From a virus, in IMG/VR virus record IMGVR_UViG_3300014720_000002: a stretch of DNA of 64,000 bases. The stretch is one strand, 5' to 3'. Below the pieces are notes generated by a model. It did not search any database. It was not told the origin of the DNA and saw only the letters and a program-made list of their open reading frames with translations. Positions 1 through 64,000 of the stretch are shown in pieces (within the stretch, counting starts at the first letter, position 1; each line of letters starts with the position of its first letter). A program made the translations under genes and the position numbers.

Positions 1-2160
1 CTGACTGGTTCATCGCCGAAATTTAGTCTGGTCCAGCGAAACCTCCTGTCGAAGGATGTGGACTACGTGGGGCGGGGCACCATCGGCGTTGATCCCGACC
101 TGGGTATGGACGAGGTCGGCATCCCGGACGAGATGGCCTGGAAGCTCTACGCGCCGTTCATCCAGCGGCGGCTGGTCCGGGCTGGCATGTCGCCGGAGCA
201 GGCGGTCAAGCAGATCAAGGACCGGACCAAGGAAGCGGAGAAGATGATGGACGGCGAGATGGCGGAACGCCCGGTGATGTATTCTCGCGCTCCGTCCTGG
301 CACAAGTTCAATTTTGTGGCGGGCATGCCCAAGCGGCGGACGGGCAGCACGATCATGGTGAATCCGTTCGTGACGACTGGCCTGAACGCCGACTTTGACG
401 GAGATTGCGGTAGATTTGTGTTGAGGATAAAGAGGAATGTGGAGACAGTGGCTGGCATAACATCACCTACCACTGAAATCAAGCTGAGCGAGCAAGTCAT
501 GCACATCGACCAGATGCCCCGCATCGAGGACACCGCGGTCGAGAAGTCTGCGCGCGTGACCGAATGGGATGTCCCCGCTGGCACGCAGCTTTACGCGATT
601 GACCTCAAGACCGGACAGCACGCCTGGGCGGATGTCACCAAGGTCAGCCTCCATCGCAACCTGGTGGCTTACACCGTCCAGCTTGCCTGCGGTGAGATGC
701 TGGTCGTCAGCGAGGACCACAGCGTCATCACCTACAACCCGGCGACTGGCGCGCTGGAGAAGACCAAGCCGGCCGATGGGGTCGGTCAGTTCGTTCCGCG
801 CGCCACGCGCATGTCCACGGCCAAGCCCATTGAGCAGGTGATCGCCAGCCGGGAGGGGCATGAGTGGAAGTTGAAGCTGACCCGTGATGTGGGCGTGTTC
901 CTGGGGCTGCTGGCGGGAGATGGTTGCATGATGGGTGACCATGTTCTGGCCCTTTACGGCACTGGATTTAAGGCCGCCAACCGCGCCAAGTTCACGGAGG
1001 TGGTGCAGTCGGGAGCACTGCCTTACGGACAGCATGTGGGCGAGCTTTCATGGGTGGCGGACAGCTTGGGCGGAGGTTCTGGGCTGCGCGAGCGTAGCCA
1101 GGTCGGCAACACCGCCTGGTTCAGCCGCTGGCTGCAGGATCACATCGGACACGGCGCGCTGAACAAGCGCGTGCCGGCCTTCTCCCTGCAGGCCGGGCCG
1201 GAACACCTCATGGGCGTTCTGGATGGGCTGCTGTCCTCGGACGGATCGGTGTCGGTCAGCCGGGCTAAAAAGAAGCCGCAACTGCTGGTGAACTTCAGCA
1301 CTTCCAGCCCAGACCTCGGGCTGAGCATCCAGGAAGTCTGTCGGCTGCTTGGTGTGGCGACGCACGTCACGCCCTACAAGTCACCCACCAGCGGCAAGGA
1401 CGCCTGGATCATCACACTGTCCACCGTGGGGTTGAAGAGCCTGGTCGCGGAGCGCCAGTTCACGCTCACCCACCCGGAGAAGAACCGCATCCTGCAGGAA
1501 CACATCGATGAGGTCAGCACGAACCGGGGTGGTGATGTGGTGCCTTATCCGCTGCACCTGCACAAGTTGATGCAGGCTGCGCATGTGGATCACACGGGCG
1601 GCAAGAAGAAACCCAGCGGCAAGACCGACTTCGGCTCGCTCGACCAGTGGAAGATGCACGGGGTGTGGTCGCGCGGCGCTGCCTTGCAGTGGATGGATGC
1701 TTACCTAAAGACCACCACCGGTATCATGAACCCCGAGCCGTTCATGCAGTATCGCTCGCTGATGGCGGACCGGTCGCTGCGCTGGGAGCGGGTGGAGAAG
1801 GCCGACCGGATGCACGATCCGATGGACATGTGGGACGTGACCATCCCTGGACCTTACACGTTTGCCACGTCGTCCGGCCTGTTCGTGCAGGATACCGTCG
1901 CCGTCCACCTCCCCATCATGGACGCGACGGTGAGCGACGCGAAGAACAAGCTGATGCCCTCCAAGATGCTGCTCAGCCCCAAGGACCGCGACAAGGTGGT
2001 GCCGGGGCTGAAGCAGGAGCAGATCCTCGGACTGCACAACGCCCAGGCTCGCCCCGCCCTGGCCAAGCACGTCTTCCCGGATGAGCGCAGCGCCATGATG
2101 GCCATCCGGGCGGGCAAGGTGCGGATGAGCGACGAGATCGAGATCACAAGTCCGGCTTGA
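1..2160 (+). CDS. rpoC: Phage multisubunit RNA polymerase beta' subunit, N-terminal half (5' truncated by window edge), intein-containing
   Basis: Frame is open from base 1 (LTGSSPKFSLVQRNLLSKDVDYVGRGTI, cf. RQNLLGKRVDYSGRSVI). It contains RAPSWHK (cf. RAPTLHR) and NADFDGD. After the intein it reads TVAVHLP...MLLSP...QEQILGL (cf. QMAVHVP...ILSP...QDVVLGL). Confidence 0.95.
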   Translation: MTGSSPKFSLVQRNLLSKDVDYVGRGTIGVDPDLGMDEVGIPDEMAWKLYAPFIQRRLVRAGMSPEQAVKQIKDRTKEAEKMMDGEMAERPVMYSRAPSWHKFNFVAGMPKRRTGSTIMVNPFVTTGLNADFDGDCGRFVLRIKRNVETVAGITSPTTEIKLSEQVMHIDQMPRIEDTAVEKSARVTEWDVPAGTQLYAIDLKTGQHAWADVTKVSLHRNLVAYTVQLACGEMLVVSEDHSVITYNPATGALEKTKPADGVGQFVPRATRMSTAKPIEQVIASREGHEWKLKLTRDVGVFLGLLAGDGCMMGDHVLALYGTGFKAANRAKFTEVVQSGALPYGQHVGELSWVADSLGGGSGLRERSQVGNTAWFSRWLQDHIGHGALNKRVPAFSLQAGPEHLMGVLDGLLSSDGSVSVSRAKKKPQLLVNFSTSSPDLGLSIQEVCRLLGVATHVTPYKSPTSGKDAWIITLSTVGLKSLVAERQFTLTHPEKNRILQEHIDEVSTNRGGDVVPYPLHLHKLMQAAHVDHTGGKKKPSGKTDFGSLDQWKMHGVWSRGAALQWMDAYLKTTTGIMNPEPFMQYRSLMADRSLRWERVEKADRMHDPMDMWDVTIPGPYTFATSSGLFVQDTVAVHLPIMDATVSDAKNKLMPSKMLLSPKDRDKVVPGLKQEQILGLHNAQARPALAKHVFPDERSAMMAIRAGKVRMSDEIEITSPA
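406..1893 (+). mobile_element. Intein (496 aa) with LAGLIDADG homing endonuclease, inserted right after NADFDGD
   Basis: Starts at Cys (TGC 406). Block B is VVSEDHSV. Endonuclease blocks are VFLGLLAGDG and VLDGLLSSDG. Block F/G is MWDVTIPGPYTFATSSGLFVQD|T. Removing it restores NADFDGD-TVAVHLP. Confidence 0.92.
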
Positions 2161-2855
2161 CAACGGCGAGGTTGCTCCCAAGCTGGCCGGGCATGACTCC
2201 AGATGATGCGGCTGACATCTTCACGGATCGCTGCGAAGGCGGCGCCTGGAGGGACAATGACACCTGTGATTTCTGTGGCGGCTGCCGGCCGTCCATCGCG
2301 CTGGCCGCCATCAAGGCGGGTGCGACGGTGAGCCCCACGGATAAGAGCTACAAACGCTACGTGGAGGGCGGCGATGTGCGCGTGCCCAGTTGCGGCGGCA
2401 AGCTCTACCTGAACCACTTCAGCGAAGCCCAGGCACTGGAGTTCGTGCGGCTGGACGTGACGGGCCAGATGCGGGTGGCACATCCTGGCTACTTCTACTC
2501 CAAGCTGGCCTTCGGACGTTACAAGGACTCTATCCAGGCGTTGCTGGCCGAGTTGTGCCCAGGTGACAACGCAGAGTCGCCGGTGACTCAGCCCGTCGCA
2601 CCCAAGCCGCCGGAACCCACCCGCACTCCCGGCTCACCGCCGGATGGCATGACCTCCCGCGTGCATGTGCTGCCGCTGGATGACCTGCAGTTCCACGCCG
2701 CCTCTGACCTCTGCTGGTGTCGGCCTACGTTCCTCCCGTCCGGGGTGATCTGCCATCACGCACTGGACGGTCGCGAGGCGGCTGAACGACAGCACGGCTT
2801 TGGCACTGGACGCGGCTGGCTCAAGCAGATCGAATACGTGCCTCTCCCAACATGA
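2157..2855 (+). CDS. Hypothetical protein with two small Cys/His-rich modules joined by a Pro-rich linker
   Basis: N-part has CDFCGG...PTDKSYK...KLYLNH; C-part has HVLPLDDLQFH...CWCRP...CHHALDGRE. TTG start overlaps the previous stop, and ATG 2193 is an alternative start. Confidence 0.6.
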   Translation: MTTARLLPSWPGMTPDDAADIFTDRCEGGAWRDNDTCDFCGGCRPSIALAAIKAGATVSPTDKSYKRYVEGGDVRVPSCGGKLYLNHFSEAQALEFVRLDVTGQMRVAHPGYFYSKLAFGRYKDSIQALLAELCPGDNAESPVTQPVAPKPPEPTRTPGSPPDGMTSRVHVLPLDDLQFHAASDLCWCRPTFLPSGVICHHALDGREAAERQHGFGTGRGWLKQIEYVPLPT

Positions 2856-3154
2856 ATGCACCCAAAGGTTGTCTCCGTCTGATTCCGGCCCTCGCTGGCG
2901 CAGCCGCGCTGGCCATCATCCCGCTGCTGCTCATCCTGATGGCGTGTCGCGCCGACATGCCGCGCGCCAAGGACGGACAGGGCGTGGAGTTCGTCTGCAT
3001 CAGCAAAGCCATTCCCGGCACACCGGACAAGCCGGGCACTGCGGACTTGTGGCAGAAGGTCGGTGAGACCGGCACCAATCACCCCGTCTATCTGCGCCTG
3101 CTGCAGACGGACCCCAGCCAGCCGTCCATGTTCACCCGAGTATCTCAACCATGA
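2852..3154 (+). CDS. Small putative lipoprotein (o-spanin-like candidate)
   Basis: Basic N-terminus and hydrophobic stretch ending in lipobox-like LMA-C. 100 aa and Pro-rich. ATGA overlaps on both sides. Confidence 0.5.
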   Translation: MNAPKGCLRLIPALAGAAALAIIPLLLILMACRADMPRAKDGQGVEFVCISKAIPGTPDKPGTADLWQKVGETGTNHPVYLRLLQTDPSQPSMFTRVSQP

Positions 3155-4290
3155 AAACTCCCCTTGAGAAATCCCTGTTCATCTTGGTCGCCCTGATCCT
3201 CTGCCTGGGCAGTGCTTGTCCTGAGCGCAAGCCAACTGGTCCAGCCGGCGCCACCCCGCCAGCGCAGACGGGCAAGCTACCGCAGGCCATCTCCCTGGCG
3301 GAGAGCAACGCGGCTGCCGCCCTGGTGGCGCTGGACAAGAAGTTCGCAGCACTGCAGGCCGAGTATGATGCGCTGAAGCAGAGCGCGGCCAAGGCATCGG
3401 CCCAGGTGGGATCGGCCAACATCGCCAACACCAACCAGCCACCCTCCCCGGCGACGCAGGTGGTGGACCGGGAGACCAAGCTGGCCATGACGAACCTGCC
3501 GCCCCAGGACGTGACCGAGGCGCTGGAGGCGGCCAAGCGGCGCATGGCGCTGTTGGAAGGCCGCACCGTGGAGGCCGAGGCGCTCTATAAGACGGCGCAG
3601 ACCGAGGCCGATCGGATGAAGGCGGAGCAGGCCAAGCTCAAGGCCGACACCGAGACAGCCCGGCAGGAGGCGGAAGCACAACGGCAGAAGGCCGCCGCCG
3701 CCCAGGCCGCGCTGGTGCAGGCGCAGAAGGAGCAGGCCGCCGAAGTGGAACGGAACCGGGCCGCCAACCAGGCGAAGCTGGATGACGCGGAACGCCGGGT
3801 GAAGGAGGCCCAGGACAAGGCTGCCGCCGAGCAGCACAAGTTCATCTTCCGCACGTTGCTGGGGGTGGGCATTGGTCTGTTCGTGGCCGGGGTGGTGATG
3901 ATCGCGCTCACCAACGGAGTAGCGTTGATGAAGGGCGGCCTGCTGTCCGCTGGTGGTGCGGTGGCGATTGGATTGGCCCAAGTCATCTCGAATCCTTGGT
4001 TCGACAAGGTGTTGACGGCCGCCATCGTGCTCGGTGTGTTTGCTTTCGTGGGATACCTCATCTGGGAGCGGAAGGAGGCGCAGGAGCGCAAGAAGGTGAA
4101 GGAGGAACTGCAGCAGACGCAGGAGGCCAGCGCCTTCATCGTCAAGGCCATCGACGACGAGGGCCTGGTGGTAAAGGACAACGCCAAGACGGCGTTTGGT
4201 CGGCATCTGTCCGGCGCGATGGACCGGAAACACAAGCAGGTCATTGCCAAGATCCGCAACGAGGTCGTGCCCGCCATCAAGATGTCATGA
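3151..4290 (+). CDS. Lipoprotein-signal / long coiled-coil / C-terminal transmembrane protein (spanin-like candidate)
   Basis: Signal peptide ends LILCLGSA-C. A long Ala/Glu/Lys/Gln coiled coil follows, then 2-3 hydrophobic helices near the C-terminus. Confidence 0.6.
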   Translation: MKTPLEKSLFILVALILCLGSACPERKPTGPAGATPPAQTGKLPQAISLAESNAAAALVALDKKFAALQAEYDALKQSAAKASAQVGSANIANTNQPPSPATQVVDRETKLAMTNLPPQDVTEALEAAKRRMALLEGRTVEAEALYKTAQTEADRMKAEQAKLKADTETARQEAEAQRQKAAAAQAALVQAQKEQAAEVERNRAANQAKLDDAERRVKEAQDKAAAEQHKFIFRTLLGVGIGLFVAGVVMIALTNGVALMKGGLLSAGGAVAIGLAQVISNPWFDKVLTAAIVLGVFAFVGYLIWERKEAQERKKVKEELQQTQEASAFIVKAIDDEGLVVKDNAKTAFGRHLSGAMDRKHKQVIAKIRNEVVPAIKMS

Positions 4291-4775
4291 GCAACACCAC
4301 CGAAAAATCCGACGAGGTGCGCAGCCTCAAGCGCGCGTTGATCGACCACATGGTCACGACGATGGTGGCCGGCATGATGTCGGGCTTCCTGTTCCTGATC
4401 TGGCATCTCTACTCCACGCTGGAGAAGCGGGTGAGCGAGACCGAGCGGGAGAACGCCGCCGCGCTGCTGGTGCTCAAGGAGTCGGCCATCAGCTACAAGG
4501 TCCGGCTGGACATGCTGGACCGGGAAATGGCTCGGCGGCAGGAGACCCCGGCCGCTGTGGCGGCAGCACCTGCGCCAGCGCCCAAACCGGAGCCATCCTT
4601 CTGGACTGCACCGCCAGCGCGCACCAACAACCCGCCGTCCTTTCAGCAGCAGGGCCAGCAACAGCAGTCCTACGCACCACCCATGCTCCGGCAGTCGCCG
4701 GTGGCGGATGTGGAGGCGGCGCGCGACGAACTCCGCAAGAAGATCAGCGACCTCAAACCCGGCAGCAAACCATGA
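4287..4775 (+). CDS. Single-TM protein with coiled coil - Pro-rich linker - coiled coil (i-spanin/Rz-like architecture)
   Basis: ATG 4287 overlaps the previous stop (ATGA). TM is MVTTMVAGMMSGFLFLIW, followed by helix, Pro/Ala linker, helix. Confidence 0.55.
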   Translation: MSNTTEKSDEVRSLKRALIDHMVTTMVAGMMSGFLFLIWHLYSTLEKRVSETERENAAALLVLKESAISYKVRLDMLDREMARRQETPAAVAAAPAPAPKPEPSFWTAPPARTNNPPSFQQQGQQQQSYAPPMLRQSPVADVEAARDELRKKISDLKPGSKP

Positions 4776-4951
4776 CCGTCCTGTTCTGCATCTATCTCGT
4801 CCTCGGCATCGCGTGGGCCATCTACGCTGGTCGCATGCAGTTCAAGAGTGGCCTGTCCAGTCGCATGGACCTGCAGTTCTGGCTGTGCATTAGTCTCAAT
4901 CTCGTGCTGTGGCCGCTGGGCGTGATCAGTGCATGGATGGCGCGGCGGTAG
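4772..4951 (+). CDS. Small two-TM membrane protein (holin-like candidate)
   Basis: 59 aa with two hydrophobic helices and a basic C-terminus (MARR). ATGA overlap. Confidence 0.5.
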   Translation: MTVLFCIYLVLGIAWAIYAGRMQFKSGLSSRMDLQFWLCISLNLVLWPLGVISAWMARR

Positions 4952-5014
4952 AGCGACTCGCCGGCCAGGTGCTTTGCGAATTGCGCGGCAACCGATGGTG
5001 CGTTACACACAGGC

Positions 5015-5686
5015 ATGCCCGAAACGACACCGGCAGCAAAGACGGGTTTGCTCGCAACTCTGCGGGGTAAGGCCGTCGCCTTCATTATCCGCTCCAAAGC
5101 CCTGGCCAGCCGGACCCTCCAGCGTGCCAAGGACTTGTCCCGCGGCGTCACCCGTGCACGCAGCGACCGATGGGACACCGTGAGGGACGCCTACCTGAAG
5201 TCGCACCCGTGGTGTGCCGCCTGCGGCTGCCGGGACGCCAAGGTGCTCAACGGCCACCACCGAAAACCTTTCCACCTCTTCCCGGATTTGGAACTCGACC
5301 CAACGAACTTCATCACGCTGTGTGAGACCAGCCGGCGCTGTCATCTGGATGTCGGACACGAGGGCAACTGGAAGGCATGGAACCCGGCGGTTGATGGCCA
5401 GGCCAAGCGCATGCTGCGGCTGCGTTCGCAGCGGGGCGAGATGGACGCCATGTCGGTGTGTCCGACACCGGGACGCAATGTGCGCACCAACGCGGCCCGG
5501 TTGGCTGAGTTGCTGGAGATGTGGCAGGCCTTGCCGCCGACCGGCCCTTCCCGCGCCAACCTGGTGAAGAGCGTGCTGCGACAGGATCCCGTGCTGCACG
5601 ACGCGCTCAAGCGCGAGATTGAACGGATTGAGTCGGCTGCAGGCTTGCCTCCCGCCCCACCTTCCGCTACGCTGCCGCCACAATGA
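5015..5686 (+). CDS. HNH endonuclease
   Basis: RSDRWDTVRDAYLKSHPWCAACG...GHHRKPFHLFPDLELDPTNFITLCE...CHLDVGH is a classic HNH with Zn-binding CxxC pairs. Confidence 0.88.
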   Translation: MPETTPAAKTGLLATLRGKAVAFIIRSKALASRTLQRAKDLSRGVTRARSDRWDTVRDAYLKSHPWCAACGCRDAKVLNGHHRKPFHLFPDLELDPTNFITLCETSRRCHLDVGHEGNWKAWNPAVDGQAKRMLRLRSQRGEMDAMSVCPTPGRNVRTNAARLAELLEMWQALPPTGPSRANLVKSVLRQDPVLHDALKREIERIESAAGLPPAPPSATLPPQ

Positions 5687-5802
5687 CATACCGGACGAAC
5701 AGTATTTCGCCGGCTTTGTGTTTCATGCCCTGCACAGGAGCCCTTCAGCGGCACACCAAGCTGGTTTCTTCGTGCAAGCAAGGGGGCGCAGGGCGTTGAC
5801 GC

Positions 5803-6597
5803 ATGCCTTCCTGGTCCAAAGATCTCGGTAACTTCGGCCGGCTGTCCAATGCCGACCGCCTCATGCTGTCTCTGCGCATTGGTGGCGCGGTGGCGCCTTA
5901 CCTGAACTTCATCCCCTTCGCCACCACGACCCGGCTGGCCCGGGGACAGGGTGGCGAGGGTGCGCAGTTGGGAGCGTTCGAGGATGTGGGTCGTGGCGTG
6001 GGCGGCCTGGGCGGAATGGCCGCCGCCATCCAGGGTGGCAAGTCGGTGAAGAGCCGTGCGGCAGCCATCGCATTGCTGCTGGGTGGTGAGACGATGGGCG
6101 CGATGCTCGGCCATGCCGGCGGCAACGCCATTGGGCAGAGTGTCCTCAAGCAGTCGTCGGCCAACACGCTGGACCGCACGTTGCCGGTGCTCTCGCCCTA
6201 CGAGACAGAGCAGCGCAGCCTGACGCACCAGGGCTGGCGCGGCATTGGCACCGGGCTGCTGACGGATCTGGGCTACACGCTGGGCGGAATTGGTGGTGCA
6301 GGTGCCGGGGCGCTGGCGGGTGCGAATGCCCATGCGCTCACCACGGGCGACTGGCAGCCGGTCAGGTGGCTCACCCAGATGGCCCAGCGCAAGCATGTGC
6401 CGCTGCGCGAGCGTCCTCATCTGTCGGGCCGCCTCATGCTCACCATGCTGGGTGGCCTGGGGCTGGGCGGACTGGCTGGCGGAATGCTGGGCCACGACCT
6501 GGGCGAAAACGCCGGCGAAGCGCTGCTGCAGCCCCATCGCACGAACGCCAAAGAGCTTGCGCTTTACAAGCTGCGGAAATTTCTCGACAATCCCTGA
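5803..6597 (+). CDS. Gly-rich, glycine-zipper membrane-type protein (possible internal virion protein)
   Basis: Several GxxxGxxxG hydrophobic segments, e.g. GGETMGAMLGHAGGNAIG and LGGLGLGGLAGGMLG. Confidence 0.6.
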   Translation: MPSWSKDLGNFGRLSNADRLMLSLRIGGAVAPYLNFIPFATTTRLARGQGGEGAQLGAFEDVGRGVGGLGGMAAAIQGGKSVKSRAAAIALLLGGETMGAMLGHAGGNAIGQSVLKQSSANTLDRTLPVLSPYETEQRSLTHQGWRGIGTGLLTDLGYTLGGIGGAGAGALAGANAHALTTGDWQPVRWLTQMAQRKHVPLRERPHLSGRLMLTMLGGLGLGGLAGGMLGHDLGENAGEALLQPHRTNAKELALYKLRKFLDNP

Positions 6598-6599
6598 AC

Positions 6600-7109
6600 G
6601 TGAACACGGCCCCGAACGATTCTTTCAGCAAGGCACTTTCCGCAGTCCGTGCCGCCCGTGAACAGGTCGCCAAGCTCGCCTTCGTGCCGCTCCCGCCGGA
6701 TCAACCGGCCCCGCCGCAACAAGCCATGCCGATGGATCCCAGCATGGCCGGCGGTGGAATGGCACCTGGCATGATGCAAGGCGACCCGGCAGCAATGCCT
6801 CCGGGTGACCCGATGGCGGCTCAGGCCGGTGGTGTCCCGCCAGGCATGGCGCCCATGATGCCCCAGGGCGCACCACCGGCCGAACCGATGCCGCAGGAAG
6901 ATCTCGGCCCGGTGATCGAGCAGATCATGCAGGCCATGCAGGCGGTGGACGAAACGCTCCGCCAGTTCGCGCAGGAACATTCCCAGCTTGCCCAGCAGGT
7001 GGAGCAGTTGGGACAGCAGATGCAGCAGATTGTCCAGCAGCACGAGATGCTGATGGAGGCGATCAAGGAACCCTCTCCGATGGATGGCAGTGTGCAGCAG
7101 CCGATGTGA
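6600..7109 (+). CDS. Low-complexity Pro/Met/Gly/Gln-rich protein with C-terminal coiled coil
   Basis: GTG 6600 follows the stop at 6597. VAKLAFVP (KxA) precedes the low-complexity region, then a Gln-rich helix. Confidence 0.6.
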   Translation: MNTAPNDSFSKALSAVRAAREQVAKLAFVPLPPDQPAPPQQAMPMDPSMAGGGMAPGMMQGDPAAMPPGDPMAAQAGGVPPGMAPMMPQGAPPAEPMPQEDLGPVIEQIMQAMQAVDETLRQFAQEHSQLAQQVEQLGQQMQQIVQQHEMLMEAIKEPSPMDGSVQQPM

Positions 7110-7111
7110 AC

Positions 7112-7486
7112 ATGAACCCTACCCTTAAACTTGAACTGTCGTTGTGCCTGGTGAAGCAGGCCGACATGTCTGGCATGGGCGGGGCCGCCTCCGGCCTGTT
7201 GGGCTGGCCGGGCGCTGCGCTCTACGGCGGGTTGGCTTCCGACAAACATCCCGGACGTGACGCGGCGATGATGGCTGGTGGCAGCATGGCTGGAGGAACA
7301 GCGGGTGCCCTCGGTGCCTACCTTCTCTCGGCCCTGGCCGCGCGCAACCGGCCTGGTGCCTTGGGCGGTTCGTTGGTCGCGGCTCTGCTCGGTAGCACAG
7401 CGGGATCGGCTGCTGGCTCCGGTCTTACTGCCCGCCATCTCGCACAGGACAACACGCCGCACTGGCGCAAGGCCCTCGGACTCTAA
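7112..7486 (+). CDS. Small Gly-zipper protein with LVKQA leader (putative head-packaged protein)
   Basis: MNPTLKLELSLCLVKQAD is followed by Gly/Ala-rich hydrophobic helices. Confidence 0.6.
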   Translation: MNPTLKLELSLCLVKQADMSGMGGAASGLLGWPGAALYGGLASDKHPGRDAAMMAGGSMAGGTAGALGAYLLSALAARNRPGALGGSLVAALLGSTAGSAAGSGLTARHLAQDNTPHWRKALGL

Positions 7487-7489
7487 CCC

Positions 7490-7717
7490 ATGCTCCGCCT
7501 CCGCCATCAAGACGGCAAGCTCACGGAAGTCCCCGCCGGGGTCTTCGTGGAGATTGTCGATCCGGGCACGCAGAAGTTGGGTGCCGCGCTCTTCTCACCC
7601 CGACCCGGCGAAGTCCTGCAGATCACGCCCGGCTCACCGGACGCGCGGCGCTACACCACCATGTTCCCTGGCGTCCAGTTTGCCGATGCGGTGATCCCCC
7701 GCTCCAGCCATGTCTGA
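7490..7717 (+). CDS. Hypothetical protein
   Basis: Fills the gap between neighbours with typical codon usage. Confidence 0.6.
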   Translation: MLRLRHQDGKLTEVPAGVFVEIVDPGTQKLGAALFSPRPGEVLQITPGSPDARRYTTMFPGVQFADAVIPRSSHV

Positions 7718-8225
7718 CCTGCGCACCATGTCCAAGGCCGTCGCCGCTGGCAACCGCGCCACCACCGCGGACGCGATGGCCATGCAGGTGCCGTTCTTCT
7801 TCCCTGGTCGGCTGGTGGATGGGCAGACGCTGGGCTGGCTGCGCATCGCACGGCGCGAGATGTGGCTGGCTGGCTTCCGCGTGGACGCCAAGCTGCCCGG
7901 CGGCACGTCACTGACCCGCGCTGGCTTCCAGTTGTGCCGGGGCGACCTGCAGGCGATCTCGGGCGCGAAGCTGACGCTGGCTGGTGTCGTTCCGTCGGGC
8001 GAGCTTCGCCTGAACCCTGACTTCCCCATGCCGGCGGAGTCGCTGTGGACGGTGAAGCTGCTGAACGAATCTGGCGATGCCGTTGACACGCTACCGGCTG
8101 ACCTTACGCTGACCTACTGGCTGCGCTACGCGCCTGGTCCGTCGGGCAGCCTCAACTGGACGCCTTACTCCCTGCAGTCCGGCATTGGCTTCTACCAGGT
8201 CGGTGATACCTTCGTCGTCGGCTAA
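7710..8225 (+). CDS. Hypothetical virion-associated protein
   Basis: Beta-rich, ends with GIGFYQVGDTFVVG and sits directly upstream of a fibre-like gene. Confidence 0.55.
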   Translation: MSDLRTMSKAVAAGNRATTADAMAMQVPFFFPGRLVDGQTLGWLRIARREMWLAGFRVDAKLPGGTSLTRAGFQLCRGDLQAISGAKLTLAGVVPSGELRLNPDFPMPAESLWTVKLLNESGDAVDTLPADLTLTYWLRYAPGPSGSLNWTPYSLQSGIGFYQVGDTFVVG

Positions 8226-8237
8226 CGCCTCACTACC

Positions 8238-10631
8238 ATGATCGTTCCTGTTTCAGAACTCCGCGCCCGGTTCGAGACGGCTGACCGGCCGAACCAGAAG
8301 GACTTCGTCGATCTCATTGACACGCTGCTCACCCAGGCGGCTGGCACCGTGACCCCGGAGATGCTTGCCGCCGGGGGCGCGCGGACGATGCTGATCAACA
8401 ACCCCAGCAATCAGACGCTCTGGGCGGCGCTCTCCCTGGCCACGCTCAAGTCGTCGTTTGTGGCGGTGGCGACCAACAGCGGGAACGATTACACCATCGA
8501 TGTGAATCCTGCGCCGGCGGCACATGCCGACCTGGAGGGTGTGCCGTTGATGGTGCGCATGCCGGCGAACAACACCGGCAACGTCCAGTTCCGCGCGCAC
8601 TCGTCGCTGGGGTTGAAGAAACTCTTGTCGAACACGGGGCAGGAGCTTGGGGCGGATGATCTCACGGCCAACCAGGTGATCCTGGTGACGTTCAACTCCG
8701 CGCTGGATTCTGGCAATGGTGGCGCCTATCAAGCCATCGGTGTGCTGGGTGTGGATTCGTCAACGCCGCCCAGCGGTTCTGCCGGCGGAGATTTATCCGG
8801 CAGCTACCCCAGTCCTTCCATCGGCGCTGGTAAAGTCGTGCTGGCTCATCTGGCCAATGACTCGGTCAACAAGGACAAGCTGTTGGCTGGCGGAACTGAG
8901 GCGGCTGGCAAGGTGCTGGGTCTGGTGGTAGGTGGCGGCGGGCTGGAACTTTCCTGGGTGGACGACCAGAACACCGGTGGTGGCGGCGGCTCGTCCGGCG
9001 GGGCGACCAACTATTTCAACCTGGTGACCACGCCCACGGTCTTGGCTTCAGGCACCACGACCTACCCAACCACTTACACGCAGATCGCTGGCTCCACGCT
9101 GGCTGCCGCCGGAGTTCCGGTGGGTGCGGCGTTTGCGCTGGTGGAGATCTACCTCAAGAACGGCGACTCAACTTTTGAACTCTGGGCGCAGTCAGCTTCG
9201 GGCGCCCCTGAACTGCTGCTGGCCCGCAACGTGTCCGATTACGGCAGTGCCGGTCCTCAGGGCATCAGCGTGCAGGCCATGATTCCGCTGCACTCTGACC
9301 GTTCGTTCTACTACAAGTTCATCTGGACCAACGCCGGCAGCGGTCAGACTCACAACTGGGCGGTCAAGCTCATCGGTTATTACTCACCGGGCATTGCGGC
9401 GGCCGGGACGCAGACGACGGTGTTCCTGAGCAGCCAGGTGGAACTGACGTCGGCTTTGGCGTCTGGCGAATCGACTTTCGACCTGCGCACGCCGGGTTAC
9501 GTGCCGGCGCTGGCTACCGCCGCCGTGCTCTGCATCAAGACGGACGGGGCAGCCAATGCCACAGTAGAAGGCCAGCCGTTCGGCGGCTCTGCTTGGTTGT
9601 TGCTGCACCACACTGGTCCGGACTACGCAGGCAATAGCAATATCTCCAGCGTGCAGGTCACAGTGCCGCTTTCGGCTGATGGCCGGATGAAGCTGAAGCG
9701 CACCCTGAACATTAACAGCAATACGACGCAGGTCCTCCTCCAAGGTTACCTCCTTCCCGGCACCACGGCGGCCCCCATCCAGAGCGGCACAGCTTCAGTC
9801 AACGCGGGGGGTCTGTATGCCAACAAGTCCGTCATTACGCACGGGCTCGGTTATGTGCCACCACATGTTCGGCTGGTGCTGCGCTGCATAACCGATGAGC
9901 TTGGCTATGTGGCCGGTGACGAGATCCCGCTTGAGAACGTGCTCTATCAGGCCACCACATTCAGGGCGTTCGACTGGCTGGTCACAGCCAATACCGTGGA
10001 GATCTGGCGAGTGGACAATGTCACCTACACGCCCGCTGTGCTGGGTAAAACGTCCAGCACACAAGCGCAGATCACGCTGGCAAAGTGGGAACTCAAAGCC
10101 TACTGGGCGCGCGTGGACGGAGTGATTCCCGGCAACCTGGCTGGCGTGGTCAAGCAGATGCTGCAGGCTGTCAAGACCACCTCGGAGGAGATGACCGCCA
10201 GCGACGGCACCTGGTCAGCCATCTCCGGCCTGAGCCAGACCATCACGTTGAACCGCGCCACCAACAAGGTGCGCGCCCAGGCGGTGGTGCACCTGGGCGG
10301 CGTCAACAACTACCAGAATCCGATCCGTCTGGTGCGGACAGTGGGCGGAACGCCGACGGTCATTGGCATCAACACGGACACGCTGGACGCCGGGCTGGCG
10401 GGCTGCAATGCCGGTGCCATCGCCAGCGCCTACAGCATCGAATACACGCTGCTGCCTACCGTGATCGATTTCATCGACACTCCCGGCGCAGTCGGGCCGG
10501 TCACCTATCACGTCGAGGTTCGGCGCGGGGTCAATGCGACCAAGATCAACAAGACCGATTACGACACCAATGCCGCCTATGGCCGTGGACGGACGGTGAG
10601 CGTGCTGACCCTGACGGAGGTGGCGGTTTGA
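8238..10631 (+). CDS. Fibre/adhesin-like modular protein (orphan, outside the tail module)
   Basis: N-terminal ELRARFETADRPNQKDFVDLID, an AGGDLSGSYPSPSI motif, two related beta-sandwich modules, an ITHGLGYVP module, and a C-terminal domain (QMLQAVKT...FIDTPGAVGPVTYHVEV) of the type seen in phage fibres. Confidence 0.7.
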   Translation: MIVPVSELRARFETADRPNQKDFVDLIDTLLTQAAGTVTPEMLAAGGARTMLINNPSNQTLWAALSLATLKSSFVAVATNSGNDYTIDVNPAPAAHADLEGVPLMVRMPANNTGNVQFRAHSSLGLKKLLSNTGQELGADDLTANQVILVTFNSALDSGNGGAYQAIGVLGVDSSTPPSGSAGGDLSGSYPSPSIGAGKVVLAHLANDSVNKDKLLAGGTEAAGKVLGLVVGGGGLELSWVDDQNTGGGGGSSGGATNYFNLVTTPTVLASGTTTYPTTYTQIAGSTLAAAGVPVGAAFALVEIYLKNGDSTFELWAQSASGAPELLLARNVSDYGSAGPQGISVQAMIPLHSDRSFYYKFIWTNAGSGQTHNWAVKLIGYYSPGIAAAGTQTTVFLSSQVELTSALASGESTFDLRTPGYVPALATAAVLCIKTDGAANATVEGQPFGGSAWLLLHHTGPDYAGNSNISSVQVTVPLSADGRMKLKRTLNINSNTTQVLLQGYLLPGTTAAPIQSGTASVNAGGLYANKSVITHGLGYVPPHVRLVLRCITDELGYVAGDEIPLENVLYQATTFRAFDWLVTANTVEIWRVDNVTYTPAVLGKTSSTQAQITLAKWELKAYWARVDGVIPGNLAGVVKQMLQAVKTTSEEMTASDGTWSAISGLSQTITLNRATNKVRAQAVVHLGGVNNYQNPIRLVRTVGGTPTVIGINTDTLDAGLAGCNAGAIASAYSIEYTLLPTVIDFIDTPGAVGPVTYHVEVRRGVNATKINKTDYDTNAAYGRGRTVSVLTLTEVAV

Positions 10632-10939
10632 GTCCGGTGTTCAAGGCATTGAGCCGGCTGCGTCCAGGGGCGCTGTTCCGTCTGGATGGCGACACGCTGA
10701 CCGGGGTCACATGGGAGACGCCGGGGGTGGTGCCGGTCACGCAGGATGAACTCGACAGCATGCTGGCCGTCATCCAGGAAGAACAGGCCGCGCTTGCCTA
10801 CCGCATCCAGCGCGCCGCCGAATACCCCACGGTCGGCGACCAGTTGGACGATCTCTACAAGCGCGGTGCCTTCTCGCCCGAGATGACCGCGCGCATCAAG
10901 GCGGTAAAGGACAAGTATCCCAAGCCTTCCTCGGTATGA
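10628..10939 (+). CDS. Tail-fibre assembly chaperone-like protein
   Basis: AYRIQRAAEYPTVGDQLDDLY...IKAVKDKYPK motif, typical of small genes following fibre genes. TTG start overlaps the previous stop. Confidence 0.7.
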   Translation: MSPVFKALSRLRPGALFRLDGDTLTGVTWETPGVVPVTQDELDSMLAVIQEEQAALAYRIQRAAEYPTVGDQLDDLYKRGAFSPEMTARIKAVKDKYPKPSSV

Positions 10940-11118
10940 GACGCTGGTGGCAAAACCTTGTCGGCTGGTGGACCTGGCGACAGGACCGCCAGCAGCGCTT
11001 GCTCAGCCTGCGCGCTATTCGGAGGACCAAAGCGCCCCATTTTCGACGAGCGCAGTGGCTGATCTACGACATCGTCCGCCTGCTGGAACAGCGCCCACGC
11101 AAGTTTCTCCCCGCCTGA
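10936..11118 (+). CDS. Small basic hypothetical protein
   Basis: 60 aa, ATGA overlap with the upstream stop. Confidence 0.45.
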   Translation: MRRWWQNLVGWWTWRQDRQQRLLSLRAIRRTKAPHFRRAQWLIYDIVRLLEQRPRKFLPA

Positions 11119-11122
11119 CTTA

Positions 11123-11140
11123 ACGCAAAAGATTTTGCGT
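11123..11140. promoter_or_regulatory. Perfect 8+8 bp inverted repeat (operator-like): ACGCAAAA-GA-TTTTGCGT
   Basis: Seen directly, 9 bp upstream of a TTGACG box. A third ACGCAAA half-site overlaps that box. Confidence 0.6.
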
Positions 11141-11147
11141 GAATCGG

Positions 11148-11185
11148 GCTTGACGCAAAGCCAGCTTCCGCTCAACTTCAACCCG
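11148..11185 (+). promoter_or_regulatory. Putative sigma70-type promoter TTGACG-N17-CAACTT
   Basis: Intergenic, upstream of the kinase gene. Shares GCTTGACGC...ACTT(C/G)AACCCG with 40506-40544. Confidence 0.5.
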
Positions 11186-11262
11186 TCGAATGGGTGCGGC
11201 CTCTCCGGCTGCGCCCCGCCAGGCTGAGAGTTGGATGGTTGATTGTTGGTTTGCTGAAAGTC

Positions 11263-12006
11263 ATGAAACCGTTGCGTATCGCCTTTGCCGGCGCGCTTTT
11301 CTCCGGCAAGGACTTCGTGGCATCACAGGTGTGTGAGAAGAAGATCGGGTTCGCTGATCCGATCTACGCGGTGAGCCGTCACTTCAATGGGACGGACGAC
11401 AAGCAGGTGCCGGGCATCCGGCGCTTCATGCAGTTGGTCGGTCAATGGGGCTGGGGCTTCGTCTCCGAGGACCCCGATTATCAACACTCCCCGGTGCGTG
11501 CGCTGCTGTCCTCGCAGATCGTGGCACTGGGCATGCGCGGTGTGTTCGGCGATGAGTTCACTGGCTGGGAGAAGTTTGGACACTCCAAGACCCTGTGGGT
11601 GGACATGCTGTGGAATCGGCTGCAGAAGATCGAGCAAAGCTGCGCCATCACCAATGTGCGCTTCCCGCACGAGGTGGAGTTCTGCCGTGAGCGCGGTATC
11701 CCGCTGGTCCTGGTGGAGTGCTCGTTGGAGACCAGGTTGGAGCGGCTGGCTGCCGCCGGCTCGAAGCTGACGGAGAAGGAACTGACGGACACGAGCGAGA
11801 AGCTTCCAGGTGAACTGCGCAAGACGTTGCCGGACCATCAGATCATCTGGAACGACCATCGTCCGATGCCGGAAGGTGGGCAGGGCCGACGCGGCTACCT
11901 GACGGTGGAAGAGTTTGGAGCGCATATCTACCGGAGCGAGATGGCGCGCGGTGACACGGCTCGCTCCGGAGCGCGGGTGGAAATCCACGACCCGCTGCAC
12001 GCCTGA
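11263..12006 (+). CDS. Deoxynucleoside monophosphate kinase (T4 gp1-like)
   Basis: IAFAGALFSGKD P-loop, IGFADPIY, RRFMQLVG, LWVD, ITNVRFPHE. Confidence 0.85.
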   Translation: MKPLRIAFAGALFSGKDFVASQVCEKKIGFADPIYAVSRHFNGTDDKQVPGIRRFMQLVGQWGWGFVSEDPDYQHSPVRALLSSQIVALGMRGVFGDEFTGWEKFGHSKTLWVDMLWNRLQKIEQSCAITNVRFPHEVEFCRERGIPLVLVECSLETRLERLAAAGSKLTEKELTDTSEKLPGELRKTLPDHQIIWNDHRPMPEGGQGRRGYLTVEEFGAHIYRSEMARGDTARSGARVEIHDPLHA

Positions 12007-12269
12007 TGATCCCAGCCCAAAAACTGACCCTGCAGTCGCATTGGGCTGGTGCGCCCATGCTCGGCGGCGAACCCCTGTGGGAGATCCGCACGATCATGGC
12101 GCTGGACTGGCCGAAGAACCTGTTGACATTTGCTTCCACTGTGCTGCCCGAGAACGCGGTCCTGGCGACCACGACGATCGGGGAGTTTGCCCGCTGGGCA
12201 CGGCGCGAGATCCCTCCTCAGGAGATCCCGGCTGCCGGCATCCGCGCCTATGGCGCTTCCCTGCGGTGA
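12006..12269 (+). CDS. Hypothetical protein
   Basis: 87 aa, TGATG overlap with the kinase stop. Confidence 0.55.
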   Translation: MIPAQKLTLQSHWAGAPMLGGEPLWEIRTIMALDWPKNLLTFASTVLPENAVLATTTIGEFARWARREIPPQEIPAAGIRAYGASLR

Positions 12270-12278
12270 CTGAACTGT

Positions 12279-12353
12279 ATGAACCAATACCTCGAACTGC
12301 TTGACGACATCATGGCCGATGGCTTTACGCGCGTCGGCCGCAATGCGGATGGA
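12279..12353 (+). pseudogene. thyA: 5' remnant (about 25 codons) of thymidylate synthase; the frame closes at 12449
   Basis: MNQYLELLDDIMADGFTRVGRNADG aligns without gaps to E. coli ThyA [25 protein letters not shown] (M1, Q3-L7, G15, R21, G25), then similarity stops. Confidence 0.55.
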
Positions 12354-12489
12354 GTTGCGTGTCGCCAACCAGTTGCTACGCAGCGCACACGAGATCAGCA
12401 CCCGCGAAGGTCGCGATACCGACTGGGTAGCGTTCAGGGCCAGGCTTGAGCCGACCTTGGTTGTGCAGAACACAATACTCAACGGCTGA
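12319..12489 (+). CDS. Small hypothetical protein overlapping the thyA relic
   Basis: ELRVANQLLRSAHEISTREGRDTDWVAFRARLE reads like an amphipathic phage protein. The start is uncertain (12319, 12343 or 12349). Confidence 0.4.
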   Translation: MALRASAAMRMELRVANQLLRSAHEISTREGRDTDWVAFRARLEPTLVVQNTILNG

Positions 12490-12501
12490 CCCGCAACCTT
12501 G

Positions 12502-12532
12502 GCTTGTCTTGACGCCGGTGTTCAGGCACCTT
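12502..12532 (+). promoter_or_regulatory. Putative promoter GC-TTGTCT-N17-CACCTT
   Basis: Immediately upstream of the PAS gene. Same GCTTGTCT as at 32847. Confidence 0.4.
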
Positions 12533-12540
12533 CCCGGCAA

Positions 12541-13245
12541 ATGCCTGACGCCGGCGTCTCCCTTTTTGCAGCAGCTTTCGGATTGCAGCTTGTGCTGGGC
12601 TTGTCGCTAGTGATCCAACTGCTGGCCTGCTGGTGGTGCTGGCGCATGGTTTCCATCCGTGAGGGCGCCCGGCGGATTGGCTGGTTTCTGCTGGGTCTCG
12701 GGCTGGGCTTGATGGCGGTGCGCCGTGGCGCCACGCTGTTCAACCTGGCCCTGGAGGACACTGAGTGGGTATCCGACCACTTCTACCTGCTCACCTCCAT
12801 CCTGCTAGGATCGGCCGTCTATCTGCTGCGCCGTGGCTTCCAGGAGGAACTGGACCAGTGGCGCGAACTGGCTGAACAGCAGCCGACGATGGTGTGGATG
12901 GCCGGCGCCAACGGCGAGACCCTGTTCGTCAACCGGCACTACGCCAGCTACTCCGGCCTGACCACCAAGGACTGCTGGCACTGGGGCTGGCTGAACCTGA
13001 TCCACCCGGAGGACGTGGACCGCGTCACCAAGGCATGGCTGAGCAGCCTGAAGGACGGACAGCCGTTTGAGGTCCGGGAGCGCCTGCGGCGGTGTGACGG
13101 CACGTATCGCTGGCATCTCTGTCGCGCCTGGCCCATCAAGGACGGACGCGGCCGGGTGGTCCGGTGGTATGGCAGCAACACGGACGTGCACGATTTTCAG
13201 GAGGCGACCAGCTTCTTCACTGGAGGGAAAGACACACCGTCATGA
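12541..13245 (+). CDS. Membrane-anchored PAS/PAC domain protein without kinase domain
   Basis: Three hydrophobic helices, then a PAS fold: PTMVWMA...LFVNRHY...WLNLIHPEDVDRV...FEVRERLRRCDGTYRWHLCRAWPIKDGRGRVVRWYGSNTDV. Confidence 0.88.
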   Translation: MPDAGVSLFAAAFGLQLVLGLSLVIQLLACWWCWRMVSIREGARRIGWFLLGLGLGLMAVRRGATLFNLALEDTEWVSDHFYLLTSILLGSAVYLLRRGFQEELDQWRELAEQQPTMVWMAGANGETLFVNRHYASYSGLTTKDCWHWGWLNLIHPEDVDRVTKAWLSSLKDGQPFEVRERLRRCDGTYRWHLCRAWPIKDGRGRVVRWYGSNTDVHDFQEATSFFTGGKDTPS

Positions 13246-13727
13246 GCATGAACGATGAAGATCTGAAAAAGGCGTTGGGGCATCTGAAGGACGAGATCCG
13301 GACGCTGCGTTCGCGCGCTGACACCATGGTGGCGTCAGGCGACGCGCAGTATCGAGGCGTCGCCGATGAACTGCGCAAGCTGCAGGACTCGCTGGACCTC
13401 TGCATGAAGGAGGTCAAGGAACTGCCCCGGGTCATGGAGGTGGTGCTGCGCATCAAGAACGCGCTGTCAGGCCCGGAGGATGGTTCGGCCGACGGCTTCT
13501 TCTCCAAGGTGCGTCGCCTGCGGGAAGACCTGGATGCGCTGGTCACCAAAGTCAACACCGCCCAGCCCACGCACATGTTCATCACGCGTGACTCCAAGGA
13601 ATGGACGGAGATGACCCAGACCGTCAAGGAACTCGACAAGATCCGCCATCAGCAGATCGGAGCCATTGCCGCCGCCTCCACCATAGGCGGCCTGTTGGGC
13701 TTTGGCCTCAGCTTCCTCTTCAAGTGA
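13242..13727 (+). CDS. Coiled-coil protein with C-terminal transmembrane anchor
   Basis: Heptad-rich body ending in IGAIAAASTIGGLLGFGLSFLFK. ATGA overlap with the PAS gene. Confidence 0.65.
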   Translation: MSMNDEDLKKALGHLKDEIRTLRSRADTMVASGDAQYRGVADELRKLQDSLDLCMKEVKELPRVMEVVLRIKNALSGPEDGSADGFFSKVRRLREDLDALVTKVNTAQPTHMFITRDSKEWTEMTQTVKELDKIRHQQIGAIAAASTIGGLLGFGLSFLFK

Positions 13728-14239
13728 GCAGCAGCCCCAACACCGCCTACCTGCTGAGAGCCGCCAACGACCTGGCTAGAGACCTGGGGGTCTGCGCGCC
13801 CATACGGGTGCTCATCGTGGATGACGACCAGGAGTCCTGCTTCAATCTGCGCCGGGTCATGGTGGAGTTGTCGGGTGTGGACTACCAGGTGGACATCGAG
13901 ATGGACCCGATGCGGGCCAAGTCGCGGATGGCCGAGCAGCTTTACGACATCTACATCGTGGACCAGAACCTGGGGCACGGTATCATGGGGCTGGACCTGA
14001 TTGCCGACCTGCAACGAGAGGGCTGGCACTCGCCCTTCATCATGGTGACCGGCAGTCCGCTGCATGACCGTCAGGCCATGGCGCAGGACTGCATGGCCTA
14101 CAAGCTGAAGTCGGAACTCACGTCGCCGGACATGATCGACCGGACCATACGCTTCTCGCTCAAGAACTTCTGGACCCGGGAATGCGCGGGTCACTGCAAA
14201 CATGAAGAACCAAAGTCCCCAAGCCTATCTCCGGCGTAA
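13724..14239 (+). CDS. Stand-alone response-regulator receiver (REC) protein
   Basis: RVLIVDDD acidic pocket, YDIYIVDQNLG (phospho-Asp position), PFIMVTG, AYKLK. GTGA overlap. Confidence 0.88.
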   Translation: MSSSPNTAYLLRAANDLARDLGVCAPIRVLIVDDDQESCFNLRRVMVELSGVDYQVDIEMDPMRAKSRMAEQLYDIYIVDQNLGHGIMGLDLIADLQREGWHSPFIMVTGSPLHDRQAMAQDCMAYKLKSELTSPDMIDRTIRFSLKNFWTRECAGHCKHEEPKSPSLSPA

Positions 14240-14393
14240 GCAGGCGGGTGGGCTGGCGCCGAACACCTTCCCCTCCGGACGGGTGGCGGTGCCGCGCTTC
14301 GAGCAGGGCTTTGCGGTCACCACGCCGACCCGCCGGCTGGGAACGCCGCTCAAGATCCAGGCGGTCGTCTATATCGGAGCGTCGTGAATTGAT

Positions 14394-14422
14394 TTGCCCA
14401 GCCTGCTTCCGGGCGTTAGGGT
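14394..14422 (+). promoter_or_regulatory. Putative promoter TTGCCC-N17-TAGGGT
   Basis: Canonical spacing, about 20 nt upstream of ATG 14444, heading the run of genes that includes the beta' C-half. Confidence 0.45.
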
Positions 14423-14443
14423 GACCGTCAACAAAACGCGCTT

Positions 14444-14848
14444 ATGCCAGGACATATCAACAACGAGGACGTCAAGGCGGACTACCTGACGGACTTCAGT
14501 CTCTACGGGTCGGCCACCGGCGGCGTCGCTGCGGTGCTCAATAACCTTGCGCCGCTCGACCTGCTCAAGTCGGTCACGGCCGCGCGCAACCGTCTGCTGA
14601 TTGTCCCGCGCAAGACCAGCGGTGCTGGGGCCGGCACCGCCAAGTTCAAGGTGCACGCCAAGCTGCCCGGCACGCTGGACGCCGTGTGGGTGCTCGTGGC
14701 CGAGACCACCAGCTTCGGCGCGGCCGACAAGCTGGTCCGGTTCGACAACCTGCCGGCCGGCATTCTGGTGGTCGAGACCGTGGTCGAGACTTCCGGTGAC
14801 GTGGTGGCCGTGCACGTTGCGCACAACGAGAACACCGGCGTTCTGTAA
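14444..14848 (+). CDS. Hypothetical beta-rich protein
   Basis: 134-aa ORF with typical codon usage. Confidence 0.6.
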   Translation: MPGHINNEDVKADYLTDFSLYGSATGGVAAVLNNLAPLDLLKSVTAARNRLLIVPRKTSGAGAGTAKFKVHAKLPGTLDAVWVLVAETTSFGAADKLVRFDNLPAGILVVETVVETSGDVVAVHVAHNENTGVL

Positions 14849-14861
14849 TCCTCTCCCAGCC

Positions 14862-15131
14862 ATGGCGGTCTATGTGGACAACCAGCGGCTGCCGTTCCGG
14901 GGCATGCTGATGTCCCACCTGGTGGCTGACACCGAAGCCGAGCTTCATGCGATGGCCGGCCATCTCGGCCTGCGCCGCAACTGGTTCCAGAACAATCCGC
15001 GCGGCACGCCCCACTATGATGTCTGCCAGGCCACTCGGTTGAAGGCCCTGCAGGCGGGCGTGTTGCCCGTGGACCGGTCCAGACTGGTGGCCGTCATCCG
15101 CCGGCTGCGCGAACAACGGAGGTCCGCGTGA
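14862..15131 (+). CDS. DUF4031-family protein
   Basis: MAVYVD...SHLVADTEAELHAMA...WFQ...PHYDV...RLKALQAG. Confidence 0.75.
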   Translation: MAVYVDNQRLPFRGMLMSHLVADTEAELHAMAGHLGLRRNWFQNNPRGTPHYDVCQATRLKALQAGVLPVDRSRLVAVIRRLREQRRSA

Positions 15132-18130
15132 AAGCCATCGACCTGATGGTGAAGAGCCTCCTGCCGCCGGACCTCTACGACCCGGCGCGGCGCTACAACA
15201 AGAAGGGCATCGACGCCCTGCTGGCCGAAGTCGCGCGCCGCTATCCTGACCGCTATGCCGACATCGCTGAGGGGCTGGCGGACCTGGGGCGCAACACCGC
15301 CTACTTCCAGGGCGAGACGCTGACGCTGGCGGACATGAAGGCGCCGTTCAACAAGCAGGAGGAGTTCGCCAAGATGGACGCGGAACTGGGCGCCGTGGAG
15401 CACAGCGACCTGAAGGATGACGAGAAGCGTCAGCAACGGCTCAAGATCTGGGAGCGGTATGCCGGCCAGTTGGAGAAGCAGACGGTGGACGCGTCCATCC
15501 GTGCCGGCAGCAACCTGGCCAACACCGTGGTGTCCGGGGCGCGCGGCAATCCATTCCAGTTGAAGGCGATGGTCACCACACCTGCACTCTACACCGACTA
15601 CCGCGACCGCCCGGTCGAGTTGTTTGTGCGCAACAGCTTTGGCGAAGGACTGCGCCCGGCCGAGTATCTGGCCTCTACGTTCGGTGTGCGCAAGTCCGTC
15701 ATCTCGACAAAAAACCTCACGGCCGAAGGCGGAGACATGCTCAAGCAGTTGATGCAGGTGTCCACGCCGCTCATCGTCACCGCCAAGGACTGCGACACCA
15801 CCAACGGCCTGGACTTCGCCGCCGATGACGACGCGCTGCGTGGCCGCATCCTGGGCCAACCTGCCGCTGGCATTCCCGCCGGCACGCCCATCGACCGCGA
15901 GGTGATGAACAAGCTGCGCCAGGCCAAGGTGAAGACGGTGATCGCGCGCAGCCCGATGACCTGTCAGGCGAAAGAGGGCATCTGCTCCAAGTGCCTTGGC
16001 CTGCTGCCGGAAGGCAAGCTGGCGCCGCTGGGTTATGCGGCCGGGATTACGGCCGCGCAGGCCACAGGTGAACCGGTGACGCAGGGGGCTCTTAACTGCT
16101 TGGTGGAAGGGACGCTGGTGCGGATGGCTGATTTTTCGGTGCGTCCTATTGAATCTGTGCGCGTAGGTGACTGGGTGCTTGGGTCGGATAAACAAGGCCA
16201 GACCTTTCCGGTAGAAGTCATAGGTAAGTGGGACCAAGGGTTGCAATCAGCCCACGAGTTCTCGTATCGCATGGGTAACACCAGAAGGTTGTTGACGTTG
16301 CAAGCTACCGTCGAACATCCATTGCTCTCCAACAAGAAGGTGTATGGTAATCACAAATCACCGAACAACCGCAGGGTAGTGATGTTGAAGGCAGGTTATC
16401 CACATAAGAACCTTGGGGTGGTTTTGCCAGTAGATAACAAACATGCAGGCGTGGACGAGCCATTGGCTATGCTGGTCGGCGTTTGGCTTGGCGATGGAAT
16501 TCGCAACGGACCCGACAACCCTGAGTTGAGAATGTCGTGCGCTGATGCTACGCAGATGCAGAGACTTGGAGAGATTTACGCGGCCCTTAATCTCAAGTTC
16601 ACTAAAAGAAAAAGATCGTTTGACTGGGGCATAACCCAATTAAAAGACAGCGTGCGGCAGGATGAAAAAACCGGTCGGCTTGTAGCTGGGCTAAGGAATA
16701 CCATAAAGCTGCGGCTGGAGCAGATGCGACTACTTCGTTGCTACGCGCACGAAAAGTTCATACCCCGCGAGGTGTGGAATTGGAATCAGTCCAGCATAAC
16801 CAGCCTAGTGGCTGGTTATTTGGCCACCGACGGCAGCGTGTATCGTAACAAAGAGGGGCACGTAGGTCTGAGCTTTGGGTCAGTGTCCAAGCAACTTCTG
16901 GAGGATCTTCGCGAGCTTTTAGCTGTCCGGCTGTGTGTGTATGGCTCGGAAATTAGCTGCACAGGAGAGGCTGGTAGCGGAAATCGCGTGCACGCCATGT
17001 GGCAGTTTTACATCACACGTCACGATCAAGTCGAAAGGCTGGCGTCCCTGATTCCAGAAATACCCGGCGTCAAGGACGCTCGGCTTCGTCAGTATCTGCG
17101 TGAGGTAACTTACGCCAAGCAACACACTGAGGGATTTTATCGGGCGCTGAGGGTGGGCATTGTTCCGATCGGACCACAGCAATGCTGGGATTTGACCGTG
17201 GATCATCCTGACCATCTGTTCGTCCTGGCCAGCGGCATCATCTGCAGCAACACCAAACATTCCGGCGGCGGATTCTCCGGTGGCAAGAAGCAGTTCGCCG
17301 GACTGCCCATCATCACGCAGTTCATCCAATCGCCCGAGGTGTTCCCACATCGCGCGGCCACTGCCCACCTGGACGGACGGGTGGAGGCCATCGACGAGGC
17401 GCCCCAGGGTGGCACGTTCATCACGGTGGCCGGACAGCAGCACTTTGCCCTGCCTGGTTACGAGCCGACGGTGAAGGTGGGCGATGAGGTCGAGGCCGGG
17501 GATTCGTTGAGTGAGGGCATTGTCGATCCCGCCGACGTGGTGAATTTCCGCGGGCTGGGCGAGGCCCGTCGCTACTACGCTGACCGGCTGGGGCAGATCC
17601 TTTCCGACAGCGGTGCCGGCAATCCTTCCAAGCTGAACATGGAGACGCTGGCCCGCGCCACGCTGGACCATGTGCGGGTCAACGACCCAGACGGGCTGGG
17701 CGACTATCTGGTGGATGACCTCGCCTCCTACAACCGGGTGGCGCCGGACTATTCGCCGCCGGCGGACACCAAGCCATTGTCGCTGGAGAAGGCCAAGGGG
17801 ATGTATCTCCAGTCACCAGCCCTGCACTACACCATCGGCACCCGGCTCACACCCCGGATGCTCAAGCATCTCGGCACGGTGGGTTTCCAGCAGGTCAACG
17901 CAAGCCCCACGGCGCCCACCTTCACCCCGGAGATGGTCCGGCTGCGGGGCGCCAACTTCAGCAACCCCGACTGGCTGGCCAAGCTGGACACGAGCTACCT
18001 CTCCACCAACCTGGCCGGCGATGCCGCGCGTGCGCGCGATACCGACGTGGGGGAGAATGTTCACTTTGCGCCGCGCCTGGCGGTTGGTGTAGGCTTCGGC
18101 CAGAAGGTCGAGCAGACGGGCAAGTTCTGA
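15128..18130 (+). CDS. rpoC: Phage RNA polymerase beta' subunit, C-terminal half, intein-containing
   Basis: VVSGARG, NSFGEGL, bridge helix STFGVRK...T, Zn site (DC...RSPMTC...GICSKC), trigger loop AAQATGEPVTQGALN|TKHSGG, VKVGDEVEAGDSLSEG. Confidence 0.95.
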   Translation: MKAIDLMVKSLLPPDLYDPARRYNKKGIDALLAEVARRYPDRYADIAEGLADLGRNTAYFQGETLTLADMKAPFNKQEEFAKMDAELGAVEHSDLKDDEKRQQRLKIWERYAGQLEKQTVDASIRAGSNLANTVVSGARGNPFQLKAMVTTPALYTDYRDRPVELFVRNSFGEGLRPAEYLASTFGVRKSVISTKNLTAEGGDMLKQLMQVSTPLIVTAKDCDTTNGLDFAADDDALRGRILGQPAAGIPAGTPIDREVMNKLRQAKVKTVIARSPMTCQAKEGICSKCLGLLPEGKLAPLGYAAGITAAQATGEPVTQGALNCLVEGTLVRMADFSVRPIESVRVGDWVLGSDKQGQTFPVEVIGKWDQGLQSAHEFSYRMGNTRRLLTLQATVEHPLLSNKKVYGNHKSPNNRRVVMLKAGYPHKNLGVVLPVDNKHAGVDEPLAMLVGVWLGDGIRNGPDNPELRMSCADATQMQRLGEIYAALNLKFTKRKRSFDWGITQLKDSVRQDEKTGRLVAGLRNTIKLRLEQMRLLRCYAHEKFIPREVWNWNQSSITSLVAGYLATDGSVYRNKEGHVGLSFGSVSKQLLEDLRELLAVRLCVYGSEISCTGEAGSGNRVHAMWQFYITRHDQVERLASLIPEIPGVKDARLRQYLREVTYAKQHTEGFYRALRVGIVPIGPQQCWDLTVDHPDHLFVLASGIICSNTKHSGGGFSGGKKQFAGLPIITQFIQSPEVFPHRAATAHLDGRVEAIDEAPQGGTFITVAGQQHFALPGYEPTVKVGDEVEAGDSLSEGIVDPADVVNFRGLGEARRYYADRLGQILSDSGAGNPSKLNMETLARATLDHVRVNDPDGLGDYLVDDLASYNRVAPDYSPPADTKPLSLEKAKGMYLQSPALHYTIGTRLTPRMLKHLGTVGFQQVNASPTAPTFTPEMVRLRGANFSNPDWLAKLDTSYLSTNLAGDAARARDTDVGENVHFAPRLAVGVGFGQKVEQTGKF
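16097..17251 (+). mobile_element. Intein (385 aa) with LAGLIDADG endonuclease in the trigger loop
   Basis: CLVEGTLV start, ATVEHP block B, LVGVWLGDG and VAGYLATDG endonuclease blocks, CWDLTV...LFVLASGIICSN|T end. Lower GC than its flanks. Confidence 0.95.
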
Positions 18131-18145
18131 TAACCTTCTGAGCAA

Positions 18146-18697
18146 ATGAACCACTTGACCAAGCTCTCGTTCGTGAAGGCGTCGCTGACGGCGGACACGG
18201 CGCTCATGGGTGCATCCATCATTCCCGGATTTGTGGGCGCTGGTGCCAGTCTGGGACAAGCTGGGCTGAATTTTTCACGGGGCAATTACTGGAGTGGTCT
18301 GGGTAATGCGGCCTTTGCGCCATTGGCATTTTTCGGCGGTGGTGCAATGCTGGCCGGACTGAAAGGGACTGTGCGTGGCGCCAAGGCGCTGGCGGGTTTC
18401 AAGAAGACTGCTCCTGGTCTGAGTGGCGTCGCCAAGAACATGATGGTGCCGACCATGGGTGCCAACTCGGCGCTGGGTAAGACAATCGTCAATCGTCCTG
18501 GCATGGCGACGGTGGCGGGCTTGGGTGCGCCGGCTCTGGCTAACTCCGCCCAAGGTATCGCCGACGACGCCAAGCAGATGAACCTGACCCGTCAGCAATG
18601 GAGCGGTGCGTTCTCAAACTTTATGGACGGACGGCGCGGCGAAGCACATGACCCCGTCAACGCCGGCGCCACCGGGAATCCTAATCTTTACACCTGA
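18146..18697 (+). CDS. Gly/Ala-rich hydrophobic protein (putative internal head protein)
   Basis: Gly-rich amphipathic and hydrophobic helices. First of three similar genes ahead of the head module. Confidence 0.6.
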   Translation: MNHLTKLSFVKASLTADTALMGASIIPGFVGAGASLGQAGLNFSRGNYWSGLGNAAFAPLAFFGGGAMLAGLKGTVRGAKALAGFKKTAPGLSGVAKNMMVPTMGANSALGKTIVNRPGMATVAGLGAPALANSAQGIADDAKQMNLTRQQWSGAFSNFMDGRRGEAHDPVNAGATGNPNLYT

Positions 18698-18729
18698 CCC
18701 TGCTTCCATTACCGTCGCCCAGCATCAGT

Positions 18730-19398
18730 ATGAGCAACCTCGCCAAGAAAGCTTTTGCCGAAGGATTCGCACGGCGCCAGCAACAGCTTGCCTCCGGCCT
18801 GGTGAAGTCGGCCATCCCCTCGCGCGCCGGCATGTTCATCGATCCCCGGCGCGCAGCGTATGTGGAGGCGCTCGGGCGTGATCTTTTCAAGAAGGTCAAG
18901 ACGGACAAGGGTCTGTTGAGCGGTCTGCGCGCTTCCATGCTGGGTGGCTATGAGGGTTACGACCGGCTGGGCTGGGCACAGCGCAACTACGTGGACAGCA
19001 TGCGCGCTCTTCAGAAGAAGCTCCGCGCCGCCCGTTCCGTGGGCAGCACGTCGGCTGAGCGCGCGATCCAGGCCGAGATGTCCCGGGCAAAGACGACGTT
19101 CAACGACACGAGCAAGCGGCTCTATCAGGAAGTTGGCACCACGGCGGAAGCGCGCATGCCGTTGATCGACACCGCCCTGCCGGCTGCTGGTGCCGCTGGT
19201 CTGGCCGGCGCTGGCGCACTGGGGATCGGCAATGTCACGGGTGCCAACTCGCAGCGCTGGGAGGATTACAACCACCAGGCGCAGATGCCGCTGCTCGAAC
19301 GGCTCCGTAATGTTTTCGCGCCGCAATCTGTGGCGCGTGATCAGTTCAATTCCTCCACGATGCCTCGTGGAGCCATGCCCAACTCGAATCACCAATGA
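18730..19398 (+). CDS. Putative internal head protein with KxA leader
   Basis: LAKKAFAEGF...GLVKSAIP, and a C-terminal AAGAAGLAGAGALG segment. Confidence 0.6.
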   Translation: MSNLAKKAFAEGFARRQQQLASGLVKSAIPSRAGMFIDPRRAAYVEALGRDLFKKVKTDKGLLSGLRASMLGGYEGYDRLGWAQRNYVDSMRALQKKLRAARSVGSTSAERAIQAEMSRAKTTFNDTSKRLYQEVGTTAEARMPLIDTALPAAGAAGLAGAGALGIGNVTGANSQRWEDYNHQAQMPLLERLRNVFAPQSVARDQFNSSTMPRGAMPNSNHQ

Positions 19399-20408
19399 AG
19401 ACTCTTCTCCCGGCAATCTATCTCGCCAACCGCAACCAGATGGTGAAGGAGGCCGACATGGCCGGTCTGCTTGGGCGTGGGCTCGGCTATGCCTTTCGTG
19501 GCGGTGCCGCTGCACCCGGACTTGCGCGGCGTGGGCTTGCCGCCACAGCCCGAGGTGTTGAAGCCATGCCCGGTCTGGCTCGGCAAGGTCTGCGTTCTAC
19601 CGCGCAGTTCGTCGAGAACATGCCTGGGCGCGTTGCTCGGGGTCCGGTTGGAAATGCTTACCGCTCTGGTGTGGCAAATTTTCGTGAAGGTGCCGGTTTT
19701 TCTTTGTCGCCGGACCAGGCTTGGCTGAGAATGACGCAGCGTGGAGATCAGTTTGCGCGCAGCCAGACGCCCTGGTTGCAGCGTTCAGTAGGCTTCAACT
19801 CCAATGGACTGGCGACCTTGGCTGGCACAGGGGCGGTAGGTGCTGGCGTGAGCGGATGGAACAGCCACCAGCTTGGATCTGACTGGGGGCAACAGACACT
19901 CCAGGCTGGCCGTGGCATGGCGCCTAGTTTCCACATGCCGGGCATTCAGTCGCCGGTGCAGATGAGTGTCCGTTCGCCGTTCAAGAGCGCAAGCTGGACC
20001 GGGCATTGGGTGAAGGTGGCAGGCACTCCGCTTCAGACCGGTATTCAGATAGCCATGCAAAAGACGGCACCCGCCTTGGGGGCCGCTGGAAAAGCTCTTA
20101 CACCCGCAATGGAGGCGGCCAAGCAAAGTCTCCCTTATCTGATGCCGCACAGGTCGTGGCTGAAGCACACACCCGAGGCAATCCGCCCTTATGCGATGGG
20201 CGCCCTCACCAGCGGCCCCGGACGCTGGATTCAAGATAATCCTGGCACGTCCGGTCTCATAGCCGGTGCCGGCCTCATGCGTGGCGGCGAATATGCGCGC
20301 AACACCGTCCGTGAAAACCGCATCGCCAACCTGAGCCCGATGGAACGGCTGATGATGGCGGGCGGGCTGATCTTCAACCCGCAGAGTGTCGCCAGCCGGC
20401 TCTACTAA
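19395..20408 (+). CDS. Gly/Arg/Ala-rich putative internal head protein with KxA sites
   Basis: QMVKEAD, PFKSAS, WVKVAG, with Gly-rich hydrophobic segments. Confidence 0.6.
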   Translation: MKTLLPAIYLANRNQMVKEADMAGLLGRGLGYAFRGGAAAPGLARRGLAATARGVEAMPGLARQGLRSTAQFVENMPGRVARGPVGNAYRSGVANFREGAGFSLSPDQAWLRMTQRGDQFARSQTPWLQRSVGFNSNGLATLAGTGAVGAGVSGWNSHQLGSDWGQQTLQAGRGMAPSFHMPGIQSPVQMSVRSPFKSASWTGHWVKVAGTPLQTGIQIAMQKTAPALGAAGKALTPAMEAAKQSLPYLMPHRSWLKHTPEAIRPYAMGALTSGPGRWIQDNPGTSGLIAGAGLMRGGEYARNTVRENRIANLSPMERLMMAGGLIFNPQSVASRLY

Positions 20409-20417
20409 CGCAATCTC

Positions 20418-22988
20418 ATGACAGCAACTCTCGACCAGCAGTGGCGCAAGCTCGCGGCGGCCACCGTCACCGCGCCGCGCGAGGAAGTGGAGCGCACCTT
20501 CGCCGACCTGGCCTACACCGTGGTCCAGAACAAGGCCGCCCCGCTCATGCGCCCTGGCTTCCGCGTGGGCTTCGAGATCGTGTTCACCAACGACCAGAAC
20601 ACGCGCATGGTCGGCATCTTCGTGTTCAAGGTTGGTCCGGCGATCTTCTACGTGCCGACCTTCTTCATCAATGGCGCGGTCAAGGGCGCCGAGATGATCT
20701 ACCGGGTCAAGGAGCAGCGCATCGTGCCGCTCACGCCCGAGTGGGCCGACTTCCTGGTGAACCTGCATCCCCGGGCCGAAGGCGTGGATGTGCCCACCTC
20801 CGACCGTGCGAACTACGGCGCGCAGATGGACCTTCGTTCGCTGGCCGCGCCGACGTATGCGGGGATGAAGGGCGTCGCCTTCGACAAGCAGGCGGCTGAA
20901 AACTGCGCGACCGCTGTGCTGCAGGAGATCGACCGTCAGTTGGATCTCAAGCAGGAGATGGGCGCTGACTTCAAGGGCGCACATGCCATCACCATGAAGA
21001 GCGGCGAACCGCTGCTCAATGTCTGGCTGGCCAAGCAGGCTTGGGGGGTGAAGATCGCCGAGGCGGATTACCGCCGGCCGGCCAAGGAGTTGGCCGCTGA
21101 CATCATCGCTGATCTGCGTGCCCAGGCCGATCCTGCCGCCACCATCAAGGCCGCGCGCCAGGGCGCCCATGCCCAGTTCAAGACATGGATGGAGATGCCG
21201 GTCAAGCAGGCCGCCGAGGAAGGCGTGTCCGTGCTGCGCCGCTTTGTGCTGGAGTCCGGCGGGCGCAGCGCCATGCGGAAGATCGCCAACACCGTCCAGG
21301 CGTCCCGCCCGTTTGCTGAGGCGCTCTATCTCGGGTCCGAGGAAGCGAACTACAGCCCGGATATCCCGGAGCAGGAAAAGCAGGCATCCGGCCCGCAGGC
21401 TGTGCTCATCGCCCATCTCAACCCGCTGGACAACGCTGCGGTCAAGCAAGCGTCAGCGGAGCAGATCCGGGAGGGCTTTGTGATCGAGGATCTCCGCAAG
21501 GAGGCTGAGGTCAACGTCGAGGTGGCGGATGACACGCGCTCCGAATTGCAGACCATCGCCGAGCCGGGCCAGTATGACGTGCTCATGGCGGGCGGCATCA
21601 TGCGTCCGGCCTTGGTGGGTTACTCCGACCAGTCCGACCTGCTTCACACCCGGCCTGGCAGCGGTAGCTGTTCGCCTGCTCCCTGCAGCCCTGTTTCGAT
21701 CCAGCAGTCCGACATCGTGCTGGTGGACCTGGAGACCGGCGAGTCGCGCTCGATCTGGAATTCGCGCGGCACCAACCCGCTGCATGGGCGCGGCGACGGC
21801 AAGGTGGAGACAGACAAGCTGATCGCCATGCCTTCGGCCGGCAAGTGCTACCGCCTGTGGGACTCGGAGAAGCAGACGCTGTCTCAGCCCTTCTACGTCC
21901 GCCGGGTGGACGACAAGGAGATGGGCCTGAAGCGCATCCAGATCTTCACCGGCTCCTGGCTCTATCGCGGCGAGCCCGGCACGCTGCTCTGGATCAACCC
22001 TGACTTCGACGGCGTCAACGTGGCGGAGAAGGTCATCGGCAACTGCTGCAAATTCATCGAGGTTGCGGCCAAGGTGGAGAAGCGCGAGTCCAACGCCACC
22101 GGACTGGCGCCCGCTACCGTTGCCACCAGCGGCAACCTGGCGGCGGTCAACCAGCTTCTCCTCGACCAGGATCTCAATGTGGCTTACGTCGGCGAGGCCA
22201 CACTCACTCCGGGTGATGGCTACGCGCTGGCGCAGATGATCTTCGGCGCTGGCTACAAGCGGGCCAGCCTGCAGTTGGCCGAAGGCGGCCGGTTCGTGGT
22301 TGAACTGGAGAGCGGCGTCAAGCTGGCTTCCCGGTTCAACCGTTTCGGCGCGCTGATGACACTCATGTCCCGCTGTGCCCTGCGCGAGAAGCTCGCCCGG
22401 ACGCTGGTGGAGCGCGCGGAGAATTCCGGCGTGGTCCGGTTCTTCTACCAGCCGTTCGAGAAGCTCGCCACCAACCTCGGCGTCAGCTTCCCTGAGTTCG
22501 AGCAGTATGTGAACGAGGACTTCGGTGTGCCGGCGGAAGGCAGTTCCATGCAGGCGGTGCAGGTGGACTCCACGCCTGTCGAAGTGCCGCAGCAGCGCAT
22601 CGGTGACCGCTGGAGCCTGGAGACGGGCGACACCACGGACACCATCGACGCCCAGCTTCCCGTCCAGTTGTGGGACATGTCCAAGTCCATGGGCCTGCCC
22701 AACCTGTTCGAGCACGGCGTGGTGGGCACGCTGGTCAACACCTACGACTCGGTCGGCATGGTGGACAAGTGGCTGCCCGACCTGGAGCAGGCCCTTGACC
22801 GGATCGGCCGGCTGCTCTTCCTCATCTACTGGAAGCCAGAGGATTTTGCCTCGGCCTACGGTAGCGACGACCAGACTGCGCTGGAGAACAAGGCGCTCTC
22901 CACCTTCAAGGCTTTCGGTGATCTCACCCTGGAACTAATGCTCAAGAACCGCGAGCACCAGCGTGGCTCGCCGGGCTTGATGTCCTGA
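20418..22988 (+). CDS. Large head-associated protein (856 aa), KxA-rich; function unknown
   Basis: Folded-looking N-domain (VGFEIV...VGIFVF...FYVPTFFINGAVKG). About 17 of 40 Lys are in K-x-A by hand count. Confidence 0.65.
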   Translation: MTATLDQQWRKLAAATVTAPREEVERTFADLAYTVVQNKAAPLMRPGFRVGFEIVFTNDQNTRMVGIFVFKVGPAIFYVPTFFINGAVKGAEMIYRVKEQRIVPLTPEWADFLVNLHPRAEGVDVPTSDRANYGAQMDLRSLAAPTYAGMKGVAFDKQAAENCATAVLQEIDRQLDLKQEMGADFKGAHAITMKSGEPLLNVWLAKQAWGVKIAEADYRRPAKELAADIIADLRAQADPAATIKAARQGAHAQFKTWMEMPVKQAAEEGVSVLRRFVLESGGRSAMRKIANTVQASRPFAEALYLGSEEANYSPDIPEQEKQASGPQAVLIAHLNPLDNAAVKQASAEQIREGFVIEDLRKEAEVNVEVADDTRSELQTIAEPGQYDVLMAGGIMRPALVGYSDQSDLLHTRPGSGSCSPAPCSPVSIQQSDIVLVDLETGESRSIWNSRGTNPLHGRGDGKVETDKLIAMPSAGKCYRLWDSEKQTLSQPFYVRRVDDKEMGLKRIQIFTGSWLYRGEPGTLLWINPDFDGVNVAEKVIGNCCKFIEVAAKVEKRESNATGLAPATVATSGNLAAVNQLLLDQDLNVAYVGEATLTPGDGYALAQMIFGAGYKRASLQLAEGGRFVVELESGVKLASRFNRFGALMTLMSRCALREKLARTLVERAENSGVVRFFYQPFEKLATNLGVSFPEFEQYVNEDFGVPAEGSSMQAVQVDSTPVEVPQQRIGDRWSLETGDTTDTIDAQLPVQLWDMSKSMGLPNLFEHGVVGTLVNTYDSVGMVDKWLPDLEQALDRIGRLLFLIYWKPEDFASAYGSDDQTALENKALSTFKAFGDLTLELMLKNREHQRGSPGLMS

Positions 22989-22991
22989 GCC

Positions 22992-23216
22992 ATGCGCACG
23001 CGCAGGTTTCAACTCTTCGGCCGCTGGTGGATGGTGCATCTGACCACCACCGCACCCTGGCTGACTGTCCATCGAGGACAACACTGCATCTGCGATGTGC
23101 TGCATCGCCTGACCTGTATCCACCATGAACCGGCTTCAAGTAACCCGACTGGCCCAGCTTCTCCCAGAAGGCTGCACCTATCTCCGATCACTTCCAGCCG
23201 CCCCGAGGCGGCTTGA
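22992..23216 (+). CDS. Possible small His/Cys-rich protein
   Basis: ATG 4 nt after the previous stop. Its 3' part overlaps the next gene, so it is doubtful. Confidence 0.3.
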   Translation: MRTRRFQLFGRWWMVHLTTTAPWLTVHRGQHCICDVLHRLTCIHHEPASSNPTGPASPRRLHLSPITSSRPEAA

Positions 23217-24174
23217 TCCCAACACGGACGGACTGGTGGACCGGCTGGTGTTCTGCCTGCATGATCCCCAGGTCGGCTTCCGTTTTGTGCAGGCGCACAT
23301 CGAGATGGGCGTGCCAATGGATCCGACCATCAACGAGGAGTCGCTGCACCTGGCCTACAACTACATGAAATGCACGGACACGGAGCACCAGCATTTCATG
23401 ACGGCCTATGCCCTGCACATGAACCATCCGCAGAGCGGCGTGCTGGGCAGCCTGGTGCGTGCCTACCTGATCTGCCCGGACATCAGCTACCAGAAGATCA
23501 GTTCCGACCTGAAGGTGCCGGTGGCGGCGGTGCGGCTCTTCGAGGAACTGTTCTTCAACGTCCGCGACCGGATGGACGAGCCGGCCTATATTCACGGCGT
23601 GGTGTTCCCTGAGACCCGCATGCCTATCATGCGTCCGGGCTATGGTGACCGTGAGGATCCTCGCCTCATCGTGCTGCGCATGGCCTACGATCACGGGATC
23701 GAGCCGGCCATGGCGGTGTCCGGCCGTCGGTCGGCCATGACGCAGGAACACAACTCCTCGGATTCGGCGTTGCGTGTGGAAGGTTCCATCATGAGCACGG
23801 CGCTCACCCAGGCGCGCATCGGCATGGGCAGCGGCGCGGCCCTCAGCCACGCCCGGCAGATGATCTCGGCGGCCAAGATCGGCGGGCAGGAGCAGGGCAA
23901 TGACGGGCGCATCTCCGGGCTGGAGTCGGTGGCCAATCGGCATCCGGTCTCAGATGAGATCAAAGCCTACAACAATCCGGACACCCGCGCGCGGTTGTTG
24001 AACGAGTCGTTCAGCGAGGTGGCGAAGAAATCGCCGGACGCCCTCATGCTGCCTGACCAGTTACCGTCGCGCCGTCCTGACTATCAGCCAGGCGTGGCGC
24101 CGGAACTCATCGCCAAGCTGCGCAGTGCCGGAATCAAGAAAGAGGCGGCCAAGGCACAGCCAGTCAAGGCTTAG
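23125..24174 (+). CDS. Hypothetical protein with HTH-like segment
   Basis: ISYQKISSDLKVPVAAVRLFEELFFNVRDRM resembles a helix-turn-helix. Typical codon usage. Confidence 0.6.
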   Translation: MNRLQVTRLAQLLPEGCTYLRSLPAAPRRLDPNTDGLVDRLVFCLHDPQVGFRFVQAHIEMGVPMDPTINEESLHLAYNYMKCTDTEHQHFMTAYALHMNHPQSGVLGSLVRAYLICPDISYQKISSDLKVPVAAVRLFEELFFNVRDRMDEPAYIHGVVFPETRMPIMRPGYGDREDPRLIVLRMAYDHGIEPAMAVSGRRSAMTQEHNSSDSALRVEGSIMSTALTQARIGMGSGAALSHARQMISAAKIGGQEQGNDGRISGLESVANRHPVSDEIKAYNNPDTRARLLNESFSEVAKKSPDALMLPDQLPSRRPDYQPGVAPELIAKLRSAGIKKEAAKAQPVKA

Positions 24175-24192
24175 AGGTCAAGCTCAATTTGG

Positions 24193-24223
24193 GCTTGTTA
24201 AAGCCAACCACGCTGCCTATTGT
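24193..24223 (+). promoter_or_regulatory. Putative promoter GC-TTGTTA-N17-TATTGT
   Basis: Best sigma70-like match in the window, in an AT-richer intergenic gap ahead of the head genes. Confidence 0.6.
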
Positions 24224-24247
24224 GGCCCAACGCAGTGGCTATGGCTT

Positions 24248-25714
24248 GTGAGACAAGAACTTCTAACTTGGCTGGTTGATGACATTGCTCCGGCAGTGAA
24301 GCAGGGCGCTTCGGCCGAGGACGCAATCATCAAGCTCGCGACCGATCAAAACCTTGCCCCGGCTGCCGTCGAGGCGCTTGGCCAGTTGTTCAACACGGCC
24401 AAGACTGTCTCCTACCTGGACAAGGCAGCTTCGCGCGGCGGCACCTTCAAGATTCTCGACGTGCCGGGACTGGTGTCGCGGTATCTCACGATGAAGCCCG
24501 TCACCACCTCGACCAAGACCGCTGGCGCCGAGCCGCTGTGGGAGGCCGATTGGGACGAGGTGCAGACCCTGCCCTCCGTGCTCAAGTCGCTGGTGCAGGA
24601 CGCCGACCCCGTGCTGGAGACTGCCATGCCGGCAGCGCACATCCTGGCCAAGAGCGCCTCCGCGCCGCTGGCATCGCAGGATCTCGTCAAGGCCGCCGGG
24701 GATGTGCTGCGTCAGCGCGAGTTCGACCTGCTGGAAGATGCGCGAGGCGTGCTTCGACAGATCCACGCCAAGGTGGCGGGCTGCACCATCTCGTTCAGCG
24801 AGGTGGAGGCGGATGCCCTGCTGCTGCACGGCGACAAGATCAAACCTGCCGTCGAGCAGGCGGCGCGTTTCTGCAAGGCTTCGCACCTGGCGGTTGAGCG
24901 TGCTACCGGCCCCGGCTCCCGGCGCCTGGTGATCGACACCGAAGGCATGCAGCCGCTCTTCCTCAAGCTGGCCGAACTGCAGTCACAGCTTGATCAGGTG
25001 CGCGGCAAGACCACGCAGATGGATGCGTTGACCAAGGAGGCGGTCAGCGCCGCCACGGCCACTGAGTCGTCCCGTGCATCCACCAAGCCCAAGGTGCCTG
25101 ACATGCACGCCGCCCCGGCCGATGACGCCGAAGGTGGCAAAGGTTCTGATCGAGGCGACCGTTCTTCCGGCGGCAAACCGCAAGGCGGCAAGCCTGCGCG
25201 ACCTTCTGGTGGCGGTAGCTCACCCTCTGCGCCCAGTGGTGGCAAGGGTGGCGGCGGCAGTGCCAAGACAGTGCTGACGGACTCGTCGGAGTGGCTGTCC
25301 AAAGGACCGGTTGGCGCCATGGCCGACGAGTATGTCAGCCAGGCCAAGAAGGTGCTGATGTCGCCAAACAACACCGGGCAGGAACTCGTGGACGACAGCG
25401 CGCAGGATTACGAGCAGACCTCCATGCTGCAGAAGCTGCTCCTGACCGATGAAGTGCTGTCTGACGCCGACCCTGAGCGCGTTGCCGAAATCTACAACAC
25501 GTTCCGGACCACGATGCCGGCGTTGGCGGCTGATCCAAATGTGATGCGCGTCGCGCTGCGCAGCGCGCTGCAGCACGACGGCATCGCGCCGTTCGATGTG
25601 AAAGGTTTCCTCGACACGCAACTGGCCGCGCAGCGGATGGACCTCAACCGCCGGCAGTTGAAAGACACCCTCTACAAGGGCAAAGACTTGCCAGCCGCCA
25701 AGGGACGGGATTAA
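24248..25714 (+). CDS. Head-associated protein with KxA sites and a Gly/Ser/Pro linker
   Basis: GTG start chosen downstream of the promoter. Contains IIKLAT, LDKAAS, LAKSAS, LVKAAG, LTKEAV. Confidence 0.6.
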   Translation: MRQELLTWLVDDIAPAVKQGASAEDAIIKLATDQNLAPAAVEALGQLFNTAKTVSYLDKAASRGGTFKILDVPGLVSRYLTMKPVTTSTKTAGAEPLWEADWDEVQTLPSVLKSLVQDADPVLETAMPAAHILAKSASAPLASQDLVKAAGDVLRQREFDLLEDARGVLRQIHAKVAGCTISFSEVEADALLLHGDKIKPAVEQAARFCKASHLAVERATGPGSRRLVIDTEGMQPLFLKLAELQSQLDQVRGKTTQMDALTKEAVSAATATESSRASTKPKVPDMHAAPADDAEGGKGSDRGDRSSGGKPQGGKPARPSGGGSSPSAPSGGKGGGGSAKTVLTDSSEWLSKGPVGAMADEYVSQAKKVLMSPNNTGQELVDDSAQDYEQTSMLQKLLLTDEVLSDADPERVAEIYNTFRTTMPALAADPNVMRVALRSALQHDGIAPFDVKGFLDTQLAAQRMDLNRRQLKDTLYKGKDLPAAKGRD

Positions 25715-25724
25715 ACTCTCCGGC

Positions 25725-26033
25725 ATGAGCGAGCCCACCATCCAGGCCAAGGTCGATCCCGCCCGGCATGCCGCCGATGTCCTGCAGCAGCTTTTCCAGT
25801 CGGATCCGGAGGGCTGTCAGAAATTTATCGCCAACCGCACCACCGTGGAACTGAAGGGGCCGGACACGCTGCCGGTTGAGTTCGTCAAGAAAGGCGACAA
25901 GATCACAGTGGGGCCGCTGGGCCTGCTCAATGGCGTGCTGGCCGGATTGTCCAACAACTATGTCTGCGCCACCGTCAACGAGGAGGGCCGCATCGTCGGC
26001 TTCAGCACCATGCCGCGCCAACTCCCGTCATGA
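25725..26033 (+). CDS. Hypothetical protein
   Basis: 102 aa, ITVGPLGLLNGVLAG, ATGA overlap downstream. Confidence 0.6.
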   Translation: MSEPTIQAKVDPARHAADVLQQLFQSDPEGCQKFIANRTTVELKGPDTLPVEFVKKGDKITVGPLGLLNGVLAGLSNNYVCATVNEEGRIVGFSTMPRQLPS

Positions 26034-26644
26034 AAATCCGCAAGCTCGTTGAGAACCTGGGTGGACGCTACCACGTCCAGATTTCACCGTTCGACTTCAC
26101 GGCGCTGGAGGAGGAGAAGCTCGCGGTGTTTGGCGAGCCCATCGTCAATGCCGGCGGCACCTTCCTCGGCGACGTGACCCGGCCTGGTCAGGTCAACACC
26201 GTGGTGGCTGCCTCGGGCGGCGGTGGCAGTGGCGCCACGTTCGAGCCGGTTCTCGACATCAACGGCGCCATCGTGGAGATCAAGATTCTCACCCAGGGCA
26301 CCGGCTACACGTCCAGCCCGACACTGACCATCACCGGCGCTGGTTCCGGGGCAGAGGCGCTGGCTGTGGTCGAGGACGGCAAGGTCACGGACATCGAGAT
26401 CATCGCCTCCGGCACCGGGTATCAGAAGACGCCGGTGACGGTCTCGTTCACGCTACCCAACCGGCATCGCCGGCTGCGTTCTGACTTTCCCGTCAAGCAG
26501 GTGTTCGACCTGGCCGATGATGTCAATGCCGACGCCAAGGCCGAGCACTGGGCCAAGGTGGTGCAGGACCGCATGATCGAGGCGCGTGACTCGGTGCTGC
26601 TCCGTGCGCGGCCTCTCGAAGGCGAGACCGTGGTGACGGTGTGA
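26030..26644 (+). CDS. Virion protein carrying an inserted GxGY-x3-P beta-repeat module
   Basis: TQGTGYTSSPTLTITGAGSGAEALAVVEDGKVTDIEIIASGTGY is the same repeat type as in the sheath and the 57052 fibre. Confidence 0.65.
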   Translation: MKIRKLVENLGGRYHVQISPFDFTALEEEKLAVFGEPIVNAGGTFLGDVTRPGQVNTVVAASGGGGSGATFEPVLDINGAIVEIKILTQGTGYTSSPTLTITGAGSGAEALAVVEDGKVTDIEIIASGTGYQKTPVTVSFTLPNRHRRLRSDFPVKQVFDLADDVNADAKAEHWAKVVQDRMIEARDSVLLRARPLEGETVVTV

Positions 26645-26648
26645 TCGT

Positions 26649-27680
26649 ATGACCATCCCTCAAATCGACCCGCAACTGGTCAAGGATCTCGTCCTTCCCG
26701 GCCTCGTAGGCGCTGCCGGCGGTGGCGGACTGGCGGGCTATCTGGCCAGCCAGGAAGCCCGCCCTGACGAGGCTCCCGGCGAGCGGCGTCGGCGCATCAT
26801 GCGCAATGCGCTCATGGGCACGGCGCTGGGTGGCGTGACGGGCGCGGCTCTCCCGCAAGGTGTGAAGATGATGACAGGACCGTTTCGTGAAGGCGGAGCC
26901 AGTCCGGGCATGTTCTCGCGGGGCGTGGATGGCTTGACTGATTTCGGCATCAACCACGCCGCAGGGTTGGGCACGCTGGCCCTGGGCGGCATGGGTGTCA
27001 GGCATCTGGTGCGCAGCAACCGGACCAACGCGCTGCGCCGCATCGCCCAGATGGTCAAGGGCGAGAAGTCCCTGGCGCACCGCATCACTCCCGGCGAACT
27101 CACACCCGATGTCCTCCATTCGTTCCTCACCGCTTCACCGGAAAACCGGTCCAAGGTCATGCACGTTGTGGACAGTGCTCTGAACCGCCGGTCGGAGCGG
27201 GGCATGGGCCTGGCTGCCAACGAGCTTCTGATGGAGGCTGGCGTGCGAGGGTTCCCGTTCAACCGGGCCACTGCGTTTGCTGACGAGAGCTACGACCTGC
27301 TGCACTCCAAGCCGGTGCCCAAGCGGGTGGCGCGCGGTCTGGCTGAGCATCTTGGCCAGTCCGGTCGTGGCTTCATGTCCAACCAGGTGGCGCGCATCGC
27401 CGACGGGACTGGTCCGTTGCTGGGTGACGCCGGCAAGCGCATGACCCGTGGCATCTCTGATCTCATGCCCGCCTGGGTGCCCGATCACATTGCCCAGCGC
27501 ATCGCCGGAATTCCGAGCACGCGTGGCCATGACATTGGGCGGATGTTCTCGGAAGTGTTCCGTCCTTCGCTGCGAGGTTCGGAGGGCATCTCGCAGTTCT
27601 CGCCTACCACCATGACGGCTGGGACGCTGGCGGGTGCGGGTGCCGCCGATGAACTGCAGAACCGCCTGATGGGCAACTAG
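26649..27680 (+). CDS. Gly-zipper-containing putative internal head protein
   Basis: GLVGAAGGGGLAGY, GTALGGVTGAA, GLGTLALGGMG segments. Confidence 0.6.
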   Translation: MTIPQIDPQLVKDLVLPGLVGAAGGGGLAGYLASQEARPDEAPGERRRRIMRNALMGTALGGVTGAALPQGVKMMTGPFREGGASPGMFSRGVDGLTDFGINHAAGLGTLALGGMGVRHLVRSNRTNALRRIAQMVKGEKSLAHRITPGELTPDVLHSFLTASPENRSKVMHVVDSALNRRSERGMGLAANELLMEAGVRGFPFNRATAFADESYDLLHSKPVPKRVARGLAEHLGQSGRGFMSNQVARIADGTGPLLGDAGKRMTRGISDLMPAWVPDHIAQRIAGIPSTRGHDIGRMFSEVFRPSLRGSEGISQFSPTTMTAGTLAGAGAADELQNRLMGN

Positions 27681-27683
27681 CGC

Positions 27684-29147
27684 ATGGACAAGGTCATCTT
27701 CTCCCACGACAACGACGCGGTCCTGAAACGGGCCGGCGGGCATCTGGCCTTCCTGTTCGAGAATGCGCGTCAGGTGAAGTCGGCGGCCTCGTCGGCTTTC
27801 TCTGACAAGCTGCTGCGCCAGCATCTGCCGGACGACAACCACTTCGGCGTGCACCTCATTGCCATGGGGGCGAGCGAGAACTACGGCTTCAACAAGAACG
27901 GCGACCACTGGGCCAGGCCCGACCTCAAAGCCCGGCACGACACGTTCGTGAAGTGCGGTCATTTCTTCGTCGAGCACCGCAACCGCGATCCCAAGCTCGC
28001 CATCGGCAAGATCGCGGCGTCGGGCTACAACGACGAGATGGACCGGGTGGAGTTGGTGGTGCACGGCTGCAAGAAGAAGGCGGCGGAACAGCACGAGCGC
28101 GCCAAGCGAGGTGAGCCACTCGCCTTCTCGATGTCAGCGCGGGTGCCCCACGATGTCTGCTCGTGCTGCGAGAACCACGCCAAGAGCGCGCGGTTTTATT
28201 GCACGCATCTGGCCAACCGCATGACCCAGTTCGTGCCGGAGTTCCAGAAGTTCGCCTACGCGCGCAATCCGCAGCCGACGTTCTTCGACATCTCCGACGT
28301 GCGTAATCCGGCTGACCGCATCGCCTGGTATCTCGAATACATGCTGGACAAGGACAACCAGAAGGCGGCGTCGGCGGAGTTCCCGTTCAGCAACCTGGTG
28401 GCCGAGCGCATCGGCGTCGGACTGCCGACGGAGTTGGGCTGGTCCACCGTGGCGGGACGGGCCGTGCTGGAAAAGCTCGCGCACGAGGAGGCGTTCACGC
28501 AGGCCGTCCTCCGGGGCGAAGTGAAAAGCGAGGATGGTCGCGCGCATCTCGTGAAAGAAGCGATGCCGTTCCTGTTCACGGGCGACGAGATTTCTGACGC
28601 GCAGTTGCAGATCTTGCGGCAGGTGCAGCCCGACGTGGTGTTTCACCATCTGGCCAAGCATGCGGCCGTGCTGCCTTTTCCAACTTTCTTCGCGATGGTC
28701 AACGGCATCACACTGGCCGAAGCGGATCAGCACGCGGTCTGCAAGGCCGCACAGCAGAAGCTGTCCACGCTGTTCCGCGACCTGCAGCAACAGCCGGCCG
28801 AGCCGGAACTGGAGCAGTTGTTCGCGCCGGCATCGCTGTTCAAGGCCGCCTGTGAGTGTGGGCCGGGTGACCCGGTTCAGTCACTACTCGACCAGGTCGG
28901 CGAGAAACTTTCCATGCAACCTGCCCAGGTGCGTGTCCGGGTGGTTCGGACCTGTGCAGCCGCCCCGGAGCAACACAAGAGCGCGTCGGCTGTTTCCGAC
29001 GAGTTCCCGGCCGAGGTCATGGAGAAGGCGGCGAACGTCAGCCGTGCCTACGCCACTTACAGGGTGGCGCAGTTGGTTCACCTCACTGATCACAACCTGA
29101 TTGACGATCCGGTTGTGCCGCTGCTATTCTGTCAGCACAAACGCTAA
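27684..29147 (+). CDS. Putative prohead maturation protease (HK97/assemblin-like) with Cys/His Zn-binding insert
   Basis: YGFNKNGDHW, FFVEHRN, AIGKI, LAFSMSARVPHDVCSCCEN...FYCTHL. Located before the scaffold, cement and capsid genes. Confidence 0.65.
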   Translation: MDKVIFSHDNDAVLKRAGGHLAFLFENARQVKSAASSAFSDKLLRQHLPDDNHFGVHLIAMGASENYGFNKNGDHWARPDLKARHDTFVKCGHFFVEHRNRDPKLAIGKIAASGYNDEMDRVELVVHGCKKKAAEQHERAKRGEPLAFSMSARVPHDVCSCCENHAKSARFYCTHLANRMTQFVPEFQKFAYARNPQPTFFDISDVRNPADRIAWYLEYMLDKDNQKAASAEFPFSNLVAERIGVGLPTELGWSTVAGRAVLEKLAHEEAFTQAVLRGEVKSEDGRAHLVKEAMPFLFTGDEISDAQLQILRQVQPDVVFHHLAKHAAVLPFPTFFAMVNGITLAEADQHAVCKAAQQKLSTLFRDLQQQPAEPELEQLFAPASLFKAACECGPGDPVQSLLDQVGEKLSMQPAQVRVRVVRTCAAAPEQHKSASAVSDEFPAEVMEKAANVSRAYATYRVAQLVHLTDHNLIDDPVVPLLFCQHKR

Positions 29148-29152
29148 CCGCT

Positions 29153-30340
29153 ATGTCTCAATCAATCCTCACCTTCGAGCAGCTTGGCCAGCGCCTCAAC
29201 GCCCGTTCCAAGTCGGCCTCCACTCCCGCGACGCCGACCAAGTCGGCCTGTGATGTTCCGGCCGTGCCGGAGAAAGATCCGCAGGACAAGGGCAACGTGG
29301 GCGTGCCGGTTGATCCCGCCGCCGCGCCCGCCAAGCAGAACGTGCCGGCCAGCGCCAGCAACGGCGGCGCCACTCCGACGCTCCCCGCTCCTGCGCCGGC
29401 CAAGACCGTTTCCGGCGAGGAGTCGCCGTCGCTCACCGACAAGATCGCCAAGGTGTCGTCCGGCATTGCCGGTGCCATCACCGCGATGCGCGCCGGCAAG
29501 TCCGCCTCCGAAGCTGCGCCGCCGAACGACAAGAAGAACACCGACGGCGACGCCGGCAAGGAAGCCAAGCCGGCGGATGCCGCCAAGGATCCCGCTGCCG
29601 CACCGGCTCCCGCTCCGGCCGCCGACCCCAAGGGTGCGCTGCCCAAGACCGAGCCGACCAACACGGACGCCAAGAAGGAGGCCAGCGAAGAAGTCACCAT
29701 CGACCCGGCGCTCTATGCCAAGTTCGCGGCGGAACTCGCCACCAGCGAGGAAGGCCAGGCGGTGATGCGCAAGATCGCTGAAGCCAAGTTCGGCGCTGGC
29801 GTGGCTGACGACCTGATCAAGGCCGCCATGTTCATGGCCGAGCAGGAAGCCCTCATCGAGGAAGCTGAGGCGTCCGGCGCATTTGCCGCCGAGGAAGCGT
29901 TCAAGTCTGCCTCTGCCGAGGACCAGCAGGCCATCATCAAGCTCGCCCACATCCACCAGGCCGGAGTCGCTGGCTGCACGGATGAACTGGAGCAGCACTT
30001 CTACCTGGAAGGCGCCAAGGCGGCTGCCGCCATGATGGAAGATCCCGCCATGATGGGCGAGGAGATGCCGGCCGACTACAACGGCGAGGGTGTGTCCGAC
30101 ACCGACATCGTCGCCGTGCTCGACCAACTCGTGCAGTCTGGCAAGGTCACCCCGGAAGAGGCCGCCCAGGCGCTGGCCATTCTGCAGGGTGGCGGCGAAG
30201 GCGGCGGTGAAGCTCATCCGGCTGGTGCCGGGGAACCGGCCGACGACGCTCCGCCCGAAGAGAAGGAAGCGCACGCGATTCTCAAGCAGGCCAACGCCAT
30301 CGCCGCAGGCGAGACGCCGGCTGCTCCTGCCAAGGCATAA
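29153..30340 (+). CDS. Putative scaffolding protein
   Basis: Ala/Pro/Glu-rich low complexity plus acidic helices with many KxA sites, lying between the protease and capsid genes. Confidence 0.65.
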   Translation: MSQSILTFEQLGQRLNARSKSASTPATPTKSACDVPAVPEKDPQDKGNVGVPVDPAAAPAKQNVPASASNGGATPTLPAPAPAKTVSGEESPSLTDKIAKVSSGIAGAITAMRAGKSASEAAPPNDKKNTDGDAGKEAKPADAAKDPAAAPAPAPAADPKGALPKTEPTNTDAKKEASEEVTIDPALYAKFAAELATSEEGQAVMRKIAEAKFGAGVADDLIKAAMFMAEQEALIEEAEASGAFAAEEAFKSASAEDQQAIIKLAHIHQAGVAGCTDELEQHFYLEGAKAAAAMMEDPAMMGEEMPADYNGEGVSDTDIVAVLDQLVQSGKVTPEEAAQALAILQGGGEGGGEAHPAGAGEPADDAPPEEKEAHAILKQANAIAAGETPAAPAKA

Positions 30341-30361
30341 CCGGCAGACATCGTTTCCGGC

Positions 30362-30850
30362 ATGGACCGCAATCTTCATGACGCAGTGGCGGGTCCGATG
30401 GGGGAAGCCCTGGCTACCTTGGAGGAAGCACTGTTGCAGCATGCGTCCGACCAGGCCAAGATTGCCGCCCTAACGGGCAAGCTCGCCGAGCAGGAACAAG
30501 TTCTCCTGCGGGTGGCTGATCTGGAGACCAAGCTTGCGGCGCAGGACAAGGTTATCCTGGAGAAGGTGGCGGCTGGTCGCCGTCCATTCGCCGCAGGCGA
30601 CCTGCAGAACTGCCTTACCCGGCTGGTCAATCTACATCTGCTGCGACCTGAGGTTCAGGAGAAGGTTGCCTCAGAACTTCAAGAGAATCCCAACCGGGTG
30701 TTCGGCATGATGCTCAGCCTGACCCAGGCGCTCATGAGCACGCCTTCGGAAGGCCAGCCGCTTACCAAGGAGGCTGACACCGATGCTGACGCCGACCCTG
30801 ACGGCTGGTGGCGCGCGGCGCGTGGCCTGCCGGTGGCAATGCGCTCGTGA
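30362..30850 (+). CDS. Coiled-coil head-assembly protein
   Basis: Heptad repeat containing LEKVAA, QEKVAS, LTKEAD. Confidence 0.6.
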   Translation: MDRNLHDAVAGPMGEALATLEEALLQHASDQAKIAALTGKLAEQEQVLLRVADLETKLAAQDKVILEKVAAGRRPFAAGDLQNCLTRLVNLHLLRPEVQEKVASELQENPNRVFGMMLSLTQALMSTPSEGQPLTKEADTDADADPDGWWRAARGLPVAMRS

Positions 30851-31158
30851 ACACCTTGTCCCCATCGTCTCGGCTGGAGGTTGCATTCGTGCTGGTCAAG
30901 CAGGCCGGTGCTTTGAACTGGCTGGCCCGCGGCGCTCGTGCTCTGCGCGGCACCATGAATGTCCCCATCGGGCGCACCCTCAACCCAGATCTCAGCGAGA
31001 TGGTCCTGCGCCAGCCCAAGACCAACTGGTTGCCGCGCAGTCTGCGTCCGGCGCCTAAGAAGCTGCCCATCGCACCAGACGGCGGTGATTCCGTTTTCCG
31101 TCCTCAAGCTCCTGCAACTGGTGGCTTGCCTTTTGAGCGTCCGCCTGGCAGTCTTTGA
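30847..31158 (+). CDS. Small protein with LVKQA leader
   Basis: GTGA overlap. MNTLSPSSRLEVAFVLVKQAG resembles the 7112 leader. Confidence 0.5.
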   Translation: MNTLSPSSRLEVAFVLVKQAGALNWLARGARALRGTMNVPIGRTLNPDLSEMVLRQPKTNWLPRSLRPAPKKLPIAPDGGDSVFRPQAPATGGLPFERPPGSL

Positions 31159-31243
31159 ACCGTCAACACTTTGAGGGGAATCCTCAAGCCCAGCGCCGGC
31201 TGTTCCGGCGGTGGTGAGTCAACAGTAGAAACGAAGCACACAA

Positions 31244-31789
31244 ATGCCTACTTACGGTGAATACCGGCGTTCAGTGCCCCGCGTCAACGTCCGTCGTGGT
31301 TACCACGGCAACGAGACCAGCGGCCTGACCCGCACCGCCAAGCCCAAGGCGAATGAAAGCATCCAGTCCGGTCAACTCATCTCCCTCGACAGCAATGGCG
31401 AGTGGGTCAAGGGTGTGGCCGCTGGCAAGGAACCGTTCATCGCGTTCCATGACCAGGCCGACACGGATGTTCAGTCGTCAGGGCTGCTTCTCGGGCTCTC
31501 ATGCGCCGGGGATTACGTGATCGAAACAGGCTGGTTCGTGGCCGCGTCCGTCTATGCCGAGGGCACTCCCCTCATGGCCGCGACGGGTGGCGACGCTGGA
31601 TCAGTGAACGTGGCCACCGATGGCTATGCTGGAACCACCGACATCGTTGGCGTCGTCTCGCACGGCGGCAAGCAGAACGTCGCGGCGGTCAACAGCCAGG
31701 CCGCCGCCACCGTCGTCAGCAGCGTGCTCACGCTCAATGTGCTGACGTTCACGACCCGCTGGATCCCGCATCGCGCGGATCAGGCTTAA
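31244..31789 (+). CDS. Capsid cement/decoration protein
   Basis: Small beta-rich protein directly upstream of the MCP (IQSGQLISLDSNGEWVKG...YAEGTPL...G). Confidence 0.65.
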   Translation: MPTYGEYRRSVPRVNVRRGYHGNETSGLTRTAKPKANESIQSGQLISLDSNGEWVKGVAAGKEPFIAFHDQADTDVQSSGLLLGLSCAGDYVIETGWFVAASVYAEGTPLMAATGGDAGSVNVATDGYAGTTDIVGVVSHGGKQNVAAVNSQAAATVVSSVLTLNVLTFTTRWIPHRADQA

Positions 31790-31818
31790 TGCCCTGAACC
31801 CAGAAAGGACTCACTACC

Positions 31819-32769
31819 ATGAATCCCCAGACTCAAGATCCAGTGGAAAACATCCAGGAACTGAACCAGAAACTTCTGGCGCAGATCGTGGAATCGCAGG
31901 ACGGCGAGGTCAAGCAGGCGAGCGCGGCCGGATCGAACATGATCCGCCGCAAGATCCGCGAGGAAGGTTTCCTCCGCCGGATCATCCCCGAGCAGACCGC
32001 GACCAACGACATGCTCGACCGGGTGCTCGAACACGACCGGCCCGTCATCATCGAAGACATGGAGCCGCTCTCCCGGGGCGCCCAGTCCATCCCGTTCGGG
32101 GCGAGTGCCTACGCTGAAGCCTACTACGGCAACAAGTTTGCCTGCGTCTTCAACGAGATCACGACCCCCGAGTGGACGAAGGACATCAACGAGTTGCGGA
32201 CCTACAAGATGGACCTCCGCCAGGTCATCACGGACAATTCCCTCAAGGACGTCCAGACCGAGGAGGACGGCAAGTTCATCGCCTCGGTGGACGACATCTG
32301 CGGGGCGAGCAACGGGGTCGGTGCAGCGGGGGTGCAGCAGCACTTCTCGTATAGTGGCGGGATCACGCGCGCGAACTACGTCAAGGCGCTGTCGGTCCTG
32401 GAAGACCAGTCCCTGAACAACGGGGTGTTCCTCTGCAATCGCAAGACTGCCAAGGAGTTCCTGAAGTTCAAGCGCGACGAAGTCGGCGGCGACCTGGCGG
32501 AGAAACTCTTCCAAGAGGGCCTCACCGCGCTGCAGACCTCGACGATCATGGGCGTGAAGCACATCTTCACGATCAAGCGCGACCTGGTCCCGGATGGCAT
32601 CGTCTATCTTTTCACGGAGCCCGGCTATCTCGGCCGATTCTACTCCTTGCAAAGTTTGACTCTGTTCGTGGAGAAGAAGAAGAACATCCTGCGCTTCTCG
32701 GCGCGGGAGACGATCTCGACCACCATCGCCAACCAGGCGGGTGTGGCCAAGATCAACTTCAACATCTAA
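31819..32769 (+). CDS. Major capsid protein (HK97 fold; recalls mycobacteriophage Bxz1-type MCP)
   Basis: IRRKIREEGFLRRII...YYGNKF...F.EITT...KDINEL...D...EEDGKFI. Positioned after protease, scaffold and cement, followed by a strong terminator, and with very biased codon usage. Confidence 0.8.
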   Translation: MNPQTQDPVENIQELNQKLLAQIVESQDGEVKQASAAGSNMIRRKIREEGFLRRIIPEQTATNDMLDRVLEHDRPVIIEDMEPLSRGAQSIPFGASAYAEAYYGNKFACVFNEITTPEWTKDINELRTYKMDLRQVITDNSLKDVQTEEDGKFIASVDDICGASNGVGAAGVQQHFSYSGGITRANYVKALSVLEDQSLNNGVFLCNRKTAKEFLKFKRDEVGGDLAEKLFQEGLTALQTSTIMGVKHIFTIKRDLVPDGIVYLFTEPGYLGRFYSLQSLTLFVEKKKNILRFSARETISTTIANQAGVAKINFNI

Positions 32770-32789
32770 TCCACGTCGAAAGACTCACG

Positions 32790-32825
32790 AACCGGCGGCT
32801 GTTCACTCAGCCGCCGGTTTCTTTT
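32790..32825 (+). terminator. Rho-independent terminator after MCP
   Basis: Perfect 12-bp stem AACCGGCGGCTG / CAGCCGCCGGTT, 6-nt loop, TCTTTT tail. Confidence 0.85.
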
Positions 32826-32846
32826 GGTGGAGGTCTGTCACTGGGA

Positions 32847-32880
32847 GCTTGTCTTTTCGCTGACGCACGCGCATCCTGTC
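32847..32880 (+). promoter_or_regulatory. Putative promoter GC-TTGTCT-N17-CATCCT
   Basis: Just downstream of the terminator. GCATCCTGT is shared with 51416-51424. Confidence 0.45.
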
Positions 32881-32891
32881 GGCACGTCATC

Positions 32892-33599
32892 ATGACCACG
32901 ATTCCCGTTCCCTACTCTCCCAGTTTCATCCGGGGCTTCACTGAGCGGTGCATGGCGCTGGGCCTGCCCGAGGAGGCGGCCTGCGAGCACTTCGCCAAGT
33001 TCGCCAACTGCCAGTTGCTCACCGACGGCGACATCGGCCAGGCGTTCGCGCAGACATTGAAAGCCAAATCCGCCACCGTCAGCACCCGCCACCTGACCCG
33101 GACACTCAACCCGGATGTGCTGGCTGCGGCGGTTTCGCTGCGCGTGTGGCATGGTGATGATCCGCTGTCCGATGCCATGCGCAAGGCCGCCGGGGCGCCT
33201 GATCCCGACGCCCAGACCGAATGGGACAAGCGCGATCCGCGGATCGTCAAGATCGCCACCACGCTTTCCGGCATGAGTGGGCAGTTCAATCAGATGCCGC
33301 TCAACCAGAAGCTCCTCATCGCCATGATGCTGGGCGGACTGGGTGGTGGCGCCTACCGGGCAGCCCAGCCTTCGGATGAAGACCAGGTGGCGGGGCGCGG
33401 GGTGACCAACCGGTTCGTCCGTGGCGCTGGTCGCGGTGCGGCCGTGGGTGCAGGCGCTGCGGCCGGCACCACGCTGGGGTCCGGACTGTCCGACTCCATT
33501 CACGCCAGCCCGGACTTCCGCATGCTGGCCGCTGCGCTGGGTGGCATCGGCGGCGGTGCCGTCGGCAACCGGCTGGTGGACGAAGGCCTGGGTCGCTGA
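32892..33599 (+). CDS. Gly-zipper protein with KxA sites (putative internal head protein)
   Basis: SFIRGF, FAKFAN, AKSAT, IVKIAT, then MLGGLGGGAY and GAGRGAAVGAGAAAGTTLG. Confidence 0.6.
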   Translation: MTTIPVPYSPSFIRGFTERCMALGLPEEAACEHFAKFANCQLLTDGDIGQAFAQTLKAKSATVSTRHLTRTLNPDVLAAAVSLRVWHGDDPLSDAMRKAAGAPDPDAQTEWDKRDPRIVKIATTLSGMSGQFNQMPLNQKLLIAMMLGGLGGGAYRAAQPSDEDQVAGRGVTNRFVRGAGRGAAVGAGAAAGTTLGSGLSDSIHASPDFRMLAAALGGIGGGAVGNRLVDEGLGR

Positions 33600-33605
33600 G
33601 CCGAC

Positions 33606-34052
33606 ATGCCTACCGAGATCCCATCCACCGACGACCGCGGAGGGGCCATCACCCCGGCCAAGGTGCGCATGTTCATGGCCGACCAGCAGGTGCGCCAGAA
33701 CCTGCTCGACATGGACCTGCAGTTCACGGAGCAGGAGATCGGCAACGCCATGGAGTCGGCGGCCATGGATTTCAATGAGATGGATCCGCAGGTGGTGTTC
33801 GTGACCGCCAGCACCATGCCCTACGGCATGTGCTTCCTGTTCGGCATCGGTTACTACCTGCTGCTGGCCAAGCTGCAGGAGTGGATGCGCTCCGACCTGG
33901 CCTACCAGGCTGGCAACATGACCGTGTCACCGCAGAGCAGACGCATCGACCACTTCAAGGAAATGCTGAAGCTGTTCCGCGAGGAGTTCGCCAGCCGATC
34001 CAAGGCGCACAAGCTGCGCATCAACATACACTCTGCGTTTGCCGCACTGTGA
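33606..34052 (+). CDS. Head-tail adaptor (neck) protein
   Basis: Helical 148-aa protein after the capsid block (ITPAKVRMF...FTEQEI...DLAYQAG), in the typical adaptor position. Confidence 0.55.
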   Translation: MPTEIPSTDDRGGAITPAKVRMFMADQQVRQNLLDMDLQFTEQEIGNAMESAAMDFNEMDPQVVFVTASTMPYGMCFLFGIGYYLLLAKLQEWMRSDLAYQAGNMTVSPQSRRIDHFKEMLKLFREEFASRSKAHKLRINIHSAFAAL

Positions 34053-34819
34053 GCGCATTCCTCAAGATCAAGGTGGTGCCGGCCTACGGCAACAACGAGA
34101 TTGCGGTGCTGTGGAAGACTGTGCCGGAACTGGCTGCCGCGCGCTTCTTCATCTACCGGTCGGATGATGGCGTGACGGGCTGGGTGCAGGTTGGCCAGGT
34201 GGACGGCGGCAGCTACTTCCTCGACCGGCTGGTTCCGCGCGGCAACCAGACCGACACCTACTACAAGGTGGTGCTGCAGGCTCCGGGGGTGCGTGAGGAT
34301 TCCGACATCGTGGCCACGTTCGGCGATGTGCCGCGCCGCGAGTTCGGCATGGCGGCGGTGATCCTGCGGGACGAGTTCACGATCCTGCGGCTCTGCCTGC
34401 CCATCAAGATCGCCCGGCTGCGTCACGGCGGGGCGCGCTGCCAGAAGTGCTCCGACAAGCAGACGGGGCAACGGCTGGCCACCACGCTCTGCGCACATTG
34501 CTTCGGCACTGGCTTTGCCGGCGGGTTCCATGCCCCGGTGGACAGCTTCATGCGCAAGCTCGACATCAGCCAGAAAGCCGTGGCGGCCAAGCCGGACGGG
34601 AACGGCACGCTGGACATGCAGGGCGTGAAGATGCGCACGCTGGCCCTGCCGCTGCTGGAGAAGGAGGACATGGTGGTGGAGCCGGATGCCGATCGTCGTC
34701 ATCTCGTGGATGTCGTGGACGTGCATTACGTCAACGGTAGGTTTCCCGTCCTGCAGGAGGCCACGCTGACCTTGCTTCCCCGCACGGATGTGCGCTACAA
34801 GTTTCCATTGACGTCATGA
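34049..34819 (+). CDS. Neck/head-closure protein with Fn3-like N-domain and Zn finger
   Basis: VLW...FFIYRS...YFLD...YYKV, then RCQKC...LCAHCFGTGF. GTGA overlap. Confidence 0.6.
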   Translation: MSAFLKIKVVPAYGNNEIAVLWKTVPELAAARFFIYRSDDGVTGWVQVGQVDGGSYFLDRLVPRGNQTDTYYKVVLQAPGVREDSDIVATFGDVPRREFGMAAVILRDEFTILRLCLPIKIARLRHGGARCQKCSDKQTGQRLATTLCAHCFGTGFAGGFHAPVDSFMRKLDISQKAVAAKPDGNGTLDMQGVKMRTLALPLLEKEDMVVEPDADRRHLVDVVDVHYVNGRFPVLQEATLTLLPRTDVRYKFPLTS

Positions 34820-35490
34820 GCGATGTGCTTGAATCGCCAGATTCGGTGATGCGCAACTTGGGCCGGCTGCCCAAGTCACCCACCAACCTGCGCAAGCTCT
34901 TCCTCCTGCTGACCAGGATGCACTACTCGGCACCGGAAAATTTCGGCGAGCTTGCTGATCTGCTGAGAAACTACGTCTGGAAGGCCGAGGAACCTCGTGG
35001 TCTGGACATCATGTTGGACTTCCAGTTCGACCGCAGCCAGGCGCGCACGGTGCCGGCCATTTACGTCGGCATGACAGATTTCATCTACAGCCGGCGGGTT
35101 ATTGACAACCACAAGGAGTTCACCGAGGACCGGTCGGGCCGGATGCAGGTCAAGTCCGTGGGCACCACGGTCATCCTTCGCCACACTTCTGCCTCGGCCG
35201 ACGAGGTGCTCAACCTGGCTGATCTGACCGCGCAGTTTTACCTGGGCGCCCAGGATCTGCTGCGCGAACAGGCCGGCTTCGCGCAGTTCGAGGTGCAGAA
35301 CCTCCTGCAGCCGAAAATCTTCAACCGGTCACCCGAGCAGTCCTATCAGCAGTTCGAGGCGGATGTCATCCTGGGGCTGCAGTTCGACGCGGTCTGGTGG
35401 ACCTTCACCGAGAGCCACCGGATCAAGCAGATCACCTTCAAGCAAAGTCTTGCGGAATTCGCCAGCCCCGCTAAAGTGTCCGAAAAGTAA
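34816..35490 (+). CDS. Tail terminator/completion protein
   Basis: Position between neck and sheath, size, and alpha/beta pattern. Confidence 0.5.
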   Translation: MSDVLESPDSVMRNLGRLPKSPTNLRKLFLLLTRMHYSAPENFGELADLLRNYVWKAEEPRGLDIMLDFQFDRSQARTVPAIYVGMTDFIYSRRVIDNHKEFTEDRSGRMQVKSVGTTVILRHTSASADEVLNLADLTAQFYLGAQDLLREQAGFAQFEVQNLLQPKIFNRSPEQSYQQFEADVILGLQFDAVWWTFTESHRIKQITFKQSLAEFASPAKVSEK

Positions 35491-35502
35491 TCTCGTCCCG
35501 CC

Positions 35503-38500
35503 ATGATCACTTCATACTCGAAGCCGCAGTTGACCGTTCGCCAGTTGCTCGACGTGGTGCTGCCCGTCACGCCCTCAGTGCGACACGCCTGCGTGCTCGG
35601 GCCGCAGTTCGACCTTCGCCGGGTGACCAACGCGGACGAGCGCGCCGCCATGAAGGGTGTGCTGTTCGCCGAGAACACCGACCCGGATCCCGCCGCGCGG
35701 CAGTTGGTCGCCTACGAGAACCTCCGCCCCGGCACCATCGTGGACCGTGCGTTCACCAAGCTCTACGCCGAAAACCTGGAGGGTCAGCTTTGGCAGGCCA
35801 GTTCTCCGGCCGTCAACGACCAGGTGAGCCAGGCGAAGTATGAGTTCCTCATCACCTCGCTGGCCACGCCCAACCAGGTGCGGGTCGTCCGGCGCGGAGC
35901 GCGCATCGTGGTCTTCTACGACGCCTACAGCGGCCAGATCAACGGTGCGGCAGTCATCTTCTCTGGCAGCGGTTATCCGCTGGCCAGCACGGTGGACGTG
36001 CCTGTGGCGGGCGGTTCTGGTTCAGGCGGCGTGCTGCGGCTCACCACCGACGCCAACGGCGCGGTGATCCTGGCCGTGGTGATTTCGCCAGGTGCCGGCT
36101 ACACCGCCAACATCGTTTTCGACGCTCCGGTGGCGACCGGCGCCAACGTCGGCGTGGATGACGCCACCCTGATCCCCGAGCTTCGCGGCCGACAGATCAA
36201 AGCCGGCGACGTGGTCTATACCACTTTCGGCGATGCCACGGTGCGTCGCACGGTGCGCCGGGTGGACAAGGAGAACACGGTGGCCAAGGCGGGTTCCGCC
36301 GCCGGCAGCGATGATGGCAAGATGGTGGCGTCGCCGCTCAACCCGATCCAGAGCGAAGCGGCCAGCTTCAACAACCCGTCGGCCCCGCCCAACTGGGACG
36401 TCCTGCTCAGCCACAACTCGGTCCTCAAGGCGACCATCAGCAATGCCGGCAGCGGCTACACCACGGCTCCGAACGTGGCGCTCTCGGCCCCGCCCAGCAT
36501 CGGCGGCGCGCTCCTCTGGGCCAATGCCCAGGCGCTGGCCTCGGCCACTGTCGTGGACGGCAAAGTGACCGCCATCTCCATCGACCATCCTGGCGCGGGC
36601 TATGTGGACGGTGGCGTGGTGACGCTGGTCATCAGCAATGCTGGCAGCGGATACCAGGCGGTGCCGACCATCACCCTCGCGGCACCTCCTTCGGGCGGTA
36701 TCCAGGCCAAGGCCGAGGCGATCGTCTCCGGCGGCCAGGTGACCGGCTACCGCATCATTGAACCCGGCCAGGGCTACACCAGCGCGCCGGCGGTCTCATT
36801 CTCGGGCGGCACGCCCACTGCGGCGGCCGTGGCCACCTCCACCATCGCGTCGGCTCCCACCATCACCTTCTCTGGCGGCGGTGGCAGCAATGCGGCGGCC
36901 ACCGTGGTTCTGCGCTCGCTGGCCTCCGACTGGAACGGTCTCAAGGAAGGCGCGATCTACGCGGGCCAGTATGGCGAGCGTTACGCCATCACCGTCGTCA
37001 AGGGCGGGTCGGATGACCAGGTGCCCCGGGTGCGTGTTCGCAGCCAGTCCGGCGGCTTCCTCGCCGACAACGTCGTGGTGCGCCGGCTCGGTAACGCCTA
37101 CGTGCTCAACCACGCCGTCTTTGGCGGACTGGTGCCTGAGCTTCGCTACATCGGTCTGGCCAGCACGGTTCCCCCGCTCAACCTGGGTGACCAGTTCAGC
37201 TTCGTGGTGTTCGGCAAATACAAGCCGCTCGACCTCATCGCTGGCGGTTCGGTTGCGTCCTACAATGTTCTCAGCGGCGGCACGGGTTACACGACTGGCA
37301 ACACCACTATCGAGATCAGCACGCCCCCTTCGGGTGGTGTGCAGGCCACAGCCACTGCCCAGATTTCTGGCGGTGAGTTGACGGGCTGCGTAATCGACAA
37401 TCCCGGGTCCGGTTACGTTTATCCGCCGGTGGTCAAGGTCAAGTCAACCCAGGTGAGCGGGACTGCCTCGGCTTCGTCCGAGGTGACCGGTTCGGAAGCG
37501 GCCAAGGCGTTCGACGGCGATCTGAACACCCTATGGTCTTCAACGGCCGATCCTTCCTCGGTCAGCGGCGGCGAGTGGGTCAAATGGGTGTTCGGCAGCG
37601 GCAAACAAATCACCGGTTACGCCATCGCGTTCCCGGTCAACAACCGGCCGCTGAACTTCGTCCTGGAAGGTTCCAACAACGGCACGACCTGGGACGTGCT
37701 CGACATGGTCAGCGGAAACACCAGCATGGCCACGGCCATCTCCCGCCAGTTCAGCAACCAGACCAGCTACACGCAGCTTCGGGTGCGCGCGACGGCGATG
37801 AACAGCGAGGGGCTCGGCGTGGCGGTGCCGTTCAAGATCCGCTCCTTCGACCTCAGCACCGCCAACGGCGACGCGCTCCAGGTTGGCTACGGCGCCATCG
37901 TCACCGCCAACCTCGCCACGCCGGCGGCCAGCCGCAGCATCACGCTGGTGGCTTCGGGCCTCTACCGCGGCACGGCGGACACCCGCTACCAGGTGACGGT
38001 CGTCTCCTCCGGTAACAACGCGGTGCCCACACCCTACAACGGGGCGGTGGTGCGCATCACCGACTCGGCGGGCATTGATGCCCTGCAGGAGATCGCGGTC
38101 ACCCAGGGGGTCGAGTATCCGCTCGGCACGCTGGGTCTGCGCTTCATCTTCCCAGCCCGGGATGCGAGCGTGCACACCCATCAGGTTGGCCTCCGCAAGG
38201 GTGACGTGTTCTACGTGCACGCCACTTCACAGAAAGCCAACGGCGCGGCCAGCATTCTGGTGCTCAACGGCCAGGCGGCGGACACGATGGAGTGGTCCGA
38301 CTTCGACCTGCCCATCAACAAGCTCAACATCGACGTCCGGGCGCTCTTCACCGGGGAACTGGTGGCCAAGCGCAACTCGGCGCCGCTGCTGGCCTACGAG
38401 GCGGGCACGGAGTCGGTGGGCGGCATTCTGGTGCGCGACACCCTCAAGCTCAAGTTCACCGACCGCGATGCCGACTACCAGTGGGTGCCGGCCAAGGCAT

Positions 38501-39882
38501 CGCTGGCGGGACGGCTCTTCGCGCATTACCGCGCGCTCGTGCCGGCGACCAGCGCCGACACGTTCAAGCTCTACGGCTCGGAGGCTGACCTCATCACGAC
38601 CTTCGGCAAGAACGACGCCGACAATCCGGTCTGCCACGGTGCGGTCATCGCGTTCCGCGCGGCGCAGACGAAGCCCGTCTATGTGGGCCGGCTGGCCAGC
38701 GACGACCGCGCCGGCTACACGGCCATGCTCCGCAAGGCCGAGCGCGTGCGCGGCATCTATGCCGTGGCGCTCATGACGTCCGACTACACGATCCAGCAGG
38801 ATCTCCGGACGCACTGCAACAAGGTGTCCACCGAGAAGGGCAAGCTCTGGCGCCGTGGCTACATTGGCACCGCCAATCCCGGTTCCTACCCGCTGCTCGT
38901 GCTGCAGGCGGATGGTGCCCTCTACGAGGCGGTCATCCTGGCCAATGGCTCTGGCAACGTCCGGGTGGTTTCGCCGGACGCGAAGTTCCTGACGTTGGGC
39001 GTGAAGCCGGGCGATCAGTTCCGCACCAACTACCGGGCGAACGAGTGGAACGACACGGTGTTCGACAGCTACGTGGTGGCCAACGTCCTCGAAGAGGATG
39101 AGCTTCTGCTGGAGACAGGTCCGGGCGCCGCGGTCAATCCGGCGGTGAAGTTTGAACTCTGGCGGCCGGACAACGGCCTTTCCCAGGCCGAGTTCATTGG
39201 CGGCCGGTCGGAGCAGTTCCTCGACCGCCGCGTCAACAACCTGTGGGTGGACAGCCCGCTCCGTCGCAATGTCGCCGGCAGCCTGCTCTCCCAGCCGCTC
39301 TGCTTCCTTGCTGCCGAGGCAGCGGGTCTCCGCTCGGTGCTCCTGCCGCAGCAGGGGCTGACCCGCGTGCAGTTCGAGCACTCGGTCACGGCCGCCCCGC
39401 TGATGTTCTCCAAATACTCCGACGAGGAACTGGATGTGGCCGCCAGCCGCGGCACGTTCATCGTCACGCAGGAGTTGGAGGACGGGCCGGTGTTCGTCCG
39501 TCACCAGCTTACGACGGATTCCAACCGCGGCATCCTCTACTACGAGGACTCTGTGGGTGCGAACCTCGACGACATGTCCTACAAGGTCGTGGACATCCTG
39601 GACCGCTACGTCGGCCGCCGCAACGCGGTGCAGGCCGTGGTCGAGGAGATCATGACCGACATGCGCAACCTGTTGGATTCGTCCAAGGACACCCCGTCGG
39701 CGGTGCCGGATGCGGGTCCGCAGATCGTGGACTACGCCAACCTCAAGGTCGCCATCGACCCTGTGCTCAAGGACACCATCAACGTGTCCGTGGACATCGA
39801 CTTCCCGCTCCCGCTCAACCATCTGCGGGTCACCCTGCGCGCCGCGCGCTCGCTGGGAGCGGAGAACACTGCAGCCGTCTGA
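35503..39882 (+). CDS. Contractile tail sheath protein (1459 aa) with inserted beta-repeat and discoidin domains
   Basis: N-terminal YSKPQLTVRQ...VLGP and a sheath-like C-terminus (LAAEAAGLRS...ELDVAASRGTFIVTQ...VRHQLTT...EDSVGANLD...YVGR...INVSVDIDFPLPLNHLRVTL), followed by the tube gene. Confidence 0.85.
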   Translation: MITSYSKPQLTVRQLLDVVLPVTPSVRHACVLGPQFDLRRVTNADERAAMKGVLFAENTDPDPAARQLVAYENLRPGTIVDRAFTKLYAENLEGQLWQASSPAVNDQVSQAKYEFLITSLATPNQVRVVRRGARIVVFYDAYSGQINGAAVIFSGSGYPLASTVDVPVAGGSGSGGVLRLTTDANGAVILAVVISPGAGYTANIVFDAPVATGANVGVDDATLIPELRGRQIKAGDVVYTTFGDATVRRTVRRVDKENTVAKAGSAAGSDDGKMVASPLNPIQSEAASFNNPSAPPNWDVLLSHNSVLKATISNAGSGYTTAPNVALSAPPSIGGALLWANAQALASATVVDGKVTAISIDHPGAGYVDGGVVTLVISNAGSGYQAVPTITLAAPPSGGIQAKAEAIVSGGQVTGYRIIEPGQGYTSAPAVSFSGGTPTAAAVATSTIASAPTITFSGGGGSNAAATVVLRSLASDWNGLKEGAIYAGQYGERYAITVVKGGSDDQVPRVRVRSQSGGFLADNVVVRRLGNAYVLNHAVFGGLVPELRYIGLASTVPPLNLGDQFSFVVFGKYKPLDLIAGGSVASYNVLSGGTGYTTGNTTIEISTPPSGGVQATATAQISGGELTGCVIDNPGSGYVYPPVVKVKSTQVSGTASASSEVTGSEAAKAFDGDLNTLWSSTADPSSVSGGEWVKWVFGSGKQITGYAIAFPVNNRPLNFVLEGSNNGTTWDVLDMVSGNTSMATAISRQFSNQTSYTQLRVRATAMNSEGLGVAVPFKIRSFDLSTANGDALQVGYGAIVTANLATPAASRSITLVASGLYRGTADTRYQVTVVSSGNNAVPTPYNGAVVRITDSAGIDALQEIAVTQGVEYPLGTLGLRFIFPARDASVHTHQVGLRKGDVFYVHATSQKANGAASILVLNGQAADTMEWSDFDLPINKLNIDVRALFTGELVAKRNSAPLLAYEAGTESVGGILVRDTLKLKFTDRDADYQWVPAKASLAGRLFAHYRALVPATSADTFKLYGSEADLITTFGKNDADNPVCHGAVIAFRAAQTKPVYVGRLASDDRAGYTAMLRKAERVRGIYAVALMTSDYTIQQDLRTHCNKVSTEKGKLWRRGYIGTANPGSYPLLVLQADGALYEAVILANGSGNVRVVSPDAKFLTLGVKPGDQFRTNYRANEWNDTVFDSYVVANVLEEDELLLETGPGAAVNPAVKFELWRPDNGLSQAEFIGGRSEQFLDRRVNNLWVDSPLRRNVAGSLLSQPLCFLAAEAAGLRSVLLPQQGLTRVQFEHSVTAAPLMFSKYSDEELDVAASRGTFIVTQELEDGPVFVRHQLTTDSNRGILYYEDSVGANLDDMSYKVVDILDRYVGRRNAVQAVVEEIMTDMRNLLDSSKDTPSAVPDAGPQIVDYANLKVAIDPVLKDTINVSVDIDFPLPLNHLRVTLRAARSLGAENTAAV
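37456..37840 (+). other. F5/8 type C (discoidin) domain within the sheath
   Basis: ASASS...AAKAFDGDLNTLWSS...EWVKWVF...ITGYAI...PLNFVLEGSNNGTTW...YTQLRV. Confidence 0.8.
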
Positions 39883-39906
39883 ACAGCAACCTGAACTCAC
39901 TGAACT

Positions 39907-40410
39907 ATGCCTGGCGATCTTGACTTCTTCGGCTACCAGCGGGAACTGGTCGGCCAGAACCACCTCATCTCCTCCGACTACACCTCGATCTTCATCCCGG
40001 CGCCCAACGGCAACGGGCGGCTGGGTCTGGTGCAGGGATCGCAGCTTACCTACGGCCACCGGGTCATGCCGCGGTTCGAGGGTGGCAGTTCCGAGCTTTA
40101 CTGGGTGACGGGCCAGCCCAGCGGCGCGCTTCAGGTGGGCCGCCTCGTCGGCAACAACGGCGTGCTGGCCAGCCTGCGACCCGAGTCCAATCCCGGCAGC
40201 ATCCGCAAGGCGGTGCTCAGTTCCGTGGAGTTCAAGGTCGGCCGTGCATCGCCCTTTGGCGCCACCACCAGCCAGGATGTGATCGTCCTGCGCGGGTGCG
40301 TCATGGAGAACGTCTCGTGGAATTTCAACGTCGACGGGCTGGACGTGGCCGAGAGCTTCAACATCCAGGCGGCGCTGGTGAAGAAGGCTTCCGGCGGTTT
40401 CGCCTCGTAA
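39907..40410 (+). CDS. Tail tube protein
   Basis: 167 aa, beta-rich, immediately after the sheath (LGLVQGSQLTY...ELYWVTG...GALQVGRLVG). Confidence 0.7.
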   Translation: MPGDLDFFGYQRELVGQNHLISSDYTSIFIPAPNGNGRLGLVQGSQLTYGHRVMPRFEGGSSELYWVTGQPSGALQVGRLVGNNGVLASLRPESNPGSIRKAVLSSVEFKVGRASPFGATTSQDVIVLRGCVMENVSWNFNVDGLDVAESFNIQAALVKKASGGFAS

Positions 40411-40505
40411 CCGGCAGACTTTCGGTGTAGAGGTTGTCTGTGGTTGGTTCCTTGTGTTCGGGCCGCCCAGGGGTGCATGACCTGGGCGGCCTTTCCATTT
40501 CGACA

Positions 40506-40544
40506 GCTTGACGCCAGGCTGCCAGACACGTTGACTTGAACCCG
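40506..40544 (+). promoter_or_regulatory. Putative promoter GCTTGACGC-N19-ACTTGAACCCG
   Basis: Near copy of the 11148 element, in the intergenic gap upstream of the spike gene. Confidence 0.45.
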
Positions 40545-40547
40545 CAC

Positions 40548-42554
40548 ATGAACTCCAAAACCCGGCAGAGCAACATCCGGCCTGGCGTGGTCATCGGCAC
40601 ACGGCTGCCGGGGCAGGTGGTCGAGGTGAAGATGGAGGGCGATGGCGAGGTGGTGCGCTGCGTGTGGGCGGCGGGCATCATGTGTGGCCTGCTGGGCTTC
40701 CGGCTGACCCACATTCCCACCATCAACACCCGCGTGCTGGTCCTGCATTCCGGCATGGAGCACGACTTCATCATCGGCACACTGCCCGCCTTGATCGTGG
40801 ATGGTGTCCAGCCTGATCGACGGGTGACTGGCAATGGCGCCGCCGACTACACGCGCACCGAACCCTTCACCGCCCGGCTGGACCCAGAGGAGGCCGGCTA
40901 TCTGGACCATCGTCCGCCGGTGGATCTGGTTGAAGGCGAGATTGACCTGTCCAACCTGCAGGGTGTCGGGCTGACGCTGCTGCGCCGGCTGGTGTCGCTG
41001 CAGGCCGGCGACCTGGCCCGGGTGGAGTGTCACCTGCACGACGACATGGTCCGGATCATCAGCGACGCCTTCAAGCACTACACCGCGTTCGGGGAGCACA
41101 GCATCACCAACGACGGCGGCCGTCTTAATGTGGTCTGGCATGGCACCAGCCGGGAGCACGAGGCGATGGGCCGGATGCGGGAGAACGATCCGCTGGTGAA
41201 TCTCAAGGACGGTGACACCGTGGACCAGACGGATGTGGATCCGGAAAAGGATGATGGTCGCTGGCGCTTCAGCCAGTATGTCGGCTGGCTGGGCAATTTC
41301 GTGAACATGTTTGTCACGGACCCGGTGAACCAGATCGGCCGGCTGGCTGAGGACGCGTTCCGCTCGGGCAAGGCGCGCGTGCATGTGGGCAACGACGGCG
41401 CCATCCTTCTGCAGTCGGTCAGCGACATCGTGCTGGAGAAGGTGGTCCGCATTCCGGTGCCCGTGCCGCTGCGGCGCGAGGACAGCGGTGACGGCAACCG
41501 CACGGACGACCCGGCGGCCAACTACGAGTTCCTCAAGGCCTGGCAGCCCTCCGACCAGAACAACGTGTTCGAGATGGCCTTCCAGTTGCGCGAGTATGCC
41601 CGCTGGCTGTCCGCCACCCACAGCCTCGCCCGGTTCCACCAGTTGAACCGGGAGTGGAAGGTGCCCAGCGAATCACAGACTCCGGCCCCGTCGCTGGGCG
41701 CCGATGAGGTGGACCGCAAGCAGGCCAACCTGCCCACGGCGTCCGCCAGCGTGGCGGCATGGCGGCTGGCCTACTCGGCCATCCGGATCTTCCGTGATGG
41801 CTCCATCCAGACTGTGGATGCCTACGGCAACAGCACAACAACCACCAAGACGGGTGTTCTATTCGACACGCCCCGGGACTTCACCTTCGTGGCGGGAGGC
41901 TCGTTCAATGTCCTGGCCGCGCGCGACATCAACCTGGTGGCGCAGAAGGATGTGGGCATCACCGCCGCCAAGGGGGCGGTGCGGGTGAAGGCGGAGACGG
42001 CCCTGCAGATGTTCGTCAAAACTGGCCACGCCGTCATCGAGACCACCGGCACCTACCTGCTCAAGCTGATCGGCGCGTTCAAGATCGGCACGCGCATGGA
42101 CGTGTCGAAGGAAGGTGACATGATCCTGCGCGGCACGCTGCACGCCGAGACCGCCTACGTTCAGGGCGATGTCATCGCGCGCTACATGGCCCATGCGACG
42201 CCGCTGGCTGGACCGTGGAACCACTACAACCATGTCGGCATCTCTGGCCCGCCGCCTATGCCAGTTGGACAGCCGGTCCAGGACGAGTTCAAGTTTCCCG
42301 CCAGCCACCCCGGAGAGGCGCTTTACGAACCCTACGGCCAGCAGATGCTTCGGCGCGGTGAACTGGGCGGAACTACAGCCTGGAACCTGGCGGACAACGC
42401 CGTGGAAGGAAAGGGTGCACCCTGGCCGGGCAGCAATCAATGGAAGCAGGCTGATGGTGGCGACGCCCTCAACACGCCTTCGACCGAAGCGGCACCGGCC
42501 GCCAAACCTCAACCCTTGACCAGCGCGCCCGTCGTGGTGCGCTCACCTGCATGA
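40548..42554 (+). CDS. Baseplate central spike (gp5/VgrG-C-like)
   Basis: N-terminal OB-fold pattern (GVVIG...VVEVK...PTINTRVLVL...FIIGTLP) and beta-helix repeats (DFTFVAGGSFNVLAARDINLVAQKDVGITA). Confidence 0.65.
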   Translation: MNSKTRQSNIRPGVVIGTRLPGQVVEVKMEGDGEVVRCVWAAGIMCGLLGFRLTHIPTINTRVLVLHSGMEHDFIIGTLPALIVDGVQPDRRVTGNGAADYTRTEPFTARLDPEEAGYLDHRPPVDLVEGEIDLSNLQGVGLTLLRRLVSLQAGDLARVECHLHDDMVRIISDAFKHYTAFGEHSITNDGGRLNVVWHGTSREHEAMGRMRENDPLVNLKDGDTVDQTDVDPEKDDGRWRFSQYVGWLGNFVNMFVTDPVNQIGRLAEDAFRSGKARVHVGNDGAILLQSVSDIVLEKVVRIPVPVPLRREDSGDGNRTDDPAANYEFLKAWQPSDQNNVFEMAFQLREYARWLSATHSLARFHQLNREWKVPSESQTPAPSLGADEVDRKQANLPTASASVAAWRLAYSAIRIFRDGSIQTVDAYGNSTTTTKTGVLFDTPRDFTFVAGGSFNVLAARDINLVAQKDVGITAAKGAVRVKAETALQMFVKTGHAVIETTGTYLLKLIGAFKIGTRMDVSKEGDMILRGTLHAETAYVQGDVIARYMAHATPLAGPWNHYNHVGISGPPPMPVGQPVQDEFKFPASHPGEALYEPYGQQMLRRGELGGTTAWNLADNAVEGKGAPWPGSNQWKQADGGDALNTPSTEAAPAAKPQPLTSAPVVVRSPA

Positions 42555-43321
42555 TCCCCTGCAATCAAGTCATCAGCCAGACCTTCGCCCTCATCAGTTC
42601 GGCACAGGCGTTCACCAATCCCCAGGCCACGGCGCTCGACAACCTCAAGTCCCTGACCAGCGGGCGCATCCTGGTGGTGGATCAGTTGATCCTGCAGTTG
42701 GATCCACTCGACCCGGACTATCCGGTCAAGCTGCTGAACCTCAACACGCTCAAGACCAACCTGGTCAACATGGTGGGCGGTCAGAACTATGCCAACTTCC
42801 AGAACTCCCCCATCGGGCAGTTCCTGGCCTACACGGATTTCCTGAGCGGCAAGCGCAGCAGTTTCCCGGCGGAGCTTTCTGCCATCGCCGGCACAGTGCC
42901 GGGTTCGGCGGTGCTGGCCGGGGCCACGTTCTTCACGGTGCTGTCGGTGGCCGGCGCCTGGCCGCACTTCAGCAGTGAACTCTGCGAGGAGGTTGATCCA
43001 TCCGATCCCTGTGCCCACGTTCACGGCATGTTCGGAGCCGTGCTGGGCGAGTTCAACCAGAACCTGTCCAACATGCTGTCCTGGATGTCTGGCGATTGGC
43101 TGCTGCAGAGTGTTGAGGCGGCGATCCAGAAAGTGCAGGAGTTCGTCCAGCAGGTGCTGGGCAAGATCGTTGAGGGCTTGACCAAAATGACGGAAGCCTT
43201 CATCAAGGCGGCGAACCACGGCGTGGCCAAGCTGCTGGAAGCGCTGAAAATCGACCCGTGCATCGCGAGCCTGCTGCACGCGGTTGGAACCCAGCAGTTG
43301 CGCAACGTCCTGGAAGTCTGA
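42551..43321 (+). CDS. Hypothetical tail-region protein
   Basis: Helical 256 aa with ATGA overlap. Confidence 0.55.
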   Translation: MIPCNQVISQTFALISSAQAFTNPQATALDNLKSLTSGRILVVDQLILQLDPLDPDYPVKLLNLNTLKTNLVNMVGGQNYANFQNSPIGQFLAYTDFLSGKRSSFPAELSAIAGTVPGSAVLAGATFFTVLSVAGAWPHFSSELCEEVDPSDPCAHVHGMFGAVLGEFNQNLSNMLSWMSGDWLLQSVEAAIQKVQEFVQQVLGKIVEGLTKMTEAFIKAANHGVAKLLEALKIDPCIASLLHAVGTQQLRNVLEV

Positions 43322-43334
43322 CGTATCCAAGCCT

Positions 43335-44030
43335 ATGACTGAAACCAAGCCCGTAGCCGACGTGCTGGGCGGCGACCGTGCCGACCTGGAGATGCAGCAG
43401 AGCGCCACCACCGCCGATGCCGTGAAGGCGTTTCTGAAGGAAAAGCAAGGTCAGGACGCCGCGCCCGAGAGCGCTGGCTCCCGAACCCGAATCACCCCCG
43501 ACGACAGCTTTGACCAGCTTCCACCTGACGCCCTCCGGGAGGAGGCGCTGGCCGCGCACGAGAAGCTGGTCGTGACGGAGGACCAGAAGATCAGGTTCCT
43601 CAAGTCCCTGCTTAACGATGAGCGGTTCACCGACCAGACCAGCCTGTTCAACGGACAGCTTCTGGTTGAGGTGCGCTCCCGCAACCTGGCGGAGCAGCGC
43701 TGGATTCTGGACCTGCTGGCCGCGGACATCGCCGACGGGCTGATCGACAAGGACTCGCCGGTGATCGCCTTTACCCGGTTCCAGTATTACGCGGCGCTCC
43801 TGATGGTGCGCCGGATCAACACCCAGACGTTCTCCGACCTGGAGTTCGATCCGGCTCAGGACGTCAAGGCGCGCAAGGAGAAGTTCCGTCAGGCGGTCGA
43901 GGCCAAGCTGCACCAGATGAGCGGACCGCGCTGGCAGGCGGTGCTCAAGGCCATGTCCCGGTTCGAGGCGTTGTGCGCGAAGCTCAACGAGGAGGCGATC
44001 AACGAGGATTTTTGGAAAACCCGCGCCTGA
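43335..44030 (+). CDS. Tail assembly chaperone (G-like)
   Basis: Two ORFs upstream of the tape measure, ending just after a slippery heptamer. Confidence 0.6.
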   Translation: MTETKPVADVLGGDRADLEMQQSATTADAVKAFLKEKQGQDAAPESAGSRTRITPDDSFDQLPPDALREEALAAHEKLVVTEDQKIRFLKSLLNDERFTDQTSLFNGQLLVEVRSRNLAEQRWILDLLAADIADGLIDKDSPVIAFTRFQYYAALLMVRRINTQTFSDLEFDPAQDVKARKEKFRQAVEAKLHQMSGPRWQAVLKAMSRFEALCAKLNEEAINEDFWKTRA

Positions 44031-44425
44031 GGCTGCTGTTCCTTGCCTGGCTGCGGGGTTACATCAAGGCAGACTACCAATACGGAGTCCGTTCACGGAT
44101 CCGCGAGGAACTGGCCATGCGCGCCGTTTCCCGGGAACTGGAGGCCGGACACCTGGCCGAGATGGTCAGCCTGCGGCAGGCTACCTTGCCGCTGGTCAAC
44201 CCGATGGCCCGGCAGAACGCCTACACGTCCACGGGGCGGATGCTGGAGCGGCTGCAGGCCATGCGCAAGATGATGCCCATCAACCGGGTGAAGGACATAG
44301 GGTCGGTGGAGGAGTCCATGCGGGAGATCCGTCAGATGGGGGCAGCCCTTAAAGTTTTGCAGGCGTCCAACCTTTCTGCCAAGCTGGAGCAGATCGCCGA
44401 AGCCGGTCAAGAACAAGACCTGTGA
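44006..44425 (+). CDS. -1 frame extension of the tail assembly chaperone (GT-like)
   Basis: G GAT TTT at 44006-44012. The -1 frame is open from there to 44425 and has no good start near its 5' end. Confidence 0.55.
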   Translation, partial: GFLENPRLRLLFLAWLRGYIKADYQYGVRSRIREELAMRAVSRELEAGHLAEMVSLRQATLPLVNPMARQNAYTSTGRMLERLQAMRKMMPINRVKDIGSVEESMREIRQMGAALKVLQASNLSAKLEQIAEAGQEQDL

Positions 44426-44428
44426 ACC

Positions 44429-47248
44429 ATGCTGCCGTTTGACGCACCAAATCCCTACGGCGGGTATTTCAACTTTGACCAGTTGTCCACGCTGGCCAAC
44501 GGGCCGCAGAACTTTGGTCCGGGCATGGCGCCGGGGGTGATGGGCGCGATGGGGATGGGATCGGGCGGCTTCAATCCCACCCGGTCGGAGTTCATCCAGA
44601 ACCAGGTCCAGCGCCGCTACAACGACGAGTTCATGTCCTACGTGCTGCGCTCGGATGAGCGGGCCGGCGTGTTCCGCTCCATGCTGATGAAGCAGATGAC
44701 GGGCGGGGATCTCAAGAAGCAGGCCGAGATCACCAAGCTGTTTGGCGGGCAGGACAAGTTTGCCGAGGTGTTCTCCTACGCGCTCAACCGGCCTGAGATC
44801 TCCTCGTTCGTGGGCGGCAGCATCAAATCGCTGGGGGTGGGATCGCTGGCGGTGACCAGCAGCGGCATGGTGCTCAACAACCGAGGCTTCTCGGGTGAGG
44901 GGCTGATGCAGACCGCCGCCGCCCAGGGCGTGTTCCGCCATGTGCAGAGCCAGTTCTACCACCCGTCCGGCGGCGCCAATCTACGCATGACCCAGGGGAT
45001 GAACATGGACCAGATCGGCGGCATCATGACCCTGGCCAGCGAGCAGGGTGCGTTTGCCGGCCTGAACCTGGGCAAGTTCAAGAACGGCGCGCTGACCTTC
45101 AACAACGGCTCCCTGGACAAGATCACGGACACGGTCAAGAACGCGGCCAAGGCCCTGGGCCAGATCATCGACGTGTATGGCGACGGCAGCGTGGCGGAAC
45201 TCATGCAGAAGGCCAACCGCATCACCGGACTCAACTTCTCCCGGCCGGAGCATGTGGACCTGATGCGCCAGCGGCTGCAGAACATGCGGACCTACTCCAC
45301 CATGTCCGGGGTGAATCTGCAGACGGTGATGGACATGGCGGCAACGGGGACGCAAAACCTGCAGGGATTGGGATTCTCGCCCATCGCGGCTGGTGGGCTG
45401 AGCGAGGCGGCCACCCGCAATGCCCTGCTCAACTTCAACAGCCAACGCGCCAACTCCGGCAACTACTACACGGTTGGACCTTCCCTCTCGCAGTTGAACT
45501 TCGCCGCCCAGCGCGACCTGGCCGGCATGGCCCAGGACCCCGTGGGTGCCCGGCGCGCGGCGGTGGAGATGCTGATCCAGACCGGCACCATCAAGACCGC
45601 AGAGGCCGGAAAGATGCGTGAACTGGCGATGGGCGTGACGCATGAGACGTATGGCCGGCTGGACTCTGAGATCGCCGGCCGTTACGGCATCGGGCTGGAC
45701 AGTTACATCCAGCAGATGGGTGGGGTGAAGAACATGCTGGGTCAGTTGCAGCCGCACCGCATCGACGTGGTGAGCGAGGCCAACGGCGCCGAGATGCGCA
45801 AGCGCCAGCTTCGCCTGCTGCGCCAGCAGGCGGGTGATTTCATGGGCGGCCGGTTCGACTCCGATGAGATTGACGCCATGAGCCGGCTGACCGGCGAACT
45901 GGGCGGCGGCACCAGCAAGCGCCTGATGGAGGCGATGGACAAGGGCATGGATGAGAAGGGGTTGCAGACCATCATCGCGGAAGATCCGCTCGGCCGGACC
46001 AGGGTGAAGGACTACATGTCAGACGTGGCTCGGCTGCGTGGCCGCAAAGGCGACCTGGCCTCCACCGCCGCCAACCTGGCGACCATGGCCAAGACCAACC
46101 CGCTGACGTCCGGCTTTGCCTCAGAGTCCGATCACCGGACAGCCATCGCCAATCAGCGCCGCAATGCGGCCATTGCCGCCAATGATGTGGACCGCATCCG
46201 GTCGGGCAACTTCTTCTCCACCATGACCCAGGGCTTCCTGGAGAAGATGGACGCACGCGATCCGGCTTCGCTGTTCGCCATCGTGCATGCGGCCTACGGA
46301 GCCGATGCCATCGCCGGACTGAACGGTGGACTCAATTTGGATCCGGCTCAGCTTCGCAAACAGGATGGCGAGATCAACCGTGCCGCTGCGATCGAGATGG
46401 CGCGGAACATGACTGATCAGTTCCGCAAGGTGGACGCCAACTTCATGAGCCGGACGTTCCAGATGAACGGCTCGCATTTCGGCAAGGATGCAAATGGTGA
46501 TATCATCGGGCCGAACCAGGCCGCGCTGGAAAAGTTTGTGGCGACCATGGAGCGGCCGGAACTGCGTGCGGCAGCGTTTGCCGACTTCCGTGAGTTTCGG
46601 ATTGCCGGTCCAGATGGAACGATGTCCTCGGCGTTCATGAAGAACACCGACGCGGAATATGCCGCTGAATACGGCGGGCGTGGCGCGATGCTGGAGAAGA
46701 TGGCGCAGGACATGATCTTCGGCACAGACAGCGACGCTAACAAGAAGCAGCAGGGCGTGTTCCTGCACTCCATAGCCGTGAGCCTGAGGAAGCGCCAGGA
46801 CCTGGCATCTTCGCTCGACGGCAGCGGTAACATCAGCACCCGGGTCGTCACGCCTGGGCTGCTGGGCGATGACCGCGCAAAGCAGATGGTCGGCCTGCTG
46901 GACGGATTCTTCTCTGACTACTCCAACCTGGAGATGCTTTCCAAAGACCAGATCTCTGGCCTTGCTGGAGCCAACCGTCAGTGGGGTAAGAGCATGATGA
47001 TGGCGCTGGGCAGCCGGGTGCAGAATCTCCAGCAGTTGGACCGTGAGGGTAAGCTGGGTGGTCAGTCCGGCAAGTTGAAGGACGACCTGGAGAAGCTGCA
47101 GGCTTTGCGTCAGATGGGCATCCAGCCCGACGCAGGCCGGTCTTACAGCATTAACGGTGAGTTGAAACTGGAGCATGGTGCGCTGAAGCTCATGCACGCC
47201 CTGCTGAGTCTGCCAGATGACGCGCTGCCGGAGGCGGCCAAGAAATGA
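44429..47248 (+). CDS. Tape measure protein
   Basis: 939 aa, helical and Ala/Gly/Gln/Met-rich, lying after the chaperones and before the baseplate genes. Confidence 0.75.
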   Translation: MLPFDAPNPYGGYFNFDQLSTLANGPQNFGPGMAPGVMGAMGMGSGGFNPTRSEFIQNQVQRRYNDEFMSYVLRSDERAGVFRSMLMKQMTGGDLKKQAEITKLFGGQDKFAEVFSYALNRPEISSFVGGSIKSLGVGSLAVTSSGMVLNNRGFSGEGLMQTAAAQGVFRHVQSQFYHPSGGANLRMTQGMNMDQIGGIMTLASEQGAFAGLNLGKFKNGALTFNNGSLDKITDTVKNAAKALGQIIDVYGDGSVAELMQKANRITGLNFSRPEHVDLMRQRLQNMRTYSTMSGVNLQTVMDMAATGTQNLQGLGFSPIAAGGLSEAATRNALLNFNSQRANSGNYYTVGPSLSQLNFAAQRDLAGMAQDPVGARRAAVEMLIQTGTIKTAEAGKMRELAMGVTHETYGRLDSEIAGRYGIGLDSYIQQMGGVKNMLGQLQPHRIDVVSEANGAEMRKRQLRLLRQQAGDFMGGRFDSDEIDAMSRLTGELGGGTSKRLMEAMDKGMDEKGLQTIIAEDPLGRTRVKDYMSDVARLRGRKGDLASTAANLATMAKTNPLTSGFASESDHRTAIANQRRNAAIAANDVDRIRSGNFFSTMTQGFLEKMDARDPASLFAIVHAAYGADAIAGLNGGLNLDPAQLRKQDGEINRAAAIEMARNMTDQFRKVDANFMSRTFQMNGSHFGKDANGDIIGPNQAALEKFVATMERPELRAAAFADFREFRIAGPDGTMSSAFMKNTDAEYAAEYGGRGAMLEKMAQDMIFGTDSDANKKQQGVFLHSIAVSLRKRQDLASSLDGSGNISTRVVTPGLLGDDRAKQMVGLLDGFFSDYSNLEMLSKDQISGLAGANRQWGKSMMMALGSRVQNLQQLDREGKLGGQSGKLKDDLEKLQALRQMGIQPDAGRSYSINGELKLEHGALKLMHALLSLPDDALPEAAKK

Positions 47249-48909
47249 ACATGGAAACAGGCGACACAGAGATGCAAGTCAACGATCCGGTGCCTGTTGA
47301 GGCGCGGCAGGTGTCGCGCACGTATGAGGACCGGCTGGTGGATGCCTACCGTGAAGCCTACAACAACAACGACCCTGACAATCTGGATGCCGTCCATGCC
47401 GAGATCGAAGCGCTTGAGCGCAAGAAGGAGGAACGGGACAAGGCAAACACTGGTCCGCTGACACGTTCCGAGCGGCTGACTGCTTTGAAGAATGCCGCCG
47501 AGCAGACGGAAGACACGGAAGAACGGACCAACCTGCAGAGCGAGGTGGCTGCCATGGAGGCGGAGAATCTGAAGCGCAACATGGTGCGCGGACCTCTGCC
47601 GCGTGAAGCACAACTGGCAGAACTGCGCAGTCGTGCCGCGGATACCACAGATTCCGAGGAGTTGGCTAACCTGCAAGGGCAGATTCAAGATCTGGAAAGT
47701 CAGCCTGCGAATGAGCAAAGCGGAGCCTCTGATCGTGGCGCCATCCACTGGATAGCGGCGCGTGGCACGTTCTACGCCGTAAGTCTGCTGGAAGATGTCG
47801 ATGCGTCTGGCAATGCTCCTAACCGATGCTATGGCCTGTATCAGATGGAAGTGGATCAGGCCGCAGACGAAACGCCGCGGAACATCCGAGGATTCGACAA
47901 TCTAACCATGACTGGAGCACGAGGCAATCAGCCCATCCTGCTGACCTCGGTCACGCTCGGCCAGCGCGACATCGTCGGACAAGCTGCCTGTCTGGAGAAC
48001 CAGAAGGTCTTCTACACTTTCGGCCAGAACTTTGGGAACATCCAGATCACCGGAGAAATCCTGCTGGGCGCGCTGGCGGACGCCAAGGCCCAGGACGAAG
48101 GCATCCAGACGCTGCGCGAGTTCTTCGCCAACTACCGGGTGTCGGTGTTCAAGAAGCCCGTGGCTGTCACCATCTCCCGGAACGAGGCGGTGTTCGCCTA
48201 CCTGGTTGGCTTGGACATCGGAAACCTGGACGCTGAGTTCAACATCCTGCCGTTCACGTTCCACGGTGTGCTGCTGGATTTGGCCAAGATCCCAGTTGGC
48301 TCTGTCAACCCGCAGGGGTCGGTAACGGTGGATGGGGTGCAGGCGCTGACGGAGAAGCTGCTGGATGAGCCGCAGGAGTTGAAGCGACTGCTGGCGCTGC
48401 GGGATCTGCCGGAGGCGGAGGTCGTGGTGGCGGCTCAGCGGAAGGCTGCTGATTCGGTCAAATCTGGCGATGTGGCGCAGGTAACTGAATCCACCCAGAT
48501 AGACGACGTAGAGCGGTCGGAGACGCAGGCGGAATTAAACGCACGGCAGTATGCTGTGGCCGAAGACAACATGCCCAGATCGATATGGGCACGCATTGCT
48601 GAGAAGCAGTCTGCTGGAGATACGTTGACTGAACCAGAGCAGGCGCTGCTCAAACATCAAAAGAACATGGTCCGGCTGAAAAACGGCGGACCTGTTCGAG
48701 ATTCAGCCGGTCGCATACACACCACACGCAATTCATACTGGGAGGCCAACAGTGCTGAGATTACGGCAATAAGGAACCAGAGCGCGGATGCGGATCCGCT
48801 GGTATTCGCAGCCAATTACAGGGGCGACAACTCGATCTACAAACGGGCCGAGAGACAGCGCGCCATAGAGGCAGCCAACGCTGTCCCCACAGCCCCAATC
48901 GCAAACTAA
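47245..48909 (+). CDS. Tube-initiator/hub-like domain flanked by coiled-coil repeats
   Basis: Central tube-like fold (PILLTSVTL...FYTFGQNFGNIQITG...YRVS...YLVGL) with N-terminal ~40-aa helical tandem repeats. Confidence 0.55.
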   Translation: MNMETGDTEMQVNDPVPVEARQVSRTYEDRLVDAYREAYNNNDPDNLDAVHAEIEALERKKEERDKANTGPLTRSERLTALKNAAEQTEDTEERTNLQSEVAAMEAENLKRNMVRGPLPREAQLAELRSRAADTTDSEELANLQGQIQDLESQPANEQSGASDRGAIHWIAARGTFYAVSLLEDVDASGNAPNRCYGLYQMEVDQAADETPRNIRGFDNLTMTGARGNQPILLTSVTLGQRDIVGQAACLENQKVFYTFGQNFGNIQITGEILLGALADAKAQDEGIQTLREFFANYRVSVFKKPVAVTISRNEAVFAYLVGLDIGNLDAEFNILPFTFHGVLLDLAKIPVGSVNPQGSVTVDGVQALTEKLLDEPQELKRLLALRDLPEAEVVVAAQRKAADSVKSGDVAQVTESTQIDDVERSETQAELNARQYAVAEDNMPRSIWARIAEKQSAGDTLTEPEQALLKHQKNMVRLKNGGPVRDSAGRIHTTRNSYWEANSAEITAIRNQSADADPLVFAANYRGDNSIYKRAERQRAIEAANAVPTAPIAN

Positions 48910-49562
48910 TGCACATCGGACGAAACACCGCAGTCGTGCTCACCCAGCTTCCAAGCTGGGTTCCAGAGCACACCGCGCCCTACACCCAGCGCGCCATGGC
49001 GCGGTTGCTGTTGGGCTTCCCAGAATTGCGGCGCAGCTTGCGGGACACCGAGACTGCCTGGACAGCAGAGGATCTGCGACCTGCGCGTCCAGTCATCGCT
49101 GGCGGAGAATTCCTGCAGATGTCGGGACGTTGTGGTCGGTTCACGGACAGACCTGCAACCGGCTTCCCGGTCGAACGCACCTTCCGGCTGCTTCGCCGAA
49201 CCGACACTCTGCTGCGCTGTGAGGTTTTGGAGAGCGGCCGGGCCGAGCAGTTGGTCTGCGCGCCGTTCGAGCCACAGCCAGGACAGCACGGGCTGGATGT
49301 CCAGTGGTCAGCAACGCTGCCGTTCGACGGGCCGCTGCGGCTGCATCAGACGTGGTTCGGCAACGCCATGGTGGAGATCAAGACCGAACCGACCCGCTAT
49401 CCGTGGGCTGTTCTGGCCAGCCGGGCGGCTGGGTCGAACGACGCGCTCATGGTCCTGAGTCAGGCGGAGTTGATGGACGAGTTCACCAGCGCGCACGATC
49501 CCAAGGAGAAGTGTGCGCTCTTGCTGGTCGCCATTGCCAGACTACACCCGCTCTTCGCATGA
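48909..49562 (+). CDS. Hypothetical baseplate-region protein
   Basis: TAATG overlap, 217 aa. Confidence 0.55.
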   Translation: MHIGRNTAVVLTQLPSWVPEHTAPYTQRAMARLLLGFPELRRSLRDTETAWTAEDLRPARPVIAGGEFLQMSGRCGRFTDRPATGFPVERTFRLLRRTDTLLRCEVLESGRAEQLVCAPFEPQPGQHGLDVQWSATLPFDGPLRLHQTWFGNAMVEIKTEPTRYPWAVLASRAAGSNDALMVLSQAELMDEFTSAHDPKEKCALLLVAIARLHPLFA

Positions 49563-49831
49563 AAGCCTTCATCGCCGACATCCACACCGCGCCACGACCC
49601 AGCAAACCGCGCATGCTGCAGGTCACCATCCAGGTCACTGGCCTGATCGATTACGCCATCATCGACTACGGGGATGGGACCGAAGAGCGCGCGGACATAC
49701 CGCTGGACGAGCCCCATCCTCGGCTGCTGGCGGAGCACACCTACAATCCCGGCCGTCATCGCATGACCGTCAGCATCTGGCACAAGAACGTGCAGCAGGA
49801 GCGGCGGGTGGTGGCGGTGTCTGTCTCCTGA
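49559..49831 (+). CDS. Single PKD-like domain protein
   Basis: IIDYGDGT...HTYNPGRHRMTVSI. ATGA overlap. Confidence 0.6.
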   Translation: MKAFIADIHTAPRPSKPRMLQVTIQVTGLIDYAIIDYGDGTEERADIPLDEPHPRLLAEHTYNPGRHRMTVSIWHKNVQQERRVVAVSVS

Positions 49832-51384
49832 TGTCCACTTCGTTCCAGTCGGCGCGGACGCCCAGCGCGAAGGTGACCCTCGGCAGCCTGCAGCCGGCGG
49901 TGACCCGGGTGCAGGTGCGTCACGAGATCAACGTCTTGCCGACCATCAGTCTGGACCTTCAAATCGTGGCTGGCCCGACTTCTGATGGCCGGACACCATC
50001 GGTGGACATCGACCTGCCCAAGTTCGGCCGCTACAACCGGGCGATGCAGGAGCGAATCCTCAACGAGTTCGGCACTGCACCTGATCTGCGGGTGGTGATG
50101 GATGACGGTGATGGTCACGCTCGCACCTTCACGGGCTTCTCTGGCAATCCCACGTTCGGACTCCAGAACGGCGGCATCGCGCTGGGGATCAATGGCGTGC
50201 ACGAGATGATCGCGCTCACCGGCTTCATCGGCGCCATCTACACCCGGCAGGTCGTGGCTGGCGACTACTATGCGGTCGTCGAGAAGGCCAAGGCCGACAA
50301 CATCGGCCTGATGGTGCAGTCGATGCTGGCCGAACTGATGAAGCGCTACACGGGCGAAAACGGCGCGCGGACTGCAGATCGGGACACAGCGGTGGACATC
50401 CTGCCGGTGCACCGGCTCAACTCCAAGCTGCTGCCGTATGCGGAAAAGTATTTGGCTTACAGCCAGGTGGGAACTGTTTTCGCCGATCTCGACAAGCCGG
50501 AAACAGTCGCGCAAGCACAGCCAATAGTCGCCCGGCTGAAGCAGTTGCTGGTTGGCAGCCCCAATCTGCTCACGGCGTTCGACGCCATCCGTAACATGTT
50601 CGTGTTCCAGATGAATTCGTCCTGGGACGGCAAGGCGTGGCTGGAGCAGACCAGGACTTTGGACAGCCCGACGGGAATGCTGATCAAGGTGCCGACGACT
50701 TCCGTGCGGTTCAACCTGGCCGGTTTGTTTCGCATCCCCATCGTGCAGGTGGTGGTGCAAGGGCCGGGTGTGCCGTTCTACGGCATCACCGGCGACAACG
50801 GCGTGGGTGGCGGTGACACCAACGCCACGCTGGCCGAACTGTCGCTGGCCGGCGCCAACTCGCTGGGGATGCTTGGACGGTATCCGTCAACCGTGGCGAA
50901 GGATGCCACCGGTCGGTATGAATTCGTCAACGCGCCCGACTGGCTGCCAGCGGTTACGCCCCGCATCAAGGACCGCATCAGTTCCAACTATGCCGGCAAG
51001 TCGCGCGCCGAACGGGCGCTGGAGGATGTGAGCCGGTCGGTCAAGCTGACTAATGATCGTGGACAGGTGCGGCAGTCGTTTGTGGACTACCTGGCGGAGA
51101 TGGAGTTTCGCAACCGCTATCTGGCTGAGGCCACGGCTGAACTTACGCTGCCGATGAACCTGCAGGTGCAGCCAGGCTACACCTATTACGTGGAGTCGAT
51201 GGACGGGCACGAACTGTTCAGTGGCTACCTGCAGGCGGCGGCGCACGACCTGATGGTGGCTCCGGACGGATCGGGCGGTGCGGCCACCACGCGGCTGGCC
51301 TTTTCGCATGTCCGCGCGCCGGGCGCCGTCATCACTGCGTTGCGAGAGCAGCTTGCCGGAGCGGACGTGCTGTCGGACCAGTAG
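49831..51384 (+). CDS. Baseplate hub protein (gp27-like)
   Basis: About 517 aa, beta-rich (VTRVQVRHEINVLPTISLDL...ATAELTLP...VQPG). TGATG overlap. Confidence 0.6.
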   Translation: MSTSFQSARTPSAKVTLGSLQPAVTRVQVRHEINVLPTISLDLQIVAGPTSDGRTPSVDIDLPKFGRYNRAMQERILNEFGTAPDLRVVMDDGDGHARTFTGFSGNPTFGLQNGGIALGINGVHEMIALTGFIGAIYTRQVVAGDYYAVVEKAKADNIGLMVQSMLAELMKRYTGENGARTADRDTAVDILPVHRLNSKLLPYAEKYLAYSQVGTVFADLDKPETVAQAQPIVARLKQLLVGSPNLLTAFDAIRNMFVFQMNSSWDGKAWLEQTRTLDSPTGMLIKVPTTSVRFNLAGLFRIPIVQVVVQGPGVPFYGITGDNGVGGGDTNATLAELSLAGANSLGMLGRYPSTVAKDATGRYEFVNAPDWLPAVTPRIKDRISSNYAGKSRAERALEDVSRSVKLTNDRGQVRQSFVDYLAEMEFRNRYLAEATAELTLPMNLQVQPGYTYYVESMDGHELFSGYLQAAAHDLMVAPDGSGGAATTRLAFSHVRAPGAVITALREQLAGADVLSDQ

Positions 51385-51393
51385 ATGGCGATT

Positions 51394-51424
51394 CTTGAAA
51401 GCCTGGCTTAATTGTGCATCCTGT
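51394..51424 (+). promoter_or_regulatory. Putative promoter C-TTGAAA-N16-CATCCT
   Basis: Intergenic gap directly upstream of the sigma gene. GCATCCTGT is shared with 32871-32879. Confidence 0.45.
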
Positions 51425-51431
51425 GTCTGCC

Positions 51432-52139
51432 ATGACCGACACCAATACCATTGATACGGCCTATCAGGCATGGCAGGCCGACCCGCGGCCGGAGACGCTC
51501 AACCAGGTGGTGACGCACCTCAAGCCCACCATCGAATACGCGGTGGCATCGGTGGGAGCAGCCAAGAATCCGGTGGTCCAGGCCAAGGCCCGTCTGGTGG
51601 CGGCTGAGGCCGTGGAGAAATTTGATCCCACCAATGTCAGCAAGGCCAGCCTGCCCACGTTCGTGGCGTCGCAGCTTCGCCAGGTGAGCCGTCTCTCCCG
51701 GGAGAGTGCGTTTCCCATCAAGGTGCCGGAGCGAATGCAGATGGATCTCTACCGGGTCAGCCGGGAGCGGAGCCGGCTGACCGAGTCCATGGGTCGCGAG
51801 CCTGACATGCTGGAGTTGTCCGACGCCCTGCGCATGCCTATGAAGCGGCTGCAGAAGGTCTTCAAGGCGCAGGTGGCGATGCCGACGGAGAGCGCTTATG
51901 GAGAAGTGGAGCAGGAGGGACCAGACCACGATCAGGAAGCGCTGGAGTATGTCATGCACGGCTCTGATCACACCGACCGCCGTGTGCTTGAGTTGAAGCT
52001 CGGGCTGGGCGACCAGCCGCCCATGCCGCCGCACCAGATCGCCAAGGTGCTCAATCTCACCCCCACGCAGCTTAGCCGGCGCTCCATGCGGCTGGCGGCG
52101 CGCATCAACAGTATCCGGGAGAGCCTGGGTCAGATCTGA
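51432..52139 (+). CDS. Sigma70-family RNA polymerase sigma factor (regions 2, 3, 4)
   Basis: AVEKFDPT...LPTFVASQLRQ (region 2), MGREPDMLELSDALRMPMKRL (region 3), DRRVLELKLGLGDQPP...QIAKVLNLT (region 4 HTH). Confidence 0.85.
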   Translation: MTDTNTIDTAYQAWQADPRPETLNQVVTHLKPTIEYAVASVGAAKNPVVQAKARLVAAEAVEKFDPTNVSKASLPTFVASQLRQVSRLSRESAFPIKVPERMQMDLYRVSRERSRLTESMGREPDMLELSDALRMPMKRLQKVFKAQVAMPTESAYGEVEQEGPDHDQEALEYVMHGSDHTDRRVLELKLGLGDQPPMPPHQIAKVLNLTPTQLSRRSMRLAARINSIRESLGQI

Positions 52140-52570
52140 TGCCACTCGCACCCACATCCGGCTTGCGCGCCCTGCAGGCGCTGAAGTATGTCCGCGCCTG
52201 GGTCAACGCCAAGACACGACACCTCTTCGCGGCAGAGCGCATGGGCGGCGACCTGGCTGCGCTGCTGAAGGAGCAGGAGAAGCTGGCAGCGCAGGAGCAG
52301 TCCTCCCGTTTTCGACACGAGTTCGCCGAGACGTTCACGCTCCTCCGCGACACCCGGTATGCCCGGCTGAACCGTAGAGCGCTTTACGCACGGGGCATCC
52401 AGTCCAAGCTGGATGCCGAGAACGAGGCTTGGCTGAGGTTTGCCAGGGAGAATCGTGGCACTGGCCTGAAGGACCAGACGGCCGGCGATCCTGACTTGCT
52501 GGCGGAGAAGACTTTCGGCACACTGATGGAACGAAACACTCTGGATGCGCGGAACAGTGATCAAGTTTGA
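52139..52570 (+). CDS. Hypothetical protein
   Basis: TGATG overlap with the sigma gene, helical. Confidence 0.55.
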   Translation: MPLAPTSGLRALQALKYVRAWVNAKTRHLFAAERMGGDLAALLKEQEKLAAQEQSSRFRHEFAETFTLLRDTRYARLNRRALYARGIQSKLDAENEAWLRFARENRGTGLKDQTAGDPDLLAEKTFGTLMERNTLDARNSDQV

Positions 52571-52940
52571 GGCGGCCGGACCACGGCTGGACTTCACGGA
52601 TGTGCGGCGGGATTTCGCCTGCACCGTGCAGAACGCACTGACGCACGTCGGCACGGACTACGGGACGGACAGGGTGTATCCCGAGCGCGGCACCGACCTG
52701 CTCCGGCTGGCCACCTCCGGCACGCTGGTCAACCGGCTGTGGGCCGATCAACGGGCAGGGCTGGCGGCTCTTCGAGTGCTCGCCTTCACCCGGCAGACCG
52801 ACAGTCCAGCCAACCAGGACCAGTTGCAGGAATTCAAACTTCGGGCCGTTCAGATGCGTGATGGGTTTGCCGAGTTCCTCGCGCAGGCCGTCAGCAGCCG
52901 GGGTGAACGGGCCGGCATGATGGCCGACCTCAAGGCATGA
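52545..52940 (+). CDS. Baseplate wedge protein, gp25-like
   Basis: ALTHVGTDYGTDRVYPERGTDL motif, size, and position before the baseplate J-like gene. Confidence 0.6.
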   Translation: MRGTVIKFEAAGPRLDFTDVRRDFACTVQNALTHVGTDYGTDRVYPERGTDLLRLATSGTLVNRLWADQRAGLAALRVLAFTRQTDSPANQDQLQEFKLRAVQMRDGFAEFLAQAVSSRGERAGMMADLKA

Positions 52941-54916
52941 CAACTTCCAAATTCAACCTGGCTGATTACCTTCCTGGTCCAGAGGTCATGGACCCTGCCG
53001 CCATTCAGGACTCCCGCGCGCGGCTGGAGCAGTGCGTCAAAGCCTGGTGGCCGGAACTGGACACTCGTCCCGGCTCAGTGTTCGGCGATCTGCATCTCGC
53101 GCCGCTGGCCACGCTGCTGGCGTCGTTGGAGGATGCTCTCCGTCAACGCGACCGCGACACCGATCTCGATGCCATCTCTCGTGGATTGGTGACTGACCCT
53201 GATCTGGCTCGCACCTTCCTTGCCAATTTCGGTGTTACCGAAACTTCCGCCACCAAGTCCAACGGACTGGCTCGTCTGGTGTTCGCCAAGAACCAGGATG
53301 TGAGTCTTGATCCGGACATGCGTTTTCAGGCCGGCAACAGCTTGTTCAACGTGGTCACGAAGGATGGCGCGGCGTTGGTCATCCGGCAGGCCGGAACCGC
53401 TGGTGCGCGCTACGTGCTGACCGCTGAGGCTGGGCAGTTCGTGGTCTATGTGCCGCTGCAGGGAACGCCCGGCTCCTCGGTCAAAGCGGGAACTGCCATG
53501 ACCTATGGACAGGCACTGGATGGGTTGGTGGGCATCACCGCCGCTGGTGACTTTGATTCCGGGGTGCCTGCCTTGAGCCTGCCGCAGATGGCCATTCGCG
53601 CGCGTGCCCTGTTCACGGCGGGCGGTCTGGGCACACGGCGTGGCGCGGTGGGTTTGCTGCGCGCTCACTTTCCCGGCCTGGTGTCGGCTGGCGCTGTAAT
53701 CACGGGTGATGTCGAGATGTCCAGGGACACCGACAACATTCTCGGGCTGGCTCAGGGGGCCATGGATGTGCTGGTGCGTGGCAGCCGCGAATTCCAGAAG
53801 GCCGCCGGCAAGGTAACGCTGACTTACGACCTGGCGCGGGGCGCATGGGCTGGGCGGTTGGACACCCCCGTGACGCCAGCCTTCTTCGACCTGGCTGCTG
53901 GCGTGTTCAAGGTGAGCCGGTTCAACAACGACCGCGCGCAGCGCCGGGTATTGATGCGCTCCCTGCATCCCCGCCAGGACTCCGCCGGCTTGGCCTACTC
54001 GCGGCACCAGCAGCTTGGTCTGCTGGTGGATGATCTAGACGTGGGCAACAGCACACCAGCCAGCATCACGCCGCCGGTGCAGATTTCCGGCACGCCGGCG
54101 GTGCTGCTCGTAAGCGGTGAGTATGGCGGGCACGTCTTTTCCAACTCCTCGCGCCGCGACCTGATGCTACAGGTGGAGCGTGTGGCTGCTGATGCCACCT
54201 ATGGCGAAGTCCTGGTGGTGTCGGTCAAGGACCGCCTGTCAGGCGAGTCGGGAGAGATCACGCTGGCGGTCAACTCGCCCAGCACGCCGCTATTCGCCGT
54301 GCCGGTGGCGTCGGGCACCTACACGGAATTTTTCAACGGCCTGGCACTCCGTCTGACCCCGGCTGACAACATCTATGTCAGCAGCCGGTTTGTGGGCTGC
54401 TCCTACCAACTGTCGTTCCAAGGCCGCAGTGCTGAGTTCGAGGTGGGCTACCTCTACGATCCAACGCTGCCGCAGGTGGAGGCACTGCTGGAGCAGGACG
54501 ACTATCGTCCGGCGGCCATGTCGGTGCTTGCCAGAGGATTTGCCATCTGTCATGTAAGCGCCTTGGCGATCTCGTATCAGGTGCCGTTCGGCAAGAACAT
54601 CGATCTGACTGCGGCACGGCAGCGCATGGCCGACTACCTGAACGGGCTGGCTTGGCCGGAGAGCTACGACAGCAACCGGATCGCCGCCATCATGCTGGAG
54701 GCCGGAGCCAGCGCGGTCAGCGCCGTCGCACCGCAAGGCATCATCTATCCGAGCCTGGCCACGGTGTTCGTGGACAAGCAGGGCGTGGAGACCAGCATCC
54801 CACGCATCCCAACCCGCTCGCTGCTGCCTCCGGCAGGAGTGCCGGGACTGGGTGCGCGCAACCTGGCCTACCTGATCGAACCCACCGCCATCACGTTCAA
54901 TGCCACTGCCCGGTAA
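52937..54916 (+). CDS. Baseplate J-like wedge protein (gp6-like)
   Basis: PELDTRPGSVFGDL, LANFGV...ATKSNGLARLVF, TRRGAVGLL, VITGDVEMSRD. Confidence 0.7.
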   Translation: MTTSKFNLADYLPGPEVMDPAAIQDSRARLEQCVKAWWPELDTRPGSVFGDLHLAPLATLLASLEDALRQRDRDTDLDAISRGLVTDPDLARTFLANFGVTETSATKSNGLARLVFAKNQDVSLDPDMRFQAGNSLFNVVTKDGAALVIRQAGTAGARYVLTAEAGQFVVYVPLQGTPGSSVKAGTAMTYGQALDGLVGITAAGDFDSGVPALSLPQMAIRARALFTAGGLGTRRGAVGLLRAHFPGLVSAGAVITGDVEMSRDTDNILGLAQGAMDVLVRGSREFQKAAGKVTLTYDLARGAWAGRLDTPVTPAFFDLAAGVFKVSRFNNDRAQRRVLMRSLHPRQDSAGLAYSRHQQLGLLVDDLDVGNSTPASITPPVQISGTPAVLLVSGEYGGHVFSNSSRRDLMLQVERVAADATYGEVLVVSVKDRLSGESGEITLAVNSPSTPLFAVPVASGTYTEFFNGLALRLTPADNIYVSSRFVGCSYQLSFQGRSAEFEVGYLYDPTLPQVEALLEQDDYRPAAMSVLARGFAICHVSALAISYQVPFGKNIDLTAARQRMADYLNGLAWPESYDSNRIAAIMLEAGASAVSAVAPQGIIYPSLATVFVDKQGVETSIPRIPTRSLLPPAGVPGLGARNLAYLIEPTAITFNATAR

Positions 54917-56426
54917 AGTCGAAGCGACCCACAAGAGCCTGGTCTTTCAAGGGCTGGGATCATTTTGGACGTCCGTGTTCCGGGACAAGGCTCAGGTTCG
55001 CCGGCTGCTGGACCTGGTCTGGCAGACCTCCACGTTGTCAGACTTCAACGCCGCCACCGGACACCGGGCCGGCGACTACCAGCTTTCCCGCATTCGTTCC
55101 GGCATCATTCGGTTTGCACCCGAGGAAGTTCTCACCGCTGACCAGGTAAGCTACGACGAGCCCGAGGCTGGCAGCTACGGCACGACGGCTGATTACCGGC
55201 GCGTGTTTGACGGAGCGCGAAACTGGCACGGTGTTCCGTGGCGCGACCTCCTGCCGCTGGCGGTGCAGGGGCGCTCGGGTAGGCTGGGCGTTGGACAGGA
55301 CTTCTGGGTGCATCCCGGCGGCTGGGTATTCTTCCGTGACGACCCTGCCGTGGAGTTTCCCGATGGCGTCATCGCCGTGCTGGAAGGACTCGCTCCGGCT
55401 GGATCTACGGCAGCGGCCTGGCTGGCGGAAGCCAATGGGCGGGACCAGCAGGCGTTGGTGACAAAATATCTTCGTTGCCACCAGACTCCCGGCGCATTTC
55501 GGCTGGCTTTGGCCGCGGTAGCTGGTCTTACCGTGCTGGAAACCAGACAGCGGCTGCTGGCCGTGTTTCCGACTCGGCGCGGTCAGCGCTACGTATTTGA
55601 GCAGAGCACTAGGCTGGCGGACTATCCGCACACGCCACTGACTGTCGGACAGGATTATGCTGCCGGCACCATCATCGGCGATGGCGTGCAGGTGGTGCAC
55701 GACGACGGCACGGCCCGCGCCTGGTGGCGCAGCGTGAACTGGCGTGGAGGAATCAGCCTGGACCCGTTACTGACAGCGCGCGGGCTGCGCGCCCTGGACC
55801 GGGACGTGTCGGCCTATTCAGCCGGATCAGACACCGGTTCGTCGGCTGGATCAAAGCTTCATGCGCGCGTGCCGTTGAGCGCTGACTTCTGGCAGGACCA
55901 TGCCTACTGGAGCGCGGTGGCCAAGCGCGAGACCGCTGACGGTCAGTATCTCAACCGGCTGGTCGGTTTGCCTGAAGCTGACGGCACCGACCAGGTCGGC
56001 TCGCTGGCGGCACTGCTGGTTGCGGCAACGGACGCCGAACAGGTCAGCCGCGTGCTCAACCTGCCGCTGGAGCAGCCCAACATTGACGCCCTGCACAACA
56101 CCAGGCTGATCAACGCCATCGACCTGCTGTTTCAGGCCGTGCTCGGCCGACGTGGTCTGGTGGTCGTGCTCGATCAAGGCAAAGTGCCTTACCCGCAGGC
56201 CGCGCTGGAATTCATCCGCGAGCACCTGCCGGCGGGTTGTGTGCCGGTGGTATTGTCGCATCCGGCGGATTTGCCAGTTGAACGCATCACGGTTGGTGAT
56301 AATCTCGGCGTCACTGAAAGCGTGACCATTGGCGTGCTGGTTCCTCGCTCTGCCACGGAGCAGGTGCTGCTGGGCGGCATGACTGCGGAACGCGTGGCCA
56401 TCCGGCACCTGGTGCCCGTCACCTGA
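54900..56426 (+). CDS. Baseplate wedge protein (gp7/tail protein I-like)
   Basis: Follows the J-like gene (GLGSFWTSVF...QTPGAFRLALAAVAGL). Confidence 0.55.
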   Translation: MPLPGKVEATHKSLVFQGLGSFWTSVFRDKAQVRRLLDLVWQTSTLSDFNAATGHRAGDYQLSRIRSGIIRFAPEEVLTADQVSYDEPEAGSYGTTADYRRVFDGARNWHGVPWRDLLPLAVQGRSGRLGVGQDFWVHPGGWVFFRDDPAVEFPDGVIAVLEGLAPAGSTAAAWLAEANGRDQQALVTKYLRCHQTPGAFRLALAAVAGLTVLETRQRLLAVFPTRRGQRYVFEQSTRLADYPHTPLTVGQDYAAGTIIGDGVQVVHDDGTARAWWRSVNWRGGISLDPLLTARGLRALDRDVSAYSAGSDTGSSAGSKLHARVPLSADFWQDHAYWSAVAKRETADGQYLNRLVGLPEADGTDQVGSLAALLVAATDAEQVSRVLNLPLEQPNIDALHNTRLINAIDLLFQAVLGRRGLVVVLDQGKVPYPQAALEFIREHLPAGCVPVVLSHPADLPVERITVGDNLGVTESVTIGVLVPRSATEQVLLGGMTAERVAIRHLVPVT

Positions 56427-56428
56427 CT

Positions 56429-57049
56429 ATGGACAAGCTTAACTTCAAAGATCTGGCCCGTTCCGTGGTGGTCATCCGGGAATGGGACGCGGCGGGCCGG
56501 CTGCTGCGCACCCAGCGCACGACCAACACCCTCACCTACGCCGCTGCGGGGCTGTTGCTGACTGCTCTGCTGCGTTCCGGCCCATCACAGGTGACCCACC
56601 TGTATGCCCGGTTCGGCACGGACGCCCAGCCTGGCTTCCTGGTTCCGGACAATGCTGATGTGCAGCGCACCCAGCGGGTTGACTTTCTCGAAGCGCCCAA
56701 CGCTGCCACCGGCGGGCTGTGGGTGCCCGTGCTGGCGGCACCCGTTCAGGAAACCACGGACAACACGAAATACGCCGGCAACCGCGCCACCTTCCTGTTC
56801 CGCATTCCCTACAACCTGACGGCGGCGCAGATTTCACCGGCAGAAAACTTCGACCTCTCAAACTCGAAGATCTTCGCCCTCGGCCTGGCGGTGGCGCAGA
56901 ACCTTAACCTTCGGGAGCAGGACGTGATCTTCTCGGTGCTGCCGGCGTTCACTAATAACACTGATCCGACTTCCGGCTACTTCCAGAAGTTCCTCATTGC
57001 GCCGGGTGGTCAGACCACGGTCGATTACACGGTCGAGATGTTCTCCTGA
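56429..57049 (+). CDS. Baseplate/tail-fibre attachment protein
   Basis: TNTLTYAAAGLL...HLYARFG pattern at the baseplate-fibre junction. Confidence 0.5.
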   Translation: MDKLNFKDLARSVVVIREWDAAGRLLRTQRTTNTLTYAAAGLLLTALLRSGPSQVTHLYARFGTDAQPGFLVPDNADVQRTQRVDFLEAPNAATGGLWVPVLAAPVQETTDNTKYAGNRATFLFRIPYNLTAAQISPAENFDLSNSKIFALGLAVAQNLNLREQDVIFSVLPAFTNNTDPTSGYFQKFLIAPGGQTTVDYTVEMFS

Positions 57050-57051
57050 GC

Positions 57052-60000
57052 ATGAGCGCAAACCCTGATCTCAGCCAAGTGCGGCATGTGCAGTCTGGCG
57101 ATCCGGTGGCCAGTGCGCCGACGTCGCAGCCCACACGCGCCCTAGAACTGCAGATCCAGCAGTTGCGCGAACTTATCTCGCAGCAGACAGCCGGCACGCT
57201 CAGCAAGCTCGTCATTCCCGGCGTGAAGCTGGCGGACAACGTCCTGCCTTACGACGTGGTGCACTACAACGGCGCCACCGGCAGGTATGAGCGAGCAGTG
57301 GCTGGTGTGACTTTTGTTGAGGACCACTTCTCCACCAACCCGTCTTCCTTGTCATTCGGGCTGGTGTTGTCCCGCAACGGCGGGCTGGGTGACGTGATGG
57401 TGGGCGGCTGGATGAACTGGCCGAACTCAGGTGTCCGCGCTGCGATGCTGGAAACGGGCCAGGTGTTCCTGCCGGGCGTGCCTTACTTCTTGTCCGCCGT
57501 CGAGCCTGGCCGGATTACCCGGCAAGCACCAGCGTTACGCATCCAGATCCTGATGGCCACGGACGACCATCTGGTGCTGATGCCAGCTTTCACCACGCCG
57601 GAAAGCATCGAGAGCAATTTCCGAAAGGCCGTCGGCATGCGTCCGGTTGGTTCCCTGCGCCAGCATGGCGTGGACAACGACCGTCAGGTCATTGTCGGTT
57701 TCGACGGCGTGGAACTGGCCGATGCCTCCACTAACGAATGGGTGCACACCCAGGACAGCATCACCGAGACCATCCGCAAATACGGCTGGGTGCTGGCCGA
57801 CGCAAGTGTCGCCATGCAGCCAGCGGCGCCGCTCTATCTCATGATCGAGGTGGATGCCACCACCGGCGCGATTCGCATTTTCTCCGCCGACACCCTGGCG
57901 GAGTTGTCCTCGGGCGGACCCGGCACCTTCAATCCGGCGACCTTGACGCTGGACAACAACGTCAATCACGCCTACGCCGTGCTGGACCGGCAGGGCAACA
58001 CGCTGGGAACGCTGACATTCCGTTTCCTCACCAGCAATGCGTCACGCAAGCGCCGCGCGGTGTTCAAGTTCCCGGACAGCTTCCAGGGATGGAAGCTGAC
58101 CTGGCCTCCCATACAACCTTCCGCCACGGCGGTTATCGGTGCCGCTGGAACCACCACGGCGGGCAAGCTGATCCGGGTGGATGTCAAGGAAGGTGGCATC
58201 GGTTATGTGACACCGCCGACCGTCGTGATTTCCGGTGGCGGTGGGGCCGGCGCCACGGCGGTTGCCCTGCTAAACGAGCATGGCGTAATCTCCGAGGTGG
58301 TGGTCACCAACGCCGGTGCCAACTACAGCAGCACGCCGACCGTTACCTTCGATTCCAAGGCGATCTCGGTGCGTGTGGTCAATGGCGGATATGGTGCGAC
58401 GCTGGCTGCTGCGGTGTCCGGTGGACAGTTGACCGGCGTGACAGTTACGGCGGGCGGTTCTGATTACCTGCAGGCGCCTTCGGTTGAGGTGGTGGATGTC
58501 ACCGGCAGCGGAGCGCGCGTCGTCACGGAAGTGGCCAACGGACAGGTCATCAGTGCCAGGATTGTGTCGGCTGGTGCCGGTTATTCCGGCAGTCCTGTGC
58601 TGCGGGTGCGGCCCAGCGGCAATGCCGGCTATCGCACGGGCGAAGCTGACGTGGTGTTCTCGTCTGGCAATGCTGGTGCCGCAGCCGTGCTGGATCCAGT
58701 CGGCATCTTCCGGGTGGAAGTGCTTTGTGGCGGCAACCACTACACCAGCGCGGCGGCCATTGTGGTCAGCGGCGGAGGGGGCAGTGGCGCCGACATCCGA
58801 CCGATCGTAGAGAGCGGGCGCATCGTGGATGCTGTGGTGCTGAACCCTGGCACTGGCTTCACCGCTGAACCGACCTTGACGGTCACCGACAGCGCCGGCA
58901 ACGCCCACGGGGCCAAGTTTAAGGCGGTGATAGGAGCGTCCGTCCGAGGTGTCACCCTGAGCACGGGCGGCACCGGATTGACTGAACTGCCGACGGCCAA
59001 CGTCGGGTCGCGCGTGGATGAGCTTTCAATCGAGGATGGCGGGGCCGGCTACACAGTGGCGCCAGCAGTCAGCTTCAGCGGAGGGCAAGGCTCCGGTGCA
59101 GCGGCGACCGCCTATCTTGGACCGGCCATCAACCAGATCGTCATCCTTAACCGCGGATCGGGTTACACCCAGGCGCAGATCGCGGCAATGACCATCAGCC
59201 TGTCCTACAACCCCGGCAGCGATGCGTTGCTGGTGCCGGTGTTCGAGCAGGTCAGCGGTGACAATTACCGGCTGAAAGGCGTGGAGATCATCCAGGCTGG
59301 TCACAGCTTTACGTCGGGTCCGCCGACGCTCAGCTTCAGCGCCGCTCCGGCGGGCGGCGGTGGCGTGGCGGCCAGCATCGCAGCGGTGCTCAGCAACGGC
59401 GGCTCAGTGGTGGCCCTCAAAAAGACCGCCGCCGGAAGCGGGTATGTGACTCCTCCAGATGTGACCATGCCGCCGCCCCCTTCGGGCAGCGGTGTGCGCG
59501 CGGCGCGGGCCACGGCCAAACTGGGCGGCTTCGGCGCCCGGCTGGATGTCACCAGGTCAGGGCACGGCGGCTTTGTGGTGCCAACGCCTGATCCGGCGCC
59601 GCCGACCGGCAACTTCCTGCAGATCTTCGACTACCACGCCGATCACTTGGAACCGGCTGGCGCGAAATTTGCCCGTCCTCCGGGCGGGGTGCTCTACTAC
59701 AACTTCAAGGCCGACCCAGGCGCCCGGGAGCGCTATCCGGCGGTGCCGGTGGACAAATGCCTGTTCGTGCTGAACGGCGTGGAGGCGCACACGGCGGTGC
59801 TCAACGAGGCCTCCGGCAAGTTCCGTGATCCGAACGCCGACGTGGGGCTGTCCCGCAAGACCATCTTTTGGTGCAGCAACTACTTGCACGGCACGCCCTG
59901 GGACTTCGCCTGGCGCCAGCTTGCCTTCCGACCCGGATCAGGCGGCCGGGATCATGTGGTGGCTGGCACCAACCGCAACAGCGATCCGGAACTGGTCTGG

Positions 60001-60633
60001 AAGTGGTGGGAGCATCTGTTCGACATCGAGCCACAGTTGAACCGGGGCTGGCTGCACATCGCGCGAGCGAGCCGGTTCTTCCAGAGCGGCCGGGTCACTG
60101 CCCTGGGTGCCATGGCCCCGCTGCGGTTAATCGATGTGGCGACCGGTGTGGATGTCAGCCAGGACGGTCGGTTAATGAACGGTCAGTTGATGCTCACACT
60201 GGACAACCAGACCAATCTCATGGGCGGCACTGGCAGCCAGATCGAGATGGCACGCTCGGGCGATCTGCAGGTCATCTACATCAACGAAACTGGCCGCAAC
60301 GTGATGGTGACGTCCATCCTGCTGCAGGTGGTGCACCAGACCCAGTCTTCGCCGGCGGACGTGACCAAGGCCGCGCGGGTGGTGATCGGGACGGCGGAGA
60401 ATCTCTACGCCGACCTGGTTGGTGAGACCGTGGCCGCAGATGGGTCGGTTGTCCGTGGCGTGTCAGCCCGCTTGTTCCAGGGCGGACAGGTCAAGGAGTT
60501 GTTTCCTGACAGCCATAAGCCGGTGCCGGCGCTGGCGCCAGGCCAGAAGATTTACCTGCGGGTCGAGCAGCCGGCCGGTGCACCGATTATCAGCCAGGTG
60601 GTGGTGGCCAAGCTCAAAGGGCACGTCCTCTAA
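57052..60633 (+). CDS. Tail fibre/baseplate appendage with about 12 GxGY-x3-P beta-repeats
   Basis: N-terminal VRHVQSGDPV...PTRALE attachment motif and tandem repeats such as EGGIGYVTPPTVVISGGGGAGATAVA. Confidence 0.7.
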   Translation: MSANPDLSQVRHVQSGDPVASAPTSQPTRALELQIQQLRELISQQTAGTLSKLVIPGVKLADNVLPYDVVHYNGATGRYERAVAGVTFVEDHFSTNPSSLSFGLVLSRNGGLGDVMVGGWMNWPNSGVRAAMLETGQVFLPGVPYFLSAVEPGRITRQAPALRIQILMATDDHLVLMPAFTTPESIESNFRKAVGMRPVGSLRQHGVDNDRQVIVGFDGVELADASTNEWVHTQDSITETIRKYGWVLADASVAMQPAAPLYLMIEVDATTGAIRIFSADTLAELSSGGPGTFNPATLTLDNNVNHAYAVLDRQGNTLGTLTFRFLTSNASRKRRAVFKFPDSFQGWKLTWPPIQPSATAVIGAAGTTTAGKLIRVDVKEGGIGYVTPPTVVISGGGGAGATAVALLNEHGVISEVVVTNAGANYSSTPTVTFDSKAISVRVVNGGYGATLAAAVSGGQLTGVTVTAGGSDYLQAPSVEVVDVTGSGARVVTEVANGQVISARIVSAGAGYSGSPVLRVRPSGNAGYRTGEADVVFSSGNAGAAAVLDPVGIFRVEVLCGGNHYTSAAAIVVSGGGGSGADIRPIVESGRIVDAVVLNPGTGFTAEPTLTVTDSAGNAHGAKFKAVIGASVRGVTLSTGGTGLTELPTANVGSRVDELSIEDGGAGYTVAPAVSFSGGQGSGAAATAYLGPAINQIVILNRGSGYTQAQIAAMTISLSYNPGSDALLVPVFEQVSGDNYRLKGVEIIQAGHSFTSGPPTLSFSAAPAGGGGVAASIAAVLSNGGSVVALKKTAAGSGYVTPPDVTMPPPPSGSGVRAARATAKLGGFGARLDVTRSGHGGFVVPTPDPAPPTGNFLQIFDYHADHLEPAGAKFARPPGGVLYYNFKADPGARERYPAVPVDKCLFVLNGVEAHTAVLNEASGKFRDPNADVGLSRKTIFWCSNYLHGTPWDFAWRQLAFRPGSGGRDHVVAGTNRNSDPELVWKWWEHLFDIEPQLNRGWLHIARASRFFQSGRVTALGAMAPLRLIDVATGVDVSQDGRLMNGQLMLTLDNQTNLMGGTGSQIEMARSGDLQVIYINETGRNVMVTSILLQVVHQTQSSPADVTKAARVVIGTAENLYADLVGETVAADGSVVRGVSARLFQGGQVKELFPDSHKPVPALAPGQKIYLRVEQPAGAPIISQVVVAKLKGHVL

Positions 60634-60635
60634 CC

Positions 60636-61526
60636 ATGCCGCTGGAAACTTCCATCACGTTGACCCGGCTGGGCATGGACCCTGACACGCTGGAAGCCGG
60701 TCAGCAGCAGGTCTGGCGGCTGGTCATTCAAGCACAGGCTGAAGGCGGCATTCCGGCGGAGATCTTCGTGCACCGGGTAGGAATGTCAGGCGCATTGCTG
60801 GAGGGCGACCTGTTCGAGTGCGTCGCGTCGGTCAGCCAGATGCACGAGCTTCCCCGGCTGGGTGGCGCTGTCAGTCCGGACAGCCAGATTCCGTTCTACC
60901 GCTCCAACCAGGTTGAACTGGTGCTGCGGACACCGGAGGAGGCGGAGCGTGTGTGGAAGCTGATCCGGGAAGACGTGGCGCTGCTGGTCCGAAACTGGGT
61001 GGCCATGGAGCGGCTGCTGGCCGTTGAAATTGTCCGCGCCAAGGAGGACGTTGTCGAGAAACTGAGCACCAACATGAAACCGCCTGAGGTCATCTCGCTG
61101 TCCTATCATCCGGCCGGCACCGCCACGCTGAGTAGCGGTGTGCAGGGGCTGGTGGATCCCGATCCATCCGTGCGCGGCTGGTTGCCGGCTTCCGAGGCGC
61201 CGGCCGGCTGGCAGGTGCCTGGCGGTGCCTTGTTTTTCTACAACCTCGCCAAGGACGATGCCCTCAAAGACCGTTTCCCGCTGCCGGAGCCGGCAGCGGG
61301 GCATCTGCTGTCCCGTAACGGCATTTTGCTGCCGCATGGAGTCACGCATCTGATCACGCGCGACACAATCTGGTGGTTAAAGTTTGCACCCGCGGCCATC
61401 CCTGGCTACAGTCGGCTCAGTGGTCAACCGCAGGATGGCAATGCGCCGTGGCCGTTGGATTACGTTGACGCTCTGAATCCGGGCCAGTTGCCCGTGCTGT
61501 TGAAACTGAGCGTCTTCGGATCATGA
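60636..61526 (+). CDS. Hypothetical tail-associated protein
   Basis: 296 aa, coupled in the fibre region. Confidence 0.55.
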   Translation: MPLETSITLTRLGMDPDTLEAGQQQVWRLVIQAQAEGGIPAEIFVHRVGMSGALLEGDLFECVASVSQMHELPRLGGAVSPDSQIPFYRSNQVELVLRTPEEAERVWKLIREDVALLVRNWVAMERLLAVEIVRAKEDVVEKLSTNMKPPEVISLSYHPAGTATLSSGVQGLVDPDPSVRGWLPASEAPAGWQVPGGALFFYNLAKDDALKDRFPLPEPAAGHLLSRNGILLPHGVTHLITRDTIWWLKFAPAAIPGYSRLSGQPQDGNAPWPLDYVDALNPGQLPVLLKLSVFGS

Positions 61527-62053
61527 GTCACGGCACCTTTCCAATTCCTGGCCTTATGCAACCTGGAGCACCAAATTGGGAACAGCGGGTCGAAGTTCAT
61601 TTCGGCCAGACCGCCGAGATACCCATCATGATGATCGGGCAGGACGTGCCCACGCCTGCCTTCGACGTTTATGTCTCCCGCGAGCAGGGAACCACGGTCA
61701 AGTTGCTGTTCGCCTCCAAGGACAATGTCCACATCTTCACCCGTCCCAAGGGAACGGGATTCAAGGAGTGTTACATCAAGTTCGACAGCGACACGCTCCG
61801 CATTTTCCCCGGCACGTATGTCGTCCGGGTGTTTCGTAACGGCGCCAAGCTCGTGGAAAAATACATGAGCGTGCTGGACAGCCCGACGCCGCAGGTGACG
61901 GTGCCGGCACAGTCAGCCGGCTCCACGTCCGGCATTGACGTCAAGCTTACGGACACCGACGACGGGTCGGTCATGGTTTATCGGAAAGACACCCAGCGGT
62001 TTGAGACCACCAACGAGCCAACCCAGTTGGATATGGACGGGGGCAGGTTTTGA
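61523..62053 (+). CDS. Tail-associated protein ending in DGGRF
   Basis: Beta-rich adaptor-like N-domain and a C-terminal DGGxF motif. Confidence 0.55.
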   Translation: MSHGTFPIPGLMQPGAPNWEQRVEVHFGQTAEIPIMMIGQDVPTPAFDVYVSREQGTTVKLLFASKDNVHIFTRPKGTGFKECYIKFDSDTLRIFPGTYVVRVFRNGAKLVEKYMSVLDSPTPQVTVPAQSAGSTSGIDVKLTDTDDGSVMVYRKDTQRFETTNEPTQLDMDGGRF

Positions 62054-62103
62054 CCAGATAGTGATCAGCAAGCAGCAACCACGCAGTATAACTAGAAAAA
62101 CTT

Positions 62104-63405
62104 ATGGCTAACGTCATTCGCATCAAGCGCCGTAGCAGCGGCGCAACAGGCGCCCCCTCATCGCTCGCGAGCGGTGAGTTGGCGGTCAACGAGATGGATG
62201 GAAAGCTCTACTACGGCAAGGGCAACAACGGCTCGGGCGTCGCCACGAGCATTGTCGTCCTGGGCACCGAGGGATCCATCAACGGCAACGATACCATCAC
62301 CCTCTCCGGCGATGCGTCGGGTTCCGGCACCACCTCGATCGCGGTCACGCTCGCCAACAGCGGCGTGTCGGCCGGCAGCTACACCAAGGTCACCGTCGAT
62401 GCCAAAGGTCGTGTCACCTCGGGCACCACGTTGTCTGATTCGGACATCCCGACGCTGACGGCCTCCAAGATCAGCGACTTCGACACCCAGGTCCGCACCA
62501 GCCGCCTCGACCAGATGGCGTCGCCGACGGCCTCGGTCTCGATGAACAGCCAGCGCATCACCAGCCTGGCCACCCCGACCAGTGCCAACGACGCCGCCAC
62601 CAAGGCGTATGTCGATGCCACCAAGCAGGGGCTCGACATCAAGGCGTCGGTTCGCGTGACCACCCAGGCGGCCCTGCCGGCGGTCACCTACGACAACGGC
62701 ACGTCCGGGGTCGGCGCCACGCTGACGGCGGATGCCAACGGCGACATCAATGATGAACTCATCGACGGTCTCAGCGACCTCGTGGTAGGCGACCGTATCC
62801 TGGTCAAAAATCAAGCGGCCGGTCTGCAGAACGGCATCTATGATGTCACCGCGGTCGGTGATGGCAGCAATCCGTTCTTGCTCACCCGCACCACCGACGC
62901 GGATACGGGTGGTGCGTCCGGCGACATCACCGGCGGCATGTTCACCTTCGTCGAGGAAGGCACTGCCAGTGCCGACTCGGGCTGGGTGCTCACCACCAAC
63001 GGCGCGCTCACCATCGGCACCACGGCCCTGACCTTCGTCCAGTTCTCGGGCGCTGGTCAGATCACCGCTGGCGCGGCGCTCACCAAGACCGGCAACACGC
63101 TCGACGTGGCGGTGGACGGCTCGTCCATCGAAGTCAACTCGGATGCGCTGCGGGTCAAGGCTGGCGGCATCACCAACGCGATGCTGGCAGGTTCGATCGA
63201 CCTGACGGCCAAGGTCACGGGCGTCCTGCCGGTGGCCAACGGCGGCACCAACCTGTCCAGCTACACGGCGGGTGACCTGGTCTATGCCTCCGGCACCACC
63301 ACGCTCTCGAAGCTGGCGGCCGGCACGGCGGGCCAGGTGCTCGTCATGAACTCCGGCGCCACGGCGCCCGAGTGGGCTGACGGTCTCGATGGCGGGAGCT
63401 TCTAA
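62104..63405 (+). CDS. Tail fibre-like protein
   Basis: N-terminal IRIKRR...PSSLASGELAVNEMDGKLYYG, then ATKAYVD, DRILVKNQ...QNGIY, and C-terminal DGGSF. Confidence 0.75.
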   Translation: MANVIRIKRRSSGATGAPSSLASGELAVNEMDGKLYYGKGNNGSGVATSIVVLGTEGSINGNDTITLSGDASGSGTTSIAVTLANSGVSAGSYTKVTVDAKGRVTSGTTLSDSDIPTLTASKISDFDTQVRTSRLDQMASPTASVSMNSQRITSLATPTSANDAATKAYVDATKQGLDIKASVRVTTQAALPAVTYDNGTSGVGATLTADANGDINDELIDGLSDLVVGDRILVKNQAAGLQNGIYDVTAVGDGSNPFLLTRTTDADTGGASGDITGGMFTFVEEGTASADSGWVLTTNGALTIGTTALTFVQFSGAGQITAGAALTKTGNTLDVAVDGSSIEVNSDALRVKAGGITNAMLAGSIDLTAKVTGVLPVANGGTNLSSYTAGDLVYASGTTTLSKLAAGTAGQVLVMNSGATAPEWADGLDGGSF

Positions 63406-63427
63406 GCCCGGCCAAGTCTGTCGTAAC

Positions 63428-63473
63428 GACCCGCCGGGCATGCCTGTAACAGGGCTGTCCGGCGGGTCTTCTT
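63428..63473 (+). terminator. Putative intrinsic terminator
   Basis: 10-bp perfect outer stem GACCCGCCGG / CCGGCGGGTC with inner CCTG-TAA-CAGG, followed by TTCTT. Confidence 0.6.
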
Positions 63474-63483
63474 GAAACCGCCC

Positions 63484-64000
63484 ATGCCTATTGCGATCAA
63501 GCACAAGTCCAGCAGCACGGCCAGCGCCGTGCCGGCGGCCAACGACCTGGTGCTGCGCGAACTGGCGGTCAACACGACTGACGGAAAGCTCTTCATCAAG
63601 ACAGGGGCAGGAGGGGTGGTCACCTTCAGCAACGACAGCAACTCACCCAACCGGGTGCTGTTTGACAGCGACGATCCCGGTAGCGGCGAGGGTGTCAATA
63701 ACAACTTCTGGCTTAACACCACATCCAAGGATTTCTTTTACAAGTCCGGCGGGACCTGGACGCTGATTGCCAACCTTGGCGGCGGGGCGACTTTCGTGGA
63801 TGACGAACTGGTTGGCGTCGGGGACAACACGACCACGGTATTCAACCTGGACAGCGCGCCAGTTTCCGGAAGCGTCCATGTTTATGTGGGTGGTTTCCGG
63901 AAACTGGGCGGTGCTGGCAATGACTACACAATTTCTGGCGGCGAGATCACTTTCGCCACGGCGCCGGCAGACGGCGAGAACATCGTGGCGGATTACCGAA
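63484..64000 (+). CDS. Tail fibre-like protein (3' truncated by window edge)
   Basis: MPIAIKHKSSSTASAVPAANDLVLRELAVNTTDGKLFIK has the same N-module as 62104. The frame is open to the window end and is absent from the ORF track. Confidence 0.7.
   Translation, partial: MPIAIKHKSSSTASAVPAANDLVLRELAVNTTDGKLFIKTGAGGVVTFSNDSNSPNRVLFDSDDPGSGEGVNNNFWLNTTSKDFFYKSGGTWTLIANLGGGATFVDDELVGVGDNTTTVFNLDSAPVSGSVHVYVGGFRKLGGAGNDYTISGGEITFATAPADGENIVADYR

Follow-up and report, generated by a model that had tools for sequence, protein, structure and literature searches.

The window analysed here (64,000 bases, corresponding to bases 80,542-144,541 of a 167.6-kb IMG/VR virus record) appears to be the central part of the roughly 170-205-kb genome of an uncultivated Arash-like myovirus that encodes its own split RNA polymerase and its own sigma factor, a holoenzyme that would be packed into the virion and transcribe the early genes. 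The probability of this explanation was put at about 0.75. The two-half beta', the sigma factor and the structural genes noticed in the initial annotation are real, and they belong to a kind of phage that is known but scarcely described: the family is big and barely studied, and of its members only Salmonella phage Arash and three Vibrio phages have been cultured. The phage has a GC content of 62%, and about 53 of the ~60 called genes of the window lie on the plus strand (Table 1). Since the record is 86% complete, absences in it are provisional. A complete uncultivated relative, IMGVR_UViG_3300044821_000131 (hereafter G001; 204,257 bp, with terminal repeats), is collinear with the window throughout and matches 56 of 216 ORFs at a mean identity of 40%.

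Table 1. Features located in the 64,000-base window
Feature	Position	Strand	Basis
beta'N gene, C-terminal 719 aa	1..2160	+	Pfam Rpb1_2; PDB phmmer to bacterial beta'
Catalytic Mg-binding motif NADFDGD of beta'	385..405	+	translation checked
Intein 1, 496 aa, LAGLIDADG type	406..1893	+	Pfam Intein_splicing, LAGLIDADG_3; boundaries checked
beta'N C-extein, 88 aa	1894..2160	+	aligns to bacterial beta' just past NADFDGD
PAS-domain protein, accessory	12499..13245	+	Pfam PAS_3, E = 6.6e-16
Response-regulator receiver-domain protein, accessory	13601..14239	+	Pfam Response_reg, E = 1.6e-9
beta'C gene, 1000 aa with intein, about 615 aa without	15128..18130	+	Pfam Rpb1_5; PDB phmmer
Intein 2, 385 aa, LAGLIDADG type, trigger loop	16097..17251	+	Pfam Hint, LAGLIDADG_3; boundaries checked
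856-aa virion-module protein, orthologue of Arash structural gp218	20418..22988	+	tblastn, Arash gp218 9e-7, G001 9e-105
Head-maturation-protease-like protein, orthologue of Arash virion gp222	27684..29147	+	phrog_18299, E = 2.7e-5; gp222 38%, 2e-35
Major capsid protein, 316 aa, HK97 class	31819..32769	+	PF05065, E = 1.8e-4; phrog_2522
Two neck/tail proteins, orthologues of Arash virion gp233 and gp234	33606..34819	+	tblastn 6e-13 and 5e-10; same order in G001
Tail sheath (predicted fold), 1459 aa, Arash gp236 orthologue	35503..39882	+	AF2 and Foldseek; Pfam F5_F8_type_C
Tail tube candidate, 167 aa	39907..40410	+	position after sheath and size; conserved neighbour in G001, 41%
Baseplate hub/spike candidate, 672 aa	40536..42554	+	weak DUF2345 (VgrG C-terminal), E = 1.3e-3; G001 45%
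sigma70-family factor, 241 aa, regions 2, 3 and 4	51414..52139	+	sequence and fold matches; inside tail/baseplate block
Baseplate-wedge-like protein, 659 aa	52937..54916	+	phrog_6, E = 1.2e-4; G001 36%
Large virion protein, 1193 aa, tandem Ig-like repeats	57052..60633	+	several PHROGs on repeats, E down to 5e-38
Tail-fibre or decoration-like protein, 433 aa	62104..63405	+	phrog_30390, E = 9e-67; phrog_2647; phrog_8745

The window opens within the beta'N ORF and contains its final 2160 bases; the whole ORF occupies positions 78787-82701 of the genome (1304 aa; open frame of 1322 aa, stop-free). It begins with an inorganic-pyrophosphatase (InPase) domain (PF18823, E = 1.4e-37 in Pfam), followed by a 250-aa stretch and then by a region equivalent to residues 179-465 of E. 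coli beta', which matched bacterial beta' at E = 2e-35 (PDB phmmer). The first ~180 residues of bacterial beta' (zinc finger, zipper) were not recognisable in beta'N with Pfam or PDB phmmer. The gene stops about 90 residues past the catalytic motif, the same end point as in Arash gp206 and Vibrio phage D69. The bridge-helix/trigger-loop half, beta'C, matched bacterial beta' at E = 3e-35 (PDB phmmer), with residues 25-325 aligned to residues 17-342 of cyanobacterial RpoC2, and is 33% identical to Arash gp216. The two beta' halves of the initial annotation were thus borne out, and the beta subunit that it had proposed to look for in the flanking contig was found upstream of the window as three separate genes, one of them with a third intein. 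The polymerase core comprises five genes (three beta pieces, beta'N and beta'C) in one set. No second set was found, there being a single beta' catalytic gene per genome in G000, G001, G006, G011 and D69, and a search of the 86%-complete record for an alpha homologue found none. The capsid protein and the polymerase also occur jointly on other contigs of the clade, and in other members of the same clade beta and beta' are fused into one chain of ~2040 aa.

The sigma factor, which is compact and divergent, was recognised by sequence and fold comparison. Its profile signals were below threshold (Sigma70_r3, E = 6e-5 in Pfam; TIGR02937, E = 2.8e-4 in NCBIfam), and the region 2 and region 4 profiles did not match the 241-aa protein. 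All 51 PDB matches obtained with phmmer were sigma factors (best SigA, 4e-7), as were the best 50 Foldseek matches of its AlphaFold model (probability 1.00), in agreement with the sigma70-family assignment made earlier. BLASTP aligned it to Arash sigma gp10 (E = 2e-16, 24% identity). The gene was present at the same position in G001 (50% identity), an orthologue was found in 5 of 5 further relatives, and its place within the tail/baseplate block was kept in every relative examined. A k-mer search gave no conserved promoter motif.

Such a sigma might instead redirect the host core to phage promoters, as T4 gp55 and SPO1 gp28/gp34 do, while the phage polymerase starts with another factor or with none, as in phiKZ and AR9. 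Reviews describe polymerase-encoding jumbo phages without sigma homologues and phage sigmas that normally act on the host polymerase, and the best sequence and fold matches of the present sigma are bacterial housekeeping and group-2 sigmas. However, sigma and phage polymerase occurred together in 8 of 8 lineage genomes examined, the Arash virion contains both (PMC10585845), and the phage beta' has retained a segment aligning to the clamp-helix region of bacteria, where sigma region 2 docks. We therefore regard redirection of the host core as unlikely.

The three LAGLIDADG inteins, merely implied in the initial annotation, occupy the most conserved spots of the polymerase: the GSY-T/S region of beta, the position directly after NADFDGD, and the trigger loop. 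Intein 1 starts with Cys and ends in ...FVQD, followed by Thr; because its last residue is a non-canonical Asp and not Asn, its splicing competence is not assured. The junctions of intein 2 read GEPVTQGALN/C...CSN/TKHSGGG. In G001 the beta'N orthologue reads GMDFDGD-TCNIHVP, without the insert, and the 617-aa beta'C orthologue gave a contiguous match to beta'C residues 1-322 and 709-1000. An enzyme in five pieces with three inteins, one of them ending in Asp, could be taken for decaying or selfish cargo, a set of fragments riddled with inteins and no longer able to form an enzyme. This is very unlikely, since every piece is an intact open frame that follows the codon bias of the genome, the catalytic motifs are intact, the exteins without their inteins align over their full length with bacterial subunits, and the orthologues in the complete relative, which has a different GC content, are 54-63% identical.

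In the preferred reading, a virion-packed phage holoenzyme, the inteins would splice out and the five chains would assemble into a core enzyme. With the phage sigma, this core would initiate at phage promoters, and transcription would therefore be independent of the host polymerase. The orthologous beta-beta'N, beta'C and sigma of Arash rank among its most abundant virion proteins (PMC10585845), and in the window the sigma and beta'C genes stand among late structural genes. The holoenzyme is thus probably produced late, packaged in the virion and delivered along with the DNA for transcription of the early genes, by analogy with Arash, the one phage for which virion packaging is known and which shares 11 of 216 ORFs with the record. 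The fused pyrophosphatase would clear PPi from RNA synthesis; in G001 a NUDIX domain takes its place. Iyer et al. describe a comparable case in group 1 Bacillus jumbo phages, where one polymerase piece bears a fused HD phosphohydrolase domain.

A complete head-neck-contractile tail module on one strand had been described at first. The structural genes and the strand bias were recovered, but "complete" was an overstatement, since the portal orthologue (Arash gp204) is absent from the 86%-complete record, though present in G001, and the terminase lies outside the window (genome 154092-155942, minus strand; no family match). The 856-aa gp218 orthologue had no family, Atlas or PHROG match, and the tail tube candidate no family match. 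Judged by its AlphaFold2 model (pLDDT 90.2), the 1459-aa protein is a tail sheath, in which Ig-like and F5/8 type C (discoidin) domains lie in the N-terminal two thirds and the last 500 aa (38380-39879) form the core. Foldseek against the PDB gave 94 matches at E<=1e-3, down to 2e-11, the best being the sheaths of phage 812, DSY3957, Lin1278, AFP and Mu; the diffocin sheath was also matched, and PF04984 was matched by 12 of 46 sheath homologues. This predicted fold, together with the beta and beta' alignments, agrees with the earlier view of a contractile-tailed phage with a bacterial-type polymerase. The baseplate-like and fibre-like identities are tentative.

The capsid protein is 31% identical to Arash capsid gp226 (E = 2e-30) and 67% identical to its G001 counterpart, and has 494 homologues in metagenomes. 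The initial annotation had likened it to the Bxz1 type and not to the phiKZ or T4 types, and this was borne out: the protein is not of the T4 gp23 or phiKZ type and has a remote relationship to the Bxz1 type. The hhalign probability was 96.3% (E = 1.8e-9, 266 columns) against the capsids of Catera (species Bixzunavirus Bxz1), Myrna and Gordonia phage Stormageddon. At E about 1, tblastn returned 205 Mycobacterium phage records, with ~150-165-kb phages including Catera and Myrna among the matches listed. The homology is specific and almost full length (tblastn covers 93% of the query), but identity is about 18-20% and single-sequence E-values are about 1. The polymerase queries found no match in Bxz1-type phages, the Mycobacterium matches to the beta query lying on its intein.

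In the beta' tree, G000, G001 and two contigs formed a group with UFBoot 100, and the union of the Arash-like clade with bacterial beta' received 78; the broad Arash-like clade itself had moderate support (72), in a tree of 247 columns with three bacterial sequences. This clade stood apart from the phiKZ-like and mReC-like branches. Like the record, the mReC lineage (Weinheimer and Aylward 2020) is tailed, is known from IMG/VR and has beta and beta' recognised by cellular profiles, and in the portion of its supplement available to us (PMC7481178) at least one contig also has beta' in separate pieces. However, mReC capsids all match T4 gp23 (PF07068/VOG11186) and the terminases PF03237, whereas the capsid of the record matches PF05065 weakly and its terminase matched no family. 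In mReC, beta (about 1000-1420 aa) and beta' (about 900-1210 aa) are each encoded by an undivided gene, and the two genes mostly lie side by side, against one set of five scattered genes here; beta' of mReC-like size sits on a different branch of the tree. In the same portion of the supplement at least one contig has two polymerase sets, and a true sigma factor is absent from that portion. The mReC tables contain the metagenome ids of 0 of 12 relatives. Membership in mReC is accordingly extremely unlikely. A phiKZ/AR9-type (Chimalliviridae-like) jumbo phage, or cellular DNA with a host rpoC mis-binned as viral, can be dismissed almost entirely: beta and beta' are split as in phiKZ and the best PDB matches are cellular beta', but there is a single polymerase set, not two, a sigma is present, tubulin was absent in the four genomes searched, phiKZ-like sequences lie on a distant branch, and the polymerase genes stand among phage structural genes collinear with a complete 204-kb genome with terminal repeats.

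The placement outside phiKZ/AR9 and mReC proposed earlier is therefore upheld by capsid type, polymerase layout, tree branch and the lack of tubulin. Tight clustering with a described genus was not found, as the relationship to Arash is loose (24-38% identity, 11 of 216 ORFs). The gene combination is indeed scarcely described, but the same gene set had already been published in Arash and occurs in Vibrio phages D69, D181 and D148. The first interpretation, which had missed the fusion with pyrophosphatase, the division of beta into three genes and the lack of a portal, is partly supported overall.

Compared with known systems, phiKZ/AR9-type phages share a phage-encoded multisubunit polymerase in several pieces, and their packaged enzyme for early genes is a precedent. 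They carry two sets, are highly diverged in sequence, lack a sigma70 homologue and possess tubulin and a phiKZ-type capsid, whereas the record has a single set, with a beta' that aligns closely to the bacterial one, and a true sigma70-family factor, and lacks tubulin. The split beta' of cyanobacteria and plastids (RpoC1/gamma and RpoC2) is cut in nearly the same region, beta'N aligning to gamma and the start of beta'C to the first RpoC2 residues; the phage split is probably independent of it. G001 also has a five-gene polymerase layout, but its GC content is 51%, its beta'N, beta'C and third beta piece lack inteins, a related intein follows the second beta piece, and its beta'N bears the NUDIX domain. 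Vibrio phages D69, D181 and D148 (OZ195729 and others), for which no publication was found in the literature, share the capsid family (28%) and have the Arash-type two-gene layout, a 1527-aa beta-beta'N fusion and a separate beta'C, annotated merely as hypothetical proteins; the sigma match is weak (E = 8.5e-7, with one TGA within).

Salmonella phage Arash (OQ632216, 2023), an orphan myovirus of the proposed genus 'Arashvirus' (PMC10585845), resembles the present phage in genome size class, in its myovirus build (seen by EM in Arash, read from the sheath fold here), in the capsid, terminase (25%), protease-like gp222 and sheath gp236, in a beta and beta' of bacterial type (33-34%) that share the break point in beta', and in a sigma orthologue at the same position within the tail genes. 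Nucleotide similarity is nil, GC content is 53% against 62%, and Arash has a second sigma (gp196) and 21 tRNAs, none of which were found in the window. Its polymerase is encoded by two genes, a 1525-aa beta+beta'N fusion (gp206, the only Arash polymerase gene scanned for inteins, without a match) and beta'C. New relative to Arash are the five polymerase genes, the three inteins and the pyrophosphatase domain fused to beta'N.

The polymerase of the studied phage is encoded by five scattered genes that form one set, with a single beta and a single beta' making up the catalytic genes of the record. The initial annotation had described a large myovirus with its own bacterial-type RNA polymerase on the basis of two beta' halves; the beta subunit was now found upstream of the window, divided into three separate genes. 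The record is a single linear contig of 167,647 bp, 86% complete as determined by CheckV, with a GC content of 62-64% throughout; the window spans its bases 80,542-144,541. About 53 of the ~60 window genes lie on the plus strand according to crude gene calls. No tRNA or Rfam family was found in scans of the window, and when nearly all window proteins were compared with Pfam and PHROGs, most of the structural proteins were without a match.

Positions of the polymerase, sigma factor and main virion features in the window and in the record (genome)
Feature	Position	Description
beta piece 1	genome 5330-6676, upstream of window	
beta piece 2	genome 7625-8302, upstream of window	Rpb2_3 domain
beta piece 3	genome 20670-23837, upstream of window	Rpb2_6 at E 9e-52; third intein C498...N866
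beta'N	genome 78787-82701; C-terminal part in first 2160 bases of window	1304-aa ORF in stop-free 1322-aa frame
beta'N InPase domain	genome 78787-79350 (L007:10787-11350), upstream of window base 1	residues 52-187; PF18823, E 1.4e-37
intein 1	window 406-1893	496-aa LAGLIDADG intein; begins with Cys721, next residue after NADFDGD; ends ...FVQD, then Thr
beta'C	window 15128-18130	alignment of residues 25-325 with the start of cyanobacterial RpoC2
intein 2	within trigger loop of beta'C	385-aa LAGLIDADG intein; GEPVTQGALN / C...SN / TKHSGGG
capsid protein	window 31819-32769	weak matches to PF05065 and phrog_2522
tail sheath	window 35503-39882	1459 aa; core in last 500 residues
sigma70-family gene	window 51414-52139	weak family models; phmmer, fold and orthology evidence

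The recognisable features of the phage beta', namely the NADFDGD motif, a segment alignable with the clamp-helix region of bacteria and the bridge helix/trigger loop, were colinear with those of bacterial beta', and the ~180 N-terminal residues of the bacterial subunit were not recognised by sequence alignment. In beta'N, the InPase domain is followed by ~250 residues without an assigned domain and then by a stretch ending in NADFDGD, which aligned to bacterial beta' (E. coli residues 179-465) with an E value of 2e-35. Residues 8-335 of beta'C aligned to residues 672-1024 of mycobacterial beta'. Inteins 2 and 3 were canonical, with an N-terminal Cys, a C-terminal Asn followed by Ser, Thr or Cys, Hint and endonuclease domains, and absence from an orthologue. 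Intein 1, which leaves a C-extein of 88 aa, had all the characters of a LAGLIDADG-class intein except for a C-terminal Asp in place of the canonical Asn; inteins ending in Asp or Gln that are still able to splice exist. As the inteins are placed precisely at the catalytic motif and in the trigger loop, protein splicing would be a precondition of infection.

Several other genes were observed around the polymerase genes. A PAS-domain protein (window 12499-13245) and a response-regulator receiver-domain protein (window 13601-14239) are encoded between the two beta' genes; such signal-sensing domains are unusual for a lytic-type phage. A DUF4031 protein (window 14601-15131, E 2.9e-25) is encoded directly 5' of beta'C, whose start it overlaps. 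A 781-aa protein (genome 75868-78213; L007:7868-10213), encoded some 600 bp upstream of beta'N, gave weak matches to R2K-clade ATP-grasp proteins, and a gene for a SleB-type cell-wall hydrolase (Hydrolase_2; genome 6615-7067, in stretch L003) was found between the first and second beta pieces.

Further evidence on the inteins came from IMGVR_UViG_3300044821_000131 (G001), an uncultivated relative with a 100% complete genome of 204,257 bp, terminal repeats and 51% GC, which is collinear with the whole window. In its 617-aa beta'C, the counterparts of residues 1-322 and 709-1000 of the window beta'C directly adjoin each other, and its beta'N reads GMDFDGD-TCNIHVP without an intein. Since both sites are empty in G001, the boundaries of the two window inteins were confirmed. 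G001 carries an intein of its own (46240-47010, L022) resembling that of the third beta piece of the studied phage, but its site is right after the second beta piece of G001, so the two relatives have related inteins at different sites of the polymerase. The N-terminal fusion also differs, as the beta'N of G001 begins with a NUDIX domain whereas that of the studied phage has InPase there, indicating that phosphohydrolase fusions recur at this polymerase subunit. After the NUDIX domain, the beta'N of G001 shows a stretch read by eye as HAD-like (IIAVDFDGV) and then PQVT repeats.

The initial annotation had also assigned a sigma factor. The best Pfam match of this protein, to sigma region 3, scored 23.5 bits, below the cut-off of 25.3, and no match to region 2 or 4 was obtained. 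However, phmmer against the PDB gave 51 hits, all of them sigma factors, the best aligning residues 61-222 to regions 2-4 of SigA (E 4e-7). An AF2/AlphaFold model built from six orthologues had a pLDDT of 75, and its top 50 Foldseek matches in the PDB were all sigma factors with a probability of 1.00 and E values from 1e-7 to 3e-5; the TM scores were low because the domains differ in relative orientation. The protein matched gp10 of the cultured Salmonella myovirus Arash (OQ632216) over its full length (BLASTP E 2e-16). In G001 the orthologue has 50% identity and the same position and neighbours within the tail gene block, and orthologues were detected in all five further relatives searched, the match in Vibrio phage D69 being weak. 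The predicted fold is thus that of a sigma factor.

Arash is a 180.8-kb "orphan" myovirus whose virion proteins include beta (gp206), beta' (gp216) and sigma (gp10), gp206 being the most abundant of all (PMC10585845). Its gp206 is a fusion of beta and beta'N which ends where the beta'N of the studied phage ends. By tblastn, the capsid (2e-30), terminase (3e-43), protease-like gp222 (2e-35) and sheath gp236 (1e-22) of Arash were matched. On homology of the capsid, terminase, sheath and protease-like proteins, together with a grouped polymerase and an orthologous sigma factor, the studied phage is assigned to a lineage which we informally call Arash-like. Membership of the genus 'Arashvirus' was rejected, as a megablast search with 25 kb of sequence gave no match among 50,697 phage records, leaving no GenBank phage with nucleotide similarity, and Arash shares 11 of 216 ORFs at a mean identity of 30%, compared to 56 of 216 for G001.

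The lineage was found to be much wider than these phages. A metagenome protein collection held 494 capsid homologues at E<=1e-3, on contigs of up to 208 kb, and the beta'C pattern was detected in 26 IMG/VR contigs, of which several are 170-205 kb long; this capsid family is also encoded on other contigs of the polymerase clade. Two capsid homologues came from bins labelled Verrucomicrobiota, which is weak evidence on the host. Among metagenome-assembled genomes, lineage contigs were present under the labels Gemmatimonadaceae (L172; CAYTFY010000008.1, 169,868 bp) and Thermoplasmata (L173; QMTB01000270.1), placements which are probably binning artefacts and at best a weak hint of the host. Among the polymerase layouts in the clade, a seamless beta-beta' chain of ~2040 aa is one extreme and the five genes of the studied phage are the other, with beta+beta'N fusions in between. 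In IMG/VR contigs L060 and L102, beta and beta' form one chain of about 2020-2040 aa; in L105 and L090, the intein-bearing C-terminal part of beta is fused to beta'N.

A beta' tree was constructed in IQ-TREE (LG+F+G4) from the region before NADFDGD, using 49 sequences and 247 columns. The studied phage, G001 and two contigs grouped with a UFBoot of 100. A broad Arash-like clade, in which Arash and D69 are among 20 sequences, had a moderate UFBoot of 72 on this short alignment; it was joined with three bacterial sequences (E. coli, Enterococcus and Poribacteria) at a support of 78. Two groups with beta' sizes like those of the uncultivated mReC lineage, recognised by size only, were placed together with a phiKZ-like group on another branch. 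Because the scan of contigs for bacterial references gave only Poribacteria, plus two mis-binned phage contigs, the tree has three bacterial sequences, with which a position of the phage clade inside Bacteria is not separable from one beside them and the branching depth is not firm. The lineage is poorly described, as initially suggested.

Membership of two known polymerase-bearing groups was considered. As defined by their authors, mReC phages have a gp23-type capsid (PF07068/VOG11186) and undivided beta and beta' genes that mostly lie side by side, with two sets on at least one contig (PMC7481178). The mReC assignment was rejected both by capsid, since that of the studied phage matches PF05065 weakly and not PF07068, and by layout, since its five genes are scattered and form a single set. 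None of the sample identifiers of 12 relatives occurred in the mReC tables. PF07068 had no match on four mReC-like contigs, but these are 8-33% fragments and the search gave no hit anywhere. A phiKZ-like (Chimalliviridae) phage, with two polymerase sets, no sigma factor and PhuZ tubulin, was rejected: the studied phage has one polymerase set and a sigma factor, tubulin (PF00091) was not matched in four lineage genomes, of which three have a completeness of at least 93%, and the studied record, G001, G006, G011 and D69 each have a single beta' catalytic gene. The last two results speak against phiKZ-like biology.

The capsid protein showed identities of 31% and 28% to the capsid proteins of Arash and of Vibrio phages D69, D181 and D148, respectively, and no match to PF07068, the T4 gp23 type. 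At a permissive E-value limit of 10, tblastn retrieved 205 Mycobacterium phage records and one Mycolicibacterium record. The matches listed are ~150-165-kb phages such as Catera (species Bixzunavirus Bxz1), Myrna and I3, and each covers 93% of the query, aligning to the annotated capsid protein. A profile of the capsid family aligned to the capsid proteins of Catera, Myrna and Stormageddon over 266 columns (hhalign probability 96.3%, E 1.8e-9, ~18% identity). The Bxz1-like capsid proposed initially is therefore supported as a remote homology to the capsid proteins of Ceeclamvirinae.

For the sheath, the last 500 residues had 1,454 cluster-level homologues. Of 46 homologues scanned, 12 matched the sheath family PF04984, and no family beyond two sheath families was matched. 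The model (pLDDT 90) gave 94 matches at E<=1e-3, including the sheaths of phage 812, Mu, P1, AFP and diffocin, while a profile of the homologues found nothing among PDB sequences, so that fold search alone succeeded. From these family and fold matches, the tail is contractile. A ~960-aa N-terminal extension (window 35503-38379) contains Ig-like and F5/8 type C (discoidin, sugar-binding) domains; homologue lengths from about 570 to 1850 aa point to high variability on the exterior of the sheath. The terminase lies beyond the window on the opposite strand. An orthologue of the Arash portal was missing from the 86%-complete record; in G001 it is located at 23.8-25.6 kb, before the point where the record starts aligning. 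Two ORFs upstream of the protease (529 and 856 aa) were therefore dropped as candidates and no portal was assigned in the window; an ESM Atlas search with the 856-aa protein gave nothing usable. The protease-like, neck, hub, wedge and fibre-like assignments are more tentative, being based on weaker matches or on orthology to Arash virion proteins.

In the mechanism we propose, the three inteins would splice out and the five chains assemble into a polymerase. The InPase fusion (in G001, the NUDIX fusion) would serve to remove PPi or to process nucleotides or RNA ends. The phage sigma factor would dock on the retained segment of the clamp-helix region and guide the polymerase to promoters of the phage. 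In the main rival explanation, this sigma factor acts on the host polymerase. For the phage no alpha homologue was found, and k-mer enrichment in intergenic DNA, defined by crude gene calls, gave no clear promoter motif. By analogy with the Arash proteome, from which alone polymerase and sigma in virions are known, and from the location of sigma and beta'C among late virion genes, the holoenzyme is probably packed into the particle and injected.

A more far-reaching reading, to which we give a probability of about 0.4, is that of a very large, worldwide family of ~170-210-kb myoviruses with a complete machinery of bacterial type for initiation, made up of beta, beta' and a sigma70-family factor. 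Its holoenzyme would be carried in the virion and injected as the first sigma-dependent virion RNA polymerase, its subunits would be fused and split freely, invaded by inteins and linked to PPi or nucleotide hydrolases, and the enzyme would branch beside, not within, the bacterial polymerases. The family offers the same enzyme in a natural range of fused, split and intein-interrupted forms and possibly a sigma-dependent packaged polymerase, and Arash is a cultured model for testing these properties. Overviews distinguish two groups of large phages, those with their own very diverged sigma-less polymerases (phiKZ, AR9) and those with sigma factors which hijack the host enzyme. The studied phage and its relatives combine both, having a polymerase readily alignable with bacterial beta and beta' as well as a true sigma70-family factor.

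Follow-up and report, generated by a model that had tools for sequence, protein, structure and literature searches.

The head module of an uncultured 168-kb phage raises the question of why so many of its lysines are followed, two residues on, by an alanine (K-x-A), and of what might read this pattern. A sequence-only reading of the window, a 64,000-nucleotide stretch of this genome, had taken K-x-A for the processing motif of a maturation protease encoded from 27684 and, beyond this, for a flag marking dispersed small genes as head cargo. The sites quoted in that reading all exist, namely K32 of the major capsid protein (MCP), K17 of the open reading frame at 7106, K18 of the product of 19395, K26 at 18730 (LV-KSA-I), K25 at 6600 (VA-KLA-F), K68 at 30362 and the KSAS repeats of a scaffold-like protein.

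A recount reproduced its hand counts exactly: K-x-A accounts for 17 of the 40 lysines in the 856-aa product of 20418-22988, compared to 4.6 expected from 1000 shuffles preserving composition (z 6.3), and for 16 of 28 in the 487-aa product of 27684-29147 (expected 3.7; z 7.1). The same pattern takes up 16 of 29 lysines in 29153-30340 (expected 6.6), 6 of 7 in 30362-30850 (expected 1.05; z 5.4), 10 of 35 in 24125-25714, 4 of 8 in 19395-20408 (expected 1.1; p 0.016) and 4 of 7 in 32892-33599 (expected 1.0; p 0.014). Per-protein enrichment against shuffled controls survives composition correction, with a total of 73 K-x-A in these seven neighbouring head-module proteins versus 22.8 expected, as compared to 188 versus ~203 in the remainder of the genome. 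Scored gene by gene across the genome, the enriched genes fall in a cluster at 19395-33599 of the window, with one more gene past the window's end. The proteins that had been offered as low-count controls roughly hold as such (1 of 43 lysines in a presumed sheath; 3 of 53 for the beta' gene). The sheath label itself was wrong: the protein in question, 1459 aa long and encoded at 35503-39882, has its PHROG matches among tail-fibre, baseplate and virion-structural families.

When 1600 gapped residue pairs were scanned without bias over 16 genes picked by position only (18146-33599), K-x-A ranked first (82 vs 32 expected, p 1.2e-13), followed by V-K; the 12 pairs ranked highest in the head module included no x-E pair, a statistical and not an enzymatic result, and K-x-A was absent from the 12 top-ranked pairs when the same scan was run on the rest of the genome. 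Within the same seven head-module proteins A-x-K, K-A, A-K, K-x-x-A and K-x-x-x-A were without enrichment, and both specified residues are strict across orthologues (K-x-A 2.76×, R-x-A 1.0×, K-x-S 0.79×, K-x-G 0.79×); p-values pooled over orthologues overstate significance because the sequences are related. The sites are evenly spaced (mean gap 25 aa, CV 0.55 vs 0.89 for random placement, P<0.0002), in keeping with the published rationale that additional sites produce fragments of a size that can exit the capsid (PMC5694885). A search for heptad periodicity found none, and the diversity of the flanking sequences in the head proteins indicates that the sites are not sequence repeats.

K-x-A was also the first-ranked pair in ~68 of 80 related phage loci with GC contents of 33-68%. 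As the alanine is encoded by all four Ala codons and the signal occurs in frame only, this persistence places the signal at the protein and not the DNA level. Among the relatives, the cultured Salmonella phage Arash and also Vibrio phage D69 show enrichment in the protease, in the protein after the protease and in two others; read across these loci, the motif travels with the protease gene. Applied to T4 gp20-gp24 as a positive control, the scan put I-x-E in first and L-x-E in fifth place, with the copies concentrated in gp22 and gp21; recovery of the known I/L-x-E motif indicates that such a statistical signature belongs to a protease motif. Taken together, the K-x-A signal is real, far above chance, and marks head-assembly proteins of this phage and its relatives.

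One of these proteins, the 487-aa product of 27684..29147 (+ strand), is a prohead (capsid maturation) protease with a T4 gp21-type fold in its AlphaFold2 model (pLDDT 86.8). In the model, residues 1-208 form the gp21-fold domain, 210-231 a disordered linker, and 232-487 a helical C-terminal domain resembling a scaffold fused to the protease. In VIA-align, T4 gp21 (5jbl_A) stood clear of the lower-ranked structures (Z 12.4; rmsd 2.9 over 144 aligned residues), while the varicella zoster (VZV, 1vzv_A, Z 7.0) and HCMV (8j3s_A, Z 5.6) proteases, aligned over residues 52-217, fell into the tool's middling range and were clearly weaker; the top three Foldseek matches were all 5jbl chains (prob 1.00). 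By sequence, the protein matches phrog_18299 (head maturation protease) weakly (2.7e-5), and weak tblastn matches point to 'prohead/capsid maturation protease' genes of Rhodococcus phage E3 and Gordonia; a Pfam-A search returned no family at E<=0.1, including Peptidase_S78 (PF04586), and hhalign of a 61-sequence profile against T4 gp21 gave no significant match (E 0.16 over 18 columns). H57, H98, S149, D157 and D202, candidates for a catalytic His-Ser-Asp triad, are invariant in these 61 homologues, a Cys-rich insertion follows the conserved Ser, and the H98-S149 spacing resembles that of T4 H85-S140.

K-x-A is enriched in 118 of 120 protease homologues (1617 vs 466 expected). One site, K227-A-A229 followed by Ser (28362..28370, + strand), lies in the linker, within the pLDDT<50 segments 210-222 and 224-231, and a linker K-x-A occupies the same alignment column in 90% of 110 homologues; a cut there is predicted to free the protease domain from the C-terminal domain. 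Counting against cleavage as the role of the motif, the K104, K109, K131/132, K167 and K189 sites sit in confidently folded regions of the protease domain, and sites also occur in helices; access to them would require unfolding. The gene order 27684 (protease), 29153 (Ala-rich, scaffold-like), 30362, 31244, 31819 (MCP) is the same in Arash and D69.

A second line of evidence comes from the 316-aa HK97-type MCP (31819..32769, + strand), identified by phrog_2522 (major head protein, 1.3e-6), by 31% identity to gp226, the major capsid protein of Arash, and by a match to PF05065 (1.8e-4) below the gathering cut-off. Its K32-Q-A34 (EV-KQA-S; 31912..31920, + strand) is the predicted maturation site, at which a cut is predicted to remove a 34-residue propeptide and leave Ser35 as the mature N-terminus. 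A single K-x-A just before the conserved N-arm occurs in 56 of 56 distinct MCP orthologues, with varying x and flanks, and the K32 site scores in the 98th percentile of non-head K-x-A with a flank matrix. Conversely, the mature MCP bodies of the orthologues are depleted (27 vs 71.4 expected, 0.38×). Two observations count against this assignment: in large sub-clades Ala is often followed by I, L, V or Q, which misfits the small-P1' preference of the sites as a whole, and the mature MCP of the window itself retains two internal K-x-A (K106 and K209).

Similar alternation of site-rich and site-poor segments, at the same places across orthologues, was observed in two further families. The 856-aa head protein (20418..22988, + strand), orthologous to Arash virion protein gp218 and without a PDB fold match, has three clusters of K-x-A (residues 1-50, 201-361 and 614-682; 17 sites in all), with several sites in low-pLDDT segments; in its family of 53 members (orthologues and the window's protein) these three segments are 2.4-4.4× enriched, whereas 351-600 (0.64×) and 701-856 (0.63×) are depleted. 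In the 529-aa protein (24125..25714, + strand) all 10 sites fall within residues 70-356, and its 34-member family, likewise counted with the window's protein, is 3.7× enriched at 51-350 and 0.45× at 351-529, which predicts that a long N-terminal propeptide is shredded while ~180 aa at the C-terminus are kept as a domain. As read from these counts, there is purifying avoidance of K-x-A in the mature MCP and in the domains that the 856-aa and 529-aa families would retain (0.45-0.64×), as opposed to 2.4-4.4× in disposable segments.

Directly after the protease gene, as is the case for T4 gp22, lies the gene for the Ala-rich (23%) scaffold-like protein of 395 aa (29153..30340, + strand), which has KSAS at K20, K116 and K251 and whose orthologues hold 86 K-x-A versus 35 expected. 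Sites in the 162-aa protein encoded at 30362..30850 (+ strand) include K68 (LE-KVA-A), and their density suggests that it is probably a small protein of the core or scaffold and is broken down. Probable substrates are also the 337-aa product of 19395..20408 (+ strand), with K18 (MV-KEA-D) near its N-terminus, and the 235-aa product of 32892..33599 (+ strand) after the MCP; orthologues were found for neither in the loci compared. The 126-aa open reading frame at 7106..7486 (+ strand) has a single N-terminal site at K17 (LV-KQA-DM), which resembles that of the 19395 protein and, with an 88th-percentile flank score, is mildly suggestive of a candidate substrate only.

As for the flanks, F, L, M and I are raised at position -2, G, P, D and N are avoided at x, and Ser (3.2×) and Ala or Cys (2.1×) are favoured at position +3, immediately after the alanine; these preferences look like protease subsites. 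A flank matrix derived solely from other phages tells the K-x-A of the window's head proteins apart from the remaining K-x-A (p 1e-6), and finds those at 18730 and 18146 unremarkable. The proposal that one K-x-A would suffice to mark scattered small genes as head cargo is not supported, as 33 of 194 proteins have a site at residues 6-45, compared to 34.7 +/- 5.4 after shuffling.

What, then, reads the motif? Characterised relatives specify P3 and P1, with L/I-x-E in T4, S/A/G-x-E in phiKZ and A-x-E in SPN3US, and the i/i+2 geometry of K-x-A matches this rule (PMC5694885). From the fold, the 80 loci, the MCP border and the T4 control comes strong support for K-x-A as the motif that the phage's own protease uses in head maturation, a counterpart of the Glu motifs read by T4 gp21 and phiKZ gp175; it is very probably where this T4-type enzyme cuts, probably after the alanine by analogy. 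We consider it likely, overall, that K-x-A is the substrate-recognition motif of the prohead protease encoded at 27684-29147, with the cut most probably after Ala. The earlier reading is thus supported in part, with regard to its protease-motif core as judged from comparative sequence and fold; cargo flagging is not supported, and the sheath label is wrong. The Arash lineage is described as a singleton or orphan, in a virion proteome paper without peptide-level or N-terminal data and without mention of a protease (PMC10585845). Within the literature searchable, Lys-x-Ala is a specificity not yet described for T4-type capsid-maturation proteases, in agreement with the initial statement that the motif had not been characterised.

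In the mechanism that we infer, with respect to the cutting itself, the bond cut and the fate of the fragments, the enzyme would act in the assembled prohead at K-x-A, most probably after Ala, with Lys as P3, Ala as P1, a small residue, often Ser, as P1' and a hydrophobic residue at P5. It would free itself at the conserved linker K227-A-A↓S and then destroy its own tail, shred the scaffold-like proteins 29153 and 30362 as well as the long propeptides or linkers of the internal head proteins 20418 and 24125, and probably of 19395 and 32892, into peptides of ~10-45 residues that could leave the shell, and trim the capsid protein by its first 34 residues. K-x-A would have been purged from domains that need to survive, including the mature capsid protein.

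The same protease and motif could, however, be coupled to cleavage directly after the lysine (K↓x-A, with Lys as P1 and Ala as P2'), for which the Lys-directed cut of HK97 gp5 by gp4 provides a model. The two strictly required residues could be P1/P2' no less than P3/P1, position -2 with its hydrophobic preference would become P3, and the bulky residue frequent after Ala at the MCP site is easier to accommodate at P3' than at P1'. We nevertheless regard this placement of the bond as unlikely: T4 gp21 is the nearest fold (Z 12.4), characterised gp21-type enzymes (T4, phiKZ, 201phi2-1 and SPN3US) cut after the second specified residue (PMC5694885), herpes assemblins cut after Ala with Ser or Thr at P1', as would fit the 3.2× Ser right after Ala here, and the inability of Arg to replace Lys (R-x-A 1.0×) would be unusual for a basic-P1 pocket.

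K-x-A could also serve as a docking or capsid-targeting signal, or as a Lys-modification or cross-linking motif in head assembly, without being cut at all, as its conservation and restriction to head-module proteins would allow. In T4, capsid-targeting sequences coincide with cleavage sites (PMC5694885), and sequence alone therefore cannot separate targeting from cutting. Yet 10-17 evenly spaced copies per protein, including those in the tail of the protease, would be unneeded for targeting, the mature shell protein is depleted, opposite to what a shell cross-link or modification site should show, every MCP has a site exactly at the usual propeptide border, and the T4 control signature is that of a protease motif; such a role is improbable. 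A host protease, as used by Staphylococcus phage 80alpha, is a still more distant prospect, for even though no sequence feature proves which enzyme reads the motif, it is kept across very different hosts (Salmonella, Vibrio and those of uncultured phages of 33-68% GC) and is always found with the phage protease gene, whose product is itself the most enriched protein. Chance K-x-A from Ala-rich, Lys-containing amphipathic helices or internal repeats, as the 23% Ala of the scaffold-like protein and the helix-like avoidance of Gly and Pro around sites might suggest, is effectively refuted by composition-preserving shuffles with 3-5× fewer K-x-A, by the pair scan and the unenriched reversed or respaced pairs, by loci down to GC 33% in which K-x-A still ranks first, by diverse flanks without heptad periodicity and by sites that also lie in disordered linkers.

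The preferred reading, processing by the phage's own protease, can be set against four known systems. HK97 gp4 (MEROPS S78) is a phage prohead protease that cuts gp5 after Lys103, and is akin to the present enzyme in that the key MCP cut involves a lysine. It differs in that our protein has no Pfam S78 match and gp21 as best fold match, and we know of no Ala requirement at +2 or multi-site shredding in HK97. Herpesvirus assemblins (HSV/PrV pUL26, HCMV and VZV proteases; MEROPS S21), with sites (V/L)-x-A↓S/T, resemble the present enzyme in a middling fold match (Z 7.0 and 5.6), in Ala immediately before and frequent Ser after the predicted cut, and in an architecture that joins the protease, at the N-terminus, to a scaffold-like C-terminal part, its scaffold role here being predicted, with a release site in the linker. 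Gln is also frequent at x, as in the pseudorabies virus (PrV) sites YLQA-T and VQA-S, cut after Ala and predicted by alignment with other herpesvirus proteases (PMC4498786). In contrast to assemblins, position i is strictly Lys and not hydrophobic, there are many sites per substrate as opposed to two or three, and the protease fold is closer to T4 gp21.

The enzymes of the phiKZ group (phiKZ gp175, 201phi2-1 and SPN3US gp245; MEROPS S80), with the motifs S/A/G-x-E↓ and A-x-E↓ and Ser favoured at P1', likewise belong to large phages with a virion-associated multisubunit RNA polymerase and several internal head proteins with long N-terminal propeptides and multiple motif copies, in which the protease removes its own C-terminus (predicted here) and the cut is preferably followed by Ser (PMC5694885, PMC10052503). 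They all cut after Glu, however, whereas the phage studied here is of an Arash-like lineage and has a small capsid protein (316 aa, HK97-type). T4 gp21, the type enzyme of the prohead serine proteases with an assemblin-like fold (MEROPS S77/S80), acts on gp22, gp67, gp68, gp23, gp24 and internal proteins at L/I-x-E↓. It has no detectable sequence similarity to our protein, has 212 aa, as against 487 aa here, where a helical C-domain is fused on and a Cys-rich insertion follows the conserved Ser, and requires Leu/Ile and Glu where Lys and Ala are required here. Nonetheless, the two systems have in common the fold, the neighbourhood (protease, scaffold, MCP), the statistical signature in an identical scan and the logic of a two-residue motif at i and i+2, present in many copies in scaffold and protease and once at the MCP propeptide border.

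The window (bases 80542-144541) comes from one contig of 167,647 bp (62% GC) in which nearly all genes are borne on the plus strand. The head-morphogenesis module runs from the RNA polymerase beta' gene, which bears an intein (15128-18130), to one gene past that of the major capsid protein (MCP; 31819-32769). Megablast of positions 20000-33600 against the phage collection returned no match. Pfam held no family for the 487-aa protein regarded as the protease (27684-29147), nor for 7 of the 9 other head-module proteins scanned; the MCP matched PF05065 below threshold only, and the scaffold-like (29153) and 30362 proteins gave marginal matches only. For the 487-aa protein, a weak match to 'head maturation protease' was the only one obtained in PHROGs, the sole phmmer match among PDB sequences was a calmodulin-like protein, by chance, and hhalign of the protease profile with T4 gp21 was not significant. 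A fold search with the 856-aa protein (20418-22988) gave no credible match; this protein is the orthologue of gp218, a virion protein of the cultured Salmonella phage Arash.

Using an alignment of 61 homologues, we modelled the 487-aa protein with AlphaFold2 (pLDDT 86.8). Residues 1-208 of the model matched the T4 prohead protease gp21 (Z 12.4), ahead of the varicella-zoster and cytomegalovirus proteases (Z 7.0 and 5.6, respectively), and His57, His98, Ser149, Asp157 and Asp202 are invariant across the 61 homologues. This domain is followed in the model by a disordered linker (residues 210-231) and a helical domain (232-487), suggesting that the protease carries a fused scaffold-like tail. By fold and gene context the enzyme belongs with the gp21 type; by sequence family and by the Glu-P1 rule it does not. 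Directly after Ser149 (window 28128-28208, residues ~149-175), Cys159, Cys162 and Cys173 are nearly invariant in the family, with a nearby His in the window's own sequence; the cluster looks like a small metal-binding insertion, a feature that T4 gp21 is not known to have. Some homologues (P0055, P0080 and P0088) reach 631-839 aa and bear precomputed matches to PF05203 and/or PF13403, which we take to be the Hom_end-associated Hint and Hint_2 families, suggesting inteins in the protease gene of some relatives.

Counts of K-x-A (Lys-any residue-Ala) were compared with composition-preserving shuffles. The motif occupies 17 of 40 Lys in the 856-aa protein (4.6 expected) and 16 of 28 in the 487-aa protein (3.7 expected), reproducing exactly the hand counts of the sequence-only reading, and the per-protein enrichment survives the shuffles. 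The Ala-rich protein encoded 3' of the protease carries it at 16 of 29 Lys (6.6 expected), the small protein next after it at 6 of 7 (1.05 expected), and enrichment was significant in each of the proteins starting at 24125 (529 aa), 19395 and 32892. Summed genome-wide, K-x-A numbers 73 in the seven enriched proteins (22.8 expected) and 188 in all other genes (~203 expected). In an unbiased scan of all 1600 residue pairs (gaps 1-4) over 16 genes picked by position alone, K-x-A ranked first (82 vs 32, p 1.2e-13) and V-K second; in the rest of the genome K-x-A is absent from the 12 top-ranked pairs. Controls with A-x-K, K-A, A-K, K-x-x-A and K-x-x-x-A were flat. The identical scan of T4 genes 20-24 placed I-x-E first and L-x-E fifth, with the excess located in the scaffold gp22 (16 vs 5.8) and the protease gp21 (7 vs 2.6); the scan therefore recovers a motif that is established experimentally. 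The window's K-x-A signal is much stronger than that of T4.

The closest isolates are Arash, cultured on Salmonella Typhimurium, and the Vibrio phages D69, D148 and D181, at 31-39% identity in protease and MCP. Both Arash and D69 show K-x-A enrichment in their protease, in the next protein along and in two more from the head module. Database homologues of the protease are enriched 2-5x in 118 of 120 cases (1617 K-x-A vs 466 expected), no alternative motif being found in the rare non-enriched ones, P0092 and P0093 (645-657 aa). Scanning IMG/VR yielded at least 325 contigs with a relative. Over the 80 loci that were fetched (GC 33-68%), K-x-A headed the 1200 pairs in ~68 and ranked high in the remainder, where it was still visible in the neighbours of the protease. 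Directly upstream of the window's protease, a 343-aa protein (26649-27680, plus strand) has zero K-x-A; Arash (gp220) and D69 encode a strongly enriched ~310-aa protein two genes upstream of theirs, and relatives differ in which genes separate the 529-aa protein from the protease. Among distant protease homologues, those of Bacillus phage G (L083) show a weaker excess (gp19, 8 vs 2.5; gp21, 7 vs 2.8), and gp97 of Mycobacterium phage Myrna (L084) has 15 vs 7.4; R-x-A is also in excess in Myrna (36 vs 19.9), and its MCP core is preceded by K-L-A. The Arash-like lineage may not be the limit of a basic-x-Ala code.

The residues around 1815 orthologue sites follow preferences that resemble those of protease subsites. 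Phe, Leu, Met and Ile are favoured at -2 (counted from Lys); Gln is favoured and Gly, Pro, Asp and Asn are avoided at x; and at +3 Ser (3.2x) and Ala and Cys (2.1x) are favoured, with Leu, Val, Pro and Trp avoided. Scored with a flank matrix built from other phages only, the window's head-protein sites stood apart from the genome's other K-x-A (Mann-Whitney p 1e-6); that of the MCP reached the 98th percentile. Within site-rich segments the mean gap is 25 residues, with a CV of 0.55 vs 0.89 for random placement (P<0.0002). The predicted fragments of 10-45 residues would agree with a proposal in the literature, according to which additional sites yield propeptide pieces small enough to exit the capsid (PMC5694885).

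All 56 distinct MCP orthologues carry one K-x-A at residues ~24-36, abutting the conserved N-arm, with the middle residue and flanks varying freely. The N-arm border is the customary place of the MCP maturation cut. Mature MCP bodies hold 27 K-x-A vs 71.4 expected and none in 38 of 56, A-x-K not being depleted. Of the protease-family sequences, 90% have the motif within the disordered linker and 83% close to the N-terminus (K32); many further sites shift position while their total number is maintained. The 856-aa family is enriched in segments 1-50, 201-350 and 601-700 (2.4-4.4x), with 0.63-0.64x in the intervening segments, and the 529-aa family at residues 51-350 (3.7x), with 0.45x in the C-terminal 180 residues. 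A protease code would be expected to produce just such a succession of disposable and protected stretches; p-values pooled over orthologues are inflated by relatedness, and the regional pattern is consistent at only 16-34% identity.

The case for K-x-A as a cut motif is statistical, comparative and structural; that cuts occur, at which bond, and what becomes of the fragments, we infer. The phage's own gp21-fold protease would recognise K-x-A and cut after Ala, with Lys at P3, Ala at P1 and Ser/Ala at P1'. This placement is by analogy: the characterised gp21-type relatives cut after the second specified residue, SPN3US favours Ser at P1' (PMC5694885, PMC10052503), and herpesvirus sites are cut after Ala, as predicted for the PrV sites YLQA-T and VQA-S (PMC4498786). 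The protease would release itself at K227-A-A↓S and then degrade its own tail, together with the scaffold-like proteins and the propeptides or linkers of internal proteins, and the MCP would be trimmed by 34 residues. In Arash the MCP, gp226, is predicted to begin at Gly30, after K27-E-A29, and corresponding new starts are predicted in gp218, gp220, gp222, gp223 and gp225. Cutting directly after Lys (K↓x-A) is an unlikely alternative, favoured chiefly by the bulky residues that follow Ala at the MCP site in some sub-clades; orthologue frames ending exactly at K-x-A, sought to fix the scissile bond, numbered 7 of 1220, none informative. A relaxed [KR]-x-[ASG] specificity is rejected by the orthologues, in which K-x-A stands at 2.76x, R-x-A at 1.0x, and K-x-S and K-x-G at 0.79x. 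The signal is one at the protein level: all four Ala codons are used within K-x-A at background proportions and AAR-NNN-GC is nearly confined to the coding frame, which, with persistence across loci of widely differing GC, rejects a DNA-level motif. A helical heptad or repeat origin is likewise rejected, as sites show no heptad periodicity, offset-pair controls are flat and flanks are diverse.

As a processing code of the head protease, the proposal of the sequence-only reading finds strong support in statistics, comparison and fold; its extension to dispersed small genes, flagged as head cargo by a single K-x-A, is not supported. Genome-wide, single N-terminal K-x-A number 33 vs 34.7 +/- 5.4 in shuffles, and with no excess the motif alone cannot flag such genes. 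Among the sites scored at 18730, 18146 and 7106, the first two have ordinary flank scores and that at 7106, with a context like 19395's, is mildly suggestive. The protein taken as a 'sheath' in the low-count controls proved to be a 1459-aa tail-fibre/baseplate-like protein (35503-39882); in L003-L082, the fetched loci, its orthologues and those of the beta' piece hold K-x-A at 0.70x and 0.76x, respectively, without phylogenetic correction, which would fit motif avoidance in proteins meeting the protease. Outside the head module, ~6.2 kb past the window end, a 361-aa protein (150785-151870 of the source contig, G000:C1) has 16 Lys, 8 of them in K-x-A against 2.7 expected (p 0.002); flank scores are positive at every one of these sites, and the protein is likely a further substrate. 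An unannotated 116-aa ORF (30808-31158, plus strand, between 30850 and 31244; start codon uncertain) bears an N-terminal FVLV-KQA-G with the best flank score among the genome's non-head K-x-A (99th percentile) and may be a further small head protein that has a propeptide.

Taken together, a strict K-x-A code, emerging from sequence statistics alone, is common to hundreds of uncultured large phages. We tentatively propose, at somewhat short of an even chance, that in this large and scarcely studied lineage of 150-230-kb phages (at least 325 IMG/VR contigs plus Arash, D69, D148 and D181) a gp21-fold protease has left the Glu-P1 rule for a strict Lys(P3)-x-Ala(P1)↓Ser-like code, with assemblin-like P1/P1' chemistry and a scaffold fusion and release site, predicting head cargo and surviving segments from sequence alone. 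If confirmed, this would provide an annotation rule for the lineage's head cargo, propeptides and mature termini, covering proteins that are co-injected with the DNA and perhaps a motif-depleted virion RNA polymerase set; it would extend the specificity range of the gp21/assemblin fold toward the herpesvirus Ala↓Ser type and define a protease-substrate pair for engineered capsid cargo loading.

Prohead proteases determine which proteins remain in the phage head, and in what form. To our knowledge, their motifs have been established by mass spectrometry in just a few model phages. The sequence-only reading knew of no characterisation of this motif, and we found no K-x-A or Lys-directed prohead motif described in the searchable literature, and the Arash paper, the only one on a cultured member, mentions neither protease nor processing and, with its supplements, holds no peptide-level or N-terminal data (PMC10585845). 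The system resembles those of T4, phiKZ and SPN3US in kind, combining prohead protease, scaffold and propeptides, and the predicted 487-aa architecture resembles the protease-scaffold fusion of herpesvirus pUL26 (PMC4498786). Whereas in the gp21-type enzymes of T4, phiKZ, 201phi2-1 and SPN3US recognition is at P3 and P1 and the cut always follows Glu (PMC5694885), the lineage of the window shows, statistically, a K-x-A code instead.
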